50,118 nt of DNA from Deltaproteobacteria bacterium. GTDB lineage: Bacteria > Desulfobacterota > Desulfobacteria > Desulfobacterales > UBA11574. The stretch spans positions 1 through 50,118 of the forward strand of contig JAFDHQ010000003.1 of assembly GCA_019308685.1 (NCBI GenBank), written 5' to 3'. The notes under the pieces are model-generated. The model was given only the letters and a program-made list of their open reading frames with translations. It was not told the DNA's origin and did not search any database. The position numbers and the translations under genes were made by a program. Positions 1 through 50,118 of this stretch are shown piece by piece; position 1 is the first letter of the stretch, and each line of letters begins with the position of its first letter.

Positions 1-140
1 AAAAGTCCAACTTCTGCGTTGTGCTGCATTTCGCAATCATTCAACGTACAAAAAGTACGCCTCATGATTACAAAATTTGCACGCCTTGAATTTGAACTTT
101 TTACGAAACCGTCTCAATCGGACTTTTTACGAGTTCATCA
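1..140. repeat. ERIC-like/MITE palindromic repeat, subfamily A (cut by window edge)
   Basis: Near-identical to 39091-39202 and to the reverse complement of 44558-44712. Ends in ACTTTTTACGAAACCGTC plus an extra arm GACTTTTTACGAGTTCATCA. Confidence 0.85.
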
Positions 141-218
141 TTCTTTGAAGATTTTAGATGTTTGATTGCAGATGGATTGTTTCATCACATAAAATCTTCA
201 ACCTTCATTAGTTACCCT

Positions 219-907
219 TCACAGTGCTGCAAAAATCGGTTTGCTCTCTTTCATACCGACAAACTCAACCATGTTCGTATGTTCCATATCGGCCAGAAGG
301 TATGAAATTCTTTTAAGGTCAAGCCCGATTTTTTTATGGATATCTCTCACTGAGGTATGTCCATCTTTAACTGCTTGAAAAATCATATTTTTCTGATATT
401 CTCTCTCGAGCATCGAATCGAGTATAGATTCAAAAGTGTCCGTATCCCACCGGCGCCCGAACACATCTCCTTTTGTCGTGATCTTTAATTCTTTTCCGAG
501 CATCCATCTGAGTGTTTCTCCGGCCAGGGTCGACTCCGCTGCAGCAAGTTCAAAAGCAAACGCTTGGGTGTCGAATTTCCCCTGAGCCTTAACCGAATCG
601 ATTGCATTTGTAACAATTTCTACAAACCGCTGAGCTTCAGCCGAGGAAACCCAGGCCAGATGCAGCCTGTCTTTGCCGATACCGGCGATGTCCAACAATT
701 TTTGAGTTAAACGGATCTTCTTTTCGGCCTGAACATTACCCTCCAGGTAATGGCAATCACCGAAATGTCACCCGGCCCCGAACACATGACGCGCACGGCT
801 CTTATATTGGGTGGGTACTGCAATCGGGATACACCTGCCAGATCGGCACCGGCATACGCACACCAGTTACATAGAAAAGCAACTACTCTTGGCTCAAACT
901 CTTCCAT
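219..907 (-). pseudogene. mvhD: MvhD-family [2Fe-2S] subunit with Sec (G-U-H-F-G-D-C-H-Y) and a C-terminal extension; broken by an internal ~61 nt deletion/frameshift
   Basis: ATG 907 gives [25 protein letters not shown]...RVMCSG. A frame change at 777/776 leads to AG-TGA(770-768)[11 protein letters not shown]...LLDIAGIGKDRL, in frame with ORF 219-698. About 20 codons present in the paralogue at 23364 are missing. Could be an assembly error. Confidence 0.8.
734..752 (-). promoter_or_regulatory. SECIS-like hairpin for mvhD TGA 770-768
   Basis: mRNA CAUUACC-UGGAG-GGUAAUG is a perfect 7-bp stem starting 16 nt after the UGA. It extends outward by UUCGGU/GCCGAA pairing. Confidence 0.7.
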
Positions 908-992
908 AATTTTCACCTTTCACTTACTTTGGCTCATTATAAAAATTGCAAGCTATTATCTAACCCGGACGAAACGTGAAAGTTACTCAAAT

Positions 993-1102
993 TTAAAGTG
1001 AACTAAAGTGAGCTAAAGTTTAGGAGTCGCTATGCTCCGGCTGTTTATATTTAATTAACAGAATTCCACAACTTTAGTCATTTTAGCTCACTTTAGTCAC
1101 TT
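993..1102. repeat. Intergenic element: inverted arrays of (A/G)CTAAAGTG-type decamers around a conserved core
   Basis: TAAAGTG AACTAAAGTG AGCTAAAGTT ... AACTTTAGTCA TTTTAGCTCA CTTTAGTCAC TT. Core 1024-1067 resembles 28474-28517. Confidence 0.65.
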
Positions 1103-1112
1103 CACACTCCAT

Positions 1113-4100
1113 TTACACTGCTGCACAAACCGAAGCCACGATTTGCCGATCCCGGAAATGGAGCATATCGATGGCCTGCTGAGGACACGAAGCAGCACAC
1201 AGCCCGCACCCTTTGCAGGAGGCCGAAATATTCTGTGCCCGATATCCCGTGCCTTCAATTTCATTAAGCAGTATGGCGTTAAACGCACAAACTTCCGTAC
1301 AAAGACCGCACCCGATGCATTTTTCAGCATCTACCTGAGATACCAGCGGAGAAATCTGAACCGTACCTTTTGCAAGTATCGTAACGGCTCTGCTTACCGC
1401 CGCCATGGCCTGGGAAATGCTCTCTTCTATGGCTTTGGGATAATGGGCCAGACCGCACAGAAAAATACCATCGGTTGCAAAATCAACAGGACGCAATTTG
1501 GCATGGGCTTCCATAAAAAAGTTTTCGGTATTGAGCGGAATTTTATAGAACTCGGAAATCTTATGGTTTTGAGCCGGCTCAATGGCCGTCGCCAGATTCA
1601 CGTAGTCTGCTTTTATCCTTAGATCCTTTTGCAAAATCGGATCAAACACATCGACTTGAAGACCATTTTCTATTTCCGAAACCTTGGGTTTATTATCCGG
1701 CGAATATCGTACAAACACCACTCCCATCTCTCTGGCTTTTTTATAAAGATACTCTTTTTCGCCATGAGTTCGAATATCACGATAAAGGATAAATACTTTT
1801 GTATCCGGGTTACTTTGTTTTATGGAAATCGCTTGTGATATGGAAGCCGTACAACAAATCCTGGAACAGTAAGGTCGGTTTTCGTCCCGTGATCCCACAC
1901 ACTGGATAAATACAACAATTTCTGCATTCTTTAATTTTTCAGGAGCATGTTCCAGATCATGCCAGCGGGTCACCCTGGGATTTTTACCGAAAAGGTATTC
2001 ATCCGTATCAGCCGCCTTTCCGCCGATTGCAACCATGACAACCCCGTGTTCCACGGTCTTTGTCTGGTTTCCTACAGCCACCTGGGTTTCAAAGTTGCCC
2101 ACAAACCCGGAGGCGCCGACCACCTCGGCGTTTCGCAACACCTCTATATTTGAATGCTGCTCAACTTTATCCACCAGATCGGAAAGGTATTCTTGAATGT
2201 CCTGTCCCTGCCAGGTCTTGGTAAGATCCCTTGCCGCTCCGCCGAGAACGGACGATTTTTCCACTATGACCGCCGGAAAACCCTGTTCCGCAAAACCCAG
2301 AGCCGTGGTCATACCGGCGACACCCCCACCGATAATCAGCACAGACGGATTAATATCCACCGAGATCTCGGGGATGGGTTCCAGCAAAGAAGCCCGGGCA
2401 ACAGCCATCCGAACCAGATCTTTGGATTTTTCCGTGGCATTTTCTTTGTCATCCGAATGCACCCATGTGCACTGGTTCCGGATATTGGCCATGTCAAACA
2501 GATATTCATTTAGGCCTGCATTACGTATGGTCTCCTGAAATAACGGTTCATGGGTTCGAGGAGTACATGCCGCCACAACAATTCGATTTAAGTTCTGTTC
2601 CTTGATCACTTCTGCCATTTTGTCTTGAGTGTCCTGGCTGCAGGTAAAAAGATTCTCCTCCACATACGCAACATTGGGCAGTCCCTTGGCATATTCAACG
2701 ATGGCCGGAACATCAGCAATTCCGCCGATATTGATACCGCAATTACACACAAAAATTCCGATGCAAGGTTCCTCGCCGGTGATATCCGTTTCATCCGGAA
2801 ATGCTTTCTCTGTGACCAGAGAGCCCCGTGCCGGCGCCAGATTCACACCGGCACTGCAAGCTGCGGCACTGGCTTCCATCACAGATTCGGGGATATCCTT
2901 GGGGCCCTGAAAAGCACCGCAGACAAATATGCCGTCTCTGGATGTTGCAAAAGGCTGTAGATCTTTGGTTTCGCAAAAATTTCCTTGGGTCAGATCAATT
3001 CCGAGGTCATTTGCAAGATCGATGGTTTCCTGCGATATTTCCATGCCTACAGACAATACGATCATATCGAAAATTTCTTTTTTCTCTTCTCCGCTTTCCA
3101 TCACATACCGGACCTCAAGGTCATCGGTTCCGGGAACCCGGTCTATGGTATGAACCCGCGACCGGATAAAGCGAACCCCATGCTTGTCTTTGGCATCGTT
3201 GTAATATTTTTCAAAATCTTTGCCCGGGGTACGCATATCCATGAAAAAGATGGCACAATCCAGATCATAATCCGCATGCTCTTTGGCAATTACCGCCTCC
3301 TTAACGGCATACATGCAGCACACGGAAGAGCAGTACGGATTGTCACAGCGGTTAAGATCTCTGGAACCGACGCATTGGAACCAGGCAATTTTCTTGGGCT
3401 CTTTTTTATCCGAAATTCGGGTAAGATGCCCCATAAATGGGCCTGTGGCGGAAAGGATTCGTTCAAATTCCGTGGAAGTGATAATATTGGGATGGTGGGC
3501 GTAATTGTAATTATCATACTTTGAAGGATCAAAAGGCTGAAAACCCGGTGCCAAAACAACAGAACCCACATTGATCGTTGTCGTTTCTTCCTGTTGAGCG
3601 TGCGTGTCAAGAGTGACGGCTTTCGCCTCACAGACCGTCACACATTGGTAGCATTCACAGCAGCCGCTGCAATTCAGACAGCGATCGGCTTCTTTTTTGG
3701 CGGATTCCTCATCCGCGCAAAGATTGACTTCTTCGAAACCCAAGATCCTTTTTTCCACCGGCAACGTCGGAGTTTTTAATCGATCTTTGGTGGGTTCGTC
3801 TTTGGGCGGCGCGACCCAGTTTGTCCCCATGGGTGGCTCCTCCTGCCATTCCGTGGGCAGTTCTTCACCCTTCAAATATTTGGCGATATATTTAGCGACT
3901 CTTTGGCCGGCCTCAACCGCCTCGATAACCGTGGCAGGACCGCTGATCACATCACCACCGGCAAATATATCCGGTATATTTGTCTGGAGAGTTTCAGGAT
4001 TAACCTCCAGAAGGTTCCATTTGGAAACTTTCAAGTCCTGTGCTTTGGCAAGATTGCCGAGATCGGGCTCCTGGCCGATGGCCGGAATGACATAATCCGC

Positions 4101-5597
4101 CTCAATGAAAAATTCCGAACCTTCGATGGGAATCGGTCTGCGCCGACCGGTGGTGTCTTTTTCCGTCAAACGGGTCCGAATACATTCGATTCCGCTAACC
4201 TTCTCGTTTTTACTGGAGATACTTACGGGAGCCGCCAGAAAATGAATCTTTACTCCCTCTTTCTCGGCCTCTTCCACTTCTTCGGGCTCAGCGAGCATTT
4301 CCTTTCGGGATCGGCGGTAAAGGATATGCGCCTCGCTGGCACCGATCCGAAGTGCCACCTGGGCGGCATCCAGTGCAGAATGGCCGCCTCCGATGACAAC
4401 TACCTTTCCCTCCAGTTTTTTTAAATTCCCCAGATGAACTTCTCGTAAAAAGGCGGTAACATCGGAAACACCCTGGGAAGTTTCTTCCCCGGGAATTCTG
4501 AGTTTCAGCCCTTTCCAGGCACCGATAGCCAGAAAAATAGCACTGGCGCCATGTTTCCGAAGCTCTTCAAGAGTGATATCTCTGCCAATAACGGTATCGG
4601 TATGAATTTGAATTCCGTATCGTTTGAGATTATCGATCTCTCCATCCAGTACCGTTCGGGGCAGGCGGTGTTCGGGAATGCCGTATCGCATCATTCCACC
4701 GGGTTCGGGCATGGACTCGTATACACTGACCGGGTATCCGTCTAATGCCAGAAAATAGGCGGCGGTCAGCCCGGCAGGACCAGAGCCGACAATGGCCACT
4801 TTTTCATTTCTGGACGTAATTTCCGGTACCGGGATATCACTTAGATCCACATGATCCGCGGCCACCCGTTTTAGTTCCCGTATGGAAATCGCCTCGTCCA
4901 CTTCAAGGCGACGGCAGCTTTTTTCACAACGATGGGGACAGATACGGCCAAGTATGCCGGGAAAAGGCAGATCCTGCATGATGATCTCCACAGCCTCCCG
5001 GTACTTACCCATCTTTACCATGGCCACATATCCCTGAACATTTAGATTCGCCGGACAGGCCATCCTGCATGGTGCCGTATCGATCTTCTCTATGGCAAAG
5101 GCGCCGGGAATGGCCTGGGCATAAGGTTTGTAAACCGCCTTGCGGTCCACCAGCTCCGTATCATATTCGCTGGGCCTGGTTACCGGGCAAACTTCTACAC
5201 AATCACCACAGGCAGTGCATTTATCCGTATCGATATAGCGGGGGGTTTTGTGGAGGGTTACCTGAAAGTTTCCATTCTGCCCGTCAATCTTTTCAATATT
5301 TGAACAGGTATGAAGTTCGATGTTTATATGCCGGCCGACCTCGACCAGTTTGGGTGAGATAATTCACATACTGCAGTCATTGGTGGGAAATGTCTTGTCC
5401 AGCTGAGCCATTACACCTCCAATGGCCGGAGATTTTTCCACCAGATGAACATAATAACCGGAATCCGCCAGATCAAGGGACGCCTGCATGCCGGCGATTC
5501 CGCCGCCAAGCACCATGACCGAACCGACGAGATCTTTTCCGTTTGTTTTAGTGGATGTATTTTCCTTCTGACGGTTTGTATGCTCCATTTTTTCCAT
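1113..5597 (-). CDS. hdrA: HdrL-type selenoprotein: tandem HdrA with inserted GltD/NfnB-like NAD(P)H:flavin module, ~1494 aa, Sec at residue 78
   Basis: ORF 5364-5597 ends [15 protein letters not shown] and continues in frame without stops ([12 protein letters not shown]...[12 protein letters not shown]) into ORF 1113-5150. Paralogues have Cys at this site (DCSTC, DCAAC). Motifs: [55 protein letters not shown], two C-terminal ferredoxin motifs. Confidence 0.92.
5331..5348 (-). promoter_or_regulatory. SECIS-like hairpin for hdrA TGA 5366-5364
   Basis: mRNA CUGGUCG-AGGU-CGGCCGG (with G-U pairs), starting 16 nt after the UGA, GG in the loop. Confidence 0.6.
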
Positions 5598-5612
5598 CCT
5601 TTATTTTCTATC

Positions 5613-5758
5613 TAGTGTCCATCCAGAAATGGTAGATTTTGGTTTGCGGCAAGGCCCGAGCGAGTTTTCAACCGCAGGCATAGCAAGCTATGTCGAGGAT
5701 TGAAAACGAGCGAGAACGCCGCCGGGGGCCGAAAGATGCCGTTTATGGATGGACATTA
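5613..5758. repeat. ERIC-like/MITE repeat, subfamily B (146 bp, TA...TA)
   Basis: Terminal inverted repeats TAGTGTCCATCCAGAAATGG / CCGTTTATGGATGGACATTA. Core ACCGCAGGCATAG-CAAG-CTATGTCGAGGATT. Overlaps the metF-like stop codon. Confidence 0.8.
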
Positions 5759-6618
5759 TCTATTATCTCCGGAAGCTTGTGCTCCCATCCAATAGTTGCC
5801 ATGTTTACGCCGCTGAATCCTTCTTCTTTTAACGATGTAACCATTTCTGATGCAATCAGAGTACACTCTCGAACCTTGTCAGGGGATTTTCCGATACGGT
5901 CAATCAGAGAATCAGGGATAAAAACATTATCCACATTACGCATGATGTAACGGGCCATTCCTAAAGATTTGAGCAGCAACACCGTGGGAATGATTTTAAT
6001 TTTCTCTGTTTCCACCCGTTTCATGAACGGCTGGATGGCGGAAAGATCGAATAACGGCGGGGAGATGAAAAATTGGGCGCCGGCCTCAATTTTTTTGTTC
6101 ATCTCTTCAATCTCCAGTTCAATGGATTTTCCCTTGGCCCCTGCATCAACCGTGGATCCCACCAAGAACTCGGGGGAACCCGTTAGTTCGATTCCGGCCA
6201 TGTCCTTTCCTTGCTCGAGCCCGCGAATTGCGCTGAGTAACTCCAGAAGGTTGATGTCATATACGGATCTTGCCTGAAAGTGGTCTCCAAAGCTGGGATC
6301 TTCTCCGGTAACCGCCATAACGTTTGTAACACCGCATCCATAAGCTGCCAGAAGATCCGCTTGAAGAGCGATTCGGTTCCTGTCTCTGCAGTTGACCTGC
6401 ATGACAGTTTCCATTCCTTTTCCCTGCAGAATCATGGCCCCTCCAAGGGCACTCATGCGCATGACAGCGTTACTCATTTCAGGCACCACAAAGGCATCTA
6501 CCTCCCCCTTGACTTTCATGGCGTTCGTCACCATAGTGGAAACATCTATCCCTTTGGGGGGTTCCATTTCCGCAAGGATAGCAAATTCCCTTGCTTCGAA
6601 TTTGCGCTTTAAATGCAT
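5743..6618 (-). CDS. metF: Methylenetetrahydrofolate reductase (MetF)-like flavoprotein, divergent active site
   Basis: AEMEPPKG, AVMRMS, CRDRNRIALQADLL, GDH, KKIEAGAQFF. ATG 6618 preceded by GGAGG. Confidence 0.75.
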   Translation of the reverse strand: MHLKRKFEAREFAILAEMEPPKGIDVSTMVTNAMKVKGEVDAFVVPEMSNAVMRMSALGGAMILQGKGMETVMQVNCRDRNRIALQADLLAAYGCGVTNVMAVTGEDPSFGDHFQARSVYDINLLELLSAIRGLEQGKDMAGIELTGSPEFLVGSTVDAGAKGKSIELEIEEMNKKIEAGAQFFISPPLFDLSAIQPFMKRVETEKIKIIPTVLLLKSLGMARYIMRNVDNVFIPDSLIDRIGKSPDKVRECTLIASEMVTSLKEEGFSGVNMATIGWEHKLPEIIDNVHP

Positions 6619-6700
6619 AGGCTTTCCTCCGATTTTCAACTTAAAAAACAAAAAACAGCTTATGAATCATTGAGTTTTCAGAGTTTACGGATGTAGTATG

Positions 6701-6716
6701 AGCAACAACTGTGCCA
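6701..6716 (-). promoter_or_regulatory. sigma54 -24/-12 promoter for metF-hdrA-mvhD
   Basis: Minus strand TGGCAC-AGTTG-TTGCT (GG-N10-GC), about 80 bp upstream of the metF ATG. Confidence 0.85.
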
Positions 6717-6826
6717 GGAGGATATAATTTTGATAAATATAAATAAATGACTATTATATCATATACATAGACAATTATTTGTTGCCATGACCGAAAATAT
6801 TTTAAGATTTGATTTCACGGGGCTAT

Positions 6827-6919
6827 TGTGCCAATTTGGCACATGTGTTATACATGTAGAGAGCAAATCAGTGATTGAGCAACAATTTGTGCCATTTTAG
6901 AACAGTCCCTTTTGGGACA
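6827..6919. promoter_or_regulatory. Putative enhancer (UAS) sites for a sigma54 activator
   Basis: Perfect palindrome TGTGCCAA-T-TTGGCACA (6827-6843), a related site TGTGCCATTTTAGAACA (6888-6904) and AGTCCCTTTTGGGACA (6904-6919). They lie 110-200 bp upstream of the sigma54 promoter, beyond an AT-rich spacer. Confidence 0.65.
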
Positions 6920-6942
6920 GAGACCGGAAAGGGGATGGTTGA

Positions 6943-8313
6943 ATGCAGAATCAAATAATTATTATTGATGATGATACCGATTACCTTGAAATCATCAAAG
7001 GGCAGTTGCTCAAGTCCGGTTTTAAAAATATATACACCGAAGACAATCCCATGGAAGCGGCGTCTCTTTTTGAAGAGGGAAACGTTTTCGATATCGCGCT
7101 GGTGGATATGACCATGCCGGAAATGGATGGACTGGAACTTCTTGAGATAATTAAAAACATAAGTCCAAGAACCGAATGCATCATGGCTACCGCCGTTAAC
7201 GAGGCCCGAATTGCAGTGGAATGTCTTAACAAAGGGGCTTATGACTATCTGGTAAAGCCTATCTCCCAGGGAGACCTTGTATTTTCCATGAAACGAGCCA
7301 TGGAAAAAAAGCGTCTAATTGATATTCTGGATATAGAAAAAAGCCAAACATTGCCCCAACTGGTGAACAAAAAACCTTTCAAACCGATTATCACCCGGTC
7401 TCAAAAGGTTCTAAGGGTTTTAAAGGAAGCGGAATTGCATGCCGGTAGTGATGTTCCTCTTTTAATTACCGGTGAGAGTGGTACGGGTAAGGAACTTCTG
7501 GCATGGGCAATTCATGCCGCAAGCCCCAGATCAGAATATCCCTTTACACCGGTCAATATGGCTTCACTCACCGGCAGCCTTTTTGAAGCTGAATTTTTCG
7601 GTCACACAAAAGGCGCTTTCACCGGTGCTCAAAATGGCCGCTCCGGCTATCTGGAATACACCAATCAAGGAACCATGTTTTTAGATGAAATCGGTGATCT
7701 CCCCATAGAGATTCAGGGTAAGTTTTTGCGCGTTTTACAGGATGGGGAATACCTTAAACTGGGGACCAACGTTCATCAGAAAGCGGACGTACGATTTATC
7801 GCGGCGACCAACAAAGATCTGGAAAAAATGATGGCCAAAAAAGTTTTTCGGAAAGATTTATATTATCGTGTCCGGGGGGGATGGCTTCATCTGCCTCCCT
7901 TGAGAGAAAGAAAAGAGGATATTCCGCTCTTGGCCGACAAATTTTTACAAGATTGCGACGGTTTCGCTAAAAATCAAAACATTGAAGAAGAAACCATGTG
8001 CCTGCTTATGGAGCATGACTATCCCGGGAATGTCAGGGAACTCAGATCGATAATCCAGTCCGCTGTAAATCTGGCACAGGGGAAACCCATCTTATCAGAT
8101 TTTCTTCCCGCGCATTTAAAAAAGCGCAAATCCATATCAACATGCCTGCCCCGCCCCGTGTCAGACCATATTGCACCCCTTGCACAAATTGAACAATCCC
8201 ACATTATTCGGGCGTATAAGCTGACAGGCCGAAACAAATCCCAAACCGCCAGGCTTCTTGGAATAGGTTTGAACACCCTCCGAAGAAAGCTTAAATCGTA
8301 TGGACTGATGTAA
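6943..8313 (+). CDS. sigma54-dependent response regulator (REC-AAA+-Fis HTH, NtrC family)
   Basis: IIDDD..VDMTMP..KP receiver; GESGTGKE, GAFTGA, FLDEIGD, PGNVREL; C-terminal HTH. Confidence 0.95.
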   Translation: MQNQIIIIDDDTDYLEIIKGQLLKSGFKNIYTEDNPMEAASLFEEGNVFDIALVDMTMPEMDGLELLEIIKNISPRTECIMATAVNEARIAVECLNKGAYDYLVKPISQGDLVFSMKRAMEKKRLIDILDIEKSQTLPQLVNKKPFKPIITRSQKVLRVLKEAELHAGSDVPLLITGESGTGKELLAWAIHAASPRSEYPFTPVNMASLTGSLFEAEFFGHTKGAFTGAQNGRSGYLEYTNQGTMFLDEIGDLPIEIQGKFLRVLQDGEYLKLGTNVHQKADVRFIAATNKDLEKMMAKKVFRKDLYYRVRGGWLHLPPLRERKEDIPLLADKFLQDCDGFAKNQNIEEETMCLLMEHDYPGNVRELRSIIQSAVNLAQGKPILSDFLPAHLKKRKSISTCLPRPVSDHIAPLAQIEQSHIIRAYKLTGRNKSQTARLLGIGLNTLRRKLKSYGLM

Positions 8314-8340
8314 TAGTGGAATGATACCTGCCCAAAGGAA

Positions 8341-8409
8341 CAGGCTTTGGTTATCCCCAGCGGGGATTTGCTTTATTGAAAGTTCATTGACTTATTGAAA
8401 TTCCAAATA
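8341..8409. repeat. ~70 bp intergenic repeat, copy 1
   Basis: CAGGCTTTGGTTATCCCCAG...GGATTTG...AAGTTCATTGA.TTATTGAAATT.CAAATA, repeated at 11747-11815. Confidence 0.75.
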
Positions 8410-8462
8410 ACAAATCCCAATAAACAAACAAATGTCAATGACCAAAATTCAAAAATCCAAAC

Positions 8463-8498
8463 AAAAAAACCTCCCGCCGATTTACCGGCAGGAGGTTT
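8463..8498 (-). terminator. Rho-independent terminator after the GcvH-like gene
   Basis: Minus strand AAACCTCCTGCCG-GTAAAT-CGGCGGGAGGTTT followed by a T run. Confidence 0.75.
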
Positions 8499-8543
8499 CC
8501 TATGATTGTTTTATTTTGGATACGGTCACGGCATTATTGCCGA

Positions 8544-9473
8544 TCAGGTCTTAAGAAAAACCTTTATAAACTTGGCCCAGTTTTTCCCTTCAAGTTCTTG
8601 AGAAATGTCTTCAACTGAGACACCACCATCTGCGGCCACCCGCAAATCGTCATTGGCCATGGCAAAAAGCTTTTCCCTTTCCCCATGGATAAAATTACGG
8701 GCCTCCTTGTCGTAATAGAGTCCTTTTAAGTTTTTACGCAGCCGGGTTGGCTCAAGGGTAAATAACCATCCTTTTTCATAGGGAGATTCGTTGATCAGGT
8801 CCGGTTGATCCCGTAGGTAATGGTTCACATTGGCGACAATGCCGTCCATTGGAGAGAGGAGTTTGGCAACGTCTCCATTGCGCCTGACTTGAAATCCTAC
8901 TTCTCCCTGTTTTACTTCCTGGCCAATATTCGGCAGCTCAATCCTCGAGAGTTTTCCGATAAGTTTTTGGGCAAAATCATCCAGCCCCACTCGAACACGC
9001 CCCCCATATTCCGGTTTGGCCCATGTGTGGCCGTCGTGATAATAGAAATCTTCTGCCAGTTCAAAACCGCTTTCCCGGCTTCTTGCATGAACCGGAAGCG
9101 TCTCAGCCTGAAGGCGTTCCTGCATCATCTGGTCAAAAGAACATGTGCCGCATTCATAAGCATTGGGGCATAATTTATGACCCACTTCCCCGGTGATCAT
9201 GTAACGACATTTGCGCCGATTAGCAGGAAGCTGCATCATTTTATCTGCCCAGGTTTCGGTGAATTTATCCGGTACTGCCGCCAACGGTTGTACGGCAACT
9301 TTTTCCTTATACCGGGCAACCCGATCATGCATACCATGGTCGTATACACAGGTAGAGCAATCAAAGTTGTGATCGCACAGTTTATAGGAAACGACCCCGG
9401 CCTCCATCCATACACATTTTTTCTTGCCTGGTGGTACAATTCTCATTGATTCCCTCTTTTTGGTGGCGCCCAT
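8544..9473 (-). CDS. GcvH-like protein lacking the lipoyl lysine, with two N-terminal 4-Cys repeats
   Basis: HTWA..VRVGLDDFAQKLIG..ELP..G..SPMDG..VN..P.LIN.SPYEKGWL matches the GcvH fold. The ESVK turn reads RRNG. RBS GGAGG. Confidence 0.85.
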   Translation of the reverse strand: MGATKKRESMRIVPPGKKKCVWMEAGVVSYKLCDHNFDCSTCVYDHGMHDRVARYKEKVAVQPLAAVPDKFTETWADKMMQLPANRRKCRYMITGEVGHKLCPNAYECGTCSFDQMMQERLQAETLPVHARSRESGFELAEDFYYHDGHTWAKPEYGGRVRVGLDDFAQKLIGKLSRIELPNIGQEVKQGEVGFQVRRNGDVAKLLSPMDGIVANVNHYLRDQPDLINESPYEKGWLFTLEPTRLRKNLKGLYYDKEARNFIHGEREKLFAMANDDLRVAADGGVSVEDISQELEGKNWAKFIKVFLKT

Positions 9474-9537
9474 TTTATTCCCTCCTTTTACTATAATATT
9501 TGATCGGTTTTAATTTTTTTCTTTTACGGTTCTAAAA

Positions 9538-9553
9538 AGCAAACCCTATGCCA
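9538..9553 (-). promoter_or_regulatory. sigma54 -24/-12 promoter for the GcvH-like gene
   Basis: Minus strand TGGCAT-AGGGT-TTGCT. Confidence 0.8.
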
Positions 9554-9653
9554 ATGTGGAATCAGACACGGAACACCTATGGTAACTATTCGTTTTATAT
9601 ATAAAAAAAATTTTCCGGGTGCTTTGACTGAATGATAAACCCATAGAACATAT

Positions 9654-9770
9654 TGCCGAAATAATCGGCAAACTTTATTTGACAAATCATCAAACTATAC
9701 ATAACCATCTATTTATTATACAAAATTATGAATTGCCGAAAAAAAAGACAGGATGTAAAATATTTCGGCA
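9654..9770. promoter_or_regulatory. Three putative 17-bp UAS sites
   Basis: TGCCGAAATAATCGGCA (9654-9670), TGCCGAAAAAAAAGACA (9734-9750), TGTAAAATATTTCGGCA (9754-9770). Confidence 0.65.
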
Positions 9771-9782
9771 TCCATTCAAGGC

Positions 9783-10343
9783 TCAATGAGGAGACTGCTG
9801 GAGGGATTTTCTAAGATACCATTGGAAAAGCTCAAAACAGGTGGGGCAAAAGTCAGTTTGTTTTAAGTCCGTATCCTCAATCCGAACCGAGGAATACATC
9901 ACACAACGCCGATCCCTGCAATGGGTCAAACCGAATGTGTGCCCCAGTTCGTGCACGGCCGTCTTTTCCACCCGTGCCAATAAAAGATCCGGATTGGAGG
10001 GCTGGTCATAAAACCGGGGATAAAGCCGGTGTAGGGATATTATTGAACATTTGCCCTGGATCTGTGCTAATCCGAAGACAAACCTAAGAATGGGCACATA
10101 CAAATCCACGGAAGTCACTCCGATCACCCGAAAGGTGTCCTGGAGACTTCGTTGAAGGAGGTGCTTTAATATCAGCTTTGAATTATACTGGCAACGGGTA
10201 TCATTATAGGCGTACCGAGGATTTTCCATATTCATTGAGATTCTGCAGTTTAGGCCACATCGATTTGAAATACATTTCGCGATGTGCTCGAGAATCTCTG
10301 GGTCCACCGAGCCTATGGGACAGATCGTAACGCAGCTTGACAA
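9783..10343 (-). CDS. Archaemetzincin (peptidase M54 family Zn metalloprotease)
   Basis: HELGHTFGLTH-C-RDRR-C-VM...FCPTC, i.e. HExxHxxGxxH plus a Cys4 Zn site; DLY...FVFGLA. TTG start uncertain. Confidence 0.9.
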   Translation of the reverse strand: MSSCVTICPIGSVDPEILEHIAKCISNRCGLNCRISMNMENPRYAYNDTRCQYNSKLILKHLLQRSLQDTFRVIGVTSVDLYVPILRFVFGLAQIQGKCSIISLHRLYPRFYDQPSNPDLLLARVEKTAVHELGHTFGLTHCRDRRCVMYSSVRIEDTDLKQTDFCPTCFELFQWYLRKSLQQSPH

Positions 10344-10349
10344 ATCGAT

Positions 10350-11702
10350 TTATGATTCCTTTTCAATCTTATATTTTGCAATTTTATTATAGAGCGTCTG
10401 GCGGTCAATTTCCAAAAGTCGCGCTGTTTTGCTGATGTTCCAATCTGTTTCTTCCAGAATTCTCTTGATATGCAATTCTTCCATCAACTTCAAGGAATCG
10501 GGCATTGTTTCAGGCTCTAATTGCTTGCGTGAAAACGGAAGGTCCTCTATCACGATTTTTTTGCCCCGCCCGATAACCAGCGCCCTTTCGATGACATTTT
10601 CCAGTTCTCTCACATTTCCGGGCCAGTTGTAATCCATCAGCAATTTCAAGGCCGAAGAGGAGATTTTTACCAACTCTTTATTCATTTTTAGACAATACCT
10701 GCGTATAAATGCTTTCACCAGCAGCGGGATATCATCCTTTCGCTCCCTCAACGGCGGTACAGGAATAGAAATGACGTTCAATCGGTAAAAAAGATCTTCA
10801 CGAAATTTATTTTCAGAAATTGCCTTTTTTAAATCTTGATGGGTCGCAGCTAAAATACGCACGTCTACTTTAATTTCTTCCTGACCCCCGAGACGTCTGA
10901 ACTCTTTTCGCTGCAAAACCCTTAAAAGATCCACCTGGGTTTTTAAACTGATATCACCGATTTCATCTAAAAAAAGAGTTCCTTTATCGGCCATTTCAAA
11001 GCGACCCTTTTTGGTATGCTCTGCACCGGTGAAGGCGCCCTTTTCGTAGCCGAATAGTTCACTCTCCAACAAGGTATCGGGCAACGCCCCGCAACTTACG
11101 GCAATAAACGGCATGTAACAGCGCTGACTGTTTCCGTGAATTGCCTGTGCGATCAGTTCCTTACCGGTGCCGCTTTCACCGGTTATCAGTACGGTGGAGT
11201 CGGTGGGCGCCACCTGCGAAATTAAATCGTAAATTTCTTGCATGGCGTCACTTTTACCTATGATTTCATCATATTCTGATTTTTCCTCCAGCTTTTGACG
11301 CAGTAAAATATTCTCTAAAACCAGCTCTCGATGGGCGACAATCTTCTTGATTTGCATTTCGATCTCGTCAGGGGCGAACGGTTTGACCAAATAATCAAAA
11401 GCGCCTTCCTTCATAGCCTGAACGGCGGTATCTACCGTAGCATAGGCGGTCATCATGAGTATCTCAGCATCTGTGTCCACGGGTTTACCTTTAAGTTGCT
11501 TCAATGTTTCCAATCCGTCCATACCCGGCATTTTCAGATCCAGCAAAATCACATCCCAGCTTTTTTCCATGGCAATGGCAATGGCATCTTTGCCGCTTTG
11601 GGCCAGGCCTACCTCATAACCATCCTCTTTAAGCCAGTCATAAAGCGCTTCTCGCATGGGTGCTTCATCATCAACCACAAGAATACGAGCCTTTTTGGTC
11701 AT
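10350..11702 (-). CDS. sigma54-dependent response regulator (AtoC/ZraR-like)
   Basis: LVVDDE..LDLKMP..MTAY..KPF; GESGTGKE, GAFTGA, WPGNVREL; Fis HTH. Confidence 0.95.
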   Translation of the reverse strand: MTKKARILVVDDEAPMREALYDWLKEDGYEVGLAQSGKDAIAIAMEKSWDVILLDLKMPGMDGLETLKQLKGKPVDTDAEILMMTAYATVDTAVQAMKEGAFDYLVKPFAPDEIEMQIKKIVAHRELVLENILLRQKLEEKSEYDEIIGKSDAMQEIYDLISQVAPTDSTVLITGESGTGKELIAQAIHGNSQRCYMPFIAVSCGALPDTLLESELFGYEKGAFTGAEHTKKGRFEMADKGTLFLDEIGDISLKTQVDLLRVLQRKEFRRLGGQEEIKVDVRILAATHQDLKKAISENKFREDLFYRLNVISIPVPPLRERKDDIPLLVKAFIRRYCLKMNKELVKISSSALKLLMDYNWPGNVRELENVIERALVIGRGKKIVIEDLPFSRKQLEPETMPDSLKLMEELHIKRILEETDWNISKTARLLEIDRQTLYNKIAKYKIEKES

Positions 11703-11746
11703 TGTCGATTCCTTCCATGTATAATAGTAAAAATCCTGGCACAGAC

Positions 11747-11815
11747 CAGGCTTTGGTTATCCCCAGAGCGGATTTGTTTTGTTTGAAGTTCATTGAATTA
11801 TTGAAATTACAAATA
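11747..11815. repeat. ~70 bp intergenic repeat, copy 2
   Basis: Direct repeat of 8341-8409. Confidence 0.75.
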
Positions 11816-11857
11816 TCTGATTTCTGTATCGTATAACTATTGCTTTTGCATTTGGCT

Positions 11858-13933
11858 TCACAAAGGGGCTAACGGCAGGCTCATCTTGAAAGTACTTCCT
11901 TTGCCGGGCTTGCTTTCCACTTCTATGGTGCCATTATGCCGAGTAATAATGCCATATACCACCGACAAACCAAGGCCCACACCTTTTCCCTCTTCTTTGG
12001 TTGTAAAAAAAGGATCAAAAATTTTTTCCTTGTCTTCCTCGGTAATGCCGCAACCCGTATCGGAAACCATAACGTCTAAAAATCTATCATTCCCTGCTTT
12101 TCTGTTGGCCGTTACCGTCAGGGTGCCGCCATCAAGCATAGCGTCTGAAGCATTGTACATGAGATTTAATAGGGCCTGTTGAATCTGCTGAAAATCGCAT
12201 TGAACGTTGGGCAGATTCGGCGCAATGTTTTTTCTATGCTGAATATCTTTAATTTCCAAATCATGGGCAATAAGAACAAGAGTCCTATCAATAATGTCTG
12301 TAATGCGGGTGCTTTTAATTTTGATTTCAGACTGGCGGGAAAAGGCCAAAAGGTTTTTCACGATTTCGCCGCACCTGGCAGTTTCCGATTCCATGGTGAG
12401 CAAATATCGGGAAATGTCCTCAAGTCTTTCGGGAGAAAATTTATTCCGATCTTTAAGTTTAATCATTAAACGGATATAAGTAAGAACTGCCGCCAAAGGA
12501 TTGTTTATCTCATGAGCAATAGTAGCGGCCAATTTGCCCAAAGAGGCCAGTTTTTCTGTCTGTACAATCTGTTCTTGGGCATCTTTGAGATCCTCATAGG
12601 CCCTCTTTATATTTTCATATAAATTTGCATTGTCCACGGCAACGCCGATCTGGTTGCCGATAGCGGTCAAGAATTCAATATGCTCGGTTGTAAGCTCAAC
12701 CGGGTAATGGCTGCTGACGCACATGACCCCCATCATCTTCCCTTTGTTTGACAGCGGTATATAAGCGGTTGTATGCAGGCCCTCTTCGATCATGAAATCG
12801 ACATAGGGATCTTGGGATCGCAAATAGTTGTCCACCAATCTTGTTTCACCGTCAAGTAGGGTCTGACCCAAAAGTCCATCCCCGGGTTTACGATTTTTCA
12901 TAAAGGGTTTGGCTATTAATTGAGGTGAAAGCCCTTTATGCGCCACCAGTTTGAGGATCTTTTGTTTATCGTCTATCAAATAAATCCTGACACTGTCAGA
13001 CTCCAGCACCTCGAGAGTTTTTTCGATAGTGCTACTGATTATCTCATCGAGATTCAAACTGCTGCTAACGGTTTTAGAGATGGAATTTAAAATATCCAGC
13101 CGGATATTCCGCTTCTCGATTTGCTGTTGTGACATTTTTCTCTTGGTAATGTCTCTGATAATCAGCACATAGCCGGTAATCTTACCGGTTACATCCACCG
13201 TTACATTCGATGTAATCAACGCATAAAATTCTGAATCATTTTTACCCTTAAGACGGGTTTCAAACTCCACCACGAAACCCTCCTGGGCGACTCTTTTCTG
13301 GAGCTCAATGAAATCCTGTTTCTCTACAAAGAGGTTGGCAGTAGATTCTCGTGCCAAAACATCTTTTTGGGTCTTATATCCCAATATTTGAACCCCTGCC
13401 TGGTTAACCTCAACGATCCTTCCATGGGAGTTGGTGAGAATGATCGCATCACGGGAGCGTTCAAATATGGTTCGATATTTCTCTTCGGATTTTTGCAACT
13501 CTTCCAGACGATTGGCCAGCATCTCTTCCAGGTTGTCTACCAAATTGTCAATATTTTCCTGAATGTGCTGCCTTTTCGTAATGTCCGTCGCTCTTTCCAG
13601 GACATAAACGATCTCGCCCCGTTCGTTCTTGACCGGAATCGTTCTAACCAGCATATTGGCAACTCTGCCGCCCTTCATTATTACATTTTCTACATTCCAG
13701 TGTCCCCGGCCATCCCGATAGGTCTTTTCCACCAGACATTCTTCACATTTTTCCTCTCTGTTTTTCCATACCCTGTAACAGAACTCATTGGATTGCATAC
13801 CGAATTCATTTTTAAAAAGCTCGTTGGCCATTATGATCTGATAATTGCGGTTGATAGCGACGACATAATCCGTAGCGCTATCAATAAGTGTTCTATAATA
13901 TTTATGTTCTTGTAAAAACTCTTCAGTTTTCAT
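11858..13933 (-). CDS. Soluble PAS-PAS-GAF sensor histidine kinase
   Basis: H-box AHEINNPL, N-box NLMYNASDA, DTGCGI, FFTTK, GVGLGL. No evident TM helix. First PAS has C-x10-C-x2-C. Confidence 0.95.
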   Translation of the reverse strand: MKTEEFLQEHKYYRTLIDSATDYVVAINRNYQIIMANELFKNEFGMQSNEFCYRVWKNREEKCEECLVEKTYRDGRGHWNVENVIMKGGRVANMLVRTIPVKNERGEIVYVLERATDITKRQHIQENIDNLVDNLEEMLANRLEELQKSEEKYRTIFERSRDAIILTNSHGRIVEVNQAGVQILGYKTQKDVLARESTANLFVEKQDFIELQKRVAQEGFVVEFETRLKGKNDSEFYALITSNVTVDVTGKITGYVLIIRDITKRKMSQQQIEKRNIRLDILNSISKTVSSSLNLDEIISSTIEKTLEVLESDSVRIYLIDDKQKILKLVAHKGLSPQLIAKPFMKNRKPGDGLLGQTLLDGETRLVDNYLRSQDPYVDFMIEEGLHTTAYIPLSNKGKMMGVMCVSSHYPVELTTEHIEFLTAIGNQIGVAVDNANLYENIKRAYEDLKDAQEQIVQTEKLASLGKLAATIAHEINNPLAAVLTYIRLMIKLKDRNKFSPERLEDISRYLLTMESETARCGEIVKNLLAFSRQSEIKIKSTRITDIIDRTLVLIAHDLEIKDIQHRKNIAPNLPNVQCDFQQIQQALLNLMYNASDAMLDGGTLTVTANRKAGNDRFLDVMVSDTGCGITEEDKEKIFDPFFTTKEEGKGVGLGLSVVYGIITRHNGTIEVESKPGKGSTFKMSLPLAPL

Positions 13934-13960
13934 AAGGCATTGGTACGATAGGCCTTTATA

Positions 13961-14107
13961 AATGAGTCTGTTGATTAATGGTCTTTTCGCACAATCTCCG
14001 CGTTATGCTCAAAAAATAATCCTCGGAATATCAAATATATGCCTGTGGTTATTTTTTTCGCATGCCTTGATCTTGAACGAAAATCCTCATTAATCAACAG
14101 ACTCATA
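13961..14107. repeat. ERIC-like/MITE repeat, subfamily B (reverse orientation)
   Basis: Perfect 19-bp inverted repeat ATGAGTCTGTTGATTAATG / CATTAATCAACAGACTCAT. Core AATCCTCGGAATAT-CAAA-TATATGCCTGTGGTT. Confidence 0.8.
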
Positions 14108-14335
14108 AATGTTAAATCGACAACTTTTTGTCGATTCTGCATAGTTTACTGTATTGGAATTCAAAGTTTAATGAAAAAATATTCAGGAACCAAAAAAACC
14201 TATAAAATTTGTAGATAACGATTTTTTTTTGAAATTTAATGATTTATTTTAAAAATACAGCATTCCAAAAGCATTTTCAAACCAATTCATGAATATCAAG
14301 CGGAATGAACGAAGCGAACTCGCTGATTATCCGGC

Positions 14336-17300
14336 CTATATCGGAAAAAGGAAAGATGAATCGGTCGGTTCCAGCAGGGCATCGATTTTAGCAAGAATCT
14401 GATCGTCGGTGCAGTGCTTTAATGTAATTGCCTTTGAAGGACATTCTGAAACACAAATGCCGCATCCGGCGCATGACGACGGAGGGATCTGGGATACACC
14501 GTCTTCATTTAGAAAAGGCGCACCATAAGGACATACGCGAACGCAGAGCAAACATGCGGAACATTTTTCAGGATCTACTTCGGCTTTTGCCGCGGAAATG
14601 GTCATTTCCTTTTTGCACAGAATCTTCATGGCCTGCTGCCCGGCGCTTTTGGCCATGGTTACGGACTCCTCAATAAACCTGGGGCTATGGGCTAATCCTG
14701 CCAGAAAAACTCCGGAAGTGGTAAATTCCACCGGCCTCAATTTTACATGGGCTTCCAGGAAAAAGCCTTCATTAACCATAGAAAGTTTAAGGAGCCGGGC
14801 GATCTGCTTGACGCCCTCGTTGGGTCGAATACCGGAGCTTAACACCACAAGGTCAGGCTCAACTCGAAAATTTCGATTCAAGCTTCTATCCGTAAAATCG
14901 ACGGTCAGATTTCCGTTATCATCATATACTTTTGGTTTTTCTTCGGGAATATACCGGAAAAAGAGGACGCCTTTTTGCCTGGCTTTTAAATAATAAAGTT
15001 CTTTGAATCCAAAAGTTCTCACATCTCGATACAAAATAATGATCTTGGCGCCGGGGTTAATCTCTTTCAATTGGATACTGTTTTTCACGGCCGCAGCACA
15101 GCATACTCTGCTGCAAAAAGGAAAATCAGGTCCCCGTGATCCAACGCACTGGATCATCACAATTCTGTTGAGTCGACTTGCCCAAGATGAATCCTCCACA
15201 AGCCGTTTTGAAAACTCCACCTGAGTAAGGACACGTTTGTTTTTTCCGTAAAGATATTCCGTAGGCTCATACGGCCGGCCCCCGGTTGCAACAATTACAG
15301 CCCCATACCGAATTGGTACGGGGCCATTTTCATTTTGAACCGTTCCATAAAATGCTCCCACATGTCCGTTATGAGAAATCAGTCTGCTTCTTAAATAAAC
15401 CGTAATGTTCGGATGATGGGTAATTCTTTCAATCAGATAACGGATCAGCTTAGGAGGGGAATTACCTTCCAGTGTAAATTTCAGATTTCTTGCAAAACCA
15501 CCCAACCGGTCGGTTTTTTCCACAAGATGAACATGAAATCCCTGATCCGCAACGGTCAGAGCAGCCGTCATCCCGGCCACACCTCCGCCGATAACCAATC
15601 CATGATTATCGGTCCGGTATGAACTGTCATACAAAGGTTCCAATTGTACGGCGCGGGCCACACTCGCTCGAATAAGCGCCTTTGACTTTTTGGTGGCTTT
15701 TTCAGGATCGTTCCCATGAACCCAGGCACATTGATCTCTGATACTTGCCATATCGAACAAATAAGGGTTTAAACCCGCCTTGCGCAACGTATCCTGAAAC
15801 AAAGGTTCATGGGTTTTTGGCGAACATGCAGCCACTACAATGCGGTTCAGGCGATGCTCTTTAATCAGTTGGATAATGGTTTGCTGAGTTTCGGTGGAAC
15901 AGGTGAACAAAAAATCGGTGGCAAAAGTCACCTGGGGCAAATTTTTTACGTAATCAAGGACGTTTTGTATATTCACGACACCGGCAATATTGGTTCCGCA
16001 ATGGCAAATCAGCACGCCAACGCGCGGTGTGATATCCATGGGCGCTTCATCCGGAACTTTTTCACATACAATTTCAGAATTTCTCGCAACATTAATTAAT
16101 ATGGAAGCCTCGGCCGCAGCCGCACCTGCCTGTATAACGGTTTCGGGAATATCTTTTGGTGATTCAATTCCGCCGCACACAAAGACTCCGGGTTTGGAAG
16201 TGGATACCGGTTCATCAAATTCGGTACTTAAAAATCCATATGGATTTGTAACGAGCCCTAGCTGTTTTGCAAGGTCGATAAAATCATCCGACGGTTTAAA
16301 ACCGGTGGAAAGAACGACCAGATCATACGCTTCTTCCTTTTTACGATTTAAACGATGATCAAATGTTTCAATGATCAAATTGTCATTTTCTGGGTTCAGG
16401 TAAACCACCGAAATCATGGATCGTTTGGTCCTCACGCCGTGCCGTTTACGGGCACGATCGATATATTGGTCAAAGCCTTTACCGTGGGCCCGAATATCCA
16501 TATAATAAATGGTTGTTTGGGTGTCAGGTTCATGGCTGCGGGTTAATACCGCCTGTTTTGCAGCGTACATGCAGCAGACCGAAGAACAAAAGGGTCTGTT
16601 TCGGGCAAGATCCCGCGACATGACACATTGAATCCAGGCCACCTTGCGTGGGATTTTACCATCCGACGGCCGCCGGATGTGTCCGCCATAGGGACCTGTG
16701 ACCGATAACATTCGTTCATACTGAAGGGAGGTGACAACGTTTTTATATCTTCCATAACCGTACTCTCCCTCCATTTCCGTTAACGCCGGTTCAAAACCGG
16801 TTGAGAGGATAACCGCACCGGCTTCAATTTGTAAAATCTCGGGTTTTTGATCGTATTCAACGGCTTCAGCCGGACAGATCTTTTTGCAGATGCCGCATTT
16901 TCCTTTGGTAAAGTAGAGGCAATTCTTGGCATCTATTGCATATTTTAAAGGGACTGCCTGGGGAAATGTCAGAAAAGCCGCCTTTCGTGTTCCCAGCTCC
17001 CCGTTAAAGGGATCCGGCACTTTTATGGGGCATTTTTCAGCACATTCTCCGCATGCGATGCATTTTTCTTCATTGATATATCGGGGCTGTTTTTCAATCC
17101 GTGCGGTAAATCGCCCGGGAGCTCCATTTAATTCCAGCAAGCGGCTTAAGCAAAGAATTTCGATATTGGCATGACTGGCGACATGGACCATTTTAGGAGA
17201 AAACATACAGGTTGAACAATCATTGGTGGGAAAGGTTTTGTCCAGACGCGCCATGGTTCCACCGAGAGTATGCGATTTTTCAACAAGATAGACATAAAAA

Positions 17301-17395
17301 CCCGTATCCGCCAGATCCAGGGCACACTGAATTCCTCCAATGCCTCCGCCAATAACGATAACTTTCCCCACCGGGTCTTTGAGATAAGATTCCAT
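14336..17395 (-). CDS. hdrA: Heterodisulfide reductase subunit A-like, tandem-duplicated (1019 aa)
   Basis: [19 protein letters not shown], inserted ferredoxin, [16 protein letters not shown], second GGGVAG, CSRVCC, C-terminal ferredoxin. Confidence 0.93.
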   Translation of the reverse strand: MESYLKDPVGKVIVIGGGIGGIQCALDLADTGFYVYLVEKSHTLGGTMARLDKTFPTNDCSTCMFSPKMVHVASHANIEILCLSRLLELNGAPGRFTARIEKQPRYINEEKCIACGECAEKCPIKVPDPFNGELGTRKAAFLTFPQAVPLKYAIDAKNCLYFTKGKCGICKKICPAEAVEYDQKPEILQIEAGAVILSTGFEPALTEMEGEYGYGRYKNVVTSLQYERMLSVTGPYGGHIRRPSDGKIPRKVAWIQCVMSRDLARNRPFCSSVCCMYAAKQAVLTRSHEPDTQTTIYYMDIRAHGKGFDQYIDRARKRHGVRTKRSMISVVYLNPENDNLIIETFDHRLNRKKEEAYDLVVLSTGFKPSDDFIDLAKQLGLVTNPYGFLSTEFDEPVSTSKPGVFVCGGIESPKDIPETVIQAGAAAAEASILINVARNSEIVCEKVPDEAPMDITPRVGVLICHCGTNIAGVVNIQNVLDYVKNLPQVTFATDFLFTCSTETQQTIIQLIKEHRLNRIVVAACSPKTHEPLFQDTLRKAGLNPYLFDMASIRDQCAWVHGNDPEKATKKSKALIRASVARAVQLEPLYDSSYRTDNHGLVIGGGVAGMTAALTVADQGFHVHLVEKTDRLGGFARNLKFTLEGNSPPKLIRYLIERITHHPNITVYLRSRLISHNGHVGAFYGTVQNENGPVPIRYGAVIVATGGRPYEPTEYLYGKNKRVLTQVEFSKRLVEDSSWASRLNRIVMIQCVGSRGPDFPFCSRVCCAAAVKNSIQLKEINPGAKIIILYRDVRTFGFKELYYLKARQKGVLFFRYIPEEKPKVYDDNGNLTVDFTDRSLNRNFRVEPDLVVLSSGIRPNEGVKQIARLLKLSMVNEGFFLEAHVKLRPVEFTTSGVFLAGLAHSPRFIEESVTMAKSAGQQAMKILCKKEMTISAAKAEVDPEKCSACLLCVRVCPYGAPFLNEDGVSQIPPSSCAGCGICVSECPSKAITLKHCTDDQILAKIDALLEPTDSSFLFPI

Positions 17396-17400
17396 AATTT

Positions 17401-18234
17401 TTACAGTAAACCCTTTGCTTTTAAAAGCGGCACAGGATCTGCAACATGCATCTTAAACCATTTTGGATTTCCTTTGTAATTAAAACTCAATCGGAGTAAT
17501 TCCGTAATATAAAATATTGGCGTTGGTGGTTCGGATCGATCTTTTTGAACGATATCCAGATTGGACTGGCACAACGGACAGGAGACCACAATGGCTTCGG
17601 CCCCGGCCTGTTGGGTTTTCTGCAAAATCCTTTTTGAAAGAGATTCCACGATTTCCCTGCGACCGATGCCGATGCTTGCACCGCAACATGTGGATTTATA
17701 AGACCAGTCAATGACCCGGGCGCCGGCTGCCGCAGAAATGTGATCCAGGGTTTGGGGGTTTTCATAATCTGCGTAGCCGGTAATTTTCGGAGGACGAACC
17801 ATCTGGCAACCGTAATAACAGACCACTTTCAGGCTGTCTAACGGTTTCAAAACGCATTGTTTTATCAATTTAATAATGGAAGGTTTTGCTAAAAAGCGCG
17901 TCATATCTAGAACCCGGGTATCTCCGGTAACATGCCAGGGGATATGAAAAATTTTTTTCTTTATCATTTTCTGGGAAAACAGGAGACGATTAAAGCACAA
18001 AGAACATGGACAAATAATATCAAGCCCCATTTTGTCGGCAGCGGCCAGATTCCTTGCGGGCAGAATCACGGACATGACCTCACTGAGGCTGTGGGCCGCC
18101 GTTGCCCCGCAACATGACCAATCTTCTATTTCAACCAGATCAATACCCAGCGTCTTAAAAACCGCGTAAATGGACTCGCAATAGTCGTTGGCCATTCCTT
18201 CCAGGGAACAACCCGGATAAAAAGATAATTTCAT
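17401..18234 (-). CDS. hdrB: Heterodisulfide reductase subunit B (CCG domains)
   Basis: YPGCS, WSCCG, CSLC, YYGC, TCCG, CPLC. Confidence 0.92.
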   Translation of the reverse strand: MKLSFYPGCSLEGMANDYCESIYAVFKTLGIDLVEIEDWSCCGATAAHSLSEVMSVILPARNLAAADKMGLDIICPCSLCFNRLLFSQKMIKKKIFHIPWHVTGDTRVLDMTRFLAKPSIIKLIKQCVLKPLDSLKVVCYYGCQMVRPPKITGYADYENPQTLDHISAAAGARVIDWSYKSTCCGASIGIGRREIVESLSKRILQKTQQAGAEAIVVSCPLCQSNLDIVQKDRSEPPTPIFYITELLRLSFNYKGNPKWFKMHVADPVPLLKAKGLL

Positions 18235-18869
18235 TAAGAGATCTCTCCGCGAGTCTGAAAATAAGCTTTTTGAATTTCCTTGACCGCCTTGGACTTAGGC
18301 GCGGATAATTTTAACCTTCCTTTACGCAACAACGTCATGGCCAACTGAAGCTCTTGTTTAAAGGTTCCGTTCTTTATCTTTGCATGCAGAATATCCGGCT
18401 TTGAATAATATGCTCTCATCAATCGAAATTCGTTTACTCTTCCGGACTTGATGAGTTCTTCCAGAAAGGTATGATGAAATACGGCAAGGCTTTTTTCCTT
18501 GGGAGTTATGGATGAACGGGCCGCCATCATGCGCAAATGATTGATAATTTCCGCCACATCCACCTCGTTGGGACAATATGTGGTACACATTTCACAGGAT
18601 AAACACAGCCAGATGGTTGAGGATTTTAATAGTCTTATGCGCCATCCCAACTGAACATAGCGAATGATCTGGTGAGGCTTGATATCCATGAAACCACTGA
18701 TAGGGCAGGCATTGGTACAGCGTTCGCATTGATAGCATGCGGATACATTGACACCGGTTTCTCCTTGAATTCTGTTTAGAAAATAATCTCCCCGGTCCCC
18801 GATGAATTCTCTTTGCTCGCAGGAATCATATTCCGTTGCTGTCTCCGGATCTGAAATGCTATTATGCAT
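18234..18869 (-). CDS. hdrC: Heterodisulfide reductase subunit C
   Basis: CYQCERCTNACP, IWLCLSCEMCTTYCP. ATG 18869 after AAGGA; stop overlaps the hdrB start. Confidence 0.9.
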   Translation of the reverse strand: MHNSISDPETATEYDSCEQREFIGDRGDYFLNRIQGETGVNVSACYQCERCTNACPISGFMDIKPHQIIRYVQLGWRIRLLKSSTIWLCLSCEMCTTYCPNEVDVAEIINHLRMMAARSSITPKEKSLAVFHHTFLEELIKSGRVNEFRLMRAYYSKPDILHAKIKNGTFKQELQLAMTLLRKGRLKLSAPKSKAVKEIQKAYFQTRGEIS

Positions 18870-19053
18870 CTTATTTGTCCTTTTAAAATTGTGGTGAATC
18901 CTTAAAAGGTTGCTTTTCAAGCTAACTATTTAAAATTTTATTGAAAATATATGAGACAAAATGGTATGTGATGTCAATAAAAAATAATAGATAGTTTATC
19001 TCTTTTTAAAAATTGAAACGCTCATCTTAGGTCTTTGATTCAAAGGAAATATC

Positions 19054-19485
19054 ATGAATGAAGTTTTCGAGCCGGTCATTATCGCGTTTTGCTGCAGTTA
19101 CTGAGGATATACGGCTGCGGACCTGGCAGGTTCCATGCGATTGCAATATCCCTCTGATATTAAAGTTATTATCATTCCATGCACCGGAAAGATAGATATT
19201 CTTCATATCCTCCATGCCTTTGAAAAGGGAGCGGACGGCGTCTATGTGGTAGGATGCATGGAAGGAGATTGCCATTATACGAACGGGAACCTCAGAGCAC
19301 GTAGCCGGATAAAACATATCCAGAAAATTCTTGATACCATCGGCATTGGGGGAGAAAGGGCGCAAATGTACAACCTTTCGTCAAACGATGGGCCGCGTTT
19401 TGCCGAAATCGCAGTTGAAATGGATGAAAAAATCCGAAAATTGGGACCCAACCCCATTAAACTGGCCCAAAATACGGCCGCATGA
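19054..19485 (+). CDS. mvhD: MvhD-family selenoprotein (C-C-S-Y-U), 143 aa
   Basis: AAGGA RBS, ATG 19054 MNEVFEPVIIAFCCSY-TGA(19102-19104)-GYTAADLAGS, in frame with ORF 19135-19485 (PCTGK, GCMEGDCHY). Paralogues have CNWC here. Confidence 0.9.
19119..19133 (+). promoter_or_regulatory. SECIS-like hairpin for TGA 19102-19104
   Basis: GGACCU-GGC-AGGUUC starting 15 nt after the UGA. Confidence 0.55.
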
Positions 19486-19747
19486 AAAAAGAACGTCCGT
19501 CATACATTTATTCAACTATTCAACCATCTTCATTATCCCTGCCGGTGAAATGTGTTGATTTTTTCTAAATTTTCTTATATTTTTAAAAGTTATTCTTTAC
19601 ATTCTCAAAAATTATTTTAAATTTCAGTCCAAATCGGATAATTAATCATAAGAATTAACAGGCTATCGGTTTTATAATTGAAAACCTGCCGACTGATTTT
19701 CACGTTTTAATATTTTCTTTTCGAGAGTTTGTAAAAAGGGGGCGGAT

Positions 19748-22700
19748 ATGTCCATCAGGGTAGGTTTTTATGTCTGCCATTGCGGGATCAATATCGCAGG
19801 CAAAGTTCGGGTTGAGGAGGTGGCCGACTTTGCCCGAAAGCTGAAAAATGTGGTGATCGCCCGGGACTATAAGTTTATGTGTTCGGACCCGGGCCAGGAG
19901 ATGATTGAAAAGGACATTAGGGAATTTAACCTTAACCGGGTGGTGGTAGCCTCTTGCTCACCCAGACTGCATGAAAAGACCTTTCAAAGTGCCTGCCGCC
20001 GGGCCGCTCTTAATCCTTATTTTTTCCAGATGGCCTCTGTTCGCGAACAAGTGTCCTGGGTCACCGAGGATGAAGATGAAGCCACCCAGAAAGCGAAAAC
20101 ACTGGCGGCGGCGGCGATCAACCGGGTCAATTACCATGAGAGACTTGATGATCGTGAGGCAGTGGTACATCCCGATATCATGGTCGTGGGTGGCGGTATT
20201 TCGGGCATGCAGGCTGCTTTAGACATCGGCAATGCCGGGCATAAAGTATATCTGGTGGAAAAATCGACGACCATTGGCGGGCACATGCTTCAATTCGATA
20301 AGACATTTCCCACGCTCGACTGTGCCGCCTGTATCGGAACCCCAAAAATGGTTGACGTGGTCCAAAATCCAAACATCGAGTTGATCTCATACAGCGAAGT
20401 AACGGAGGTGTCGGGATTCATTGGTAACTACACCGTCAAAATCCGTCGTAAGCCGCGATATGTAAAGGAAGGTGTCTGTACGGGATGTGGGGAATGTGCG
20501 AATGTCTGTCCGGTGTCAGTCCCGAGTGAGTGGGATGAGGGGCTGGGTCATCGCGCAGCCATTTATAGGGCATTCCCACAGGCCGTACCCATTACCTTCT
20601 GTATAGATAAAAAAGATCGGGCCCCTTGTGCGATCGCTTGTCCGGCGGGCATCAATGTCCAGGGCTATGTGCAACTCATCAGCCAAGGCAAGTACCGGGA
20701 AGCAACCCGGTTAATTATGGAGCGACTGCCCCTTCCGGGGGTACTTGGACGAGTCTGCCCGCATCCTTGTGAATCTCAATGCCGGAGGTTGGAGGTGGAT
20801 GAGGCCATTGCCATCAGGGATTTAAAGCGCTTTGCCGCAGATCATACAAACCTGACAGAACTCGAACCGCCGGAAATTCAGGAATGTTCGGAGAAGGTAG
20901 CAGTGGTCGGCTCAGGTCCGTCCGGGCTGACCGTAGCATACTACCTGCGGTTAAAGGGCTATCAGGTAACTATTTATGAGGCGCTTGACGTCTTGGGCGG
21001 AATGCTTCGGGTGGGAATTCCGGATTTTCGTCTCCCTTCACAAGTTCTTGACCATGAGATCGATTATATTCTCCGCCTGGGTGTTAAGACGCGAACCGGA
21101 GTCCGGTTTGGATCTGATCTTACACTTAACGATTTGAAACAAGAGGGTTTCTCCGCTGTGTTTCTCGGAATCGGAGCTCATGATTCCCTGGATATGCACA
21201 TTCCCGGTGAGAAGGACACGCAAGGAGTTATGGATGCAGTTCGTTTTTTAAGGCAAGTAAATTTGGGGGATAAAACCTGCCCCGGCAGACAAGTTGTCGT
21301 GGTTGGCGGCGGAAATGTGGCCATTGATACGGCACGGGCGGCAAAGCGCCTGGGCGCCCGGGAAGTTACTGTGGTTTATCGCCGCTCGGAACGGGAAATG
21401 CCCGCCTATGCTGAAGAGATTGAAGGTGCTAAAAATGAAGAAATTCGTTTTTTCTTTCTCACCGCTCCGGTCAAAATTCTTGAAAAACAGGGTAAGGTTG
21501 ACGGCTTTGAATGTATCCGTACCAAACTGGGGCCACCGGATGCCAGCGGGCGCCGTCGCCCATTGCCGGTGGCAGGTTCCGAATTCGTGATTCCCTGTGA
21601 TGCGGTGATTCCGGCCATTGGCCAGAAAACCCATGCGCCCTGGGCCGACCGGGAGCCCGACCTTATATGGTCTCCGAGAAACACCTTGAAGGTAAACCTC
21701 CGGACAATGCAAACCAGTATTCCCTACGTGTTTGCCGGAGGCGATGCGGTCATGGGTCCGGCAACGGTGATAGAGGCCGTAGCTGCCGGTCACAAGGCTG
21801 TTGAGGCAATCCATCGCTATATTAACGGCGAAGATCTGGACCTTTATGCAAAACAGGTTGAAGTCCGGGAACAACCGGGCCGCGATTGGCAGGAAATTCC
21901 GGATGGGCTTTACCGGAAATCCCGGGCACATCCACAGCATCTAGACCCAAAGCTGAGTGCAACGTCCTTTGACGAAGTGGACCTTGGTCTTTCAGAAAGC
22001 GAGGCACAACGAGAAGCCAGGCGCTGCCTGAATTGCGGTCTCTGCTGTGAATGTATGGAATGCGTCCGGGTTTGTGAGGCAAATGCCATAGACCACCGTA
22101 TGAAGGAAAAAGAATTAGAGGTAAAGGTTGGGAGCATTATCATCGCCACCGGATACGACACCATAGATCCCACGCCCATGAAGCAGTTTGGATACGGCAA
22201 ATACCCAAATGTCTTTACCGCCCTTGAATTCGAGCGTCTCAGCAATGCGACCGGTCCCACCGGCGGTGAGATCCTTATCAGAGACCAAAACGGGGAACTC
22301 ACCCGAATTCCAAAAAGGGTGGCCATTCTCCACTGCATCGGCAGCCGGGATGTAAATTATCATGAATACTGCTCCCGGGTTTGCTGTATGTACGCCCTCA
22401 AGTATGCCCATCTGATCCATGAAAAAGTGGGCCACGATGCTCAAATTTTTAATTTTTACATTGACATGCGTTGCTTTGGCAAAGGTTATGAAGAGTTTTA
22501 CGAAAGGTGTCAGCGAGAAGGAACCCATTTCATCAGGGGCAAGGTGGCGGAGATTACCGATCAGGCGATCAAACCCGAAGAGCACGGCAAACTCATCACC
22601 ATTGCAGAAGACACTCTCCTGGGACGGAGCATACGGATTCCGGTGGATATGGTAATCCTGTGCAATGCGATTCAGGCCCGAAGCGATGCTCAAGAGGTTG

Positions 22701-23158
22701 GCAGGATTTTTGGAGTCAACCAGGGTGCAGACGGTTTTTTTCTGGAGGAACACCCCAAACTGGGTCCTCTGGACACTGCTACGGACGGAGTTTTTCTGGC
22801 CGGGGTCTGTCAGGGCCCCAAAGATATTCCGGATTCGGTTTGCCAGGCATCCGGCGCGGCTGTCAAAGCCCTGGCATTAGCTACTCGGGGCAAAGTGGAG
22901 ATTGCTCCGATCATATCGTGGATCGACCCGGACGTGTGCGCGGGATGCCAGACCTGTATTGATCTTTGTCCATATTCGGCTATAGAATATAACGTTCGCA
23001 AAGGCATCTCGGTGGTCAATGAGGCACTTTGCAAAGGGTGTGGGAGTTGTGCCGGATTTTGTCCCAGCGGTGCGGCACAGGTCAAACATTTCAATGAAAA
23101 ACAGATTTTTGCAGAACTCGAAGGAATCATTGATTCATTGAATTCAGTAGGAATTTAA
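19748..23158 (+). CDS. hdrA: HdrA (methanogen-like domain order) with inserted GltD/NfnB-like NAD(P)H module (HdrL-type)
   Basis: N-terminal VCHCG..MCS..SCSP, GGGISG, FDKTFPTLDCAAC, APCAIACP/GRVCPHPCE, GSGPSG, GGGNVA, YRR, HCIGSRD, CSRVCCMYALK, C-terminal ferredoxin. Confidence 0.93.
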   Translation: MSIRVGFYVCHCGINIAGKVRVEEVADFARKLKNVVIARDYKFMCSDPGQEMIEKDIREFNLNRVVVASCSPRLHEKTFQSACRRAALNPYFFQMASVREQVSWVTEDEDEATQKAKTLAAAAINRVNYHERLDDREAVVHPDIMVVGGGISGMQAALDIGNAGHKVYLVEKSTTIGGHMLQFDKTFPTLDCAACIGTPKMVDVVQNPNIELISYSEVTEVSGFIGNYTVKIRRKPRYVKEGVCTGCGECANVCPVSVPSEWDEGLGHRAAIYRAFPQAVPITFCIDKKDRAPCAIACPAGINVQGYVQLISQGKYREATRLIMERLPLPGVLGRVCPHPCESQCRRLEVDEAIAIRDLKRFAADHTNLTELEPPEIQECSEKVAVVGSGPSGLTVAYYLRLKGYQVTIYEALDVLGGMLRVGIPDFRLPSQVLDHEIDYILRLGVKTRTGVRFGSDLTLNDLKQEGFSAVFLGIGAHDSLDMHIPGEKDTQGVMDAVRFLRQVNLGDKTCPGRQVVVVGGGNVAIDTARAAKRLGAREVTVVYRRSEREMPAYAEEIEGAKNEEIRFFFLTAPVKILEKQGKVDGFECIRTKLGPPDASGRRRPLPVAGSEFVIPCDAVIPAIGQKTHAPWADREPDLIWSPRNTLKVNLRTMQTSIPYVFAGGDAVMGPATVIEAVAAGHKAVEAIHRYINGEDLDLYAKQVEVREQPGRDWQEIPDGLYRKSRAHPQHLDPKLSATSFDEVDLGLSESEAQREARRCLNCGLCCECMECVRVCEANAIDHRMKEKELEVKVGSIIIATGYDTIDPTPMKQFGYGKYPNVFTALEFERLSNATGPTGGEILIRDQNGELTRIPKRVAILHCIGSRDVNYHEYCSRVCCMYALKYAHLIHEKVGHDAQIFNFYIDMRCFGKGYEEFYERCQREGTHFIRGKVAEITDQAIKPEEHGKLITIAEDTLLGRSIRIPVDMVILCNAIQARSDAQEVGRIFGVNQGADGFFLEEHPKLGPLDTATDGVFLAGVCQGPKDIPDSVCQASGAAVKALALATRGKVEIAPIISWIDPDVCAGCQTCIDLCPYSAIEYNVRKGISVVNEALCKGCGSCAGFCPSGAAQVKHFNEKQIFAELEGIIDSLNSVGI

Positions 23159-23206
23159 AATGGTGTTTTGTATTTTGTCACTTATACCAAACACCAAATA
23201 TCAAAA

Positions 23207-23352
23207 GAGAGACCTTTGAAAAACGTTCAATTTTGTTCAAGTTCAAGGAAGACGAAGATTTTAACCACAGGCATACATTGAGTATGTCGAGGATTAAAAT
23301 CTGAGTCTGACGCAGAAATTGGGCAAAAGGGGACGTTTTGCAAAGGTCTCTA
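23207..23352. repeat. ERIC-like/MITE repeat, subfamily B
   Basis: Inverted ends AGAGACCTTTGAAAAACGT / ACGTTTTGCAAAGGTCTCT. Core AACCACAGGCATAC-ATTGA-GTATGTCGAGGATT. Abuts the mvhD RBS. Confidence 0.8.
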
Positions 23353-23363
23353 GGAGGGAGATC

Positions 23364-23786
23364 ATGGAAGGTTTTGAACCGACAATCATCGCTTTTGTGT
23401 GTAACTGGTGTACATATACCGCCGCAGATCTGGCCGGAACCTCAAGATTGGGTTATCCCGCCAACGTAAGATTGATTCGGGTGATGTGCACCGGCATGGT
23501 TGACCCCAAATATGTGATCAAGGCCTTTCTTGAAGGGGCCGATGCGGTTCTTGTGAGTGGGTGCCATCCCGGAGATTGCCATTACATTAACGGAAATTAC
23601 AAAGCGAGAAGACGGATCAAGCTTCTCAAAGAAATCCTTCCCCAATTCGGCTTCGACGATGAACGGCTCCGCTTGACCTGGATCGGGGCCAGCGATGGAA
23701 TCCAGTTTGCCGAGACCATTCGTAAAATGGTAACACAGATGAAGATCCTGGGACCCAACGAGGCCAAATTAAAGATTGTAATATAA
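23364..23786 (+). CDS. mvhD: MvhD/FlxD-family [2Fe-2S] subunit, all-Cys
   Basis: GGAGG RBS, ATG 23364; CNWC, RVMCTG, GCHPGDCHY. Confidence 0.93.
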   Translation: MEGFEPTIIAFVCNWCTYTAADLAGTSRLGYPANVRLIRVMCTGMVDPKYVIKAFLEGADAVLVSGCHPGDCHYINGNYKARRRIKLLKEILPQFGFDDERLRLTWIGASDGIQFAETIRKMVTQMKILGPNEAKLKIVI

Positions 23787-23827
23787 CTTTAGTATGTGTC
23801 TATACCCTAATTCGGAGAGATTTTAAG

Positions 23828-24970
23828 GTGAAAACAGCGAAAATCAAAGTAAAAGACGGAGACCTTTTGGCAACTCTGCGAGAGTTTTTTCGATCCATCC
23901 TCCAGTTGGAGGATATCAGTGCGATTCTGGTTCCACAACATCTCCCCATGAAGAATGTGGTAATGCCGACTCTGGTGACCGATCCTGAACAACTCAACGG
24001 CATCGATCCTCTGGCACCGGCGTTTCCCATCAATTCAGCCAAAATTGTTTCCCGGCTCACTCGTAAACCCATGGGACAAAAAGTGGCGGTTGTGTTGCGC
24101 CCCTGTGAGATAAGGGCATTTATCGAATTGGTGAAACTCAAGCAAGGCCGGACTGAAGAAGTGGTTCTGGTGGGAATCGACTGCCTGGGAGCATACAAGA
24201 ACCTCGATTATACTCAGATTGTCGGGGAACAAGAAACAGAATTCACTTCAAGATTTTACCGGAATGTCTTATCCGGGAAAGAAATCGCCGAAAACGGGTT
24301 TGACCTGAACCCGGCCTGCAAAGCATGCGAACACCCTGTTCCCGATGGTGCAGACATTTTAATCGGACTTTTCGGGGTCGATACAAACCACAGCCTGATG
24401 ATCCAGGCCCGGACTTTAAACGGAGAGGACCTCTATAGAAATCTTAATCTTTCACATGCAGAGGAACCACCGGAACGTACGGCGGCCGTTGCATCGCTGA
24501 TCGCTGAAAGAACCGCCTATCGTGATAAAATGTTTGCAGAAACTTCCGAGGTCACCAACAGCGTAGAGAAACTGAACATTTATCTTGCCAACTGCATAAA
24601 CTGTTACAACTGCAGGGTGGCCTGTCCGGTTTGCTATTGCAAAGAATGTGTTTTTGTTACAGATGTTTTTAACCATGAACCGATTCAGTACCTGCGATGG
24701 GCCAATCGCAAGGGTATCATCAAGATGCCCACCGATACCGTGTTTTATCATATTACCCGGCTGGCACACATGAGTACCGCATGTGTCGGGTGCGGACAGT
24801 GTTCCAATGCCTGTCCCAACAACATTCCGGTAATGGAGTTGTTTCGAACCGTTTCATTTCAAACACAAAAAGGGTTCGAATACGAACCGGGGAAGAGTAT
24901 TGAGGATGAACCTCCCTTGTCGGTGTTTCGGGAAGATGAACTCGCCGATGTTGTCGGAATCGGAAAATAG
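23828..24970 (+). CDS. FdhB/FrhB-family Fe-S protein (F420-hydrogenase/formate dehydrogenase beta-like)
   Basis: RPCEIRA..ELVK..Q, GIDC, ACKAC..P...ADI.IG, CINCYNCRVACPVCYCKEC, HITRLAH..CVGCGQCSNACP. GTG start. Confidence 0.8.
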   Translation: MKTAKIKVKDGDLLATLREFFRSILQLEDISAILVPQHLPMKNVVMPTLVTDPEQLNGIDPLAPAFPINSAKIVSRLTRKPMGQKVAVVLRPCEIRAFIELVKLKQGRTEEVVLVGIDCLGAYKNLDYTQIVGEQETEFTSRFYRNVLSGKEIAENGFDLNPACKACEHPVPDGADILIGLFGVDTNHSLMIQARTLNGEDLYRNLNLSHAEEPPERTAAVASLIAERTAYRDKMFAETSEVTNSVEKLNIYLANCINCYNCRVACPVCYCKECVFVTDVFNHEPIQYLRWANRKGIIKMPTDTVFYHITRLAHMSTACVGCGQCSNACPNNIPVMELFRTVSFQTQKGFEYEPGKSIEDEPPLSVFREDELADVVGIGK

Positions 24971-24987
24971 GTTAAGGATAGTTTTTT

Positions 24988-27900
24988 ATGAAGAAAAAAA
25001 TCGGTAAAGCATTGGTGGTGGGATCCGGAATCAGCGGTATCCGTGCGGCCCTGGATCTGGCGGAATTTGGCTATGGTGTCATTCTCATCGACCGGTTACC
25101 GCACATTGGAGGAATTTTAAGCCAGCTCGATTATCAGTTTCCGACCGACCGCTGCGGTATGTGCAAAATGCTTCCTCTGGTGGATCGAGATGCATCGTCC
25201 CAGTATTGCCTTCGCAAAGGACTTTTTCACGAAAACATCCAAATCCGTCTTTCCACAGAACTTACCTCTGTGGAAGGCGAACCAGGCCATTTTCAGGTGA
25301 CATTGCGTCAGAAGCCGAGACTTGTTGATCCTGTTCTGTGTGTGGGATGCGGTGAGTGTGTGAAAGTCTGCCCGGTGGAAGTTCCGGACTCTTTCCACGC
25401 CGGTATGACCACTCGAAAGGCCATCTACCTTCCGGTTCCACATGCTATTCCCAATCCGTACGTAATAGATATGGAGGCCTGTACCCGGTGCGGGGACTGT
25501 GAAGCGGTTTGTCCCACGGACGCCATCAAGGTCTCCGAGCACATACACAGAGACTTTCGGGTCCTGGTGGTGGACGACGAATTGATCGTCCGCGATTCAA
25601 TCAAGGAATGGCTGGAAGATGAAGGTTTTACCGTCAATGTAGCTGCATCCGGCCCGGAAGCCCTGGACATTCTGTCAAAACAATCCTATCAACTCATGCT
25701 CACGGATATTAAAATGCCGGGAATGGGCGGTGTGGAACTCCTTCAAAAAGCCAAGGAGGACTTTCCCGATATCTGCGTGATTATGATGACCGCCTATGCC
25801 ACGGTAGAAACTGCTGTGGAGGCCATGAAGATCGGAGCATCCGACTATCTCATAAAACCCTTTGAACCCGATAATCTTATTCAAATGGTTTTTCAAAAAT
25901 ACCAGGAGCACGAAGCCGCCAGTGAAGCACCCATAGAAGTCGGGGCTCTGGTTCTTTGTGGAGGTACAGCCTATTTTAATCCTTCCGAAGGCGAGAACAC
26001 CTTCGGGTATGGTGTTTATCCGAATGTGGTAACGAGTCTGGATTTTGAAAGAATTTTAAGTAGCGCCGCCCTGCAACAGGGTCGTCTGGTCCGGCCTTCC
26101 GACAGCAAACCCCTTCGCAAGGTGGCCTGGTTCCAGTGTGTGGGATCCAGAGACATTAAGATCGACGCCGACTTTTGCTCCTTTGTCTGCTGTATGCACG
26201 CAATTAAAGAAGCCCTGGTGGCCAAGGAAAGGGCTGAAGATGAACTGGAAGCGGCTATTTTTTACATGGATATGCGCACGTTTGGAAAGTCGTTTCAGCG
26301 CTACCGCTGCCAGGCGGAAACTAAGCACGGCGTTCGATTTGAAAGGGGGCGTGTCCATTCCATAATCCAGGATGAAGCCAGTGGAGATCTTATTGTCGGT
26401 CATGTAGATTATACCGGAACCCATAAAGAAGAGCACTTCGATATGGTTGTACTCTCCGTGGGCCAACGGCCGGCGCCAGGCACGGCTGAGCTGGCTGAAA
26501 TGGTTGGAATCTCTCTCAATCAGTGGGGATTCTGTAAGGCCGAACCTTTTTCAGAGACGCTGACCAGTCAGGAAGGAATCCTGTTGGGAGGTTCCTTTTC
26601 AGGTCTCAAGGACATCAATGATTCTGTAATCCAGGCTTCTGCTGCTGCTTTGGCTGCATCCCTTGTGATTCATACCACCGGTGGCAGCCTTCTTCTGGAA
26701 CCTAAATCCCATGAGCCTTTTCTCGACATTTCACAAGAACCGCCCAGAGTTATGGTGCTTGTCTGTACCTGCGGCGACACCCTTTCCAAGCTTTTCGATC
26801 CGCAGCAACTTGCCCGGCGCCTTAAGACTGATCCGGGTGTGGACCGGGTTTTCTTTCTTGAACAGACCTGTACCGCTGCGGGCTGGGAAAACCTTGTTGA
26901 ATTGGTGGAAAAACACAAACCCAACCGTATTCTGATCGGGGCCTGCATTCCCTATCTGTACTCGCGAAAAACCAGGGAACTGGGACGACGTGTGGGTTTG
27001 GTGCCCGGCCTCATTCATGTGGTCAATTTAAGGCTCATGGATCAACTGTCAAAACTCAAGGATGAAACTCCGTCAGCAGATGAAATAACAGCAATTATCC
27101 ATGAGCTATCGTCTATTTTGGGAATGGGTCTTGCCAGACTTAAATGGGCTGACCCTACTCCTGCGCCCAGGGTGAAGATTTTTCAGCAGGCTCTGGTGGT
27201 GGGCGGGGGAATCGCCGGAATGACCGCCGCCCTTGCCATCGCAGATCACGGCTTTCAAGTAGATCTGGTGGAAAAAGAAGAGATGTTGGGGGGTAATCTT
27301 ACTTGGTTGGAGCGAGATCTGGAAGGAAACATAACAGAGATTATTTTGGAGAAAACACGGCATAATTTGGAAAAACATCCCTTGATCCGGGTCCACACCC
27401 GAAGCCGGGTGCTCGGCTCCTATGGTCAGGTGGGGCGTTTTTATACCACTATTGAGGACAAAGCAAAAGGGACTTTCACCCTGGAACACGGCGTGACCAT
27501 TCTTGCAACTGGAGGAATGGAAGCGACAACCACCTCATATAACTACGACAAAAGCGAGGCCATTATCACCCAAAAGGAGCTGGAGCAAAAAATAAATGAC
27601 AATAAACTCCATCCGAGCCAACTCGAATCAGTGGTCATGATTCAGTGTGTGGATTCCAGAGAGGAGCCAAGGAATTACTGCAGCCGAATATGCTGTGATA
27701 CCTCTTTAAAAGATGCTCTATGTCTCAAGAGGCAAAATCCTGATATTGACATCTACATTTTTTATCGGGACATTATGGCCTATGGATTTGTCGAGTCCTA
27801 TTACACCCAAGCCCGCAAGGCAGGTGTGATCTTTATCCCCTATGATGTGGCTGAAAAACCCCGGGTAACGGTCACGGACGGATCTATTCAGGTAACCGCC

Positions 27901-28428
27901 TCTGAACCAATTATCGGTCAAAAAATACGGCTGGATGCGGATCTTGTTGTCCTCGCCACCGGCATTGTTCCCACACTTCCAAAGGACCTTGCAGAAGCTT
28001 TCGGCGTGACTGTCGATCAGGACGGTTTCTTTCAGGAGGCGGAGACGAAATGGAGACCCGTGGATTCGATCAAGGAAGGTGTTTTTGCCTGCGGTCTGGC
28101 ACATTCTCCCCGCAATATTGCAGAATCCATAGCCACTGCCAGAGCGGCGTCCCAGCGCGCTTTGAGGATTCTCTGCCACGAACACATGCCTGCCGGCAAA
28201 GTCGTGGCGGAGATTCATCACAGCCTATGCAGTTTATGTGAACAATGCATCGACGCCTGCCCCTATGGTGCCCGTACCTTAGATCTTGATCTGGAAAAGG
28301 TGATCATCAATCCCGCTATGTGCCAGGGATGCGGATCATGCGCCACGGTTTGTCCCAACAGCGCGTCGACGCTCGTTGGGTTTTCAGACCGGCAAATGCT
28401 CGATGTCATTGATTCTGCATTTGAATAA
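24988..28428 (+). CDS. hdrA: Tandem HdrA-like flavoprotein with an internal response-regulator receiver domain (25549-25917)
   Basis: GSGISG, FPTDRCGMC and two ferredoxin motifs come first. The receiver LVVDDE...TDIKMPG...MTAY...KPF follows. The protein then resumes with QCVGSRD, CSFVCCMHAIK, a second GGGIAG, CSRICC and a C-terminal ferredoxin, all in one ORF. Confidence 0.93.
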   Translation: MKKKIGKALVVGSGISGIRAALDLAEFGYGVILIDRLPHIGGILSQLDYQFPTDRCGMCKMLPLVDRDASSQYCLRKGLFHENIQIRLSTELTSVEGEPGHFQVTLRQKPRLVDPVLCVGCGECVKVCPVEVPDSFHAGMTTRKAIYLPVPHAIPNPYVIDMEACTRCGDCEAVCPTDAIKVSEHIHRDFRVLVVDDELIVRDSIKEWLEDEGFTVNVAASGPEALDILSKQSYQLMLTDIKMPGMGGVELLQKAKEDFPDICVIMMTAYATVETAVEAMKIGASDYLIKPFEPDNLIQMVFQKYQEHEAASEAPIEVGALVLCGGTAYFNPSEGENTFGYGVYPNVVTSLDFERILSSAALQQGRLVRPSDSKPLRKVAWFQCVGSRDIKIDADFCSFVCCMHAIKEALVAKERAEDELEAAIFYMDMRTFGKSFQRYRCQAETKHGVRFERGRVHSIIQDEASGDLIVGHVDYTGTHKEEHFDMVVLSVGQRPAPGTAELAEMVGISLNQWGFCKAEPFSETLTSQEGILLGGSFSGLKDINDSVIQASAAALAASLVIHTTGGSLLLEPKSHEPFLDISQEPPRVMVLVCTCGDTLSKLFDPQQLARRLKTDPGVDRVFFLEQTCTAAGWENLVELVEKHKPNRILIGACIPYLYSRKTRELGRRVGLVPGLIHVVNLRLMDQLSKLKDETPSADEITAIIHELSSILGMGLARLKWADPTPAPRVKIFQQALVVGGGIAGMTAALAIADHGFQVDLVEKEEMLGGNLTWLERDLEGNITEIILEKTRHNLEKHPLIRVHTRSRVLGSYGQVGRFYTTIEDKAKGTFTLEHGVTILATGGMEATTTSYNYDKSEAIITQKELEQKINDNKLHPSQLESVVMIQCVDSREEPRNYCSRICCDTSLKDALCLKRQNPDIDIYIFYRDIMAYGFVESYYTQARKAGVIFIPYDVAEKPRVTVTDGSIQVTASEPIIGQKIRLDADLVVLATGIVPTLPKDLAEAFGVTVDQDGFFQEAETKWRPVDSIKEGVFACGLAHSPRNIAESIATARAASQRALRILCHEHMPAGKVVAEIHHSLCSLCEQCIDACPYGARTLDLDLEKVIINPAMCQGCGSCATVCPNSASTLVGFSDRQMLDVIDSAFE

Positions 28429-28437
28429 AGGGCTTTG

Positions 28438-28545
28438 GATTGAAAATTGAGGATTGAAGATTGTCGATTTATGGAATCGCTTTGCTCTGGCTTTTTTAAT
28501 ACATTTGATAGAATACCTTCAATCATCAATGGAAAATCATCAATT
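28438..28545. repeat. Intergenic element: inverted arrays of GATTGAA-type heptamers around a conserved core
   Basis: GATTGAA AATTGAG GATTGAA GATTGTC GATT ... TTCAATC ATCAAT..AATC ATCAATT. Core similar to 1024-1067. Confidence 0.65.
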
Positions 28546-28559
28546 AAAAAGGGGGGCAA

Positions 28560-29141
28560 ATGAACCCTTTGGAAAAATTAGAAAGCGAACAAAAATCTGA
28601 AACTGCACCTGCTCTGGTTATTGATTCACTGGCATCCATCCGGGATATGGTCAGCGCCTGCATCCAGTGCGGTACGTGTACGGGTTCTTGTCCCAATGCC
28701 TTTGCCATGGATCTCACTCCCCGTCAGCTGTGGTACAATGTCCTTAGAGGAGAAAAAGAAACAATTTTTCATTCAAAGACCTTCTCACTATGTTCCGTCT
28801 GCTATTACTGTACACTACGATGCCCACGGGGTCTTCCGCTTACCGAGGCGATGAGTGCACTCAAGCAGATAGCCGCAAAGGAGAATCTGGCGCCCTATAA
28901 GAAGAGCACCCGTTTTTACAAAAGTTTTTTGGAGAGCGTATATCGTCATGGCCGGGTCAGGGAGATGGAGTTGATGACACTCTATTTTATTTCCATGAAA
29001 AACCCCTTTCTGCCCCTTCAGTTTGCGCCCTTGGGAATAAAACTCATGGGCAAAGGAAAGATTTCTTTCGAGATTCCTTCAAAAGGAAACGGTGCGTTAA
29101 AAGCGATCTTTCGTAAGGTGGAAGAGTTAGAGCAGAATTAA
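28560..29141 (+). CDS. hdrC: Heterodisulfide reductase subunit C
   Basis: CIQCGTCTGSCP, CSVCYYCTLRCPRG. Confidence 0.9.
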   Translation: MNPLEKLESEQKSETAPALVIDSLASIRDMVSACIQCGTCTGSCPNAFAMDLTPRQLWYNVLRGEKETIFHSKTFSLCSVCYYCTLRCPRGLPLTEAMSALKQIAAKENLAPYKKSTRFYKSFLESVYRHGRVREMELMTLYFISMKNPFLPLQFAPLGIKLMGKGKISFEIPSKGNGALKAIFRKVEELEQN

Positions 29142-29219
29142 TATAATAATTTTCGCCAAGTTGAGCAGCGAAGCCGCGTTCTATAAAATCGTAATACGAT
29201 TTTATTGTGGAAGGCAAAT

Positions 29220-30089
29220 ATGAAATACCTATATTATCCGGGATGTTCTCTTGAGGGAACGGCGTTAGAATACAACTCCTCCACCAGAACCTTCATGCAG
29301 GAACTGGGAGCAGAACTCATTGAACTTGAAGACTGGACCTGTTGCGGTGCCAGTGCTGCCGAGGCCACAAGCCACCTTCTTTCTCTGGCGCTTCCGGCAC
29401 TCGTTCTCGCAAAGGCCGAGAACATGGATGGAGTTAAGGAAATTCTTGTTCCGTGCAGCGCGTGCTATCTAAACCTGAAAAAGGTCGAGGAAAAAATACG
29501 AAAGGATCGGGAGCTTCTTGACCAAATCAACATCATATTAGCCGAAGAAAAGCTTAACCTGCGCGGTCAAATGAAGGTCCGGCATCTCCTTGACGTGGTG
29601 GCAAATGACGTGGGTTCTAAAAAGATTTTTGCCCGCGTGAAAAAGCCGTTAACCGATCTTATCATCGCTCCCTATTATGGCTGCCAGTGCCTTCGCCCGT
29701 ACTCTATTTTTGACGATCCCGAAGATCCCTGCTCTATGGAAGGGATTATTAAAGCCTCGGGGGCAAATATCCATCAATGGAATATGGGGGGAAGATGCTG
29801 TGGCGCATCTCATATGACCACCAAGCCAGAGGTAGCCCTGGAACTCGTGGCCGCTATATTGAAAATGGCCCGGGGAGCAGATGCCATTGTTACGGTTTGT
29901 CCCATGTGCCAGATGAACCTGGAGGCATACCAGAAAAAAATATCAGGGATGTGCAAAGAGGATCTGAGCATGCCCATCCTTTATCTTCCTCAGTTTCTGG
30001 GGCTGGCCCTTGGCCTCTCGGAACAGGATTTGCGATTGGACATGAATCTATCCTTTACCAAAGCCTTCCGAAACAAAGTACTGTCATGA
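29220..30089 (+). CDS. hdrB: Heterodisulfide reductase subunit B
   Basis: MKYLYYPGCS, WTCCG, CSAC, YYGC, RCCG, CPMCQMNL. Confidence 0.92.
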   Translation: MKYLYYPGCSLEGTALEYNSSTRTFMQELGAELIELEDWTCCGASAAEATSHLLSLALPALVLAKAENMDGVKEILVPCSACYLNLKKVEEKIRKDRELLDQINIILAEEKLNLRGQMKVRHLLDVVANDVGSKKIFARVKKPLTDLIIAPYYGCQCLRPYSIFDDPEDPCSMEGIIKASGANIHQWNMGGRCCGASHMTTKPEVALELVAAILKMARGADAIVTVCPMCQMNLEAYQKKISGMCKEDLSMPILYLPQFLGLALGLSEQDLRLDMNLSFTKAFRNKVLS

Positions 30090-30152
30090 ACTTACAAATC
30101 AAACCTCCCCTTTTCTTTGAAACCTTCTGGCTTGAAGAGGAAAGGCCTGACG

Positions 30153-31472
30153 TTACACGGATGCTCGTCGGGAAATGGGTAGCCGGTTTATACTGATGGT
30201 TGGACATGCCGCGGAAAGGGCAACCCGAAGGGCATTTGAACCGAGCAAAGCTTTTTCCGGATCAATCTCTTTGGAATGATGGGCCATAATGATTAAGTCG
30301 GCATTCCTCCACCTGGCGAATTTGAGGATCTCGACATATGGCCTCCCCTCCCATGATTCAAAAGAATATTCTACAACTCCTTCTAATTCCGAGCCATATT
30401 TGTTTTTCATTCTTTCCTTGGCGTCATTGATACTGTTTTCTATATTCGCTTGATCTATCATCAAAACATTCTCATCATGGATAACAGGCACCACGTGAAA
30501 GAGGTGGAGTTTGGCCTGGTATCGGCGGGTCATCCTGGAGGCAAAATCAAAGGCATGTTGAGCCCGTTCAGAAAAGTCCGTAGCCAGGACAATATTAGAA
30601 AACGTCACCTTTACCGATCGAAGAGCTTCAAAATCCTGGTATACCTGAAAGACCTTATCCACAAGGATCTCAGGGTCAAATGGTTTGAGGAGATAGTCAA
30701 GGGCTCCAATCTTCAAGGCTTCTATGGCCGTTTCTACGGTGGCGTAGGCGGTCATCATGATTACGGTAAGATCGGGAAAGGATTTATGGGCCCTTTTAAG
30801 GAGTTCAACACCGTCCATTCCCGGCATTTTGATATCCGTAAGCATCAGGTGATACGGTTGGGTCGACAGTTTATCCAGAGCCTCCGGACCGGATGCCGCC
30901 ATATCCACGGTATAGCCCTCATCTTCAAGCCATTCTTTGATTGAATCGCGAACGACGAGTTCATCGTCCACCACCAGAATTCGAAAATCCCGGCGCTCAC
31001 CAACAGCATCCTTGGTCCAGATCTTTGGAACCTGCTTGGGAACGATCATCACGGGACAGCGTGCCCGTTGGCTCACTTTTTGGAGGCTGCTGCCGGCCAT
31101 CCCCCATCTTGTCGGCAGATCTTCATCGGTTTCTTTTTCATGGGAACCCATGACAATCAGGTCAACGACTTTATTTCTGGCAAAACGCAAGATTTCGCTA
31201 TGAGGCATTCCTGCAACAACTTCGATGGTATAATTTTGAACCCCAAATTTTTCGATCTTTTCTTGATAGTAATGAGCTATTTCTTTTTTTGTTTCCTCTA
31301 CTTTGCCGGAAGGCAAAAGATGTCTCATTCCTCCCCATCCATTTGAGTCTATGCCGTAGGCGTGGAAAATATACAATTCGGCATTGCCTTGCTTGGCCAG
31401 AGCAAAAGCCATATCCGCAGCACGTTTACTGGCTTCTGTGGGAGATGCAGCGAAAAGAACTTTTTTAAACAT
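30153..31472 (-). CDS. USP-receiver-USP fusion (universal stress protein with internal REC domain, 30624-30992)
   Basis: USP1 MFKKVLFA...DLIVMGSH...GS..QKV...CPVMIV; REC LVVDDE/TDIKMP/MTAY/KPF; USP2 FSNIVLATDFS...DLIIMAHH...LLGS...CPTI. Confidence 0.9.
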   Translation of the reverse strand: MFKKVLFAASPTEASKRAADMAFALAKQGNAELYIFHAYGIDSNGWGGMRHLLPSGKVEETKKEIAHYYQEKIEKFGVQNYTIEVVAGMPHSEILRFARNKVVDLIVMGSHEKETDEDLPTRWGMAGSSLQKVSQRARCPVMIVPKQVPKIWTKDAVGERRDFRILVVDDELVVRDSIKEWLEDEGYTVDMAASGPEALDKLSTQPYHLMLTDIKMPGMDGVELLKRAHKSFPDLTVIMMTAYATVETAIEALKIGALDYLLKPFDPEILVDKVFQVYQDFEALRSVKVTFSNIVLATDFSERAQHAFDFASRMTRRYQAKLHLFHVVPVIHDENVLMIDQANIENSINDAKERMKNKYGSELEGVVEYSFESWEGRPYVEILKFARWRNADLIIMAHHSKEIDPEKALLGSNALRVALSAACPTISINRLPISRRASV

Positions 31473-31562
31473 AGTTCCTCCTTGGATTTAGAAACGACTC
31501 AACTCAAAAAATGTGATTCGGGCAACCATTTACATAAATTTAAAACGTTTCTTTTTCTGAGG

Positions 31563-31600
31563 TATTACTCGAATCTTGCACGAGTCGGAGGCTTTCATAT
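31563..31600. repeat. 38 bp intergenic repeat, copy 1
   Basis: TATTACTCGAATCTTGCACGAGTCGGAGGCTTTCATAT; 34/38 identical to 35772-35809. Confidence 0.7.
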
Positions 31601-31640
31601 ATAAGATCCAGTCATTAACCACCGGGTTTGCTTTGAATCC

Positions 31641-33896
31641 CTAAGCTTTTCTGTATTGCCGCTTGGGTTGATCCTCCCTCTTCAGCGACGGAAGACGAAT
31701 CGTAAAAACGGTCCCTTCCCCCAGCTTGCTGTCAACAGTGATAGATCCCTTATAGCGGTCGATGATACCGTAAACCATGGAAAGTCCGAGTCCAAGCCCC
31801 TTCCCTTCTGTTTTTGTGGAATAGAACGGATCAAAAATCTGGTGAATGTCTTCCTCAGCAATACCGCATCCGGTATCTTCTATTTTTATTTCGACCATCT
31901 CCGTTATCGGATCAAATGAACTTACCATGGTCAGGGTGCCGCCATCCGACATGGCGTCAATAGCATTAAAAATGAGATTGATAACGCATTGCTGGGTTTG
32001 ATTAAAGTCCCCCAAAACCTTTGGAATATTCGGATCAAAATCGGTTTTAATCTGGATATTCTGAAGCATGAGTTTGTGCTGGCTGAGCAGAATGCATTTT
32101 TCCAGAAGCTCGTTAATACTCATTTCGCTGAGTTCCAATTCAGATTTGCGTGAGAACGCCAGCAGATTGGAAACGATCTTGGAGCAGCGGCTGGTCTCAC
32201 TCTCAACTAGGGTGAGATGTTTTTGAAACTTTTCTATTCTTTTTTGGTCCAAATCCCCCCTTTTAATGATTTTGAGCATCAGGCGAATATAGTTCAAGAT
32301 TCCTGATAGGGGATTGTTGAGCTCATGGACGACGCTGGCGGACAGCCTGCCCAGAGAAATCATTTTGTGCTCGTGAATCAGTCGGGTTTGATCGGCAAAC
32401 TGCTGTTCCATTCTTCTGATTTCTCTTAAATCCCTGAAAAATCCCACCATGCCGATCTCTTCGTCTTGGTCAAACATAACCGTAGCCGAAAGCTGGACCG
32501 GGATCTTATCACCGGTTTTATTAATCATATATGTTTCAAAAAGAATAAGCCGGTTTTTCCCTCCGTATTCATCGGAAACCAGTTCTTTCCTGACCTCTTC
32601 CAACATCGCCGGCGGGAAAAGATCGTTAAAAGACATTTTCATGATCATTTCATATGCGGAATAACCCAGCAGTTTCTCGGCTTGCTGATTGAAAACGACA
32701 ATGGAACCATCTCTGTCCGAGGCGATGATGGCATCTATGGAACTCTGAATCAGGTTGTGTTCAAACTCAAAGAGTGTTTGGAGCTCTTGTTGCAGGCGCT
32801 TGACCTCGCGCATATCTTTAAAATAGCCTACCGTGGCAACTTCCTGACCTTCTTCATACAGCAATGTTGCGGAGAGCAGAATGGGTACGATCTGCCCATA
32901 CTTATCGACAATTTCCACTTTATAGTTAAGCAAACGGCCGCCCCCCCCGTGTTCAGGCCCGTAAATCATTCTCTTAATTTTTTTAGCCTCGCCCTCTTTG
33001 TAAAACCGGGTAACGTGAATTTTGGAAACTTCCTCCTGGGTGTAACCGAAAACGTTTTCAGCGCCTTTGTTAAAAATGATGATGTTGCCTTTACGGTCAT
33101 TGGCAATGATCGGGTCTATTGAGGTCTGGATAAGGTTGGTTTGAAAGTCATGCGCTTTTTTAAGCTTTCGTTCCATCTCCTTTCTCTGGGTTTGATCCAC
33201 ACAGATCCCTTCATACCCGATAACCTTCCCCTCTCGATCATAGCGGGCGTGGGCGGTTCGCAATACCGAGATCACTCTTCCATCCTTGCGCTTCAAATCA
33301 ACTTCATAGTCAATGACGTGACCGTCTCGTTCAATCAAATCCATGTATTTTCGGCGATCTTCAGGTTTCAGATAAAGGTCTCTGGCGATATCTACCTTAA
33401 GAAACTCCTCTTTGCTCGTGTATCCCAACATCTCCATAAGAGCCTGATTGGCATCAATAAACTTACCTTCCTTGCTGCTTATATGCACACCGACACGCAC
33501 ATGTTCAAACAATTTTTTGTAGTCTTCTATGGAGGCGCGAAGCATTTTTTCGCGCTCTTTTGTCTCTGTGATATCCTGATATATACAAAAATGCGATATG
33601 GTTCCTTTATCGGTTTGCAAAGGTAATTCGAAAATCTCGAAAGTTTTGTCGATGTGCGGAAAGTAGTTTTCCCAACGAAGGGTTTCTCCCTTAAAGACTT
33701 CTTTTGCCCTGCACCAGGAGCAGATATCGTCTTGATTCGCAATCACCTGATAACATTTCTTTCCAATGCCTTCTCCAAAGACGTTAATACTGGCCTTGTT
33801 CATAAATTGTACAGTGTAATCATCCCCGATGATATAAACGCCACACCCCATGGCATCTAAAATTGAAGCAAGCCGTTGGGTCTCTTGATCAATCAT
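31641..33896 (-). CDS. Soluble sensor histidine kinase with four PAS domains
   Basis: VHELNNPL, NLIFNAIDA, DTGCGI, FYSTK, GLGLGL; four PAS-like repeats; first PAS has C-x10-C-x2-C. Confidence 0.95.
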   Translation of the reverse strand: MIDQETQRLASILDAMGCGVYIIGDDYTVQFMNKASINVFGEGIGKKCYQVIANQDDICSWCRAKEVFKGETLRWENYFPHIDKTFEIFELPLQTDKGTISHFCIYQDITETKEREKMLRASIEDYKKLFEHVRVGVHISSKEGKFIDANQALMEMLGYTSKEEFLKVDIARDLYLKPEDRRKYMDLIERDGHVIDYEVDLKRKDGRVISVLRTAHARYDREGKVIGYEGICVDQTQRKEMERKLKKAHDFQTNLIQTSIDPIIANDRKGNIIIFNKGAENVFGYTQEEVSKIHVTRFYKEGEAKKIKRMIYGPEHGGGGRLLNYKVEIVDKYGQIVPILLSATLLYEEGQEVATVGYFKDMREVKRLQQELQTLFEFEHNLIQSSIDAIIASDRDGSIVVFNQQAEKLLGYSAYEMIMKMSFNDLFPPAMLEEVRKELVSDEYGGKNRLILFETYMINKTGDKIPVQLSATVMFDQDEEIGMVGFFRDLREIRRMEQQFADQTRLIHEHKMISLGRLSASVVHELNNPLSGILNYIRLMLKIIKRGDLDQKRIEKFQKHLTLVESETSRCSKIVSNLLAFSRKSELELSEMSINELLEKCILLSQHKLMLQNIQIKTDFDPNIPKVLGDFNQTQQCVINLIFNAIDAMSDGGTLTMVSSFDPITEMVEIKIEDTGCGIAEEDIHQIFDPFYSTKTEGKGLGLGLSMVYGIIDRYKGSITVDSKLGEGTVFTIRLPSLKREDQPKRQYRKA

Positions 33897-33979
33897 GGTA
33901 TGTTTCTCTCCTTGTGGGGTGTCTGAAAATTTTCGTGTTCAATTTTCTTTTCAATCTCTCGTTGGCCCGAGCGGTGCGT

Positions 33980-34366
33980 TTATCTGGGATGACATTCGCT
34001 GCACATGATCGGTCCGGCCTTTTTTTCCTGGTGGCATCCCTTGCATTGCAAATGGTAAATGTTTACAAGGGAAATGGGGTTGTCGCCTTTATTAATGGTA
34101 TGGCATTCCGAACATTCCTGGCCTTCGGACGAATCATATTCAACGAGTTTCCCATCCTCATATACATGATGACACGTATTGCATTCATCAAGCTCTGCCT
34201 GTTCATTGTGCTGATCATGCAGAAACGGAACCCCCGGTCTCATCTTCTTCTCAAATGCGCTGTCTTCAACAGTTGTCACATCTTCCTGTGAATAGCCGGA
34301 CATCACCGCAAATATACAACCCAACAGAATTATTAACGTATATATTATCAAAGTCCTTTTTTCCAT
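33980..34366 (-). CDS. tmcA: Acidic tetraheme cytochrome c3 (TmcA)
   Basis: Signal peptide; four CxxCH (CNTCH, CSECH, CKGCH, CSECH); FLHDQH; tmc context. Confidence 0.88.
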   Translation of the reverse strand: MEKRTLIIYTLIILLGCIFAVMSGYSQEDVTTVEDSAFEKKMRPGVPFLHDQHNEQAELDECNTCHHVYEDGKLVEYDSSEGQECSECHTINKGDNPISLVNIYHLQCKGCHQEKKAGPIMCSECHPR

Positions 34367-34412
34367 CAAGATTCCCCCGATTTTATGAGCCCGGCCCAAC
34401 TGAATTTACTCT

Positions 34413-35756
34413 TTATTCCGGTTTTTCCATGACTTTGTATATAATATCACCCAGAAAATGTAGTTCCATATCGAGGCCGAAGTGATGATTAATATCTTCA
34501 ATTCCGCCATGACAGTTATGGCAAGGGGCTATTATAACCTTTGCACCCCTGGCCTTTGTCGCAAATAACTGCTCTGCCTTGATCCTGTTCCCTTTAATCC
34601 GTGTCATCTTGTATTGAGGACCGGTGTTTATTACACCGCCTCCGGCACAACAACAATAATTATGTTCCCGATTGGGATGCATCTCGATAAATTCTTCACA
34701 AATGGCATTAACAACATAACGCGCCTTTTCATGAAGCCCTTTTCCCCGGACAATATTGCAGGGATCCTGAAAGGTCACCGGCTTATCATATTTTTTAGTG
34801 ATTTTTATCTTCCCCTCTTTTAATAATTCATAATAGAGTTCCACGGCATGTATAATGGGTATTGGCGGCATCTTCCATGCCAGCCAGCGGTTTCCCACAT
34901 CATATACCGATCGGAATGCATGTCCGCATTCTCCCATTACAATACGCTTGACCTTGAGGCGCATCGCCGTTTCAAAATGTGCCTTTTTTAACCGGCCCAT
35001 CATTTCATAGTCTCCGGTAAACATGCATAGATCGCTGTTGTCCCATCCGGGTGTTGCCGGCATGGTAAAATCAACTCCGGCTACATTCATGATAACCGCA
35101 GCCTGATATATGAGCTGTGCTCGAAATTTCGGTTCAGGAGCAATCACAGAGTAAAGAGTTTCAGCTCCTTCCTTTTCCAGGGGTATTCTTAAAGAAGATA
35201 TTTCATCCTGTGCTTCTTCTTCTTGCCAAAACAGACTGTCAATCCATTCATCTTCCTTTACCCACATCTGGTTTAAGCAGGCGGAATGGCTGTGCGCGGT
35301 ATCCTGTATGTACAGCGGGGTGACCCCCAGCATATGGCAGAGCCTTCGCACAATAGACATTAAGTAAGCAATGTCTATACCAAATGGGCAATACATGGCG
35401 CAGCGTCGGCACAGGTTGCATTCCGTGTATGCAATGCGGGAGGCATTTCTTATAAACTCAGGATCAACGTTACCCTTTTTCTTTAATATTTCCCATATGG
35501 TTTGTTTCACCTTACCCGCAGGAGAATATTTCGGATCGTTATCATGGGAAAGATAATAGTGGCAAGCCTCAGAGCAAAGTCCACAGTGGACACAGGTTTC
35601 AACATAGGCCTTCAGCCGGGCGCCGGTTTCCGACGCCAAAACCTTGTTGATAACCTGCTTGATCTTCTCCGGAGTCAAGCGTGCAATTCCCTTATCAATC
35701 CCCTCATCAACAACTTTATTAATTTCATCTTTTTTATTAATGGCTGGTTCAGCCAT
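34413..35756 (-). CDS. tmcB: TmcB, HdrD/DsrK-like Fe-S/CCG subunit
   Basis: CVHCGLCSEAC, CNLCRRCAMYCPFGID, GECGHA, DPCN, CCCAGGG, PCHNC. Confidence 0.88.
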   Translation of the reverse strand: MAEPAINKKDEINKVVDEGIDKGIARLTPEKIKQVINKVLASETGARLKAYVETCVHCGLCSEACHYYLSHDNDPKYSPAGKVKQTIWEILKKKGNVDPEFIRNASRIAYTECNLCRRCAMYCPFGIDIAYLMSIVRRLCHMLGVTPLYIQDTAHSHSACLNQMWVKEDEWIDSLFWQEEEAQDEISSLRIPLEKEGAETLYSVIAPEPKFRAQLIYQAAVIMNVAGVDFTMPATPGWDNSDLCMFTGDYEMMGRLKKAHFETAMRLKVKRIVMGECGHAFRSVYDVGNRWLAWKMPPIPIIHAVELYYELLKEGKIKITKKYDKPVTFQDPCNIVRGKGLHEKARYVVNAICEEFIEMHPNREHNYCCCAGGGVINTGPQYKMTRIKGNRIKAEQLFATKARGAKVIIAPCHNCHGGIEDINHHFGLDMELHFLGDIIYKVMEKPE

Positions 35757-35771
35757 GTTATATTCTCCTTT

Positions 35772-35809
35772 TATTACCTGAATCTTGCACGATTCGGAGG
35801 CTTTTATAT
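35772..35809. repeat. 38 bp intergenic repeat, copy 2
   Basis: Repeat of 31563-31600; part of the hairpin CCTGAATCTTGCACGA...TCATGCAAAATTCAGG. Confidence 0.7.
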
Positions 35810-35840
35810 TTCATGCAAAATTCAGGGATTAAATTGTTTC

Positions 35841-36500
35841 CTACCAATCCTTTGCATGCCTGACAGCACCGAATTCAGATCCCATGTACCCCCTTGTAAA
35901 GGGGAAAAAAATCATATGTATCAAACGTGTAAAAGGAATTGCCGCCAGCATGGTTTCTCCGGCTATGATGTGGAGAATTCCCATAATTCTAAAACCCGGC
36001 CACTGATGATATGTCCAGAAACCCGTGATAAAGGGTGCAGCAACAATAGCAAGTATTACATAATCAGAAATAGAGGTTAAGTACTTGACCTCCGGCAGAA
36101 CGATTCTTCTCACAAGAAAAAAAATACATGAAGCAATAGCCACTATCGTCAATACATCGGCAGCAGTGTCCGAAATATACCACCAGCTAACCCCCCACGA
36201 TTCTTTCCAGAGAATGATATGTGCGCTAAGAAAAATCGGGATAAAAATAATGCAGATATGAAATGTAAATGTGACGATGGTGAAAAACGGATTTTTCCTC
36301 CATTTTACAGTCCCAAAAGGGGTGATCCAATGCAGGATCGACCGAAGTCCAAATTTGAAACTCATATATTCATATACGAATACATCCTTCTTCCTGGCCA
36401 GCACGGCCATGGAGATCAGCCGGTACAAACACCCCGCAAAAAAGATAATAAAGGAGGCCCAGACCAGCGGGCCGCTAACAAAATTATAGATATCATGCAT
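35841..36500 (-). CDS. tmcC: TmcC, NarI-like membrane cytochrome b
   Basis: Several TM helices; FH, LSAH, LHI..GE, IPFTRLIH; C-terminal RGYMGSEFG. Confidence 0.88.
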   Translation of the reverse strand: MHDIYNFVSGPLVWASFIIFFAGCLYRLISMAVLARKKDVFVYEYMSFKFGLRSILHWITPFGTVKWRKNPFFTIVTFTFHICIIFIPIFLSAHIILWKESWGVSWWYISDTAADVLTIVAIASCIFFLVRRIVLPEVKYLTSISDYVILAIVAAPFITGFWTYHQWPGFRIMGILHIIAGETMLAAIPFTRLIHMIFFPFTRGYMGSEFGAVRHAKDW

Positions 36501-36535
36501 GGCTTTTTTCCCTTTTAGCCCGAGAGAGATCCGGG

Positions 36536-37819
36536 TTAGCCGGTAATTTCGGTGACCGTTAAAACCTGTCGAAAATACTTGCCGTCCTCGGAATCGCCCT
36601 CGATTCCTTTTATGAGAATCTTTTTAGAGTCAGGGCTGAAAACAGGATCCCACAGCGCTTCATACGATTTCTTAAGAGATTTGCCATCTATCACGATGGT
36701 ATAACGTCCATTTTTTTCGACTTTTGCAGCGACCCTTCTGCTGTCAGGGCTGAAAACAGGCTGCCAGACCATATTATATGTTTCCCCCCAAGCCCTACCG
36801 TCCACAGCAATGGTATACTTTCCGTCTTCTTTTCCGATGCAGGCAATCCTGCTTCCGTCCGGGCTGAAAACCGCATCAGTAACAAGATCACCAAAGGTGA
36901 GAGACCAGGGGTTACCGTCAACTGCAATGGTCCAGCGACCATATTTGGGTGCCACCACGGCAGCTATTTTTTTTCCGTCCGGACTGTACATATGGTGCCA
37001 GAGTTGATAAAAAGAGCGATCCCAAAACGAGTTGCCGTCTTGGGCAAGAGTCCATTTTCCCGCTATCCTTACCGGCGCAGTAACAGAACCGTTTGCCGGG
37101 CTGAATTGCGGCATCCAAACGGAAGAATATACCTTATCCCAAAGAACTCCGTCCACAGCAATGGTGTAATCATAAAGGGAAGTTCTCACTTCCGCGGCCA
37201 CGTGATCAGAATCATGGGAAAAGGCCAGGCCCCAAACGTTAACGAAATTTGCATCCCATGTCTTTCCGTCCACCACTGCGGAATAACAACCTTCCTGAAA
37301 TTGAAAAATATCCCCTTGTTTAATCGGGATGGTAGGGACGACACCGGCAACTCTTTTCCCATCATGGCTGATGGTGAGATTGCTCAGGTCTGAAAATCTC
37401 GCCTCCCATGATATATCGTTTGTCACGGCAAAGTATTCCATGTCTTTTTGAGCAGCTACGGTGATATTTTTGCCGTCCGCCCCGAATTTGGTATTCCATA
37501 AAAAATCAAAGGTGTTTTCCCAGGCAACGCCATCCACCGACACCGTCCATGCTCCCATATCCGACACCAATGCCGTCAACCGGTTATCAGGCCCAAATTT
37601 TAAATACCATACTTTATCAAACGTACTTTCCCAAAGCGTATCATTTTCACAAACTCTAAATTCCATGTCACCTGTTTTAACCACTGCTACGATACGTTCT
37701 CCGTCCGGGCTGGCATAAGGTTCCTCTACCCCGTCGAACATATTCTTCCACTTACCGGTATCCACAATTAACTTTTTTCCGGTTTCCCAGTCCCAGGTGC
37801 TTAAATTATGCATGACCAT
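36536..37819 (-). CDS. tmcD: TmcD, Trp-rich beta-propeller-like subunit
   Basis: Repeated W..P.FSPDG / VDG..W units; N-terminal WDW; tmc context. Confidence 0.85.
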   Translation of the reverse strand: MVMHNLSTWDWETGKKLIVDTGKWKNMFDGVEEPYASPDGERIVAVVKTGDMEFRVCENDTLWESTFDKVWYLKFGPDNRLTALVSDMGAWTVSVDGVAWENTFDFLWNTKFGADGKNITVAAQKDMEYFAVTNDISWEARFSDLSNLTISHDGKRVAGVVPTIPIKQGDIFQFQEGCYSAVVDGKTWDANFVNVWGLAFSHDSDHVAAEVRTSLYDYTIAVDGVLWDKVYSSVWMPQFSPANGSVTAPVRIAGKWTLAQDGNSFWDRSFYQLWHHMYSPDGKKIAAVVAPKYGRWTIAVDGNPWSLTFGDLVTDAVFSPDGSRIACIGKEDGKYTIAVDGRAWGETYNMVWQPVFSPDSRRVAAKVEKNGRYTIVIDGKSLKKSYEALWDPVFSPDSKKILIKGIEGDSEDGKYFRQVLTVTEITG

Positions 37820-38064
37820 TTTCTTTTTGAATAGCTCCTTGTCTGATCTTAACTATACGGGTTTTGCATGTATTCTATCTTATATTAATTTTCAGAAAAA
37901 ACAATTTCAAAATTTGAGCCCACCATTTAAACCATGCTTTACCCATGTATTTATTAGATTTATTTTTATTAATATCAAACTATTAAATTCCTCCCTCTAT
38001 TTTAATTTTATTCTGTTCCGCAACGAGACCACACCGCTTTAAAAGAAAATTTTTACAATTACAC

Positions 38065-38210
38065 TAGAAACCATCTCAAAAATAGGATTTTGGCTCAAGG
38101 TCAAGGCGGGACCGAGTTTAAACCCGCAGGCATACTCAAGTATGTCGAGGACTTGAAACGAGGGCCTAACACAGAGATTGGAGAAAAAGACTTTTTTGAG
38201 ATAGCTTCTA
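38065..38210. repeat. ERIC-like/MITE repeat, subfamily B (146 bp, TA...TA)
   Basis: TAGAAACCATCTCAAAAA / TTTTTGAGATAGCTTCTA. Core CCCGCAGGCATAC-TCAA-GTATGTCGAGGACT. Confidence 0.8.
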
Positions 38211-38361
38211 GTATGCATGCGACGCACAGACAGGCGAGGCCAAGCAATTTCTCTTGGCTTTTTAAAAAAAACATTTTTTCTTTAACTTTGATAAAAATTT
38301 TTATATATTTAATTTTGGCTGAATCAGAAGCGGATAGTAAATTATCTCTTGGAGGGTAGCT

Positions 38362-38997
38362 ATGGATTATAAAGACTCCGACCTTAAGGGTCAAGTAAAT
38401 TCAGAACCGGAAAACAATACTTTTTATGAAGAAGACTATTTGCAATGGGATAAGAAAAAAAAGTCAAAATTCGGTTCCAGGGCGTTCAAAATTCCTGAAA
38501 CAATCCCTTTCTCATGGTTTGGGGCATTTGTTTTAATTTTGATCATCCTGTTAATTTTGGTTTTGGGAGGGACATTAGGAACCGTGGTCGGCTTTGAAAA
38601 CAGGTTAAAAGAGCTTGAACAAAAAGTCGCTGGGTTTCAAGATATGAACGACAAAACAACACAGGTTCTGGAACAGGTACAAGCTCTCGAACCGTTCAAG
38701 GATCGTTTTGACCGATTGGAAGCTTCCATGACGTTAAGAATGGATCACGTCGCAAAAGGCTTGAATGATTTGCAGAAAAAGATAGCCCAAGTCAGGCCAA
38801 AAAAACCACAAGTCTTGAAACCGGCAAAGGCTGCCCCGAAAACGACAAAAAAACGTTACTACACGGTCCAATCCGGTGATACACTATACAGAATCAGTCG
38901 AACGAATGGTTTGACGGTGGAGAAATTACGGGCTCTGAATAAATTGTCTGACACAGCTGTCATCCATCCCGGTCAGGAATTGTTAGTAAGCCCTTAA
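38362..38997 (+). CDS. Membrane-anchored coiled-coil protein with C-terminal LysM domain
   Basis: Single TM segment, coiled coil, YYTVQSGDTLYRISRTNGLTVEKLRALNKL...IHPGQEL. Confidence 0.9.
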   Translation: MDYKDSDLKGQVNSEPENNTFYEEDYLQWDKKKKSKFGSRAFKIPETIPFSWFGAFVLILIILLILVLGGTLGTVVGFENRLKELEQKVAGFQDMNDKTTQVLEQVQALEPFKDRFDRLEASMTLRMDHVAKGLNDLQKKIAQVRPKKPQVLKPAKAAPKTTKKRYYTVQSGDTLYRISRTNGLTVEKLRALNKLSDTAVIHPGQELLVSP

Positions 38998-39037
38998 CCC
39001 GGGCAACCCGAGCGCACGAATTCAACATATCATAAAA

Positions 39038-39074
39038 GACAAAGGCAGGGGCAAACGACGACCCTGCCTTTGTT
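39038..39074 (+). terminator. Hairpin terminator after the LysM gene
   Basis: GACAAAGGCAGGG...CCCTGCCTTTGTT, located between convergent genes. Confidence 0.65.
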
Positions 39075-39090
39075 ATTCGATGGTTTACTG

Positions 39091-39202
39091 TTGACGGTTT
39101 CGTAAAAAGTCCAACTTCTGCGTTGTGCTGCATTTCGCAATCATTCAACGTACGATAAGTACGCCTCATGATTACAAAATTTGCACGCCTTGAATTTGAA
39201 CT
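39091..39202. repeat. ERIC-like/MITE repeat, subfamily A, right end truncated
   Basis: TTGACGGTTTCGTAAAAAGTCCAACTTCTG...GAATTTGAACT, nearly identical to the copy at the window start. Confidence 0.85.
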
Positions 39203-39246
39203 GCTTGTCAAGAGCTTGCCGCCATGTAACGCAGGCGGATATGTTC

Positions 39247-39444
39247 TCAGTCACCAAACACTTTTGTTCTATCTGAAATTTTATACCCCAACGCCAGAAT
39301 AATCTTTCGTTTTGTTTCCATTCTGCATGGCATGCCCTGTTCGATCCGCGTAATGGTAATCGGGGATATATTGGCCTTTCTTGCGAGCTCGGCCTTGCTC
39401 ATCATGAGAGATTCTCTAATTTCTTTTAGTAAATTTTTACTCAT
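39247..39444 (-). CDS. Small XRE-family HTH protein
   Basis: LKEIRE..MSKAELARKANISPITITRIEQG; paralogue at 45257-45451. Confidence 0.88.
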   Translation of the reverse strand: MSKNLLKEIRESLMMSKAELARKANISPITITRIEQGMPCRMETKRKIILALGYKISDRTKVFGD

Positions 39445-39484
39445 TGGATATAATTGTTTATAAAAGGATCGATTTTTTAGTTAT

Positions 39485-39513
39485 ATCATAAACTTGTCAT
39501 TTGATTTTGTCAA
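39485..39513 (-). promoter_or_regulatory. sigma70 promoter for the XRE gene
   Basis: TTGACA-17 nt-TATGAT. Palindrome AATTATATATAATT lies directly upstream (39518-39531). Confidence 0.7.
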
Positions 39514-39709
39514 GTAAAATTATATATAATTTATATATAATTCCATTGAATTAGAATATATTGTATTTTATTAACATAAGTTACCATATATTGTGTTCTT
39601 CATAATTATGATATTAAATAAAATCGAACGGTTCGATGAATATTTCATCACAAGAGACCCTAAAATAGAATATGGAGGCATGATTTTTTTTTGGAAAATA
39701 ATTGAGTTT

Positions 39710-40057
39710 TTAAGTTCCGGGAACAATAATACGGGAATCTTGTTTTTGCTGATACTTTTTGATCTCTTCCTGCATCTTTGCCAAGGCCGTTTTCATGGCT
39801 TCCGGGTATATCTCCATGGCTTCTTTTAGATTTCTGGCCGCCAGGGGGGTCTGAATCGGAAGCGGCCCTTCAGGGGTCATTAAATTCAGGTAACCCACAA
39901 AAATCTGTTTGCGACCTTTATCTTTCAAACCGTTGGGCTTGACCGGCGTCAAACGCCGTATGGAGGCCATGTCCAAATCGGTAAACGACTCTTCCAGGTA
40001 CAGGTTGTTCTGCTTTACCGATAAGTCCACATCGTTGAATTCTTTTTCATTTAACAT
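39710..40057 (-). CDS. Hypothetical protein
   Basis: AAGGAG RBS, ATG 40057; NLYLEESFTDL..SIRRLTPVKPNG...MTPEGPLPI...SRIIVPG. Function not recognised. Confidence 0.75.
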   Translation of the reverse strand: MLNEKEFNDVDLSVKQNNLYLEESFTDLDMASIRRLTPVKPNGLKDKGRKQIFVGYLNLMTPEGPLPIQTPLAARNLKEAMEIYPEAMKTALAKMQEEIKKYQQKQDSRIIVPGT

Positions 40058-40080
40058 TATTGTCTCCTTTGAATAAATGT

Positions 40081-40198
40081 CTCGGAATATTAGACATATG
40101 CCTGCCTGTCCCGTAGGTCCGGCAGATCGTACTGGGATGGTTATTTTTTTCACATGCCTTGATCTTGAACGAAAATCCTCATTTATGGATGGACACTA
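40081..40198. repeat. Partial ERIC-like repeat (subfamily B) with nested 33-nt hairpin; supplies the recQ stop
   Basis: Interior matches 14022-14091. The end ATTTATGGATGGACACTA matches the 5613 copy. Insertion at 40105-40137. Confidence 0.75.
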
Positions 40199-42016
40199 TT
40201 TAATTTGACGGTCCCCGCAATACTTTCGAATAAGGCCGAGAAAAATCGATCCGTATTTTTCGCGTTTTACAATACCGACACCATGAATATCCAGGAAACT
40301 TTCCATGGTTTGAGGAAAATATGAAGCCATTTCAATCAAGGTTCTGTCTGAAAAAATGACATAAGGAGGAACCCCTGCGTCGTCAGCAAGATTTTTTCTC
40401 TTTTTCCGCAGGATTTCAAACAGATCTTTATCATGGTCCGGTGTGGATTTTATTTTTGATTCTTTTTCAACCTCCTTATCGTCATCTTGTTTTTTTAAAT
40501 AACCCAACACCGTTTCTCTGTTTTGAAAGACATCCCATGCCTTATCTGTAAGCTTCAGACTTCCATATTCCATATCCTGAGTCAGAAGCTTTTTGTGAAG
40601 AAATTGCCGCGCAAGGATCATCCACTCTTTTTTTGAAAATTCCTTTCCAATGCCGTAAGTAGATAATCTGTCATGACCGAATTTTAAAACTTTCCGTGCC
40701 CTTGAACCGCGTAACACATCGATGATATGACCCATTCCAAACACCTCACCGGTGCGCTTGACACATGACAGGAATTTCTGGGCCGGTACGGTGAGATCGG
40801 CCAGCTCTTTTTCTCCGGCCAGACAATTATCGCACATATTGCATTTTTCAATGGAATATTCTTCACCAAAATAATTGAGCAGCGGGACGCGACGGCAGTC
40901 ATCGGTTTCAACAAAGCGTAAAAATGCATTGAAATGGATGTGCGCCACCCGTTTTTCGGGCGCATTTTTCTTGTTGATAAAATGCGTAATTTTATGAATG
41001 TCGGCATAGCTGAACAATAGCATACAATGGGCCGGCAATCCGTCTCGTCCGGCTCTGCCGATTTCCTGGTAATAACTTTCCATATTCTTGGGCATATCGA
41101 AATGAACAACAAATCGAACATTGGGTTTGTTGATCCCCATGCCGAAAGCAATGGTCGCCACAATAATCTGTACATCGTCCCGGATAAACAGGCTCTGATT
41201 TTGTTTTCGCTCGATTTCGGTCAGACCGGCATGATACGGGCGTACGGAAAATCCTTTATCTTTTAGATCGGAATAAAGATCATCTACCTGCCGGCGGGTA
41301 AAACAGTATATGATCCCGGATTGCTCCGGAAATTTTCGGATAAACTCGATGGTTTGGTCTAAAGGGTTGTCTTTGGAAACAACTTGAAGAAACAGATTTT
41401 CTCGATTGAAACCCGCGACATATTCGCCGGAGTCTTCAAAACCGAGACTGGATTTAATGTCTTTTCGCACCCTCGGGGTTGCCGTCGCCGTCAGCGCGAT
41501 AGAAACCGCTTGGGGAAAACGCAGCCGGACACCCACCAACCGACGGTACTCCGGACGAAAATCATGTCCCCATGCGGATATGCAATGGGCCTCGTCAATG
41601 GCAAGGCAATCTACGGGTACAGATGAAAGCATCTCTAATACACTGGATTTCAACAATGACTCCGGTGCCACGTAAAGTAATTTCACTTTGCCTTGTTTAA
41701 CGCGTTCTACATTTCTACGATATTCGTAAGGCGTCAGCGAGCTGTTTAACAGTACCGCTGAAACCCCTGATTCCATTAACTGTTCCACCTGATCCTTCAT
41801 CAGTGAAATCAGCGGGGAAACAACAATGGTCAATCCTTTAAAGATAAGGGCCGGAATCTGGTAGCAGAGAGACTTTCCTCCGCCGGTCGGCATGATAACC
41901 AGGGTATCATTTTTTCGCAGTATGTTTCCAATCACATCTTCCTGCAAATAAATGAACCCGTCATAACCGAACACCGTTTTAAGGATTTTTTTTGCCTGAT
42001 CAATCATGGTCGACAT
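40196..42016 (-). CDS. recQ: DNA helicase RecQ
   Basis: MPTGGGKSLCYQ, DEAHCISAWGHDFRPEY, TATA, YYQEIGRAGRDG, Cys Zn site, RQC, HRDC. Start 42016 or 42007. Confidence 0.96.
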   Translation of the reverse strand: MSTMIDQAKKILKTVFGYDGFIYLQEDVIGNILRKNDTLVIMPTGGGKSLCYQIPALIFKGLTIVVSPLISLMKDQVEQLMESGVSAVLLNSSLTPYEYRRNVERVKQGKVKLLYVAPESLLKSSVLEMLSSVPVDCLAIDEAHCISAWGHDFRPEYRRLVGVRLRFPQAVSIALTATATPRVRKDIKSSLGFEDSGEYVAGFNRENLFLQVVSKDNPLDQTIEFIRKFPEQSGIIYCFTRRQVDDLYSDLKDKGFSVRPYHAGLTEIERKQNQSLFIRDDVQIIVATIAFGMGINKPNVRFVVHFDMPKNMESYYQEIGRAGRDGLPAHCMLLFSYADIHKITHFINKKNAPEKRVAHIHFNAFLRFVETDDCRRVPLLNYFGEEYSIEKCNMCDNCLAGEKELADLTVPAQKFLSCVKRTGEVFGMGHIIDVLRGSRARKVLKFGHDRLSTYGIGKEFSKKEWMILARQFLHKKLLTQDMEYGSLKLTDKAWDVFQNRETVLGYLKKQDDDKEVEKESKIKSTPDHDKDLFEILRKKRKNLADDAGVPPYVIFSDRTLIEMASYFPQTMESFLDIHGVGIVKREKYGSIFLGLIRKYCGDRQIK

Positions 42017-42494
42017 AAAAAGCACAATTAAGGAACTGAGAGAATGGAGTTTGAGATATATCTCTTGTGAAACAAAAAGTCAAAGACAAGAAAGAATTGA
42101 AATTAAACCGAACAAAATCAAAAAGTTTTCCCATGTTGTGGTCATATTTCAAAAGCAAAACTTGCTGAGATGCTGAATACCAGCATGATAGATTTGCCGA
42201 AAACTCTCCAGGAATATGGACATAAAGACCGAGAAGGTTATGATGCTGAAGTGCGTATTGCTTGATGCTAATATTATTCTCATATTACAGCTTTGACTCA
42301 GGCTTTGCTCTCTAACAGATAAGACAGGTTTTGGATTGATGATTCCGAATCCCAATTGACACCTTTCATAGAAAGGTCATGGGAAAAAAGCAGAGCGACG
42401 CCCTGCCACTTTATTGATTATTTTTATCTGTCCATCCCTCTCTTACCTTGCAGAAAAAACTATGTTTTTCCATCAATTATTTTGCTCAATTTCA

Positions 42495-42566
42495 CTATGC
42501 CTGCGGTTGCAGAAAGCGCTCGGGCCTTGTCCTGAACCAAAATCTAACATTTCTGGATGGGCACTA
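42495..42566. repeat. Half copy of ERIC-like repeat (subfamily B); supplies the stop of the RelA/SpoT-domain gene
   Basis: Reverse complement closely matches 5613-5681. Remnant TGTCCATCC near 42429. Confidence 0.75.
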
Positions 42567-43703
42567 ACAAATTGAACGATCTTTTCTCCATCTTAAAACG
42601 GCTCTTAATCCTTCTTGTGCGACTCTTTTGCCTTGAAGTTCGTAGAATATGCCAAAATTTAAAGCATTTATTACATCAACGTTTCTCTCCTTGGCATTCG
42701 CAAAAGGTCCAATATTAAGAATTTCCTGAAAAATGGATTTAAATTCCAGTAGCCGATTTTTGGTGAGTAACTTCTGAAGTGTTTTGTGAGGTTTTTCCTC
42801 AGAATTGACGTCTCCGAGACGTTTTTCAATATAACTTAGCGTTCTGGGCGTAAACTTGAACCTTAAAATCTTTTTCAGGCTCTTCTCAATTTCTGATGAT
42901 GATAATTTCCGACAAGCCTCATCCTTGTCCATGTCAGTTGAAGAAAACTCATCGCCCAAGGAGATTCGAGCTATTCCGTTAACTTTGGCGATTCTTTTCA
43001 AACTGTATGCTTCAGCCAGACGACATAAATACTCAGCCTGAAGTGCGGCTACCTGGAGATAGGCGCTTAAATTGTAAAAGCCCATATGTATATGCTCGGG
43101 GAGATTTAAACCGATTCTACTGCGCACGTATCTATATTTGTGATCAATCTCGCTCCAGGCCTCCTCAAGAATCGTCCTCAATTGCAACTCGAATTGAAGA
43201 CCCTTCAATCCCGGCGGCGCATCTGAATTTTCGCCTAATTCTATCAGGTAATGAATAGATGAGTATCCGCTATATCTCAGATCTATGTCATCTGGTATCG
43301 AATCATCAGGGCTAACCGGCAGAATGAAGGATCTTTTTTGATCGGGGCCTTTTACAAAACTCAAGATGTCCTCTTCAGACAAAAGCTTAAGATATGACTC
43401 GACTTTTTCGATATCTGAAAGGCGCAGACAGATTATCCTGACTCCCAATAGATCACCGACTCTTGCCGGATAATTTTTTTCCGTAATTGACAGTACGCCA
43501 GCCTGAAGTTCTTTATTCAGCCGATTAATTTTCTCGATAAGTCTTAATTCATCTTTGATGCGATATATAATTGTATGCAGACTTTCTTTCGGTGACGAAG
43601 GATCTTCTTGGATCAGCTGAACAATATATTCCGCGAGTTTTTTATATTTTTCCTTTTCATTTAAAAACGATATTAAAATCGTTTCTCTCTGGTGTTTCTT
43701 CAT
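42564..43703 (-). CDS. RelA/SpoT synthetase-domain protein (SAS-like) with C-terminal extension
   Basis: RIK...EK, DLLGVRI, SGYSSIHY, ELQLRTI..EAWSEIDH..RY. Confidence 0.85.
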   Translation of the reverse strand: MKKHQRETILISFLNEKEKYKKLAEYIVQLIQEDPSSPKESLHTIIYRIKDELRLIEKINRLNKELQAGVLSITEKNYPARVGDLLGVRIICLRLSDIEKVESYLKLLSEEDILSFVKGPDQKRSFILPVSPDDSIPDDIDLRYSGYSSIHYLIELGENSDAPPGLKGLQFELQLRTILEEAWSEIDHKYRYVRSRIGLNLPEHIHMGFYNLSAYLQVAALQAEYLCRLAEAYSLKRIAKVNGIARISLGDEFSSTDMDKDEACRKLSSSEIEKSLKKILRFKFTPRTLSYIEKRLGDVNSEEKPHKTLQKLLTKNRLLEFKSIFQEILNIGPFANAKERNVDVINALNFGIFYELQGKRVAQEGLRAVLRWRKDRSIC

Positions 43704-43756
43704 ATGTCGATTTTCCTGAAGGGTTGAGGATAGCTCAGAGTATCAACTTTATAAAT

Positions 43757-43909
43757 TCATGTTGTTTCCGGGGGTACTATTTTCTTCCGGGTTTGGTTCT
43801 GTTGGATATCAGATTCATCGGTTTTTTGATCTATCTTGCGCTGTCTCTTTAGTTCCCTCTTTGCTAATTCTTTTTGACGTTTTTTAAATTGATAATTTGA
43901 CCTTGCCAA
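43757..43909 (-). CDS. Small basic protein (50 aa), below the ORF-track cutoff
   Basis: TTG start; (M)ARSNYQFKKRQKELAKRELKRQRK... resembles the MAxxNYxFxKRQKEL small-protein type (from memory). Weak RBS. Confidence 0.5.
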   Translation of the reverse strand: MARSNYQFKKRQKELAKRELKRQRKIDQKTDESDIQQNQTRKKIVPPETT

Positions 43910-44162
43910 TTTGTTTCTAATTCATAGATCTAATTGAACAATTATAGCCGTAGTGTTCAGATTTGGTATCTTAAGTTTGAATTTTTTAAGATCGTTAAAG
44001 GTTATGATTGGTATATCTTGAAATTTTATCTCTTGCTGTAAAATAATTGATGAAAGACAGGCATTATGAATTTTCGATCTACAGGCTGGAATACAAGATA
44101 GAGGGGTTTGTAATTAGATAAGATCCTGATCTTTTTGTTGTTAAAGGACAAATGTTGCATAT

Positions 44163-44525
44163 TCATACTCGACGAGCATTCTCATAAGTTTCTTCTTTAG
44201 TTTTGCAATCAATGCATAGAGTTGTAACCGGTCTGGCCTCAAGACGTTTAAAAGCAATTCCTTCCTCGCATTTATCACAAATTCCGAATGTGCCGTTTTC
44301 AATTCGTAAAAGAGCTTTACTTATTTTTACAGCAAGTTGTCTCTCTCGATCCCTAATGAGAAGCATAAGATTCCGTTCTGTATCAATTGTAGCACGATCT
44401 GCAGGATCTGGTAAATTCTCTTTCGGAGTGGTCATGCCAGAAACAGCATCACCTGCATGGATTAATAGTTCTTTCAACTGATTCGTCAGAATCTTTTTAA
44501 AATATTCAATATCTTTCTGTCTCAT
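44163..44525 (-). CDS. dksA: RNA polymerase-binding protein DksA
   Basis: DPADRA coiled-coil tip, RDRER, CDKC...RLEARP...CIDC. Confidence 0.92.
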   Translation of the reverse strand: MRQKDIEYFKKILTNQLKELLIHAGDAVSGMTTPKENLPDPADRATIDTERNLMLLIRDRERQLAVKISKALLRIENGTFGICDKCEEGIAFKRLEARPVTTLCIDCKTKEETYENARRV

Positions 44526-44557
44526 AATCAATTTTTTGAAATTTGTCAGTTTAAAAT

Positions 44558-44712
44558 TTGATAAACTCGTAAAAAGTCCGATTTAGACGGTTTCGTAAAA
44601 AGTTCAAATTCAAGGCGTGCAAATTTTGTAATCATGAGGCGTACTTATCGTACGTTGGATGATTGCGAAATGCAGCACAACGCAGAAGTTGGACTTTTTA
44701 CGAGACCGTCAA
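44558..44712. repeat. ERIC-like/MITE repeat, subfamily A, complete (~129 bp plus an extra arm)
   Basis: GACGGTTTCGTAAAAAGT / ACTTTTTACGAGACCGTC. Core AGGCGTAC-TTATC-GTACGTTGGA. Confidence 0.85.
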
Positions 44713-44770
44713 AATTTAACAGACAAATTGTCACTATGCATATCGCCAAATAAAACTATAACCTTTAACC

Positions 44771-44807
44771 AAAAAGAAAGCCCCTGGAATTGACCAGACC
44801 CCAGGGT
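44771..44807 (-). terminator. Probable Rho-independent terminator
   Basis: Minus strand CCCTGG...CCAGGG followed by GCTTTCTTTTT. Confidence 0.5.
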
Positions 44808-44923
44808 CGAACATAAAGGAGGGTAAGACGGATTACCCTTCACACCGGAAAGAAGTGGGTGCTTTGGCAGGTTTGACGCCAACCCTATATGACAGTGGTG
44901 GAAGGATACCCATTTCTGATCAT

Positions 44924-45163
44924 CTATGATAAGGATGTTTGCAATTTTTTATTGAACAAGGAGCTTATTAATTGATATGTAACATTATCCATGGGTTCAA
45001 TCCCCCAGCCCAAATCCTCCAGCTCTCGGTTAGCATCGATTATAGTACAATATCTACCTTTGCCTATAATATTAAAAAGATCTTGCATGAGTCCTGGGAT
45101 TTCAATGGGCATAAACCCCTTTTTTTGAAAGCTCAGAAATAAATCACCTAATCTGCTTCCCAT
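44924..45163 (-). CDS. Hypothetical protein (79 aa)
   Basis: Strong GAGGAGG RBS; ELEDLGWG motif; function unknown. Confidence 0.65.
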   Translation of the reverse strand: MGSRLGDLFLSFQKKGFMPIEIPGLMQDLFNIIGKGRYCTIIDANRELEDLGWGIEPMDNVTYQLISSLFNKKLQTSLS

Positions 45164-45256
45164 CTTTTTGCCTCCTCAATAAACCCTTGTTTTAGGTCAT
45201 CACTCATACCAAGGGTAGTACTTTATACTCTTTCACAAATTGCAAATAATCTTTGA

Positions 45257-45451
45257 TTAATGAAATACTTTGTTTTTATCAGAAATTTTCAACCCCAAAG
45301 CCAAAAGGATTTTTCGTTTTGTTTCCATTCTGCAGGGTTTACCTTGCTCTATTCCTGTAAGGGTGAATGATGATATATTTGAATTTCTAGCAAGTTCGGT
45401 TTTGCTTATCATGAAAGATTCTCTAATTTCTTTTAAGGAGTTTGTGCTCAT
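45257..45451 (-). CDS. Small XRE-family HTH protein, paralogue
   Basis: 47/64 aa identical to 39247-39444 (hand count). Confidence 0.82.
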   Translation of the reverse strand: MSTNSLKEIRESFMISKTELARNSNISSFTLTGIEQGKPCRMETKRKILLALGLKISDKNKVFH

Positions 45452-45805
45452 TTTTTCACCTAAAACATGTTTCGTATTAAGTTTTTACCCGAATCGAGTC
45501 AAAATTCGATTTGAGTAATTTAGGATTTGCTTTAATTACCTGTTGATGATGATTTAAATTCCAAAAAAACCTTCTGATTTTGTCTATCCATTTCCGGCGT
45601 GCTGTCTTCCCAATTATAGATTCTGCAGGCATCAACCTGATCAGATTGAATAATACGGCCAATAAAAGGCATAAAAGGATCTCCGAGCGGACTTTGTTGA
45701 GTTTAAGGCCTGATGATAGCGAGTTGTGAAGGTTTAAATTCAAACCAAACAAAAGAGCATCCCCTCAATATTAGAAGGAATGCCCTTTTTACTCAGAACA
45801 TAAGA

Positions 45806-46006
45806 TTAAATCACAGTGACATTTGCAGCGGCAAGACCTTTTTGTCCTTGCTCTATATCAAAGGAAACTCGGTCGCCTTCACTGAGGGATTTAAAACCCT
45901 CTGCATTGATTGCAGAATGATGAACAAACACATCCGCTCCGTCTTCCTGCTCAATGAATCCGAACCCTTTATGGTCATTAAACCACTTAACAGTTCCATT
46001 GGTCAT
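45806..46006 (-). CDS. Cold-shock protein (CspA family), 66 aa
   Basis: [22 protein letters not shown]; AGGAGG RBS before ATG 46006. Confidence 0.96.
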
Positions 46007-46131
46007 GATAACATCCTCCTTTCTAAAATTTTTCAACGTCACAAACTGGAGGGTGCCACTTTGACAAATGGATTTTTCCTTCAGAAAGAAACCGTCCCGC
46101 AGATTAAACCAGGACTTAATTGATTAGATAT

Positions 46132-46160
46132 ATTATAATCTTTATTTAGAGAGAAAGCAA
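46132..46160 (-). promoter_or_regulatory. sigma70 promoter for csp, implying a ~120 nt 5' UTR
   Basis: TTGCTT-17 nt-TATAAT. Confidence 0.7.
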
Positions 46161-46316
46161 GCTAATTATTTGTTTTTTCTAAAAAAAATGTGAATTACGC
46201 ATTTAAACGTGCAAAAACGAAATGTTACGCGAACAATATCGGAGACGGCTCTGTATGGTAAGGTTTGTGGTTTTATGAAAGAACTTTTTTTCATTGTTGT
46301 TGGATTAGAATTCTTT

Positions 46317-46914
46317 TTAGATCAGTTCTTCAACATGTGTCCGAACATCATCTCCCCTGATATTCGCCATTTTTACGTCCTGTCTTCTGCCGGCTCGTTG
46401 CGCATCGGTCTTCAGGTGTTTCAAGGAAAAACCGCTTATGGCGTTGACCACCGGTTTCAACATATCGTAAGGATCCTGACCTTCTGCCAGACCGCCAAGG
46501 TAATAGACCCACCCTCCTAATTTGGCCGCAATCCGTTCGATTCCGTCTCTGGCCGCCTCGTCCCAGTCGTACGCTACAATGAAGTGCTCAATATCAAGGC
46601 CTTTGAGAATGTTCGCCGCCTCGGGGGTAAGATAGGAACCCAATGTCGAAACCACCACCGGTTTGTCCTGGTTTTGGAGCAGATTATAGAAGGCGAAATA
46701 GTCACCGTAATTTCTTGAAAACGGATCTTTCCGCGTGAAATTGATCTGCCGGCAATAGTATCCGTATCCTTTCACGGTATCATCGTTCAAAAATCTGACC
46801 AATCCACTATCTGAGAACGCATTGAAGGCCCCATAATCCTTTTCAAAGCGTGGGAAGAAGCTGGCTATAAGCGCCCTACCTTGGTGCTGATCATCACTGT
46901 ATGGCGGGCTGTAG
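46317..46914 (-). pseudogene. Fragment of a DnaG-like primase/TOPRIM protein
   Basis: VSTLGSYLT, IVAYDWDEAA (DxD), GQDPYD. The frame is open upstream of 46802 (YSPPY...SGLV). No Zn finger, no EG motif, no RBS. Confidence 0.6.
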
Positions 46915-47007
46915 TTTCTTACCAGCTTTAAATTTTACAATAGTTGAAGCCTTAATTTTAACTGCCTCACCGGTCTGGGGATTGCGCCCCTTACTGGCTT
47001 TTCTGCG
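46894..47007 (-). pseudogene. C-terminal half of an HU/IHF DNA-binding protein
   Basis: RRKASKGRNPQTGEAVKIKASTIVKFKAGKKL; the N-terminal half is absent; begins right after the groEL stop. Confidence 0.85.
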
Positions 47008-47012
47008 GAGGT

Positions 47013-48654
<1,642 letters not shown>

Positions 48655-48673
48655 TTAACCTCCATTTTAGTTT

Positions 48674-48961
48674 TTATTCGATGACGCCAAGCACGTCATC
48701 CTCGCGCATGATAAGGTATTCTTCACCCTTTATTTTTATCTCATTACCCGAATATTTGCCAAATAGAATCCGCTCGCCTTTCTGGACTTCAAGGGCTATT
48801 CTATTTCCCTTTTCGCTGAGTTTACCAATTCCGGCAGCAATCATTCTGCCTTCAATTGGTTTTTCCTTGGCCGTATCCGGGATGATGATCCCACCTTTTG
48901 TTTTTTCTTCTTCTTTAACCCGTTGAACTAAAATTCGATCCTGTAATGGTCTGAGTTTCAT
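48674..48961 (-). CDS. groS: Co-chaperonin GroES
   Basis: [29 protein letters not shown]. Confidence 0.93.
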
Positions 48962-49019
48962 GGTTCAAATTCTCCTTTTTGAAACAACAATCGAGTCATA
49001 AACCGAGGAAATTTTCTTG

Positions 49020-49343
49020 TCAATTCGAGTGATACTTAACACCAATGCCATATTGATCTTGTTTCCCGCCGGTCAGTTCTCGGCACGATTTGACTTCGCC
49101 CAGGGCGTTCCATCGAATGCCCTCAGGGTCTGTGGATCGATCGTTGTGATCAATGCAATTCAGAACACGGATGAGAACTGTGAAACCTACGCCGAGAGCC
49201 CGATCCGTCTCAAAATAGCTGCCGTCTCGGCTGAAGTTAAGCGTACGCTCCGCGTAGTAATCTTTTTTGTTGAAATAAGACCAAATTATTTCTCCATCGC
49301 AACCGTTACGTTTCTCATAGCGTTTATCCAAAAAAGCTACCGT
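49020..49343 (-). pseudogene. PilZ-like domain protein, start codon probably lost
   Basis: RYEKR (RxxxR) and NFSRDG (NxSxxG), GEV, YGIGVKY. AAGGAG lies 8 nt upstream of an in-frame ACG (49343). Confidence 0.55.
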
Positions 49344-49629
49344 GGTGTTTTCTCCTTCACAAAAAAATATGTTGCTCGAACCTGACTTCCAAAGCAATCT
49401 CAAATGCGATTGATGGAATTAAGCCTGGCTTGGAAAGAATGATAAAGAATGTAATCTTCTGAAATAAGTCAACAAATGAAAGCGCGCAATGTGATTAACT
49501 GTTGCGAGGCTGGCTCCGGCTAAATTCAAACCGGCGTTAGTTAAAAAGTAGAAAAGAGAAATGTTGGGATAGTCTATTTATTTTATTAATATATGTATTT
49601 ATATCCATTTTGTCAAGCTGATTCAGAAT

Positions 49630-50010
49630 AAAAAGCTGCAAAAATTGTCCGGTCCAGATGCGATATCAGCTTCGGCGTTGTCCAAACAGGTAGACGTTTC
49701 TCAATCGACGCTTTCGAAATGGTTGCGCATGGCCGGAGACGGACCATCGTATGGTTTTTCCAACAATGCTCACGAGTATTAAAAAATCCAAAACGTCCCA
49801 ACGATTGGAGTGCTGAAGATAAGCTCAAGGTCGTCGTGGAAGCTGCCTCGCTTGATGACGAGCAGCTTGGCGCATTTCTCCGCAAAAAAGGACTGCATCA
49901 GGCACATCTTGACCAATGGCGTTCGCAGATGCTCGATGTATCCAACAGTGCGCCATTCCGGGATCTTTCTCCCAAACAGATCGTACCCAAACTTGCGGAT
50001 CAGGTGACAA
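49630..50010 (+). mobile_element. IS3-family transposase remnant
   Basis: HTH SASALSKQVDVSQSTLSKWLR, then a stop and frame change. WSAEDKLKVV.EAASL..EQLGAFLRKKGLH..HLDQW (OrfA-like) is joined directly to NS..FRDLSPKQIVPKLAD (OrfB-like). No DDE core. Confidence 0.75.
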
Positions 50011-50118
50011 CTCTCTTGACACCCGCCGGTCGGCAAAACAGCATAGAAGTAAAATAAAGCGGATGAGACGAGGGATTTCAATTTCCGAGGATTAACACCG
50101 GAAGTTGGGTCCGTTTCT

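Follow-up and report, generated by a model that had tools for sequence, protein, structure and literature searches.

The question raised by this locus is whether the two-component regulators lying among its heterodisulfide reductase (Hdr) and Tmc genes form one branched relay or several separate circuits. The window, that is, the whole stretch of DNA analysed, is contig JAFDHQ010000003.1 (GCA_019308685.1; 50,118 nt) of a Deltaproteobacteria bacterium (Desulfobacterales, UBA11574) whose genome is 94.7% complete. The preliminary description proposed that one signal passes through two kinases to four receivers. The sequence features it listed are all present, i.e., the kinases, the tmcDCBA genes, the hdr operons, the M54 peptidase, the GcvH-like gene, the sigma54 sites, and the four receivers, which belong to two sigma54 activators, an HdrA, and a USP protein. 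They do not encode a phosphorelay in the strict sense (His-Asp-His-Asp), since neither an Hpt protein nor a hybrid kinase was found among the 27 window proteins covered by the protein-family scan; REC-kinase fusions adjoin hdrA::REC in relatives. With modest confidence, we lean towards three regulatory circuits around Hdr-type redox modules, and not one four-armed relay, with the kinase HK2 feeding the receivers of both HdrA and USP. Gene anatomy, conservation, paralogy, and linkage are matters of observation throughout.

Two hdr operons were recognised with family models. The hdrC1-hdrB1-hdrA1 operon (14336-18920) lies on the minus strand. The plus-strand operon comprises hdrL2 (19748-23158; 1136 aa, built of an HdrA N-part, a GltD/NfnB-like NAD(P)H module, and an HdrA C-part), a second copy of mvhD (23319-23786; Pfam FlpD, E 4e-53), a gene for an FrhB/FdhB-like Fe-S flavoprotein subunit (23828-24970; Pfam FrhB_FdhB_C), hdrA::REC (24988-28428; 1146 aa), hdrC2 (28560-29141), and hdrB2 (29205-30089). 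Judged by its sequence, HdrA::REC is a fused, asymmetric tandem HdrA with an intact CheY-like receiver inserted in its first half. Pfam Response_reg matches residues 192-301 (E 2e-32; 112 bits against a cut-off of 30.2), and the receiver spans residues about 190-305 (nt 25555-25902). Residues 7-182 and 316-509 align to 145-310 and 319-511 of the solved HdrA 5ODC_A, and the gap between these two matches is the receiver. The predicted insertion point coincides exactly with the junction at which the polypeptide of the first half leaves the inserted ferredoxin domain and re-enters the flavin domain. The paralog HdrA1 (1019 aa) is a tandem HdrA without a receiver; its residues 23-183 and 190-1009 align to 19-184 and 316-1146 of HdrA::REC, and by this comparison the receiver amounts to about 130 aa inserted cleanly. 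In an AF2 model of moderate overall quality (pLDDT 73.5), the receiver blocks (residues 190-310) reached mean pLDDT values of 68-87, while the ferredoxin insert was poorly modelled and no contacts were readable.

The residues of phospho-chemistry, namely the acceptor D240, the acid pocket D196/D197, T268, and K290, are invariant across 36 aligned sequences, and the DD-D-T-K set is intact in 63 of 63 orthologs that are 58-96% identical overall. This conservation speaks against the idea that the inserted domain is a pseudo-receiver working independently of phosphorylation, in assembly or dimerisation only. Such receivers exist, as in the D. vulgaris regulator whose acceptor Asp is changed to Gly in the account given in passages of PMC3333781, but we regard this explanation as extremely improbable here.

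HdrA::REC aligns to 5ODC_A in four stretches (5ODC residues 2-168, 145-310, 319-511, and 467-649; E 1.7e-118). The likeness to the methanogen HdrABC-MvhAGD complex extends to the two CCG domains of HdrB, the dicluster HdrC, and the presence of mvhD in the operon; in the window, both HdrB copies carry CCG in two stretches and both HdrC copies carry Fer4_8 and Fer4_17. The motifs GxGxxG and CxGSR(D/E)...CSxxCC, which we take to be the flavin and cluster motifs of HdrA, respectively, occur in both halves of HdrA::REC according to the sequence and the 5ODC_A alignment. Unlike the methanogen HdrA, HdrA::REC consists of two unequal fused halves and the inserted receiver. The first half has the inserted ferredoxin domain without the N- or C-terminal domains, whereas the second has both terminal domains and a flavin-domain segment about 90 aa shorter than that of 5ODC; the missing segment may be the inserted ferredoxin domain. 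Moreover, no hydrogenase genes accompany the operon in the window, and an NAD(P)H-type HdrL and the FrhB-like subunit stand in their place. HdrA::REC scored below the NCBIfam equivalog cut-offs for HdrA2 (691.5 vs. 1100) and HdrA (539.9 vs. 1400), and on such scores it is an HdrA-like protein and not the methanogen enzyme. DsrC as the substrate of its complex would be a guess. The gene was found in about 135 of the 301 genomes sampled within the order, and a literature search yielded no paper describing it. The hdr locus VIII of Desulfobacterium autotrophicum HRM2 (hdrL/hdrA4 tandem, fdhB, hdrB, hdrC), as presented in passages of Strittmatter et al. (2009; PMC2702500), has the same gene set and order. 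According to a figure legend there, the genes drawn at the HRM2 hdr loci include those for a response regulator, a histidine kinase, and a CheY-like regulator; the legend does not specify the locus. The passages used for the comparison with HdrA4, which is by text only, mention no receiver inside it, and the word "Receiver" is absent from the main text (PMC2702500).

The receivers themselves indicate which of the four belong together. A helix-1 Trp occurs in only four of 92 receiver ORFs of the host genome: those of HdrA, USP, the activator S54B, and the regulator of a second cassette, on contig C152. The HdrA and USP receivers share KEWLEDEG and MMTAYATVETA, and S54B has YDWLKEDG and MMTAYATVDTA, as had been noticed before; neither the Trp motif nor the MMTAYATV motif is present in the receiver of the other activator, S54A. 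Among the 87-90 receiver ORFs compared, the HdrA receiver is closest to that of USP (75.6%), followed by the C152 regulator (55.7%) and S54B (49%). The USP and HdrA receivers are 73-76% identical here, differing at two of 19 helix-1 positions, and 62-75% identical within genomes. In related loci, the Trp was found in 64/67 HdrA receivers, 13/13 USP receivers, and 9/9 cassette regulators, and in 0/39 receivers of REC-kinases. In the trees, the USP receiver could not be placed firmly either within the HdrA receivers or beside them as a sister (AU p 0.574 for HdrA monophyly), and IQ-TREE support against the outgroups was only 72. The HdrA receiver keeps one and the same helix 1 and beta5-alpha5 across adjacent kinase types, with no covariation that would single out a partner.

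Both kinases, HK1 (11858-13933, minus strand; Cys3-PAS, PAS, GAF, HisKA, HATPase) and HK2 (31641-33896, minus strand; Cys3-PAS, three more PAS, HisKA, HATPase), are assigned to the HisKA-type histidine kinases. They do share the two motifs by which they had been called paralogous, including HE[IL]NNPL, and score 45.6 and 45.5 bits for HisKA and 91.9 and 87.9 bits for HATPase_c, respectively; a comparison of their cores over 246 aa gave 46% identity (E 1e-74). The term "soluble" also holds, because no hydrophobic 19-mer of at least 1.6, and hence no transmembrane segment, was found in either. Among the 55 kinase cores of the genome, HK1, HK2, and the C152 kinase each have their best paralogs in the other two, and the three share one clade of 40 of the 109 kinase cores in the trees, where an HK2 subfamily is distinguished. 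The docking helices of HK1 and HK2 are 65% identical over 43 core positions.

HK2 and USP::REC::USP (30153-31472, minus strand; two Pfam Usp domains and Response_reg) are, as far as gene neighbourhoods can tell, a conserved cognate pair. An HK2-subfamily kinase gene lies in the locus of all 14 USP::REC genes examined; in 13 cases the two genes are neighbours, and in one tmcDCBA lies between them. In the window, HK2 follows tmcDCBA co-directionally on the minus strand, as previously stated (tmcA 33980-34399, tmcB 34413-35756, tmcC 35841-36500, tmcD 36536-37819), and all four Tmc proteins exceed their NCBIfam equivalog cut-offs (160/114, 843/735, 337/240, and 605/440). In four genomes from three families other than the host's (G134, G264, G214, G067), the pair sits directly after hdrB, co-directional with it, inside an hdrL-mvhD-frhB-hdrA::REC-hdrCB operon with no tmc nearby. 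Through the occurrence of the pair both in hdrA::REC operons and beside tmcDCBA, Hdr and Tmc are connected by a single signalling module. In two further genomes, the pair follows (G151) or flanks (G187) tmcDCBA, and no HdrA::REC is found among the matches listed; therefore, the pair does not need HdrA::REC.

These last two genomes also fit another explanation, which we hold to be possible but rather unlikely, namely that HK2 and USP::REC are specific to Tmc and that HdrA::REC is served by HK1 or an unlinked kinase, the role being taken elsewhere by a 770-aa kinase and a REC-kinase. According to passages of PMC5109826, the tmc/hmc region of D. multivorans, which is said to resemble that of D. 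vulgaris, contains response-regulator, USP, and kinase genes. The grouping of tmcDCBA with HK2 and USP::REC here and in G151 and G187 is similar, but in our case USP and receiver are one protein, the receiver is akin to that of HdrA, and the pair sits in an hdr operon in other families. The survey of 67 hdrA::REC loci bears on the same point. There, hdrL lies upstream in 37 of the 40 loci with enough flank; mvhD is present in 52/55 and the frhB-like gene in 51/55 loci, with hdrC and hdrB downstream in 33/54 and 36/54. A kinase gene was present in 22 of the 25 loci having at least 8 kb on both sides, and the commonest neighbours, in other lineages, are a membrane kinase of about 770 aa (24/42) and a REC-kinase of about 390 aa (23/42), whose docking helices are unlike those of HK2 (19-23% identity). 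Moreover, HK1-subfamily kinases abut hdrB2 in six loci (L019, L021, L028, L031, L036, L038). No ortholog of the 770-aa kinase was found in the host genome at its stated completeness, however, and this, the four hdr operons lacking tmc nearby, and the similarity of the USP and HdrA receivers within genomes all weigh against Tmc specificity. The expected co-occurrence of modules is borne out for the pair in hdr operons and for the cassette of kinase, sigma54 activator, and M54/GcvH-like genes, which lies within 10 kb of hdrA::REC in 9/67 loci, but tmc adjoins hdrA::REC in only 6/67.

From these relations we infer who phosphorylates whom and what phosphorylation may do in the first of the three circuits. 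The nearest relative of the USP receiver is that of HdrA, which has no dedicated kinase, and HK2 therefore most likely phosphorylates both, forming a one-to-two branch. Phosphorylation of D240 would shift the seating of the ferredoxin-side domain in HdrA::REC, and the shifted domain could alter how electrons are routed through the HdrL-MvhD-FrhB-like-HdrA-HdrCB complex. The same HK2 signal would reach a second target, possibly Tmc, by way of USP::REC. Since the docking helices of HK1 are close to those of HK2, cross-talk from HK1 to HdrA::REC is possible. A receiver inserted in HdrA, adjoining a kinase and a sister receiver protein, means that in this sulfate reducer an enzyme of energy metabolism may be switched directly by phosphorylation. 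Among the one-to-many pathways and enzyme-fused response regulators are CheA with CheY and CheB, PleD, and RssB. The scheme proposed here resembles them in having one kinase for two receivers and a receiver controlling a fused enzyme, but the output would be a multi-cofactor flavin/Fe-S redox subunit and the receiver is internal, not N-terminal.

The flow could also run in reverse. The HdrA receiver, which lies beside redox centres, would then be a redox-dependent phosphate sink or sensor input, draining or holding HK2 phosphoryl groups according to the flavin/Fe-S state and tuning USP::REC output. Phosphate-sink receivers occur in other branched pathways, and here the same kinase has another receiver whose interface is nearly identical. 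Nevertheless, most HdrA::REC genomes lack USP::REC, which occurs in 5/67 loci, with at least 10 rows with a USP::REC-type receiver among the matches listed in a further survey; a sink for the USP pathway therefore cannot be the general role, and we find such a flow very unlikely.

The second circuit concerns HK1, which is indeed situated between hdrA1B1C1 and the S54B, M54, and GcvH-like genes, all on the minus strand. HK1, S54B (10350-11702; an NtrC-type REC-AAA+-HTH activator by Pfam), and M54 (9783-10343) form one predicted operon, in which the end of S54B and the M54 gene have 8 nt in common. The M54 product is assigned to the archaemetzincins by its family score (NCBIfam archmetzin, 172 bits vs. 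a cut-off of 145) and its zinc site, HELGHTFGLTH, which fits HExxHxxGxxH. The GcvH-like protein (8544-9473, minus strand; 309 aa; Pfam GCV_H, E 1e-25) scores below the NCBIfam GcvH cut-offs and carries two Cys motifs in its N-terminal part. It lacks the lipoyl-lysine: Gly ("rrnG") stands where solved GcvH has this residue ("esvK" of 1ONL_A), and a role as lipoate carrier is therefore unlikely. The sHdr system of sulfur oxidisers goes with lipoate-binding GcvH-like proteins; a GcvH-fold protein is likewise tied genomically to Hdr-like genes here, but with the lipoyl-lysine replaced. S54B probably drives the predicted sigma54 -24/-12 site TGGCATAGGGTTTGCT (9538-9553, minus strand; one mismatch to the pattern) before the GcvH-like gene. 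Such sites precede 12 of the 23 GcvH-like ORFs from relatives, the window, and C152. In Desulfovibrio vulgaris, a two-component, sigma54-dependent regulator, DVU2394, controls heterodisulfide-reductase genes in the adh-flx-hdr operon, as reported in passages of Rajeev et al. (2011; PMC3333781). The control there is transcriptional, whereas here a receiver is part of the enzyme polypeptide.

S54A (6943-8313, plus strand; REC-AAA+-HTH by Pfam), an orphan NtrC-type activator, stands apart. Its receiver shares 30-32% identity with the other three, its orthologs were found only in the genus g1, and its divergent arrangement with metF, encoding methylene-THF reductase (5743-6651, minus strand; Pfam MTHFR, E 2e-32), is conserved within the genus. 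A predicted sigma54 -24/-12 site, TGGCACAGTTGTTGCT, lies before metF (6701-6716, minus strand) as an exact match to the pattern, and the same 16-mer occurs in 5/10 same-genus loci. S54A is probably an unrelated, genus-specific regulator that acts separately on metF, i.e., the third circuit. The four-armed relay stands only in part: the receivers of HdrA, USP, S54B, and the C152 regulator make up a signature set closed to all others in the genome, and the kinases are paralogous, but S54A is not supported as an arm of it. The full original model, in which a single signal runs via both kinases to the complete set of four receivers and to M54 proteolysis, is in our judgement unlikely. All the genes are indeed contained in 32 kb, HK1 and HK2 have similar docking helices and an N-terminal Cys3-PAS domain in common, and the cassette is found near hdrA::REC in some relatives. 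Nevertheless, Cys3-PAS occurs in at least 10 ORFs of the genome and so is not locus-specific, M54 appears to be co-transcribed with the kinase and regulator and is not placed behind a sigma54 promoter, and the S54A receiver differs as described.

The two sigma54 promoters claimed earlier are upheld by place, strand, and conservation in relatives, not by count, since four sites with at most one mismatch are not above chance (1.88 expected; 10 of 100 shuffles reach four); rpoN is present in the host genome (E 3e-62). With metF as the first gene goes a GltD/NfnB-like::HdrA-like fusion of 1345 aa (1113-5150). A 112-aa minus-strand ORF (19027-19365) was rejected as the shadow of a plus-strand mvhD (19054-19485), which has an in-frame TGA (19102-19104) read as selenocysteine and a Pfam FlpD match downstream of it (E 1.6e-42). 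For the other mvhD copy, the ATG at 23365, preceded by GGAGG, is more likely the true start.

The fusion gene hdrA::REC (24988-28428, plus strand), which encodes a tandem HdrA with an inserted CheY-like receiver, is the part of the locus that is worth experiments. In sequence alignment with the solved HdrA 5ODC_A, the protein was resolved into four matching pieces: residues 7-182 correspond to 145-310 of the structure (start of the flavin domain with the inserted ferredoxin domain), 316-509 to 319-511 (the remainder of the flavin domain), 584-757 to 2-168 (N-terminal cluster domain and start of a second flavin domain), and 965-1144 to 467-649 (end of the flavin domain and C-terminal ferredoxin domain). 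HdrA::REC is therefore a fusion of two unequal HdrA units. The receiver, placed by Pfam at residues 192-301, occupies the gap in which the inserted ferredoxin domain returns to the flavin domain, and compared with HdrA1, the receiver-less paralog of the window, it is cleanly inserted between residues 183 and 190 of HdrA1. The AlphaFold2 model, built from 36 orthologs, was characterized by a mean pLDDT of 73.5 and a pTM of 0.70; the receiver blocks (190-310) averaged 68-87, and the ferredoxin insert was modelled poorly. For the methanogen complexes of known structure, this ferredoxin domain is assigned to the ferredoxin-reducing branch.

The fusion is widespread in the order. When each species was represented by a single genome, a scan revealed 170 stretches encoding a relative, and the best 80 of these 170, representing 68 loci, were kept; their products are mostly full length and 56-96% identical, and they are labelled mostly as Desulfobacterales, Desulfobacteraceae or Deltaproteobacteria, with a few Syntrophobacterales. 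The carriers include Desulfonema magnum, D. limicola and Desulfatirhabdium, and the DD-D-T-K residues are retained in each of the 63 orthologs for which the receiver part was recovered. When an even draw of 301 genomes of the order was searched with a 321-aa query covering both junctions, a junction-spanning match (E ≤1.8e-106) was present in at least 130 of them among the matches listed, and at least five further genomes among these matches held contig-end fragments crossing the ferredoxin-receiver junction. The matches listed thus place hdrA::REC in about 45% of the sampled order genomes; a phylum-wide draw placed it in four of 200 other genomes, belonging to three families. Moreover, all of the best 120 clusters in a large protein collection join PF00072 to HdrA domains. 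The source names of the fusion vary from 'heterodisulfide reductase subunit A/A2' through 'FAD-dependent oxidoreductase' to 'response regulator', and because of this inconsistency it is easy to overlook. A full-text literature search, with subscription papers outside its range, found a receiver in HdrA described nowhere. The genome paper of D. autotrophicum HRM2 reports an hdrL/hdrA4 tandem with fdhB, hdrB and hdrC, and one of its figure legends counts regulator and kinase genes, locus unspecified, among those drawn at hdr loci; the word 'receiver' has zero occurrences in its main text (PMC2702500). The tmc/hmc gene region of D. multivorans is described as containing response-regulator, USP and kinase genes, 'resembling' D. 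vulgaris (PMC5109826). In D. vulgaris, the adh-flx-hdr operon is reported to be controlled by the sigma54 regulator DVU2394 (PMC3333781), so that the control of hdr genes described there is transcriptional, whereas here the receiver lies inside the HdrA flavoprotein itself.

The gene map of the preliminary description was borne out by scans of the large ORFs of the window against Pfam (27 proteins) and NCBIfam (19 proteins), and the motifs quoted in it were found in the translated ORFs. The minus strand carries metF, a GcvH-like gene, an M54 archaemetzincin, the NtrC-type activator S54B (10350-11702), the kinase HK1 (11858-13933) and hdrC1B1A1. The plus strand carries a second NtrC-type activator, S54A (6943-8313), followed by hdrL2, mvhD, an frhB-like gene, hdrA::REC, hdrC2 and hdrB2, and toward this hdrA::REC operon run convergently tmcD, tmcC, tmcB, tmcA, the kinase HK2 (31641-33896, minus strand) and the USP-REC-USP gene, USP::REC (30153-31472, minus strand). 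The four Tmc subunits all score over the NCBIfam equivalog cut-offs. A RecQ helicase (40196-42025, minus strand) and a small RelA/SpoT-domain protein (42564-43703, minus strand) are ordinary and have no bearing on hdrA::REC, and an Rfam scan of the window returned no family at gathering score. In four wetland metatranscriptome runs, 7-14% of the sampled words were present, and RNA contigs 93-99% alike covered parts of hdrL2, hdrA::REC, hdrB2/USP, HK2, tmcA and tmcD; these contigs belong to relatives, and neither operon structure nor expression level is shown by them.

In the relatives, the gene order around the fusion was compared over 67 loci, one (L009) being left out for having no HdrA segment longer than 350 aa, and core genes were counted over the loci with enough flank. 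As the loci come from related species and are not independent, counts are given without statistics. Upstream of hdrA::REC, hdrL2 is found in 37 of 40 loci, mvhD in 52 of 55 and the frhB-like gene in 51 of 55; downstream, hdrC2 is found in 33 and hdrB2 in 36 of 54 loci, and where both are missing an HdrD-like pair often precedes hdrA. Of the 25 loci flanked on each side by 8 kb or more, 22 have a kinase gene near hdrA::REC. Most often, a membrane kinase of about 770 aa (sensor, HAMP, PAS, PAS, HisKA; 24 of 42 loci) is encoded co-directionally and followed by a REC-kinase of about 390 aa (23 of 42); the pair sits downstream of the fusion in L007, L018, L065, L068 and about 20 other loci, and the source genome has no orthologs of either. 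The DHp of the former is very conserved (MATLGEMATGvAHELNQPLSVIKT), and the latter has an unusual H-box, SISHGIKGLL, missed by Pfam HisKA. Other elements were counted across the 67 loci as follows: HK2-like kinases 14, HK1-like kinases 6, M54 9, GcvH-like genes 10, USP::REC 5 and tmc 6.

The pair formed by HK2 and USP::REC occurs in two contexts. The matches listed in the order-wide search also included ORFs of about 440 aa whose receivers share 53-69% identity with that of HdrA, and eight loci with such ORFs were fetched for gene order. Four genomes of three families (G134, G264, G214, G067) share the order hdrL, mvhD, frhB, hdrA::REC, hdrC, hdrB, USP::REC::USP, a REC-PAS kinase of the HK2 subfamily and a 605-867-aa kinase of the 770-aa type, tightly packed and in one direction throughout. 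In G151, a 92% complete genome of the window's family, tmcDCBA is followed by HK2 and then USP::REC, and in G187 (72% complete) the order is HK2-like gene, tmcDCBA, USP::REC; HdrA::REC was found in neither genome among the matches listed in the order-wide search. In G040 the two genes stand on their own, and G267 has the same convergent arrangement with hdrB2 as the window. A kinase of the HK2 subfamily was in the locus for all 14 USP::REC genes seen, and the window is the meeting place of both contexts of the pair, hdr and tmc.

The receivers and kinases themselves form coherent groups. Among 87-90 receiver ORFs of the genome, the best paralogs of the HdrA receiver are those of USP (75.6% identity), an activator on contig C152 (55.7%) and S54B (49%). 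The helix-1 Trp, flagged earlier as a shared feature, proved diagnostic: only these four (HdrA, USP, S54B and the C152 activator) have it among 92 receiver ORFs in the genome, and in the related loci it is present in 64 of 67 HdrA receivers, in all 13 USP receivers and all 9 cassette activators, but in none of 39 kinase-fused receivers. Within the same genome, USP and HdrA receivers are 62-75% identical, and against outgroups the two cluster together (FastTree 97, IQ-TREE SH-aLRT 72). An origin of the USP receiver within the HdrA receiver clade was set aside: FastTree nests USP there, IQ-TREE support is weak, and the AU test did not reject HdrA monophyly (p 0.574). HK1 and HK2 are paralogous, as had been proposed, with 46% identity across a 246-aa kinase core, and soluble, since neither has a membrane-type hydrophobic segment. 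Together with a 521-aa kinase on C152 they are mutual best paralogs among the 55 kinase cores of the genome, and in a FastTree of 109 cores the HK1 (7), C152-type (10) and HK2 (23) sequences make up one 40-member clade with local support of 97. Over 43 positions of the docking helices, HK1 and HK2 share 65% identity, and each about 20% with the 770-aa type. Covariation of the HdrA receiver interface with the adjacent kinase type was considered and rejected: the interface is identical across the groups, and neighbour linkage therefore cannot name the kinase of HdrA. The branched phosphorelay of the preliminary description, with two kinases and four receivers (S54A, S54B, HdrA and USP) wired into an Hdr/Tmc hub, is partly right. 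Sequence relationships suggest a small closed kinase-receiver family that may connect an Hdr enzyme with a USP regulator and sigma54 activators, and in this lineage with tmc as well. S54A falls outside this family, its receiver being 30-32% identical to the others with Gln at the Trp position, and a phosphorelay in the strict sense is not what the window encodes.

Both HK1 (residues 1-130) and HK2 (residues 1-125) begin with a PAS domain containing three conserved cysteines, C[YF]-x9-11-C-x2-C, the spacing of which we take to be reminiscent of the Fe-S-binding PAS of NreB. This Cys3-PAS is common to HK1, HK2, the 770-aa kinases (after HAMP) and the C152-type kinases, and was counted in 59 ORFs of the related loci. 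It was rejected as a sign of one common signal: at least 10 ORFs of the source genome carry the motif, which is therefore not locus-specific. It is conceivable, and in our estimation rather doubtful, that flavin-based electron bifurcation or confurcation is directly switchable by two-component phosphorylation, the receiver gating the low-potential branch of HdrA and the same kinase informing a USP-type regulator, as a widespread control layer of Desulfobacterales. With the receiver placed at the hinge of the ferredoxin-side domain, a Cys-PAS kinase that senses redox state could redistribute electrons among NAD(P)H, ferredoxin and a disulfide carrier in a matter of seconds and without new transcription, and might also act on the USP-type regulator, which is associated with Tmc as the transmembrane route. 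HdrA-type modules have a central place in the energy conservation of sulfate reducers, methanogens and acetogens, and through a receiver within its flavoprotein such an enzyme could be switched directly and fast at the post-translational level; if true, this would be a widespread and previously undescribed layer of energy-metabolism control in Desulfobacterales. The putative phospho-acceptor D240, HK2 and USP::REC offer a concrete handle on the balance of NAD(P)H, ferredoxin and DsrC-type disulfide pools in complete-oxidising sulfate reducers, and on the coordination of the cytoplasmic Hdr route with the transmembrane Tmc route.

The two sigma54-type sites claimed earlier are present, intergenic and on the correct strand, before metF (an exact match to the search pattern) and before the GcvH-like gene (one mismatch). 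By count, such sites are not above chance in the window; both are supported because they are conserved in relatives. The metF 16-mer was found again in 5 of 10 same-genus loci, and a site precedes 12 of 23 GcvH-like ORFs (relatives, window and C152), 6 of the 11 ORFs without one being the second gene of a tandem. The genome contains rpoN. The predicted sigma54 promoter of the cassette (kinase, activator, M54 and GcvH-like genes) sits at the GcvH-like gene (8544-9473, minus strand), whose product has two repeats of C-x12-C-x6-C-x2-C in its N-terminal 130 residues. A role of this protein as lipoate carrier for Hdr was rejected as unlikely, as the lipoyl-lysine position aligns to Gly. Tandem GcvH-like copies occur in L019, L028, L036 and L038, and in L019-type loci two GcvH-like genes are followed by an HK1-subfamily kinase abutting hdrB2, which links HK1-type kinases to hdrA::REC as well. 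M54 has an intact zinc site and overlaps the end of S54B, and is therefore probably co-transcribed with the kinase and the activator. A second cassette lies at C152:1400-7915 and comprises the 521-aa kinase, a sigma54 activator whose receiver is of the Trp type, and M54, together with a GcvH-like gene that runs convergently and has a sigma54 site of its own. S54A orthologs are confined to the same genus, and an S54A paralog on contig C37 has a kinase adjacent. Directly behind metF, a gene at 1113-5150 (minus strand) encodes a 1345-aa protein in which a GltD/NfnB-like NAD(P)H module is fused to an HdrA-like part, with a dicluster domain at the C-terminus. The arrangement suggests that metF and this fusion constitute an NAD(P)H-linked methylene-THF reductase of the MetF-Hdr type under S54A and sigma54 control. 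In partners of methanotrophic archaea, HdrABC is reported to adjoin metF, and Seep-SRB1g to have two adjacent HdrABC copies, whose function the paper leaves unassigned (PMC10553843).

Two mvhD genes required closer reading. The first (19054-19485, plus strand) contains an in-frame TGA (19102-19104) within the motif FCCSY-U-GYTAADLAG, and probably encodes a selenoprotein for this reason; a 112-aa minus-strand ORF (19027-19365) was rejected as a gene, being the shadow of this TGA-containing mvhD. Contig C14 has a paralogous pair of overlapping frames. A palindromic, MITE-like repeat of 142 nt with inverted ends lies at 23209-23350; its hairpin is predicted at -66.7 kcal/mol, and a degenerate copy is present at 13985-14082. 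A blastn search of the genome with this repeat gave at least 100 matches, with about 25 full-length copies of 74-92% identity on different contigs among the matches listed, and no Rfam family matched it. In the four wetland RNA libraries, a depth spike coincides with the repeat, with 3-12 contigs per library and differing flanks. The listed TTG start of the second mvhD (23319-23786, plus strand) falls within this repeat; translation more probably begins at the ATG at 23365, which is preceded by GGAGG.

Follow-up and report, generated by a model that had tools for sequence, protein, structure and literature searches.

The window analysed here, a stretch of 50,118 nucleotides from a deltaproteobacterial contig, encodes an HdrA-like flavoprotein that carries a complete receiver (REC) domain of two-component signalling within its chain. 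The arrangement suggests a phospho-switch inside an electron-splitting flavoprotein, by which a sensor kinase might control the enzyme directly. Flavin-based electron bifurcation sets the balance of ferredoxin, NAD(P)H and disulfide carriers in strict anaerobes, and its known control is, as far as found, transcriptional or thermodynamic. The receiver is conserved inside the flavoprotein in roughly every second genome sampled from a key sulfate-reducer order, and in syntrophic relatives, which turns sensor-kinase switching of a bifurcating enzyme into a testable question. If the reading is true, two-component signalling would for the first time be known to have a bifurcating enzyme as a post-translational output.

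Domain anatomy of the flavoprotein and its receiver

The original prediction described a single HdrA with a built-in receiver. The ER and CCMxxxK signatures are retained (E354, R355, C401, C402, M403 and K407 are invariant in the 66-row alignment A1), but the single-module description does not hold: two FAD modules lie in the chain, which makes it a tandem HdrA (Table 1). Pfam places their GxGxxG regions at aa 7-41 and aa 735-772, and alignment A1 together with the alignment to the solved HdrA 5odc_A finds both the GxGxxG motif and the CxGSRD...CSxxCC [4Fe-4S] motif in both modules. Invariant residues in A1 are G12, G14, G17, C384, G386, S387, R388, C397, S398, C401, C402 and K407 in module 1, G739, G741, G744, C887, R891, C898, S899, C902 and C903 in module 2, and C118, C121, C124, C128, C165, C168, C171 and C175 in the inserted ferredoxin domain. 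Across the whole protein there is a single copy each of the inserted ferredoxin domain (aa 106-185), the N-terminal-type domain (about aa 586-730) and the C-terminal ferredoxin domain (aa 1066-1146). No inserted ferredoxin domain was detected in module 2 by Pfam, which gave no Fer4 match between aa 182 and 1074.

Table 1. Genes, domains and sites at the hdrA(REC) locus, with positions in the window
Feature	Position	Strand	Details
Second kinase, PAS-GAF-HisKA-HATPase	11858..13933	-	Pfam; soluble; H-box His474; link to HdrA receiver uncertain
hdrL-type gene, first of the conserved cluster	19748..23158	+	HdrA-like FAD/Fe-S parts and GltD/NfnB-like NAD(P)H module (Fer4_20, Pyr_redox_2); Pfam
mvhD (FlpD family, [2Fe-2S] electron-transfer subunit)	23319..23786	+	PF02662, E 4e-53; in 20/20 loci
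FrhB/FdhB-like flavin/Fe-S subunit (FrhB_FdhB_C-like)	23828..24970	+	PF04432, E 3.5e-8, and Fer4 families; in 20/20 loci
Tandem HdrA-like flavoprotein with nested receiver (P0001)	24988..28428	+	1146 aa, ATG start
Module 1, N-terminal part of thioredoxin-reductase-like FAD domain	24988..25302	+	aa 1-105; GxGxxG aa 12-17; aligned from 5odc_A residue 145; Pyr_redox aa 7-41
Inserted ferredoxin domain, two CxxCxxCxxxCP motifs	25303..25542	+	aa 106-185; Fer4 aa 113-132 and 158-181; aligned to 5odc_A until 310
Receiver (REC) domain and linkers	25543..25932	+	aa 186-315; PF00072, E 2e-32
GAT codon 240, predicted phospho-acceptor Asp240	25705..25707	+	codon read directly; D in 150/150 orthologues
Module 1, C-terminal part of FAD domain, CxGSRD...CSxxCC cluster motif	25933..26742	+	aa 316-585; aligned to 5odc_A 319-511
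Domain like N-terminal domain of HdrA, between the two modules	26743..27177	+	aa 586-730; query aa 584-757 against 5odc_A 2-168
Module 2 FAD domain	27178..28182	+	aa 731-1065; Pyr_redox_2 aa 735-848, NAD_binding_8 aa 737-772
C-terminal ferredoxin domain and stop codon	28183..28428	+	aa 1066-1146; Fer4_10 aa 1076-1123; query aa 965-1144 against 5odc_A 467-649
hdrC-like 2x[4Fe-4S] subunit	28560..29141	+	Fer4_17 and Fer4_8; after hdrA(REC) in 18/20 loci
hdrB, two CCG domains	29205..30089	+	PF02754, two stretches; in 18/20 loci
Usp-REC-Usp protein	30153..31472	-	Usp in two stretches; Response_reg aa 165-274
Soluble PAS-PAS-PAS-HisKA-HATPase histidine kinase, candidate cognate kinase	31641..33896	-	Pfam; H-box His524

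The receiver had been placed at 25549-25917 (aa 188-310), between the strings ...CEAVCPTDAIKVSEHIH and IEVGALVLCGG, and both strings are found in the translation. The Response_reg profile PF00072 matches aa 192-301 (E 2.1e-32, profile positions 1-110 of 111), and at 112 bits, where the cut-off is 30.2, the match greatly exceeds what chance would give. The phosphotransfer residues, which had been said to be complete, are all there in the translation and in the orthologue alignment: D196/D197, D240, T268 and K290-P291-F292. The best profile matches of the domain are FixJ, AtoC and NtrC, and among solved structures NtrC1, DctD, FleR and Spo0F. Judged by its sequence, the receiver is a fully canonical two-component REC of the NtrC/FixJ type. 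An AlphaFold2 model of the protein (mean pLDDT 85.7, pTM 0.85) has a clean (beta-alpha)5 pattern over aa 191-311, in which strands at aa 191-195, 215-219, 236-240, 263-268 and 286-289 alternate with helices at aa 199-211, 222-231, 248-258, 273-282 and 294-311; the pLDDT means of 10-residue blocks across aa 191-310 are 77-92.

Within FAD module 1, the receiver follows the ferredoxin-type insertion and precedes the strand with which the chain returns to the flavin fold. Residues 145-310 of 5odc_A align to aa 7-182 and residues 319-511 to aa 316-509, and because the solved structure aligns on both flanks, the receiver takes the place of an eight-residue linker (5odc_A 311-318). A paralogue encoded at 14336-17395 in the window is without the whole aa 186-315 stretch.

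The methanogen HdrA proteins of Methanothermococcus thermolithotrophicus (5odc), Methanospirillum hungatei (7bkb) and Methanothermobacter marburgensis (8rvy/8rvu) match with E 1.7e-118 in a sequence search of solved structures and with E of about 1e-45 in Foldseek, and the neighbouring genes mvhD, hdrC and hdrB are a shared feature. Unlike these proteins, the present one has two FAD modules in one chain with single copies of the inserted, N-terminal-type and C-terminal Fe-S domains, and a 130-aa receiver instead of the linker. It misses the NCBIfam cut-offs for HdrA2 (691.5 against 1100 bits), HdrA (539.9 against 1400) and hdrA_Methbact (531.1 against 1300), and is therefore filed as HdrA-like and not as the methanogen enzyme. 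The host belongs to a sulfate-reducer lineage, so that the disulfide substrate is presumably not CoM-S-S-CoB.

Reality, conservation and history of the fusion

An assembly chimera or sequencing artefact joining a response-regulator gene to hdrA was considered, has nothing in its favour and is rejected with near certainty. Both junctions, whose confirmation had been called for at the outset, are bridged by contigs from other studies: one (record 9, X2) covers 24988-27556 with 3 differences and spans both, a second (record 17, X4; 25056-25628, 0 differences) spans the first junction, and a third (record 27, X5; 25751-26071, 1 difference) spans the second. The same in-frame insertion recurs in other genomes: 124 full-length matches have it, as do 67 of 80 named genome records, one of them from the isolate Desulfosarcina cetonica JCM 12296.

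The fusion is no rarity; it is far commoner than assumed and belongs to a large orthologue family. D240, the predicted phospho-Asp, is kept by all 150 of 150 orthologues, whose identities range over 43-94%. The same holds for D196, D197, T268, A269, Y270, K290, P291 and F292. On neither count, junctions or a homologous fusion with conserved phospho-Asp, is the finding refuted. The mean identity to the query is 73% for the receiver and 66% for the adjoining flavin part in these orthologues, which makes the receiver one of the best-conserved parts of the protein; it is under purifying selection. PF00072 is carried by all 120 of the 120 best database matches. In a sample of the class, 145 of 301 genomes match at E<=1e-200, and of the 148 matches, 124 begin at or before residue 8 and extend to residue 1131 or beyond; the insertion itself occurs in about 137 of the 301 genomes, as counted from one table. 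The phylum sample gives 11 of 401 genomes that match and carry the insertion.

No paper describing a REC-in-HdrA fusion was found in the literature, and the databases name the protein only automatically; the fusion seems to be widespread but never studied. Desulfobacterales genomes commonly encode this architecture, where it is annotated automatically, so the present case is not unique. The same protein is variously named 'response regulator', 'FAD-dependent oxidoreductase' and 'heterodisulfide reductase subunit A' across records, a widely mis-annotated family.

The five phosphotransfer residues are intact in 13 of 15 representatives of clusters formed at 50% identity. A backbone tree built without the REC columns places all 31 REC-bearing rows in one clade (99 SH-aLRT), with five REC-less rows nested inside. 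This topology fits a history in which the receiver was gained once, was lost at least twice afterwards and degenerated in one clade. The divergent clade has the same operon and has kept the domain, but its phosphotransfer residues are degenerate (D,P,D,A,K in P0141; D,P,D,G,H in P0143; T,P,D,A,K in G340), and the receiver of P0143 is not recognised by Pfam at E 1e-6. The degenerate clade and the losses in at least two lineages imply that a phosphorylatable receiver is dispensable for the enzyme core, and the tree supports a role for the domain that would be regulatory rather than part of the core.

Operon, kinases and a twin receiver

Pfam confirms the predicted neighbours of hdrA(REC), namely mvhD, the FdhB-like gene and hdrCB. 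The order hdrL-mvhD-fdhB-like-hdrA(REC)-hdrC-hdrB is conserved in distant loci, for the first four genes in 20 of 20 and for hdrC and hdrB in 18 of 20; the hdrL gene upstream, present in all 20, has 61-73% identity. Taken jointly with the gating mechanism discussed below, the best explanation, held with moderate confidence, is that the gene product is the large flavoprotein of a cytoplasmic Hdr-like complex of HdrL, MvhD, the FdhB-like subunit, the tandem HdrA, HdrC and HdrB. The window also holds a MetF gene with an HdrL-like gene.

Two HisKA and HATPase_c kinases are encoded in the window, both soluble and both with an H-box. No transmembrane-like segment was found in the kinase at 31641-33896. 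In 9 of the 20 distant loci, homologues of this kinase (37-50% identity) are encoded no more than 8 kb from the operon. The second kinase adjoins an NtrC-type regulator (10350-11702) whose receiver is 49% identical to the HdrA receiver but differs in the alpha1 helix, which is conserved across the HdrA-REC family. Among the 20 distant loci, a histidine kinase is found within 8 kb of the operon in 15, on the same strand after hdrB in 13, and none was detected within that distance in the other five. At one locus (L015) a REC-PAS-kinase gene lies directly upstream of hdrL and a HAMP-PAS kinase reading frame overlaps the hdrB stop codon; the surroundings also hold a REC-HATPase protein and CheA. 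The genomic context supports a putative control of the receiver by kinases.

Over 137 aa, the receiver of the Usp-REC-Usp protein encoded next to the operon is 69% identical to HdrA aa 188-324. The alpha1 helices of the two differ by a single conservative exchange, and in the REC tree the Usp-REC-Usp receiver places inside the HdrA-REC clade.

Possible function and relation to known systems

The best reading, considered somewhat probable, is that soluble PAS kinases phosphorylate D240 and would thereby tune how electrons flow at the ferredoxin side of this complex. In the present genome this would be done by the kinase at 31641-33896, and elsewhere the equivalents of Asp240 may be served by kinases whose genes immediately precede hdrL or overlap the end of hdrB. 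The twin receiver on the Usp-REC-Usp protein is probably phosphorylated by the same kinase, because of the 69% identity, the near-identical alpha1 helix and the common clade. Phosphorylation would rearrange the alpha4-beta5-alpha5 face of the receiver. The long alpha5 helix (aa 294-311) is predicted to reach the flavin-domain strand within about 4 residues, and about 8 residues should separate the N-terminus of the receiver from the final strand of the inserted ferredoxin domain. With tethers as short as these, the change would be transmitted as a shift of the inserted Fe-S domain relative to the FAD, an argument that is based on linker lengths and general knowledge of the receiver fold. Such a shift might switch or re-route the low-potential electron flow post-translationally and with no new gene expression.

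According to a 2017 structure paper the inserted ferredoxin domain is reportedly the exit on the ferredoxin side. HdrA holds FAD and the ferredoxin-binding site, and HdrABC homologues are by themselves insufficient to infer bifurcation, as stated in the review PMC5861303. A more far-reaching proposal can be put forward only tentatively: a phosphorelay may act on a bifurcating or confurcating Hdr-like complex, in which Asp240~P would move the ferredoxin-facing Fe-S domain and within seconds set the production versus consumption of low-potential electrons in roughly half of the Desulfobacterales, while the kinase would co-control the Usp-REC-Usp stress protein. For structural biologists, BeF3- or changes of Asp240 would be a natural handle to trap conformational states of HdrA.

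The same features can be read in other ways. Phosphorylation might govern assembly and alter electron flow through quaternary structure: two complexes might dimerise, or HdrL, MvhD, the FdhB-like subunit or a ferredoxin might dock or be released. NtrC-type receivers often dimerise, and the best matches of this receiver are of the NtrC/FixJ/AtoC type; its most conserved surface is the alpha4-beta5-alpha5 stretch, each pseudo-dimer of the tandem HdrA has only one receiver, and some HdrL relatives bear REC arrays of their own. The two short tethers, however, suit a lever within the chain at least equally, and assembly control is considered rather unlikely. A signal in the reverse direction is distinctly unlikely: the redox state of the flavin and Fe-S groups would alter the gain or loss of the phosphoryl group, and the abundant enzyme would belong to a branched phosphorelay with the Usp-REC-Usp protein and hybrid kinases, serving there as a phosphate sink or sensor that depends on redox state. 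Such a relay would agree with the many signalling genes around the operon (at L015 the REC-PAS kinase, the HAMP-PAS kinase, the REC-HATPase protein and CheA) and with the twin receiver, which would compete for the same kinase. Against it, the kinases have PAS or GAF sensor domains of their own, receivers fused to enzymes normally serve as inputs, and no precedent was retrieved.

Very improbable is a structural pseudo-receiver that is never phosphorylated and acts only as a spacer or docking platform. The divergent clade, which retains the domain after loss of the acidic pair and the Thr, and the P0143 domain that escapes Pfam would fit this idea; the invariance of the five phosphotransfer residues down to 43% identity and their integrity in most cluster representatives speak against it, as do the kinase genes linked to the operon. 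Were the site not catalytic, such invariance in the main family would be difficult to account for.

The protein can be compared with response regulators that have enzymatic outputs, such as CheB, PleD/WspR and RpfG. The phosphotransfer residues and the fold are canonical in both, but the receiver is here nested in the fold of the output enzyme, whereas theirs is N-terminal, and that enzyme is an energy-metabolism flavoprotein with multiple clusters. The gene order matches that of locus VIII in Desulfobacterium autotrophicum HRM2, where a tandem hdrL/hdrA (hdrA4) with fdhB and a hdrACB-like operon has been described and where the neighbours in Figure 4 include a 'response regulator' and a 'histidine kinase'; the part of the paper that describes this locus does not mention a receiver inside HdrA4 (PMC2702500). 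In the MetFV-HdrABC-MvhD complex of Moorella thermoacetica, HdrA binds two FAD, which parallels the two FAD modules found here, and no receiver is reported in the sections of PMC5861303 that deal with this complex.

In gene clusters of this kind, HdrL, the second HdrA-type subunit, also occurs with fused receivers. Of 120 listed clusters of HdrL-type proteins, 25 carry PF00072; in these REC(n)-HdrL fusions (P0135, P0273-P0297) the receivers are N-terminal and present in one to three copies, unlike the nested receiver of HdrA. They form a separate clade in the REC tree (98 SH-aLRT for the three receivers of P0135), and REC(n)-HdrL is an independent fusion. This suggests that direct kinase control of the complex may have arisen more than once.

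A receiver domain within a tandem HdrA

HdrA(REC) has an intact, strongly conserved receiver between its Fe-S insertion and its flavin fold and is encoded in a conserved operon linked to kinase genes. The ORF listing of the window and its translation give, for 24988-28428 (+), one ORF of 1146 amino acids, in which Pfam places the receiver (PF00072) at aa 192-301 with an E-value of 2.1e-32 and 112 bits against a cut-off of 30.2. Pfam also places Rossmann-type FAD-binding starts at aa 7-41 and at aa 735-772, two 4Fe-4S motifs within aa 113-181 and a di-cluster domain at the C-terminus (aa 1076-1123). The top NCBIfam models, HdrA2 (691 vs 1100 bits) and HdrA (540 vs 1400), are both under their cut-offs. 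In a profile search the receiver resembles FixJ, AtoC and NtrC-type regulators, and the phospho-acceptor codon named in the original prediction, GAT at 25705-25707, was borne out by reading the sequence directly.

A sequence search among solved structures aligned the chain with 5odc_A, the HdrA of Methanothermococcus thermolithotrophicus, at E 1.7e-118 in four pieces, where aa 7-182, 316-509, 584-757 and 965-1144 correspond to residues 145-310, 319-511, 2-168 and 467-649 of 5odc_A, respectively; the protein is thus a tandem HdrA. The inserted ferredoxin domain is present in the first module and the terminal domains are absent, while the second module has the N-terminal-type and C-terminal ferredoxin domains and no detected insertion. 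At the site of the receiver 5odc_A has instead a linker of 8 residues (311-318), and a paralogue in the window (14336-17395, 1019 aa, 39% identical) is without aa 186-315 and has five residues in their place.

The AlphaFold2 model, built on a 66-row alignment, has a mean pLDDT of 85.7 and a pTM of 0.85. The predicted receiver has the textbook (beta-alpha)5 pattern (aa 191-311), and its alpha5 helix (aa 294-311) stops four residues ahead of a strand of the flavin domain (aa 316-318). On the N-terminal side, the tether (aa 182-190) is short and of lower confidence, with a block pLDDT of 69. The top Foldseek ranks are the HdrA chains 8rvy_A, 8rvu_A, 5odc_A and 7bkb_A (E 1e-45 to 1e-40), by which the HdrA fold of the model is confirmed.

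Contigs from other public sequencing runs bridge both junctions, the point on which the original prediction had called for a check. A 4236-nt contig of run X2 covers 24988-27556 with three differences and both junctions bridged, and contigs of X4 (25056-25628) and X5 (25751-26071) cross the first and the second junction, respectively. A joint in X2 that skips 96 nucleotides (26148 to 26245) was set aside, as it occurs in a single 414-nt contig with a side of 24 letters, below the reliability guide, and is ascribed to another organism. Among the runs compared, X18 is the one true RNA run; it gave 24 contigs at 90-99% likeness (9 at 95-99% and 15 at 90-95%), which are taken to derive from a relative. 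One of them falls within the receiver region (25590-25872), which is no proof that this gene is transcribed.

Distribution and evolution of the fusion

A word-indexed protein search with aa 100-420, in which 8000 candidates were scored, gave 6077 proteins at E<=0.001. Among the matches listed, the best 120 of the 6077, all 120 have PF00072, are 64-95% identical and have a length of 1129-1174 aa, save four of 836-1073 aa. Their database names vary between heterodisulfide reductase subunit A or A2, response regulator and FAD-dependent oxidoreductase. In an even sample of the class, 145 of 301 genomes and 67 of 127 genera have a match at E<=1e-200; 124 of 148 matches run unbroken from residue 8 or earlier to residue 1131 or later at 44-78% identity, and by our own table count about 137 of the 301 genomes have a match spanning the receiver. 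Across the phylum the junction region was found in 11 of 401 sampled genomes: the source genome, three more from its order and seven from other families. In named genome records 80 loci were found, 67 of them covering the entire junction query, with Desulfosarcina cetonica JCM 12296 among the records matched. The labels of metagenome-assembled genomes in the scan include Desulfonema limicola, Desulfobacula, Desulfobacter, Desulfotignum, Desulfobacterium, Desulfosarcina, Desulfococcaceae, Desulfatibacillaceae and Syntrophobacter/Syntrophobacteraceae. The fusion, originally implied to be singular, is less so than supposed.

Conservation was followed in 150 orthologues: the query, 33 proteins from the loci and 116 database proteins above 1100 aa, leaving out the truncated P0015, P0069, P0071 and P0097 (<=1100 aa). 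At 43-94% identity to the query, D196, D197, D240, T268, A269, Y270, K290, P291 and F292 are invariant in 150/150, so the search for homologous fusions with a conserved phospho-Asp proposed earlier has a positive outcome, with the fusion widespread and D240 kept in all 150. Mean identity to the query is 73% for the receiver (minimum 56%), 66% for the adjoining flavin part and 55% for the inter-module domain. In four genomes of one family (G284, G066, G265 and G246) the match ends near residue 822 within open frames of 1160-1283 aa; these proteins possibly represent a variant that bears the receiver but differs in its C-terminal half.

In the source genome, a 94.7% complete assembly of 3.26 Mb in 283 contigs, one HdrA contains a receiver, and at least six other tandem HdrA paralogues are each matched in two adjacent pieces with aa 184-313 missing. 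One in-frame TGA, close to the Cys-rich region at the N-terminus, was seen in each of the paralogues on contigs C182, C192, C178, C198 and C134 and at 5046-5534 of the window. It is compatible with selenocysteine, which the consulted part of PMC2702500 reports for HdrA/HdrL of D. autotrophicum HRM2; the receiver-bearing HdrA has Cys where the paralogues show TGA.

When aa 100-420 were compared with every protein of a library of 1.84 billion representatives, 909 proteins were found at E<=1e-30. Among the best 150 of these, 15 cluster representatives span ferredoxin insert, receiver and flavin re-entry unbroken, and in 13 of them the key positions read D, D, D, T and K. The others are P0141 (D, P, D, A, K) and P0143 (D, P, D, G, H), and in the latter no receiver was detected by Pfam at E 1e-6. 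Genome G340, of another family (45% identity), has the same operon with a degenerate insert (T, P, D, A, K; L115:9167-12679); downstream of the operon lie genes for a tandem Usp protein and a free-standing receiver. The divergent clade of P0141, P0143 and G340 has kept the inserted domain and lost the acidic pair and the Thr, in one case also the Lys. P0154 (920 aa) has a 35% match over the receiver, yet was rejected as a receiver-bearing HdrA because Pfam finds no Response_reg in it, and the alignment is considered spurious, between Rossmann-like folds.

A tree of the HdrA backbone, computed for 66 tandem HdrA proteins after the receiver columns had been taken out ("quick" method with SH-aLRT values and no bootstrap), places all 31 receiver-bearing rows in a single clade of 36 rows (SH-aLRT 99), in which five receiver-less rows are nested at two places. 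The degenerate pair and the receiver-less P0166 join it through an unresolved three-way fork. The tree fits one gain of the receiver, at least two losses and one degeneration. This pattern makes the receiver an add-on to a working enzyme, as expected of a regulatory module, and the apparent losses show that the enzyme can manage without it.

A second family joins receivers to HdrL. In P0135, Pfam shows an HdrL-type HdrA preceded by three receivers at the N-terminus, and in a search from this protein 25 of the 120 clusters listed combine PF00072 with HdrL-type domains (971-1597 aa, most 1406-1597). Most other clusters listed are receiver-less HdrL of 1135-1137 aa, with the length and domain set of the window's hdrL product, to which the HdrL part of the fusion P0293 is 62% identical. 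Members (P0135, P0273-P0297; G264:C95:4393-8664) have one to three N-terminal receivers, and in P0281 a receiver occurs together with a NuoE-like 2Fe-2S domain. In the receiver tree those of P0135, all three, group in a clade of their own, and REC-HdrL is an independent parallel to the receiver-in-HdrA fusion. A full REC-HdrL was found in only one genome of the class sample, on a contig other than that of its hdrA(REC) operon.

Operon, kinases and a twin receiver

The operon and its surroundings are listed in the table. Farther upstream, a PAS-GAF kinase accompanies an NtrC-type regulator; another HdrABC-like cluster and a pair of MetF and HdrL-like genes are also located there.

Features of the window, the operon genes in order of transcription
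Feature	Position	Strand	Remark
hdrL-type gene	19748-23158	+	heads operon; HdrA-like parts and GltD/NfnB-like NAD(P)H module
mvhD			operon
FdhB-like gene			operon
hdrA(REC)	24988-28428	+	operon
hdrC			operon
hdrB			operon
Usp-REC-Usp gene	30153-31472	-	convergent, after hdrB
PAS-PAS-PAS histidine kinase	31641-33896	-	convergent, beyond Usp-REC-Usp
MetF gene adjoining HdrL-like gene	1113-6651	-	frame runs on upstream through TGA
Sigma-54-type (NtrC-family) response regulator	6943-8313	+	between Hdr clusters
GcvH-like protein	8544-9473	-	N-terminal extension
M54 archaemetzincin-type peptidase	9783-10343	-
Sigma-54-type (NtrC-family) response regulator	10350-11702	-	between Hdr clusters
PAS-GAF kinase	11858-13933	-	between Hdr clusters
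Second tandem-HdrA/HdrB/HdrC cluster	14336-18920	-	receiver-less; divergent from hdrA(REC) operon
HdrD/DsrK-like protein (Fer4_8 and CCG)	34413-36500	-	with NarI-like membrane subunit
RelA/SpoT-domain protein	42564-43703	-	possibly small alarmone synthetase
Cpn60/GroEL, C-terminal half	47013-47942	-	overlaps next ORF
Cpn60/GroEL, N-terminal half	47881-48648	-

Synteny and kinase linkage were scored in 20 distant loci with 8-kb flanks and 43-64% protein identity. Genes for HdrL, MvhD and the FdhB-like protein are upstream of hdrA(REC) in all 20, and hdrC and hdrB are downstream in 18. Within 8 kb, 9 of the 20 encode a homologue of the kinase at 31641-33896 (37-50% identity over the PAS-HisKA-HATPase half); in 13, hdrB is followed by a second kinase gene in the same orientation, and 15 have at least one kinase. 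In locus L015 a REC-PAS kinase gene is immediately 5' of hdrL, and the ORF of a HAMP-PAS-PAS kinase overlaps the stop codon of hdrB; genes for a REC-HATPase protein and CheA come next. The two window kinases both have an H-box, and TM-like segments were found in neither.

The gene order is that of locus VIII in Desulfobacterium autotrophicum HRM2, where the accessible part of PMC2702500 describes hdrL/hdrA4, a formate dehydrogenase B gene and an hdrACB-like operon, with a response regulator and a histidine kinase as neighbours in the figure. A receiver inside HdrA4 goes unmentioned in that part of the text.

The alpha1 helix is the usual kinase-docking element of receivers. The Usp-REC-Usp receiver and HdrA aa 188-324 align gap-free over 137 residues at 69% identity, and their alpha1 helices differ at one conservative position. 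The NtrC-type regulator close by (10350-11702) has a receiver that shares 49% identity with that of HdrA and an alpha1 helix that is different, with most positions changed. One kinase may therefore serve both the HdrA and the Usp-REC-Usp receivers. Full-length Usp-REC-Usp genes were found in only 13 of the 301 sampled genomes, and in six of these, the source genome included, they adjoin the hdrA(REC) operon. In the 62-row tree of receivers, again by the "quick" method with SH-aLRT values and no bootstrap and with many of its forks unresolved, these receivers nest within the HdrA-receiver radiation, the SH-aLRT of 85 for the joint clade being not strong.

Possible function and earlier descriptions

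The inserted ferredoxin domain was reportedly proposed as a path to ferredoxin in a structure study from 2017. The available part of a review states that HdrA holds the bifurcating FAD and a ferredoxin-binding site, and that homology alone is insufficient to prove bifurcation (PMC5861303). For HdrA(REC) the balance tips slightly towards a scheme in which a soluble PAS kinase would phosphorylate D240, altering the alpha4-beta5-alpha5 side of the receiver, and two short tethers would pass this change to the Fe-S insertion, a shift of which would tune low-potential electron flow.

Phosphorylation might instead govern assembly or docking, a reading that is unlikely. It is still less probable that the signal runs in reverse, with the enzyme as a redox-dependent phosphate sink. 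A purely structural pseudo-receiver is improbable to a higher degree; the degenerate clade retains the inserted domain, and D240 is invariant in the orthologues. That the fusion is an artefact can hardly be maintained beside the contigs that bridge its junctions. Tuning of electron flow by way of D240 is the reading preferred here.

Full-text literature searches found no description of a receiver in HdrA, though reviews or supplements may hold a prior mention. None is described in the accessible parts of PMC2702500, PMC5109826, PMC10553843, PMC4053972, PMC11406978 and PMC5861303, and a preprint from 2024 (bioRxiv 10.1101/2024.09.26.615249) has, in the part available, 11 HdrA architectures with the receiver absent from the named domains. 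Public databases already contain the architecture, with automatically assigned names. Both ingredients, an enzyme-linked response regulator and an HdrA-like flavoprotein, are of known kinds; the nesting of the receiver and a target that belongs to energy metabolism are unusual. The fusion is of biological significance because it is so widespread and directly testable.

The window is dense in Hdr-type genes. Near its end, the two overlapping ORFs that match the halves of Cpn60/GroEL point to a groEL gene (47013-48648) that is frameshifted or mis-assembled.

Follow-up and report, generated by a model that had tools for sequence, protein, structure and literature searches.

A tandem USP protein between the hdr and tmc genes of a Desulfobacterales bacterium carries the receiver type built into HdrA

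The stretch of Desulfobacterales DNA that we analyzed (the window, 50,118 nt), from a bacterium of the sulfate-reducer type, contains two sets of redox genes with a USP gene between them. On the forward strand lies an Hdr operon in the order HdrL-MvhD-FrhB-like-HdrA-HdrC-HdrB, which Pfam and NCBIfam models resolved into an HdrA/GltD fusion ("HdrL"; 19748-23158), MvhD (23319-23786), an FrhB-like Fe-S protein (23828-24970), an HdrA-like flavoprotein of 1146 aa with an inserted receiver (24988-28428), HdrC (28560-29141), and HdrB (29205-30089). The synteny of the upstream genes (19748-24970) is conserved. The reverse strand carries tmcD (36536-37819), tmcC (35841-36500), tmcB (34413-35756), and tmcA (33980-34399), all of them NCBIfam equivalog matches above the cut-off. 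These lie upstream of a gene for a 751-aa multi-PAS histidine kinase (31641-33896, reverse strand; three Pfam PAS stretches, HisKA, and HATPase_c), which directly precedes the 439-aa USP-REC-USP gene (30153-31472, reverse strand; stop codon at 30153-30155 in the open reading frame list). The USP gene is oriented with tmcDCBA and the kinase gene and against the hdr genes; it converges on hdrB, whose end lies 63 bases (30090-30152) from the USP stop codon.

The protein comprises an N-terminal USP domain (residues 1-150; 31023-31472), a linker (residues 151-160; 30993-31022), a receiver (REC) domain (residues 161-283; 30624-30992), and a C-terminal USP domain (residues 291-439; 30156-30602), all on the reverse strand. 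Pfam scored Usp at 162.6 bits over two stretches, of which 291-425 was the better, and Response_reg (PF00072) at 115.9 bits (cut-off, 30.2) over residues 165-274. The N-terminal domain also aligned to MJ0577 and TTHA0350-type USPs, the motif of the C-terminal domain to MJ0577, and the receiver was confirmed by BLASTP and alignment. Alignment with REC-less tandem USPs placed the start of the inserted block at T152, so that the N-side linker arrived with the receiver; residues 152-158 have low pLDDT in the model of the protein. The residues expected of a response regulator (D169, D170, D213, T241, and K263) are all intact. Homologues fall into about 80 clusters at 51-97% identity. The protein is a member of a family conserved in Desulfobacterales, and a PDB sequence search with the full-length protein matched receivers only.

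The initial annotation held that this receiver is 76% identical to the one inside HdrA (25549-25917, forward strand), with the same boundaries and a shared helix 1, and each of these observations was reproduced. Our recount gave 93/123 identical residues (75.6%), and BLASTP aligned the paralogues with 95/137 identities (E of 2e-60), with identity beginning at RDFR and fading past EA. Helix 1 reads ELVVRDSIKEWLEDEGY versus ELIVRDSIKEWLEDEGF in the two receivers and is conserved across both receiver sets. Within the HdrA reading frame, Response_reg scored 112 bits at residues 192-301. The likeness is not one that many receivers of the genome share: among 110 PF00072 matches, the next-closest receiver (C152:4997-5317) is 52% and 56% identical to the two, and no other exceeds 56% to either. 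High-identity receiver pairs are rare in this genome but not unique, with 7 of 2,894 aligned pairs at ≥70% identity, this pair included (84 own receivers with ≥90 aligned residues). By clade membership, the USP receiver is of the HdrA-insert type, for which we found a third host, a hybrid kinase (P0084 and P0088) that carries it in its ATPase domain.

Across genomes, the positions corresponding to D9, D10, D53, T81, and K103 do not vary in any of the 22 USP receivers or 42 HdrA receivers. Neither set shows more than slight variation in helix 1, the beta3-alpha3 loop, beta4-alpha4, and beta5 (KPF), and columns 79-105, in the alpha4-beta5-alpha5 face, are nearly identical between them. Columns 70, 109, 113, and 121 alone tell the two sets apart, and three of these four fall where helix 5 begins and at the C-terminal junction. 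Judged by these alignments, the kinase-docking face is common to USP and HdrA receivers.

The upstream kinase has no obvious membrane anchor, and no other DHp domain in the genome closely resembles its own. The next-best matches to this DHp are 48% identical, in the second kinase of the window (11858-13933), and 43% identical, in a kinase that adjoins the third-closest receiver. A similar kinase (56-97% identity) occurs at 20 of 22 USP-REC-USP loci. In a congener that has an Hdr operon (G103), the kinase is 84% identical and sits beside that operon; the 20-kb locus fetched from this genome showed no tmc, and the genome as a whole yielded no USP-REC-USP receiver at E ≤ 1e-35.

The reading that we consider the most probable, with moderate confidence, is that the protein is a response-regulator tandem USP with an HdrA-type paralogous receiver and that the upstream multi-PAS kinase most likely phosphorylates both receivers. 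Because the USP protein carries the receiver type built into the neighboring HdrA, the two are probably under the direct control of a single sensor kinase. One signal would then switch the redox enzyme together with its USP accessory, post-translationally, and the output would be the conserved tandem-USP body, with phosphorylation altering its conformation or partner binding. That a single kinase serves both receivers had been suggested from the window alone, and the idea fits every genomic test that we ran, given the conserved docking face, the one matching DHp adjacent to the USP gene, and the placement of the kinase beside the Hdr operon in G103. We infer phosphotransfer to both receivers, as well as any effect on Hdr or Tmc, from sequence.

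It is unlikely, but conceivable, that the two receivers are alike through shared descent and slow evolution while each answers to a different kinase. The four discriminating columns might keep the two pathways insulated, and the window contains a second kinase, with a DHp 48% identical. Moreover, four other loci (G134, G264, G214, and G067) carry two further kinases, one of REC-PAS and one of membrane HAMP-PAS type, so the two receivers could have separate inputs there, with two or three kinases to draw on. However, this genome has just one kinase with a matching DHp and two receivers of this type, neither receiver set varies much at helix 1 or in the beta5-alpha5 KPF region, and the second kinase of the window has its own NtrC-type partner (10350-11702).

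An equally improbable alternative is that the kinase and USP-REC-USP control TmcABCD in this lineage and that the link to Hdr is merely historical. The order tmcDCBA-kinase-USP-REC-USP is found on one strand here and at seven other loci (L002, L004, L006, L007, L009, G036, and G151), with a variant order, kinase-tmcDCBA-USP, in G187; given this co-orientation, the target of the protein here could be Tmc. In another order, paralogous tandem USPs follow tmc/hmc-type genes at all six fetched loci, and PMC5109826 places USP, response regulator, and kinase genes at the tmc1/hmc locus of D. multivorans. Yet at the four loci with additional kinases, USP-REC-USP lies directly 3' of hdrB on the same strand, with no tmc in the 20 kb examined. 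The receiver is also of the HdrA type, and the tmc/hmc-type tandem USPs are more distant relatives in the USP-domain tree. Control of Tmc is in any case compatible with a kinase shared by the USP protein and HdrA, since USP-REC-USP could act on both complexes.

The two architectures differ in frequency. USP-REC-USP occurs in at least 13 genomes, whereas the HdrA type accounts for 133 matches among the 150 listed (301 genomes searched); the genomes with the pair come from eight or more families within the order. The HdrA receiver was not found at E ≤ 1e-35 in 5 of 13 sampled USP-REC-USP genomes (G267, G151, G036, G187, and G115), and in four of these five the contig ends beside the USP-REC-USP gene or within the adjacent hdr genes. 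In G036, which is 61% complete, the 19 kb examined contain no hdr operon, and G187 is 72% complete. Five shorter frames from the order search, considered as a third architecture, all proved to be HdrA genes that were either truncated at a contig end or interrupted.

The USP body itself is well conserved. Among 49 aligned sequences (51-94% identity), residues 1-150 contain 26 invariant columns and residues 291-439 contain 27. An AF2 model of the protein (pLDDT, 80.9) matched tandem USPs (PF00582) over the whole chain in Foldseek (3cis, 3ab8, 3loq, and 4r2j), with a TM, normalized to the target, of 0.69-0.78 for Rv2623 and TTHA0350. By structure, these TM values were 0.72-0.78 for 3cis (M. tuberculosis Rv2623), 0.69-0.70 for 3ab8 (T. 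thermophilus TTHA0350), and 0.58 for 4r2j (Salmonella UspE/YdaA). Like these proteins, USP-REC-USP has two USP domains per chain, but it differs from the solved tandem USPs in having a complete receiver in the linker and a degenerate ATP motif, and it is only 11-15% identical to them in sequence. ATP-binding USPs of the MJ0577/UspFG type carry the motif G-2x-G-9x-G[ST]. At the corresponding position, the N-terminal domain has G-x2-E-x14-G-S (G-S-H-E, a loop five residues longer than in MJ0577, and then G-S), and the C-terminal domain, aligned to MJ0577 (1mjh), has A-x2-S-x10-G-S (A-H-H-S, a loop one residue longer, and then G-S). By this motif, neither domain belongs to the ATP-binding subclass; nucleotide binding may persist despite the degeneracy, but it cannot be assumed.

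Conservation of this kind bears on the proposal in the initial annotation that the protein may serve as a phosphate sink, which would only drain phosphoryl groups from the kinase and so tune HdrA phosphorylation, its USP domains having no signaling role. In favor of a sink, the receiver has the same docking face as that of HdrA, and the presence of the protein in a minority of the genomes with a receiver in HdrA would suit an optional modulator. Nevertheless, we regard a sink as quite unlikely because both USP domains are strongly conserved: they are rich in invariant residues, and relatives that lack the receiver but occupy the equivalent place in the operon conserve the USP body too. To our knowledge, known phosphate sinks are single-domain receivers, whereas the receiver here is joined to two conserved USP domains.

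How the two receivers came to be alike can be read from their coding sequences and trees. At the nucleotide level, 281/369 positions are identical, with 102, 111, and 68 of 123 at codon positions 1, 2, and 3, respectively, and the longest shared run is 16 nt. The NG86 method gave a dN of 0.156, a dS of ~1.0-1.12, and a dN/dS of 0.14. The same codon is used at 58 of the 93 identical residues, compared with 38.4 expected from codon usage alone. In REC trees of 69 rows and 123 columns, the USP receiver under study fell in a starred all-USP set, of 17 rows in the quick tree (SH-aLRT, 98) and 13 rows in the careful tree (98/84), and its HdrA counterpart fell in a starred five-row HdrA set (99 in the quick tree; 100/99 in the careful tree). 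The joint clade of USP and HdrA receivers was weak in the quick tree (SH-aLRT, 70), and the backbone was poorly resolved: USP receivers were monophyletic in 6% of bootstrap trees, and a single clade of USP receivers was not rejected by the AU test (P = 0.629). Identity between the USP and HdrA receivers of the same genome was 76, 66, 61, 68, 66, 72, 64, and 56% in eight genomes (the USP receiver of the window is 60-78% identical to the HdrA receivers listed in the order search), with no consistent same-genome excess. Together, the trees and same-genome identities rule out concerted evolution of the two receivers within a genome. As judged from the sequences, the likeness is old paralogy under purifying selection. 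A recent duplication or gene conversion between neighboring genes without selective meaning is highly implausible: the cassettes are ~4.7 kb apart (25917 to 30624) and share codons in excess, but dS, the short identical run, the starred branches that part USP from HdrA receivers of the same genomes, and the spread of the pair across families all contradict it.

The USP domains record a simpler history. With the REC columns dropped, all 25 sampled USP-REC-USP proteins formed one clade (SH-aLRT, 97), sister (100) to 15 REC-less tandem USPs, and the insert is a single block at an identical position of the inter-USP linker in every one. On this alignment and tree, the receiver was inserted once into the linker of a tandem USP. 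At E ≤ 1e-45, a phylum-wide search for REC-less tandem USPs was overly stringent (it matched 2 of 301 genomes and missed even G000), and a search centered on the order of G340 was used instead. The tandem USP of G340, the one sister-clade locus read (1/15), follows hdrB. Its closest matches, from another order (46-87% identity), lie behind hdrB at 10 of the 14 loci fetched; these were matched by identity rather than placed in the USP-domain tree. Taken together, the single clade, the position after hdrB of USP-REC-USP at four loci (G134, G264, G214, and G067) and of the sister-clade USP of G340, and the one clean insertion indicate that the USP belonging to the Hdr operon itself, as its terminal gene, gained an HdrA-type receiver once. 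A receiver cassette shuffled into two unrelated hosts, as first proposed, is therefore half of the account: one receiver type does reside in two, even three, hosts, but the hosts are linked, the tandem USP having ancestrally ended the same Hdr operon, and the nucleotide alignment with dS and the REC phylogeny make the paralogy old. The REC-less tandem USPs of Desulfovibrionales-type genomes, found after hdrB or tmc/hmc genes, are collinear with USP-REC-USP over both domains and share its motifs; the best local segment, which covers 31-49% of the query, is 41-55% identical. They differ in lacking a receiver; their signaling parts, where present, are separate neighboring genes.

Such neighbors invite a Rosetta-stone interpretation, which the initial annotation had raised from the Desulfovibrio vulgaris tmc locus. 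A tandem USP is followed by at least one receiver gene at 3 of 11 hdr-type loci (L067, L070, and L074), at all six tmc/hmc-type loci (L084-L089), and at L068 and L069, and separate USP and receiver genes are also laid out in this way in the tmc locus of D. multivorans according to PMC5109826, where D. vulgaris is cited. The adjacency of separate genes thus stands, but orthology extends to the USP part and not to the receiver part. Identity between the stand-alone receivers and the fused receiver, which belongs to the HdrA clade, is 25-44%, and so the fusion did not join those neighbors.

A close known relative of this arrangement is the receiver-bearing HdrA of Desulfobacterota, which shares the receiver clade, operon, and neighboring kinase type with USP-REC-USP; its host, in contrast, is a flavin/Fe-S enzyme, and it is far more common. 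Branched two-component pathways, in which one kinase feeds two response regulators (CheA acting on CheY and CheB, for example), offer a parallel, in that a single kinase type is encoded here together with two receivers that share a docking face. Here phosphotransfer is a prediction, the output domains are not of the DNA-binding or chemotaxis kind, and each receiver is inserted within its host protein. In sulfate reducers, flavin-based electron-bifurcating Hdr-type complexes and Tmc play a central part in energy conservation, and we know of no work on post-translational control of their activity. Our literature searches turned up no description of a receiver within HdrA or within a USP of these operons. 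The locus would be a compact circuit of a soluble multi-PAS kinase and two receivers of the same type, one in an enzyme and one in the conserved USP of its operon. It offers a hypothesis for the tandem USPs beside hdr, tmc, and hmc genes across Desulfobacterota, namely that they may be phospho-controlled accessories of redox complexes, and it is a clear example of a receiver domain that has spread among several host proteins by internal insertion.

A bolder possibility, which we hold as doubtful, is that the HdrA-type receiver is a portable plug-in that ties whatever host bears it to one kinase circuit, and that like receivers pair: the phosphorylated USP receiver would bind the HdrA receiver through its alpha4-beta5-alpha5 face, which would dock the USP protein onto the electron-bifurcating Hdr complex and gate that complex. 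The cassette in the ATPase domain of the hybrid kinase would then allow feedback within the circuit. If such pairing takes place, the assembly of an energy-conserving redox enzyme would be controlled by a signal with no transcriptional step. Complex prediction for HdrB, HdrC, and USP-REC-USP scored 0.00 in two runs in which the controls did not fold, a score that has no bearing on binding either way.

Assembled contigs of close relatives from four wetland RNA libraries (95-99% identity) span much of the USP gene, and one of 849 nt covers 30008-30854; with DNA carry-over possible, they do not demonstrate expression of the gene or its level, and gaps in their coverage carry no meaning. Promoter-like sites in 29900-38400 numbered 14, compared with 15.8 expected by chance, and one weak terminator-like site was found past the kinase gene (31625-31608, reverse strand).

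The 439-residue open reading frame at 30153 to 31472 on the (−) strand has the Pfam domain order Usp, Response_reg, Usp, with Usp scoring 162.6 bits over two stretches and Response_reg scoring 115.9 bits over residues 165 to 274. Response_reg also occurs at residues 192 to 301 of the 1,146-residue HdrA-like frame at 24988 to 28428 (+), after the N-terminal 4Fe-4S part and before the remaining flavoprotein. The initial annotation had noticed nearly the same receiver (REC) in these two proteins. The Pfam architecture bears this out, and our recount between 30624–30992 and 25549–25917 again gave 93 identical residues of 123, with BLASTP similarity (E = 2e-60) starting and stopping at the boundaries originally proposed. 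At the nucleotide level, 281 of 369 positions are identical, and the third codon position agrees in just 68 of 123 codons. Nor did many other receivers prove equally similar: among 110 receiver matches in the source genome, the runner-up to either was C152:4997–5317 (52% and 56%). Pairs this alike are rare, yet not unique: when 84 of the genome's own receivers were compared in 2,894 aligned pairs, 7 reached at least 70% identity. The unusual feature of the USP/HdrA pair is that its host proteins differ. The six further pairs (70 to 86%) lie on contigs C243/C129/C79, C276/C211, C79/C34, and C209/C103.

The receiver-bearing hdrA belongs to a (+)-strand operon encoding an HdrA/GltD fusion (19748–23158; "HdrL" in the excerpted text of PMC2702500), MvhD (23319–23786), an FrhB-like Fe-S protein (23828–24970), HdrA-REC (24988–28428), HdrC (28560–29141), and HdrB (29205–30089). 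Converging on it from the (−) strand are tmcD, tmcC, tmcB, and tmcA (37819 down to 33980), a 751-residue multi-PAS histidine kinase (33896–31641), and USP-REC-USP (31472–30153), with 63 bases between its stop codon and the end of hdrB. The transcription order D, C, B, A at 33980–37819 (−) recurs in all related loci seen, extending to loci from another order (L068, L082, L085, and L088). The window also holds two additional Hdr-type sets (within 1113–5150 and 14336–18920), comprising a 1,345-residue GltD/HdrA fusion and an HdrA (1,019 residues) with HdrB- and HdrC-like genes.

As the initial annotation had proposed, we estimated dS between the two receivers and built a receiver phylogeny. By the NG86 method, dN was 0.156, dS 1.12, and dN/dS 0.14; the same codon was used at 58 of the 93 identical residues, where codon usage predicts 38.4, and the longest identical nucleotide run was 16. 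Because of these values, we regard the copy as old and kept by purifying selection. In receiver trees of 69 rows and 123 columns, the window's USP receiver fell in well-supported sets composed entirely of USP rows and the HdrA receiver grouped with HdrA orthologues, so that neither paired with its same-genome counterpart. Among the USP receivers there were two groups with support, and the tree backbone was poorly resolved; only 6% of bootstrap trees united all USP receivers. Even so, a single clade was not rejected by the AU test (P = 0.629), and the tree constrained to it outscored the quick free tree. Across eight genomes, same-genome identity between USP and HdrA receivers was 76, 66, 61, 68, 66, 72, 64, and 56%, with no consistent excess over cross-genome identity; the window's pair was the most similar.

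HdrA-REC is widespread and USP-REC-USP its occasional companion, as judged from a search of the order in which 14 candidates were scored per genome. A receiver match at E ≤ 1e-35 was found in 154 of 301 sampled genomes. Among the 150 matches listed (there were 48 further), 120 lay in open frames of 1,005 to 1,541 residues, 13 more were HdrA genes truncated at contig ends or disrupted by frame breaks, 13 were USP-REC-USP (source genome G000 and G267, G151, G040, G036, G187, G134, G264, G115, G042, G214, G067, and G276), and 4 were weaker matches of other kinds (54 to 57%). In a phylum sample, 9 of 301 genomes matched, including G000 and two of its own order; the HdrA-REC-like matches outside the order came from 6 genomes, G340 among them. 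The USP-REC-USP architecture is common to about 80 protein clusters (51 to 97% identity, 430 to 443 residues), of which the few with organism names are labeled Desulfobacterales or Desulfobacteraceae; the majority derive from metagenomes. The next matches were REC-less tandem USPs of 296 to 315 residues, several labeled Desulfovibrio, Solidesulfovibrio, or Thermodesulfobacteriota.

Alignment with these REC-less proteins placed the receiver and its short N-side linker as one block within the inter-domain linker, and both USP domains were collinear with them, with strong motifs in common. When REC columns were dropped, 25 of 25 USP-REC-USP proteins formed one clade (SH-aLRT 97; quick LG+G4 tree). 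Its sister (100) comprised 15 REC-less tandem USPs, including one encoded after hdrB in G340, a genome outside the order; tandem USPs of tmc/hmc-type loci were more distant. The closest tandem USPs to G340's within that genome's order (46 to 87% identity), which were not among the tree rows, lay after hdrB in 10 of the 14 loci fetched, after tmc genes in two, and in other contexts in the last two. For weaker matches (36 to 41%), 6 of 6 loci had tmc/hmc-like genes before the USP gene and receiver and kinase genes after it. Given one inserted block, one clade, and post-hdrB sister USPs, the Hdr operon's own terminal USP acquired an HdrA-type receiver, once; HdrA's receiver of the same type sits a few kilobases upstream. 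USP-REC-USP is a predicted response regulator that arose by domain insertion and has a USP as its body. The far wider spread of HdrA-REC suggests transfer from HdrA to USP, a direction of which the tree gives no proof. The earlier picture of one REC cassette in two hosts therefore stands as to a single receiver type, but the copy is old and the USP host is the Hdr operon's own.

A Rosetta-stone fusion had also been suggested. USP and receiver genes are indeed adjacent elsewhere; however, stand-alone receivers adjoining tandem USPs are only 25 to 44% identical to the fused receiver, so the fusion is not a joining of those neighbors. According to the excerpted text of PMC5109826, hmc genes lie downstream of tmcA1 in D. 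multivorans, at a locus with a USP, response regulators, and kinases. We saw this kind of layout in loci L068, L069, and L084 to L089. The operon of G340 closes with two genes, one for a REC-less tandem USP and one for a stand-alone 127-residue receiver. At the corresponding site, G340's orthologous HdrA (L067:4667–8179) holds a receiver-like insert that is degenerate: VVDDE has become VVATPDE, the acidic pair and conserved Thr are gone, and Pfam matches no receiver there.

Several lines agree that one kinase probably serves both receivers, which would make USP-REC-USP and HdrA-REC a one-kinase, two-receiver branch. Helix 1 and the β5-α5 loop carry kinase specificity. D9, D10, D53, T81, and K103 (domain numbering) were invariant across 22 USP and 42 HdrA receivers, and helix 1 (ELxxRDSxKEWLExE), the DIKMPGMDG loop, MMTAYAT, and YLxKPF were near-invariant in both sets. 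Columns 70, 109, 113, and 121 alone discriminated the two, and these lie at the helix 3 end, the helix 5 start, and the C-terminal junction, as placed by an AF2 model and by what is generally known of the fold. No close paralogue of the multi-PAS kinase's DHp stretch exists in the source genome: the next best is 48% identical, in a kinase (11858–13933) with an NtrC-type partner of its own, and contig C152 has the one after that (43%), next to the third-closest receiver. Of the 22 distinct USP-REC-USP loci, 20 contained a kinase whose DHp was 56 to 97% identical; L055 and the 6.6-kb contig L056 did not. Matching DHp stretches also lie beside Hdr operons without the USP in G103 (84%), G252 (63%), and a Syntrophobacteraceae MAG (54 to 60%). 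Post-translational control of an Hdr-type complex thereby becomes testable. The second kinase/NtrC-type regulator pair of the window (10350–13933; DHp 48%, receiver 49 to 50%) is among the nearest relatives of the studied proteins. At the kinase N terminus (33711–33896, −), the first PAS-like stretch contains C18, C48, C59, and C62, the last two as C-S-W-C; no domain model matched this stretch specifically, and it could be a metal- or redox-sensing site.

USP-REC-USP might have been a bare phosphate sink, one of the options first proposed. Both USP domains hold many invariant columns, including W46, W123-G124, C139, W374-E375-G376, H398-H399, and C423, which argues for an output role instead. 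We favor an output mechanism in which phosphorylation would control how the protein interacts with Hdr, Tmc, or both of these complexes. The AF2 model (mean pLDDT 80.9, pTM 0.68; disordered loops at 42–54, 113–119, and 152–158) retains the tandem-USP arrangement. Its best whole-chain Foldseek matches were Rv2623 (3cis; TM to target 0.72 to 0.78) and TTHA0350 (3ab8; 0.69 to 0.70), and receiver matches covered the middle part. Compared with MJ0577, the ATP motif is degenerate in the N domain (G-S-H-E and a longer loop) and in the C domain (A-H-H-S, loop one residue longer), with the final G-S retained in both.

Gene order around USP-REC-USP took two forms. In G134, G264, G214, and G067, one strand carries HdrL, MvhD, FrhB-like, HdrA(REC), HdrC, HdrB, USP-REC-USP, a REC-PAS-kinase, and a HAMP-PAS kinase that is presumably membrane-bound; no tmc was seen within the 20 kb read. 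The other form, tmcDCBA-kinase-USP-REC-USP, was found in the window, L002, L004, L006, L007, L009, G036, and G151, and converges on hdrB wherever the contig extends far enough. The kinase persists (76% identity) in the congener G103, whose genome is rated 100% complete; there it converges on the Hdr operon, with no tmc seen at that locus and no USP-REC-USP receiver found genome-wide at E ≤ 1e-35. At L063 of this genome, the gene order matches that of the window (RecQ, LysM protein, kinase, converging Hdr operon), except that tmcDCBA and USP-REC-USP are absent from between these genes, which suggests that the tmc-USP block was gained or lost as one unit. The HAMP-PAS kinase of G134 (L047:17645–19915), the third signaling gene there, lying past USP-REC-USP and taken as membrane-bound, has C-Y-V-C-H in its presumably periplasmic N-terminal part, as in c-type haem attachment, which hints at a periplasmic redox input to that cascade.

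In the literature searched, we found no description of a receiver in HdrA or of a USP with response-regulator architecture. The excerpted text of PMC2702500 mentions a response regulator and kinase in the figure legend for the D. autotrophicum hdrL/hdrA4-hdrCB locus, and the word "receiver" is absent from it. What is added here is a second receiver-bearing protein besides HdrA, together with its origin. Proteins P0084 and P0088, hybrid kinases from outside the window with 513 and 523 residues ordered REC, HisKA, HATPase_c, are a third host of this receiver clade. Each has an additional receiver, sharing 67% and 62% identity, respectively, with the one in the USP, that interrupts the ATPase domain; past it, the match to the Pfam HATPase_c profile picks up again at position 35. 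The linker on its N side (W-x-K ... R-[RK]-DFRIL) is similar to the one in USP-REC-USP.
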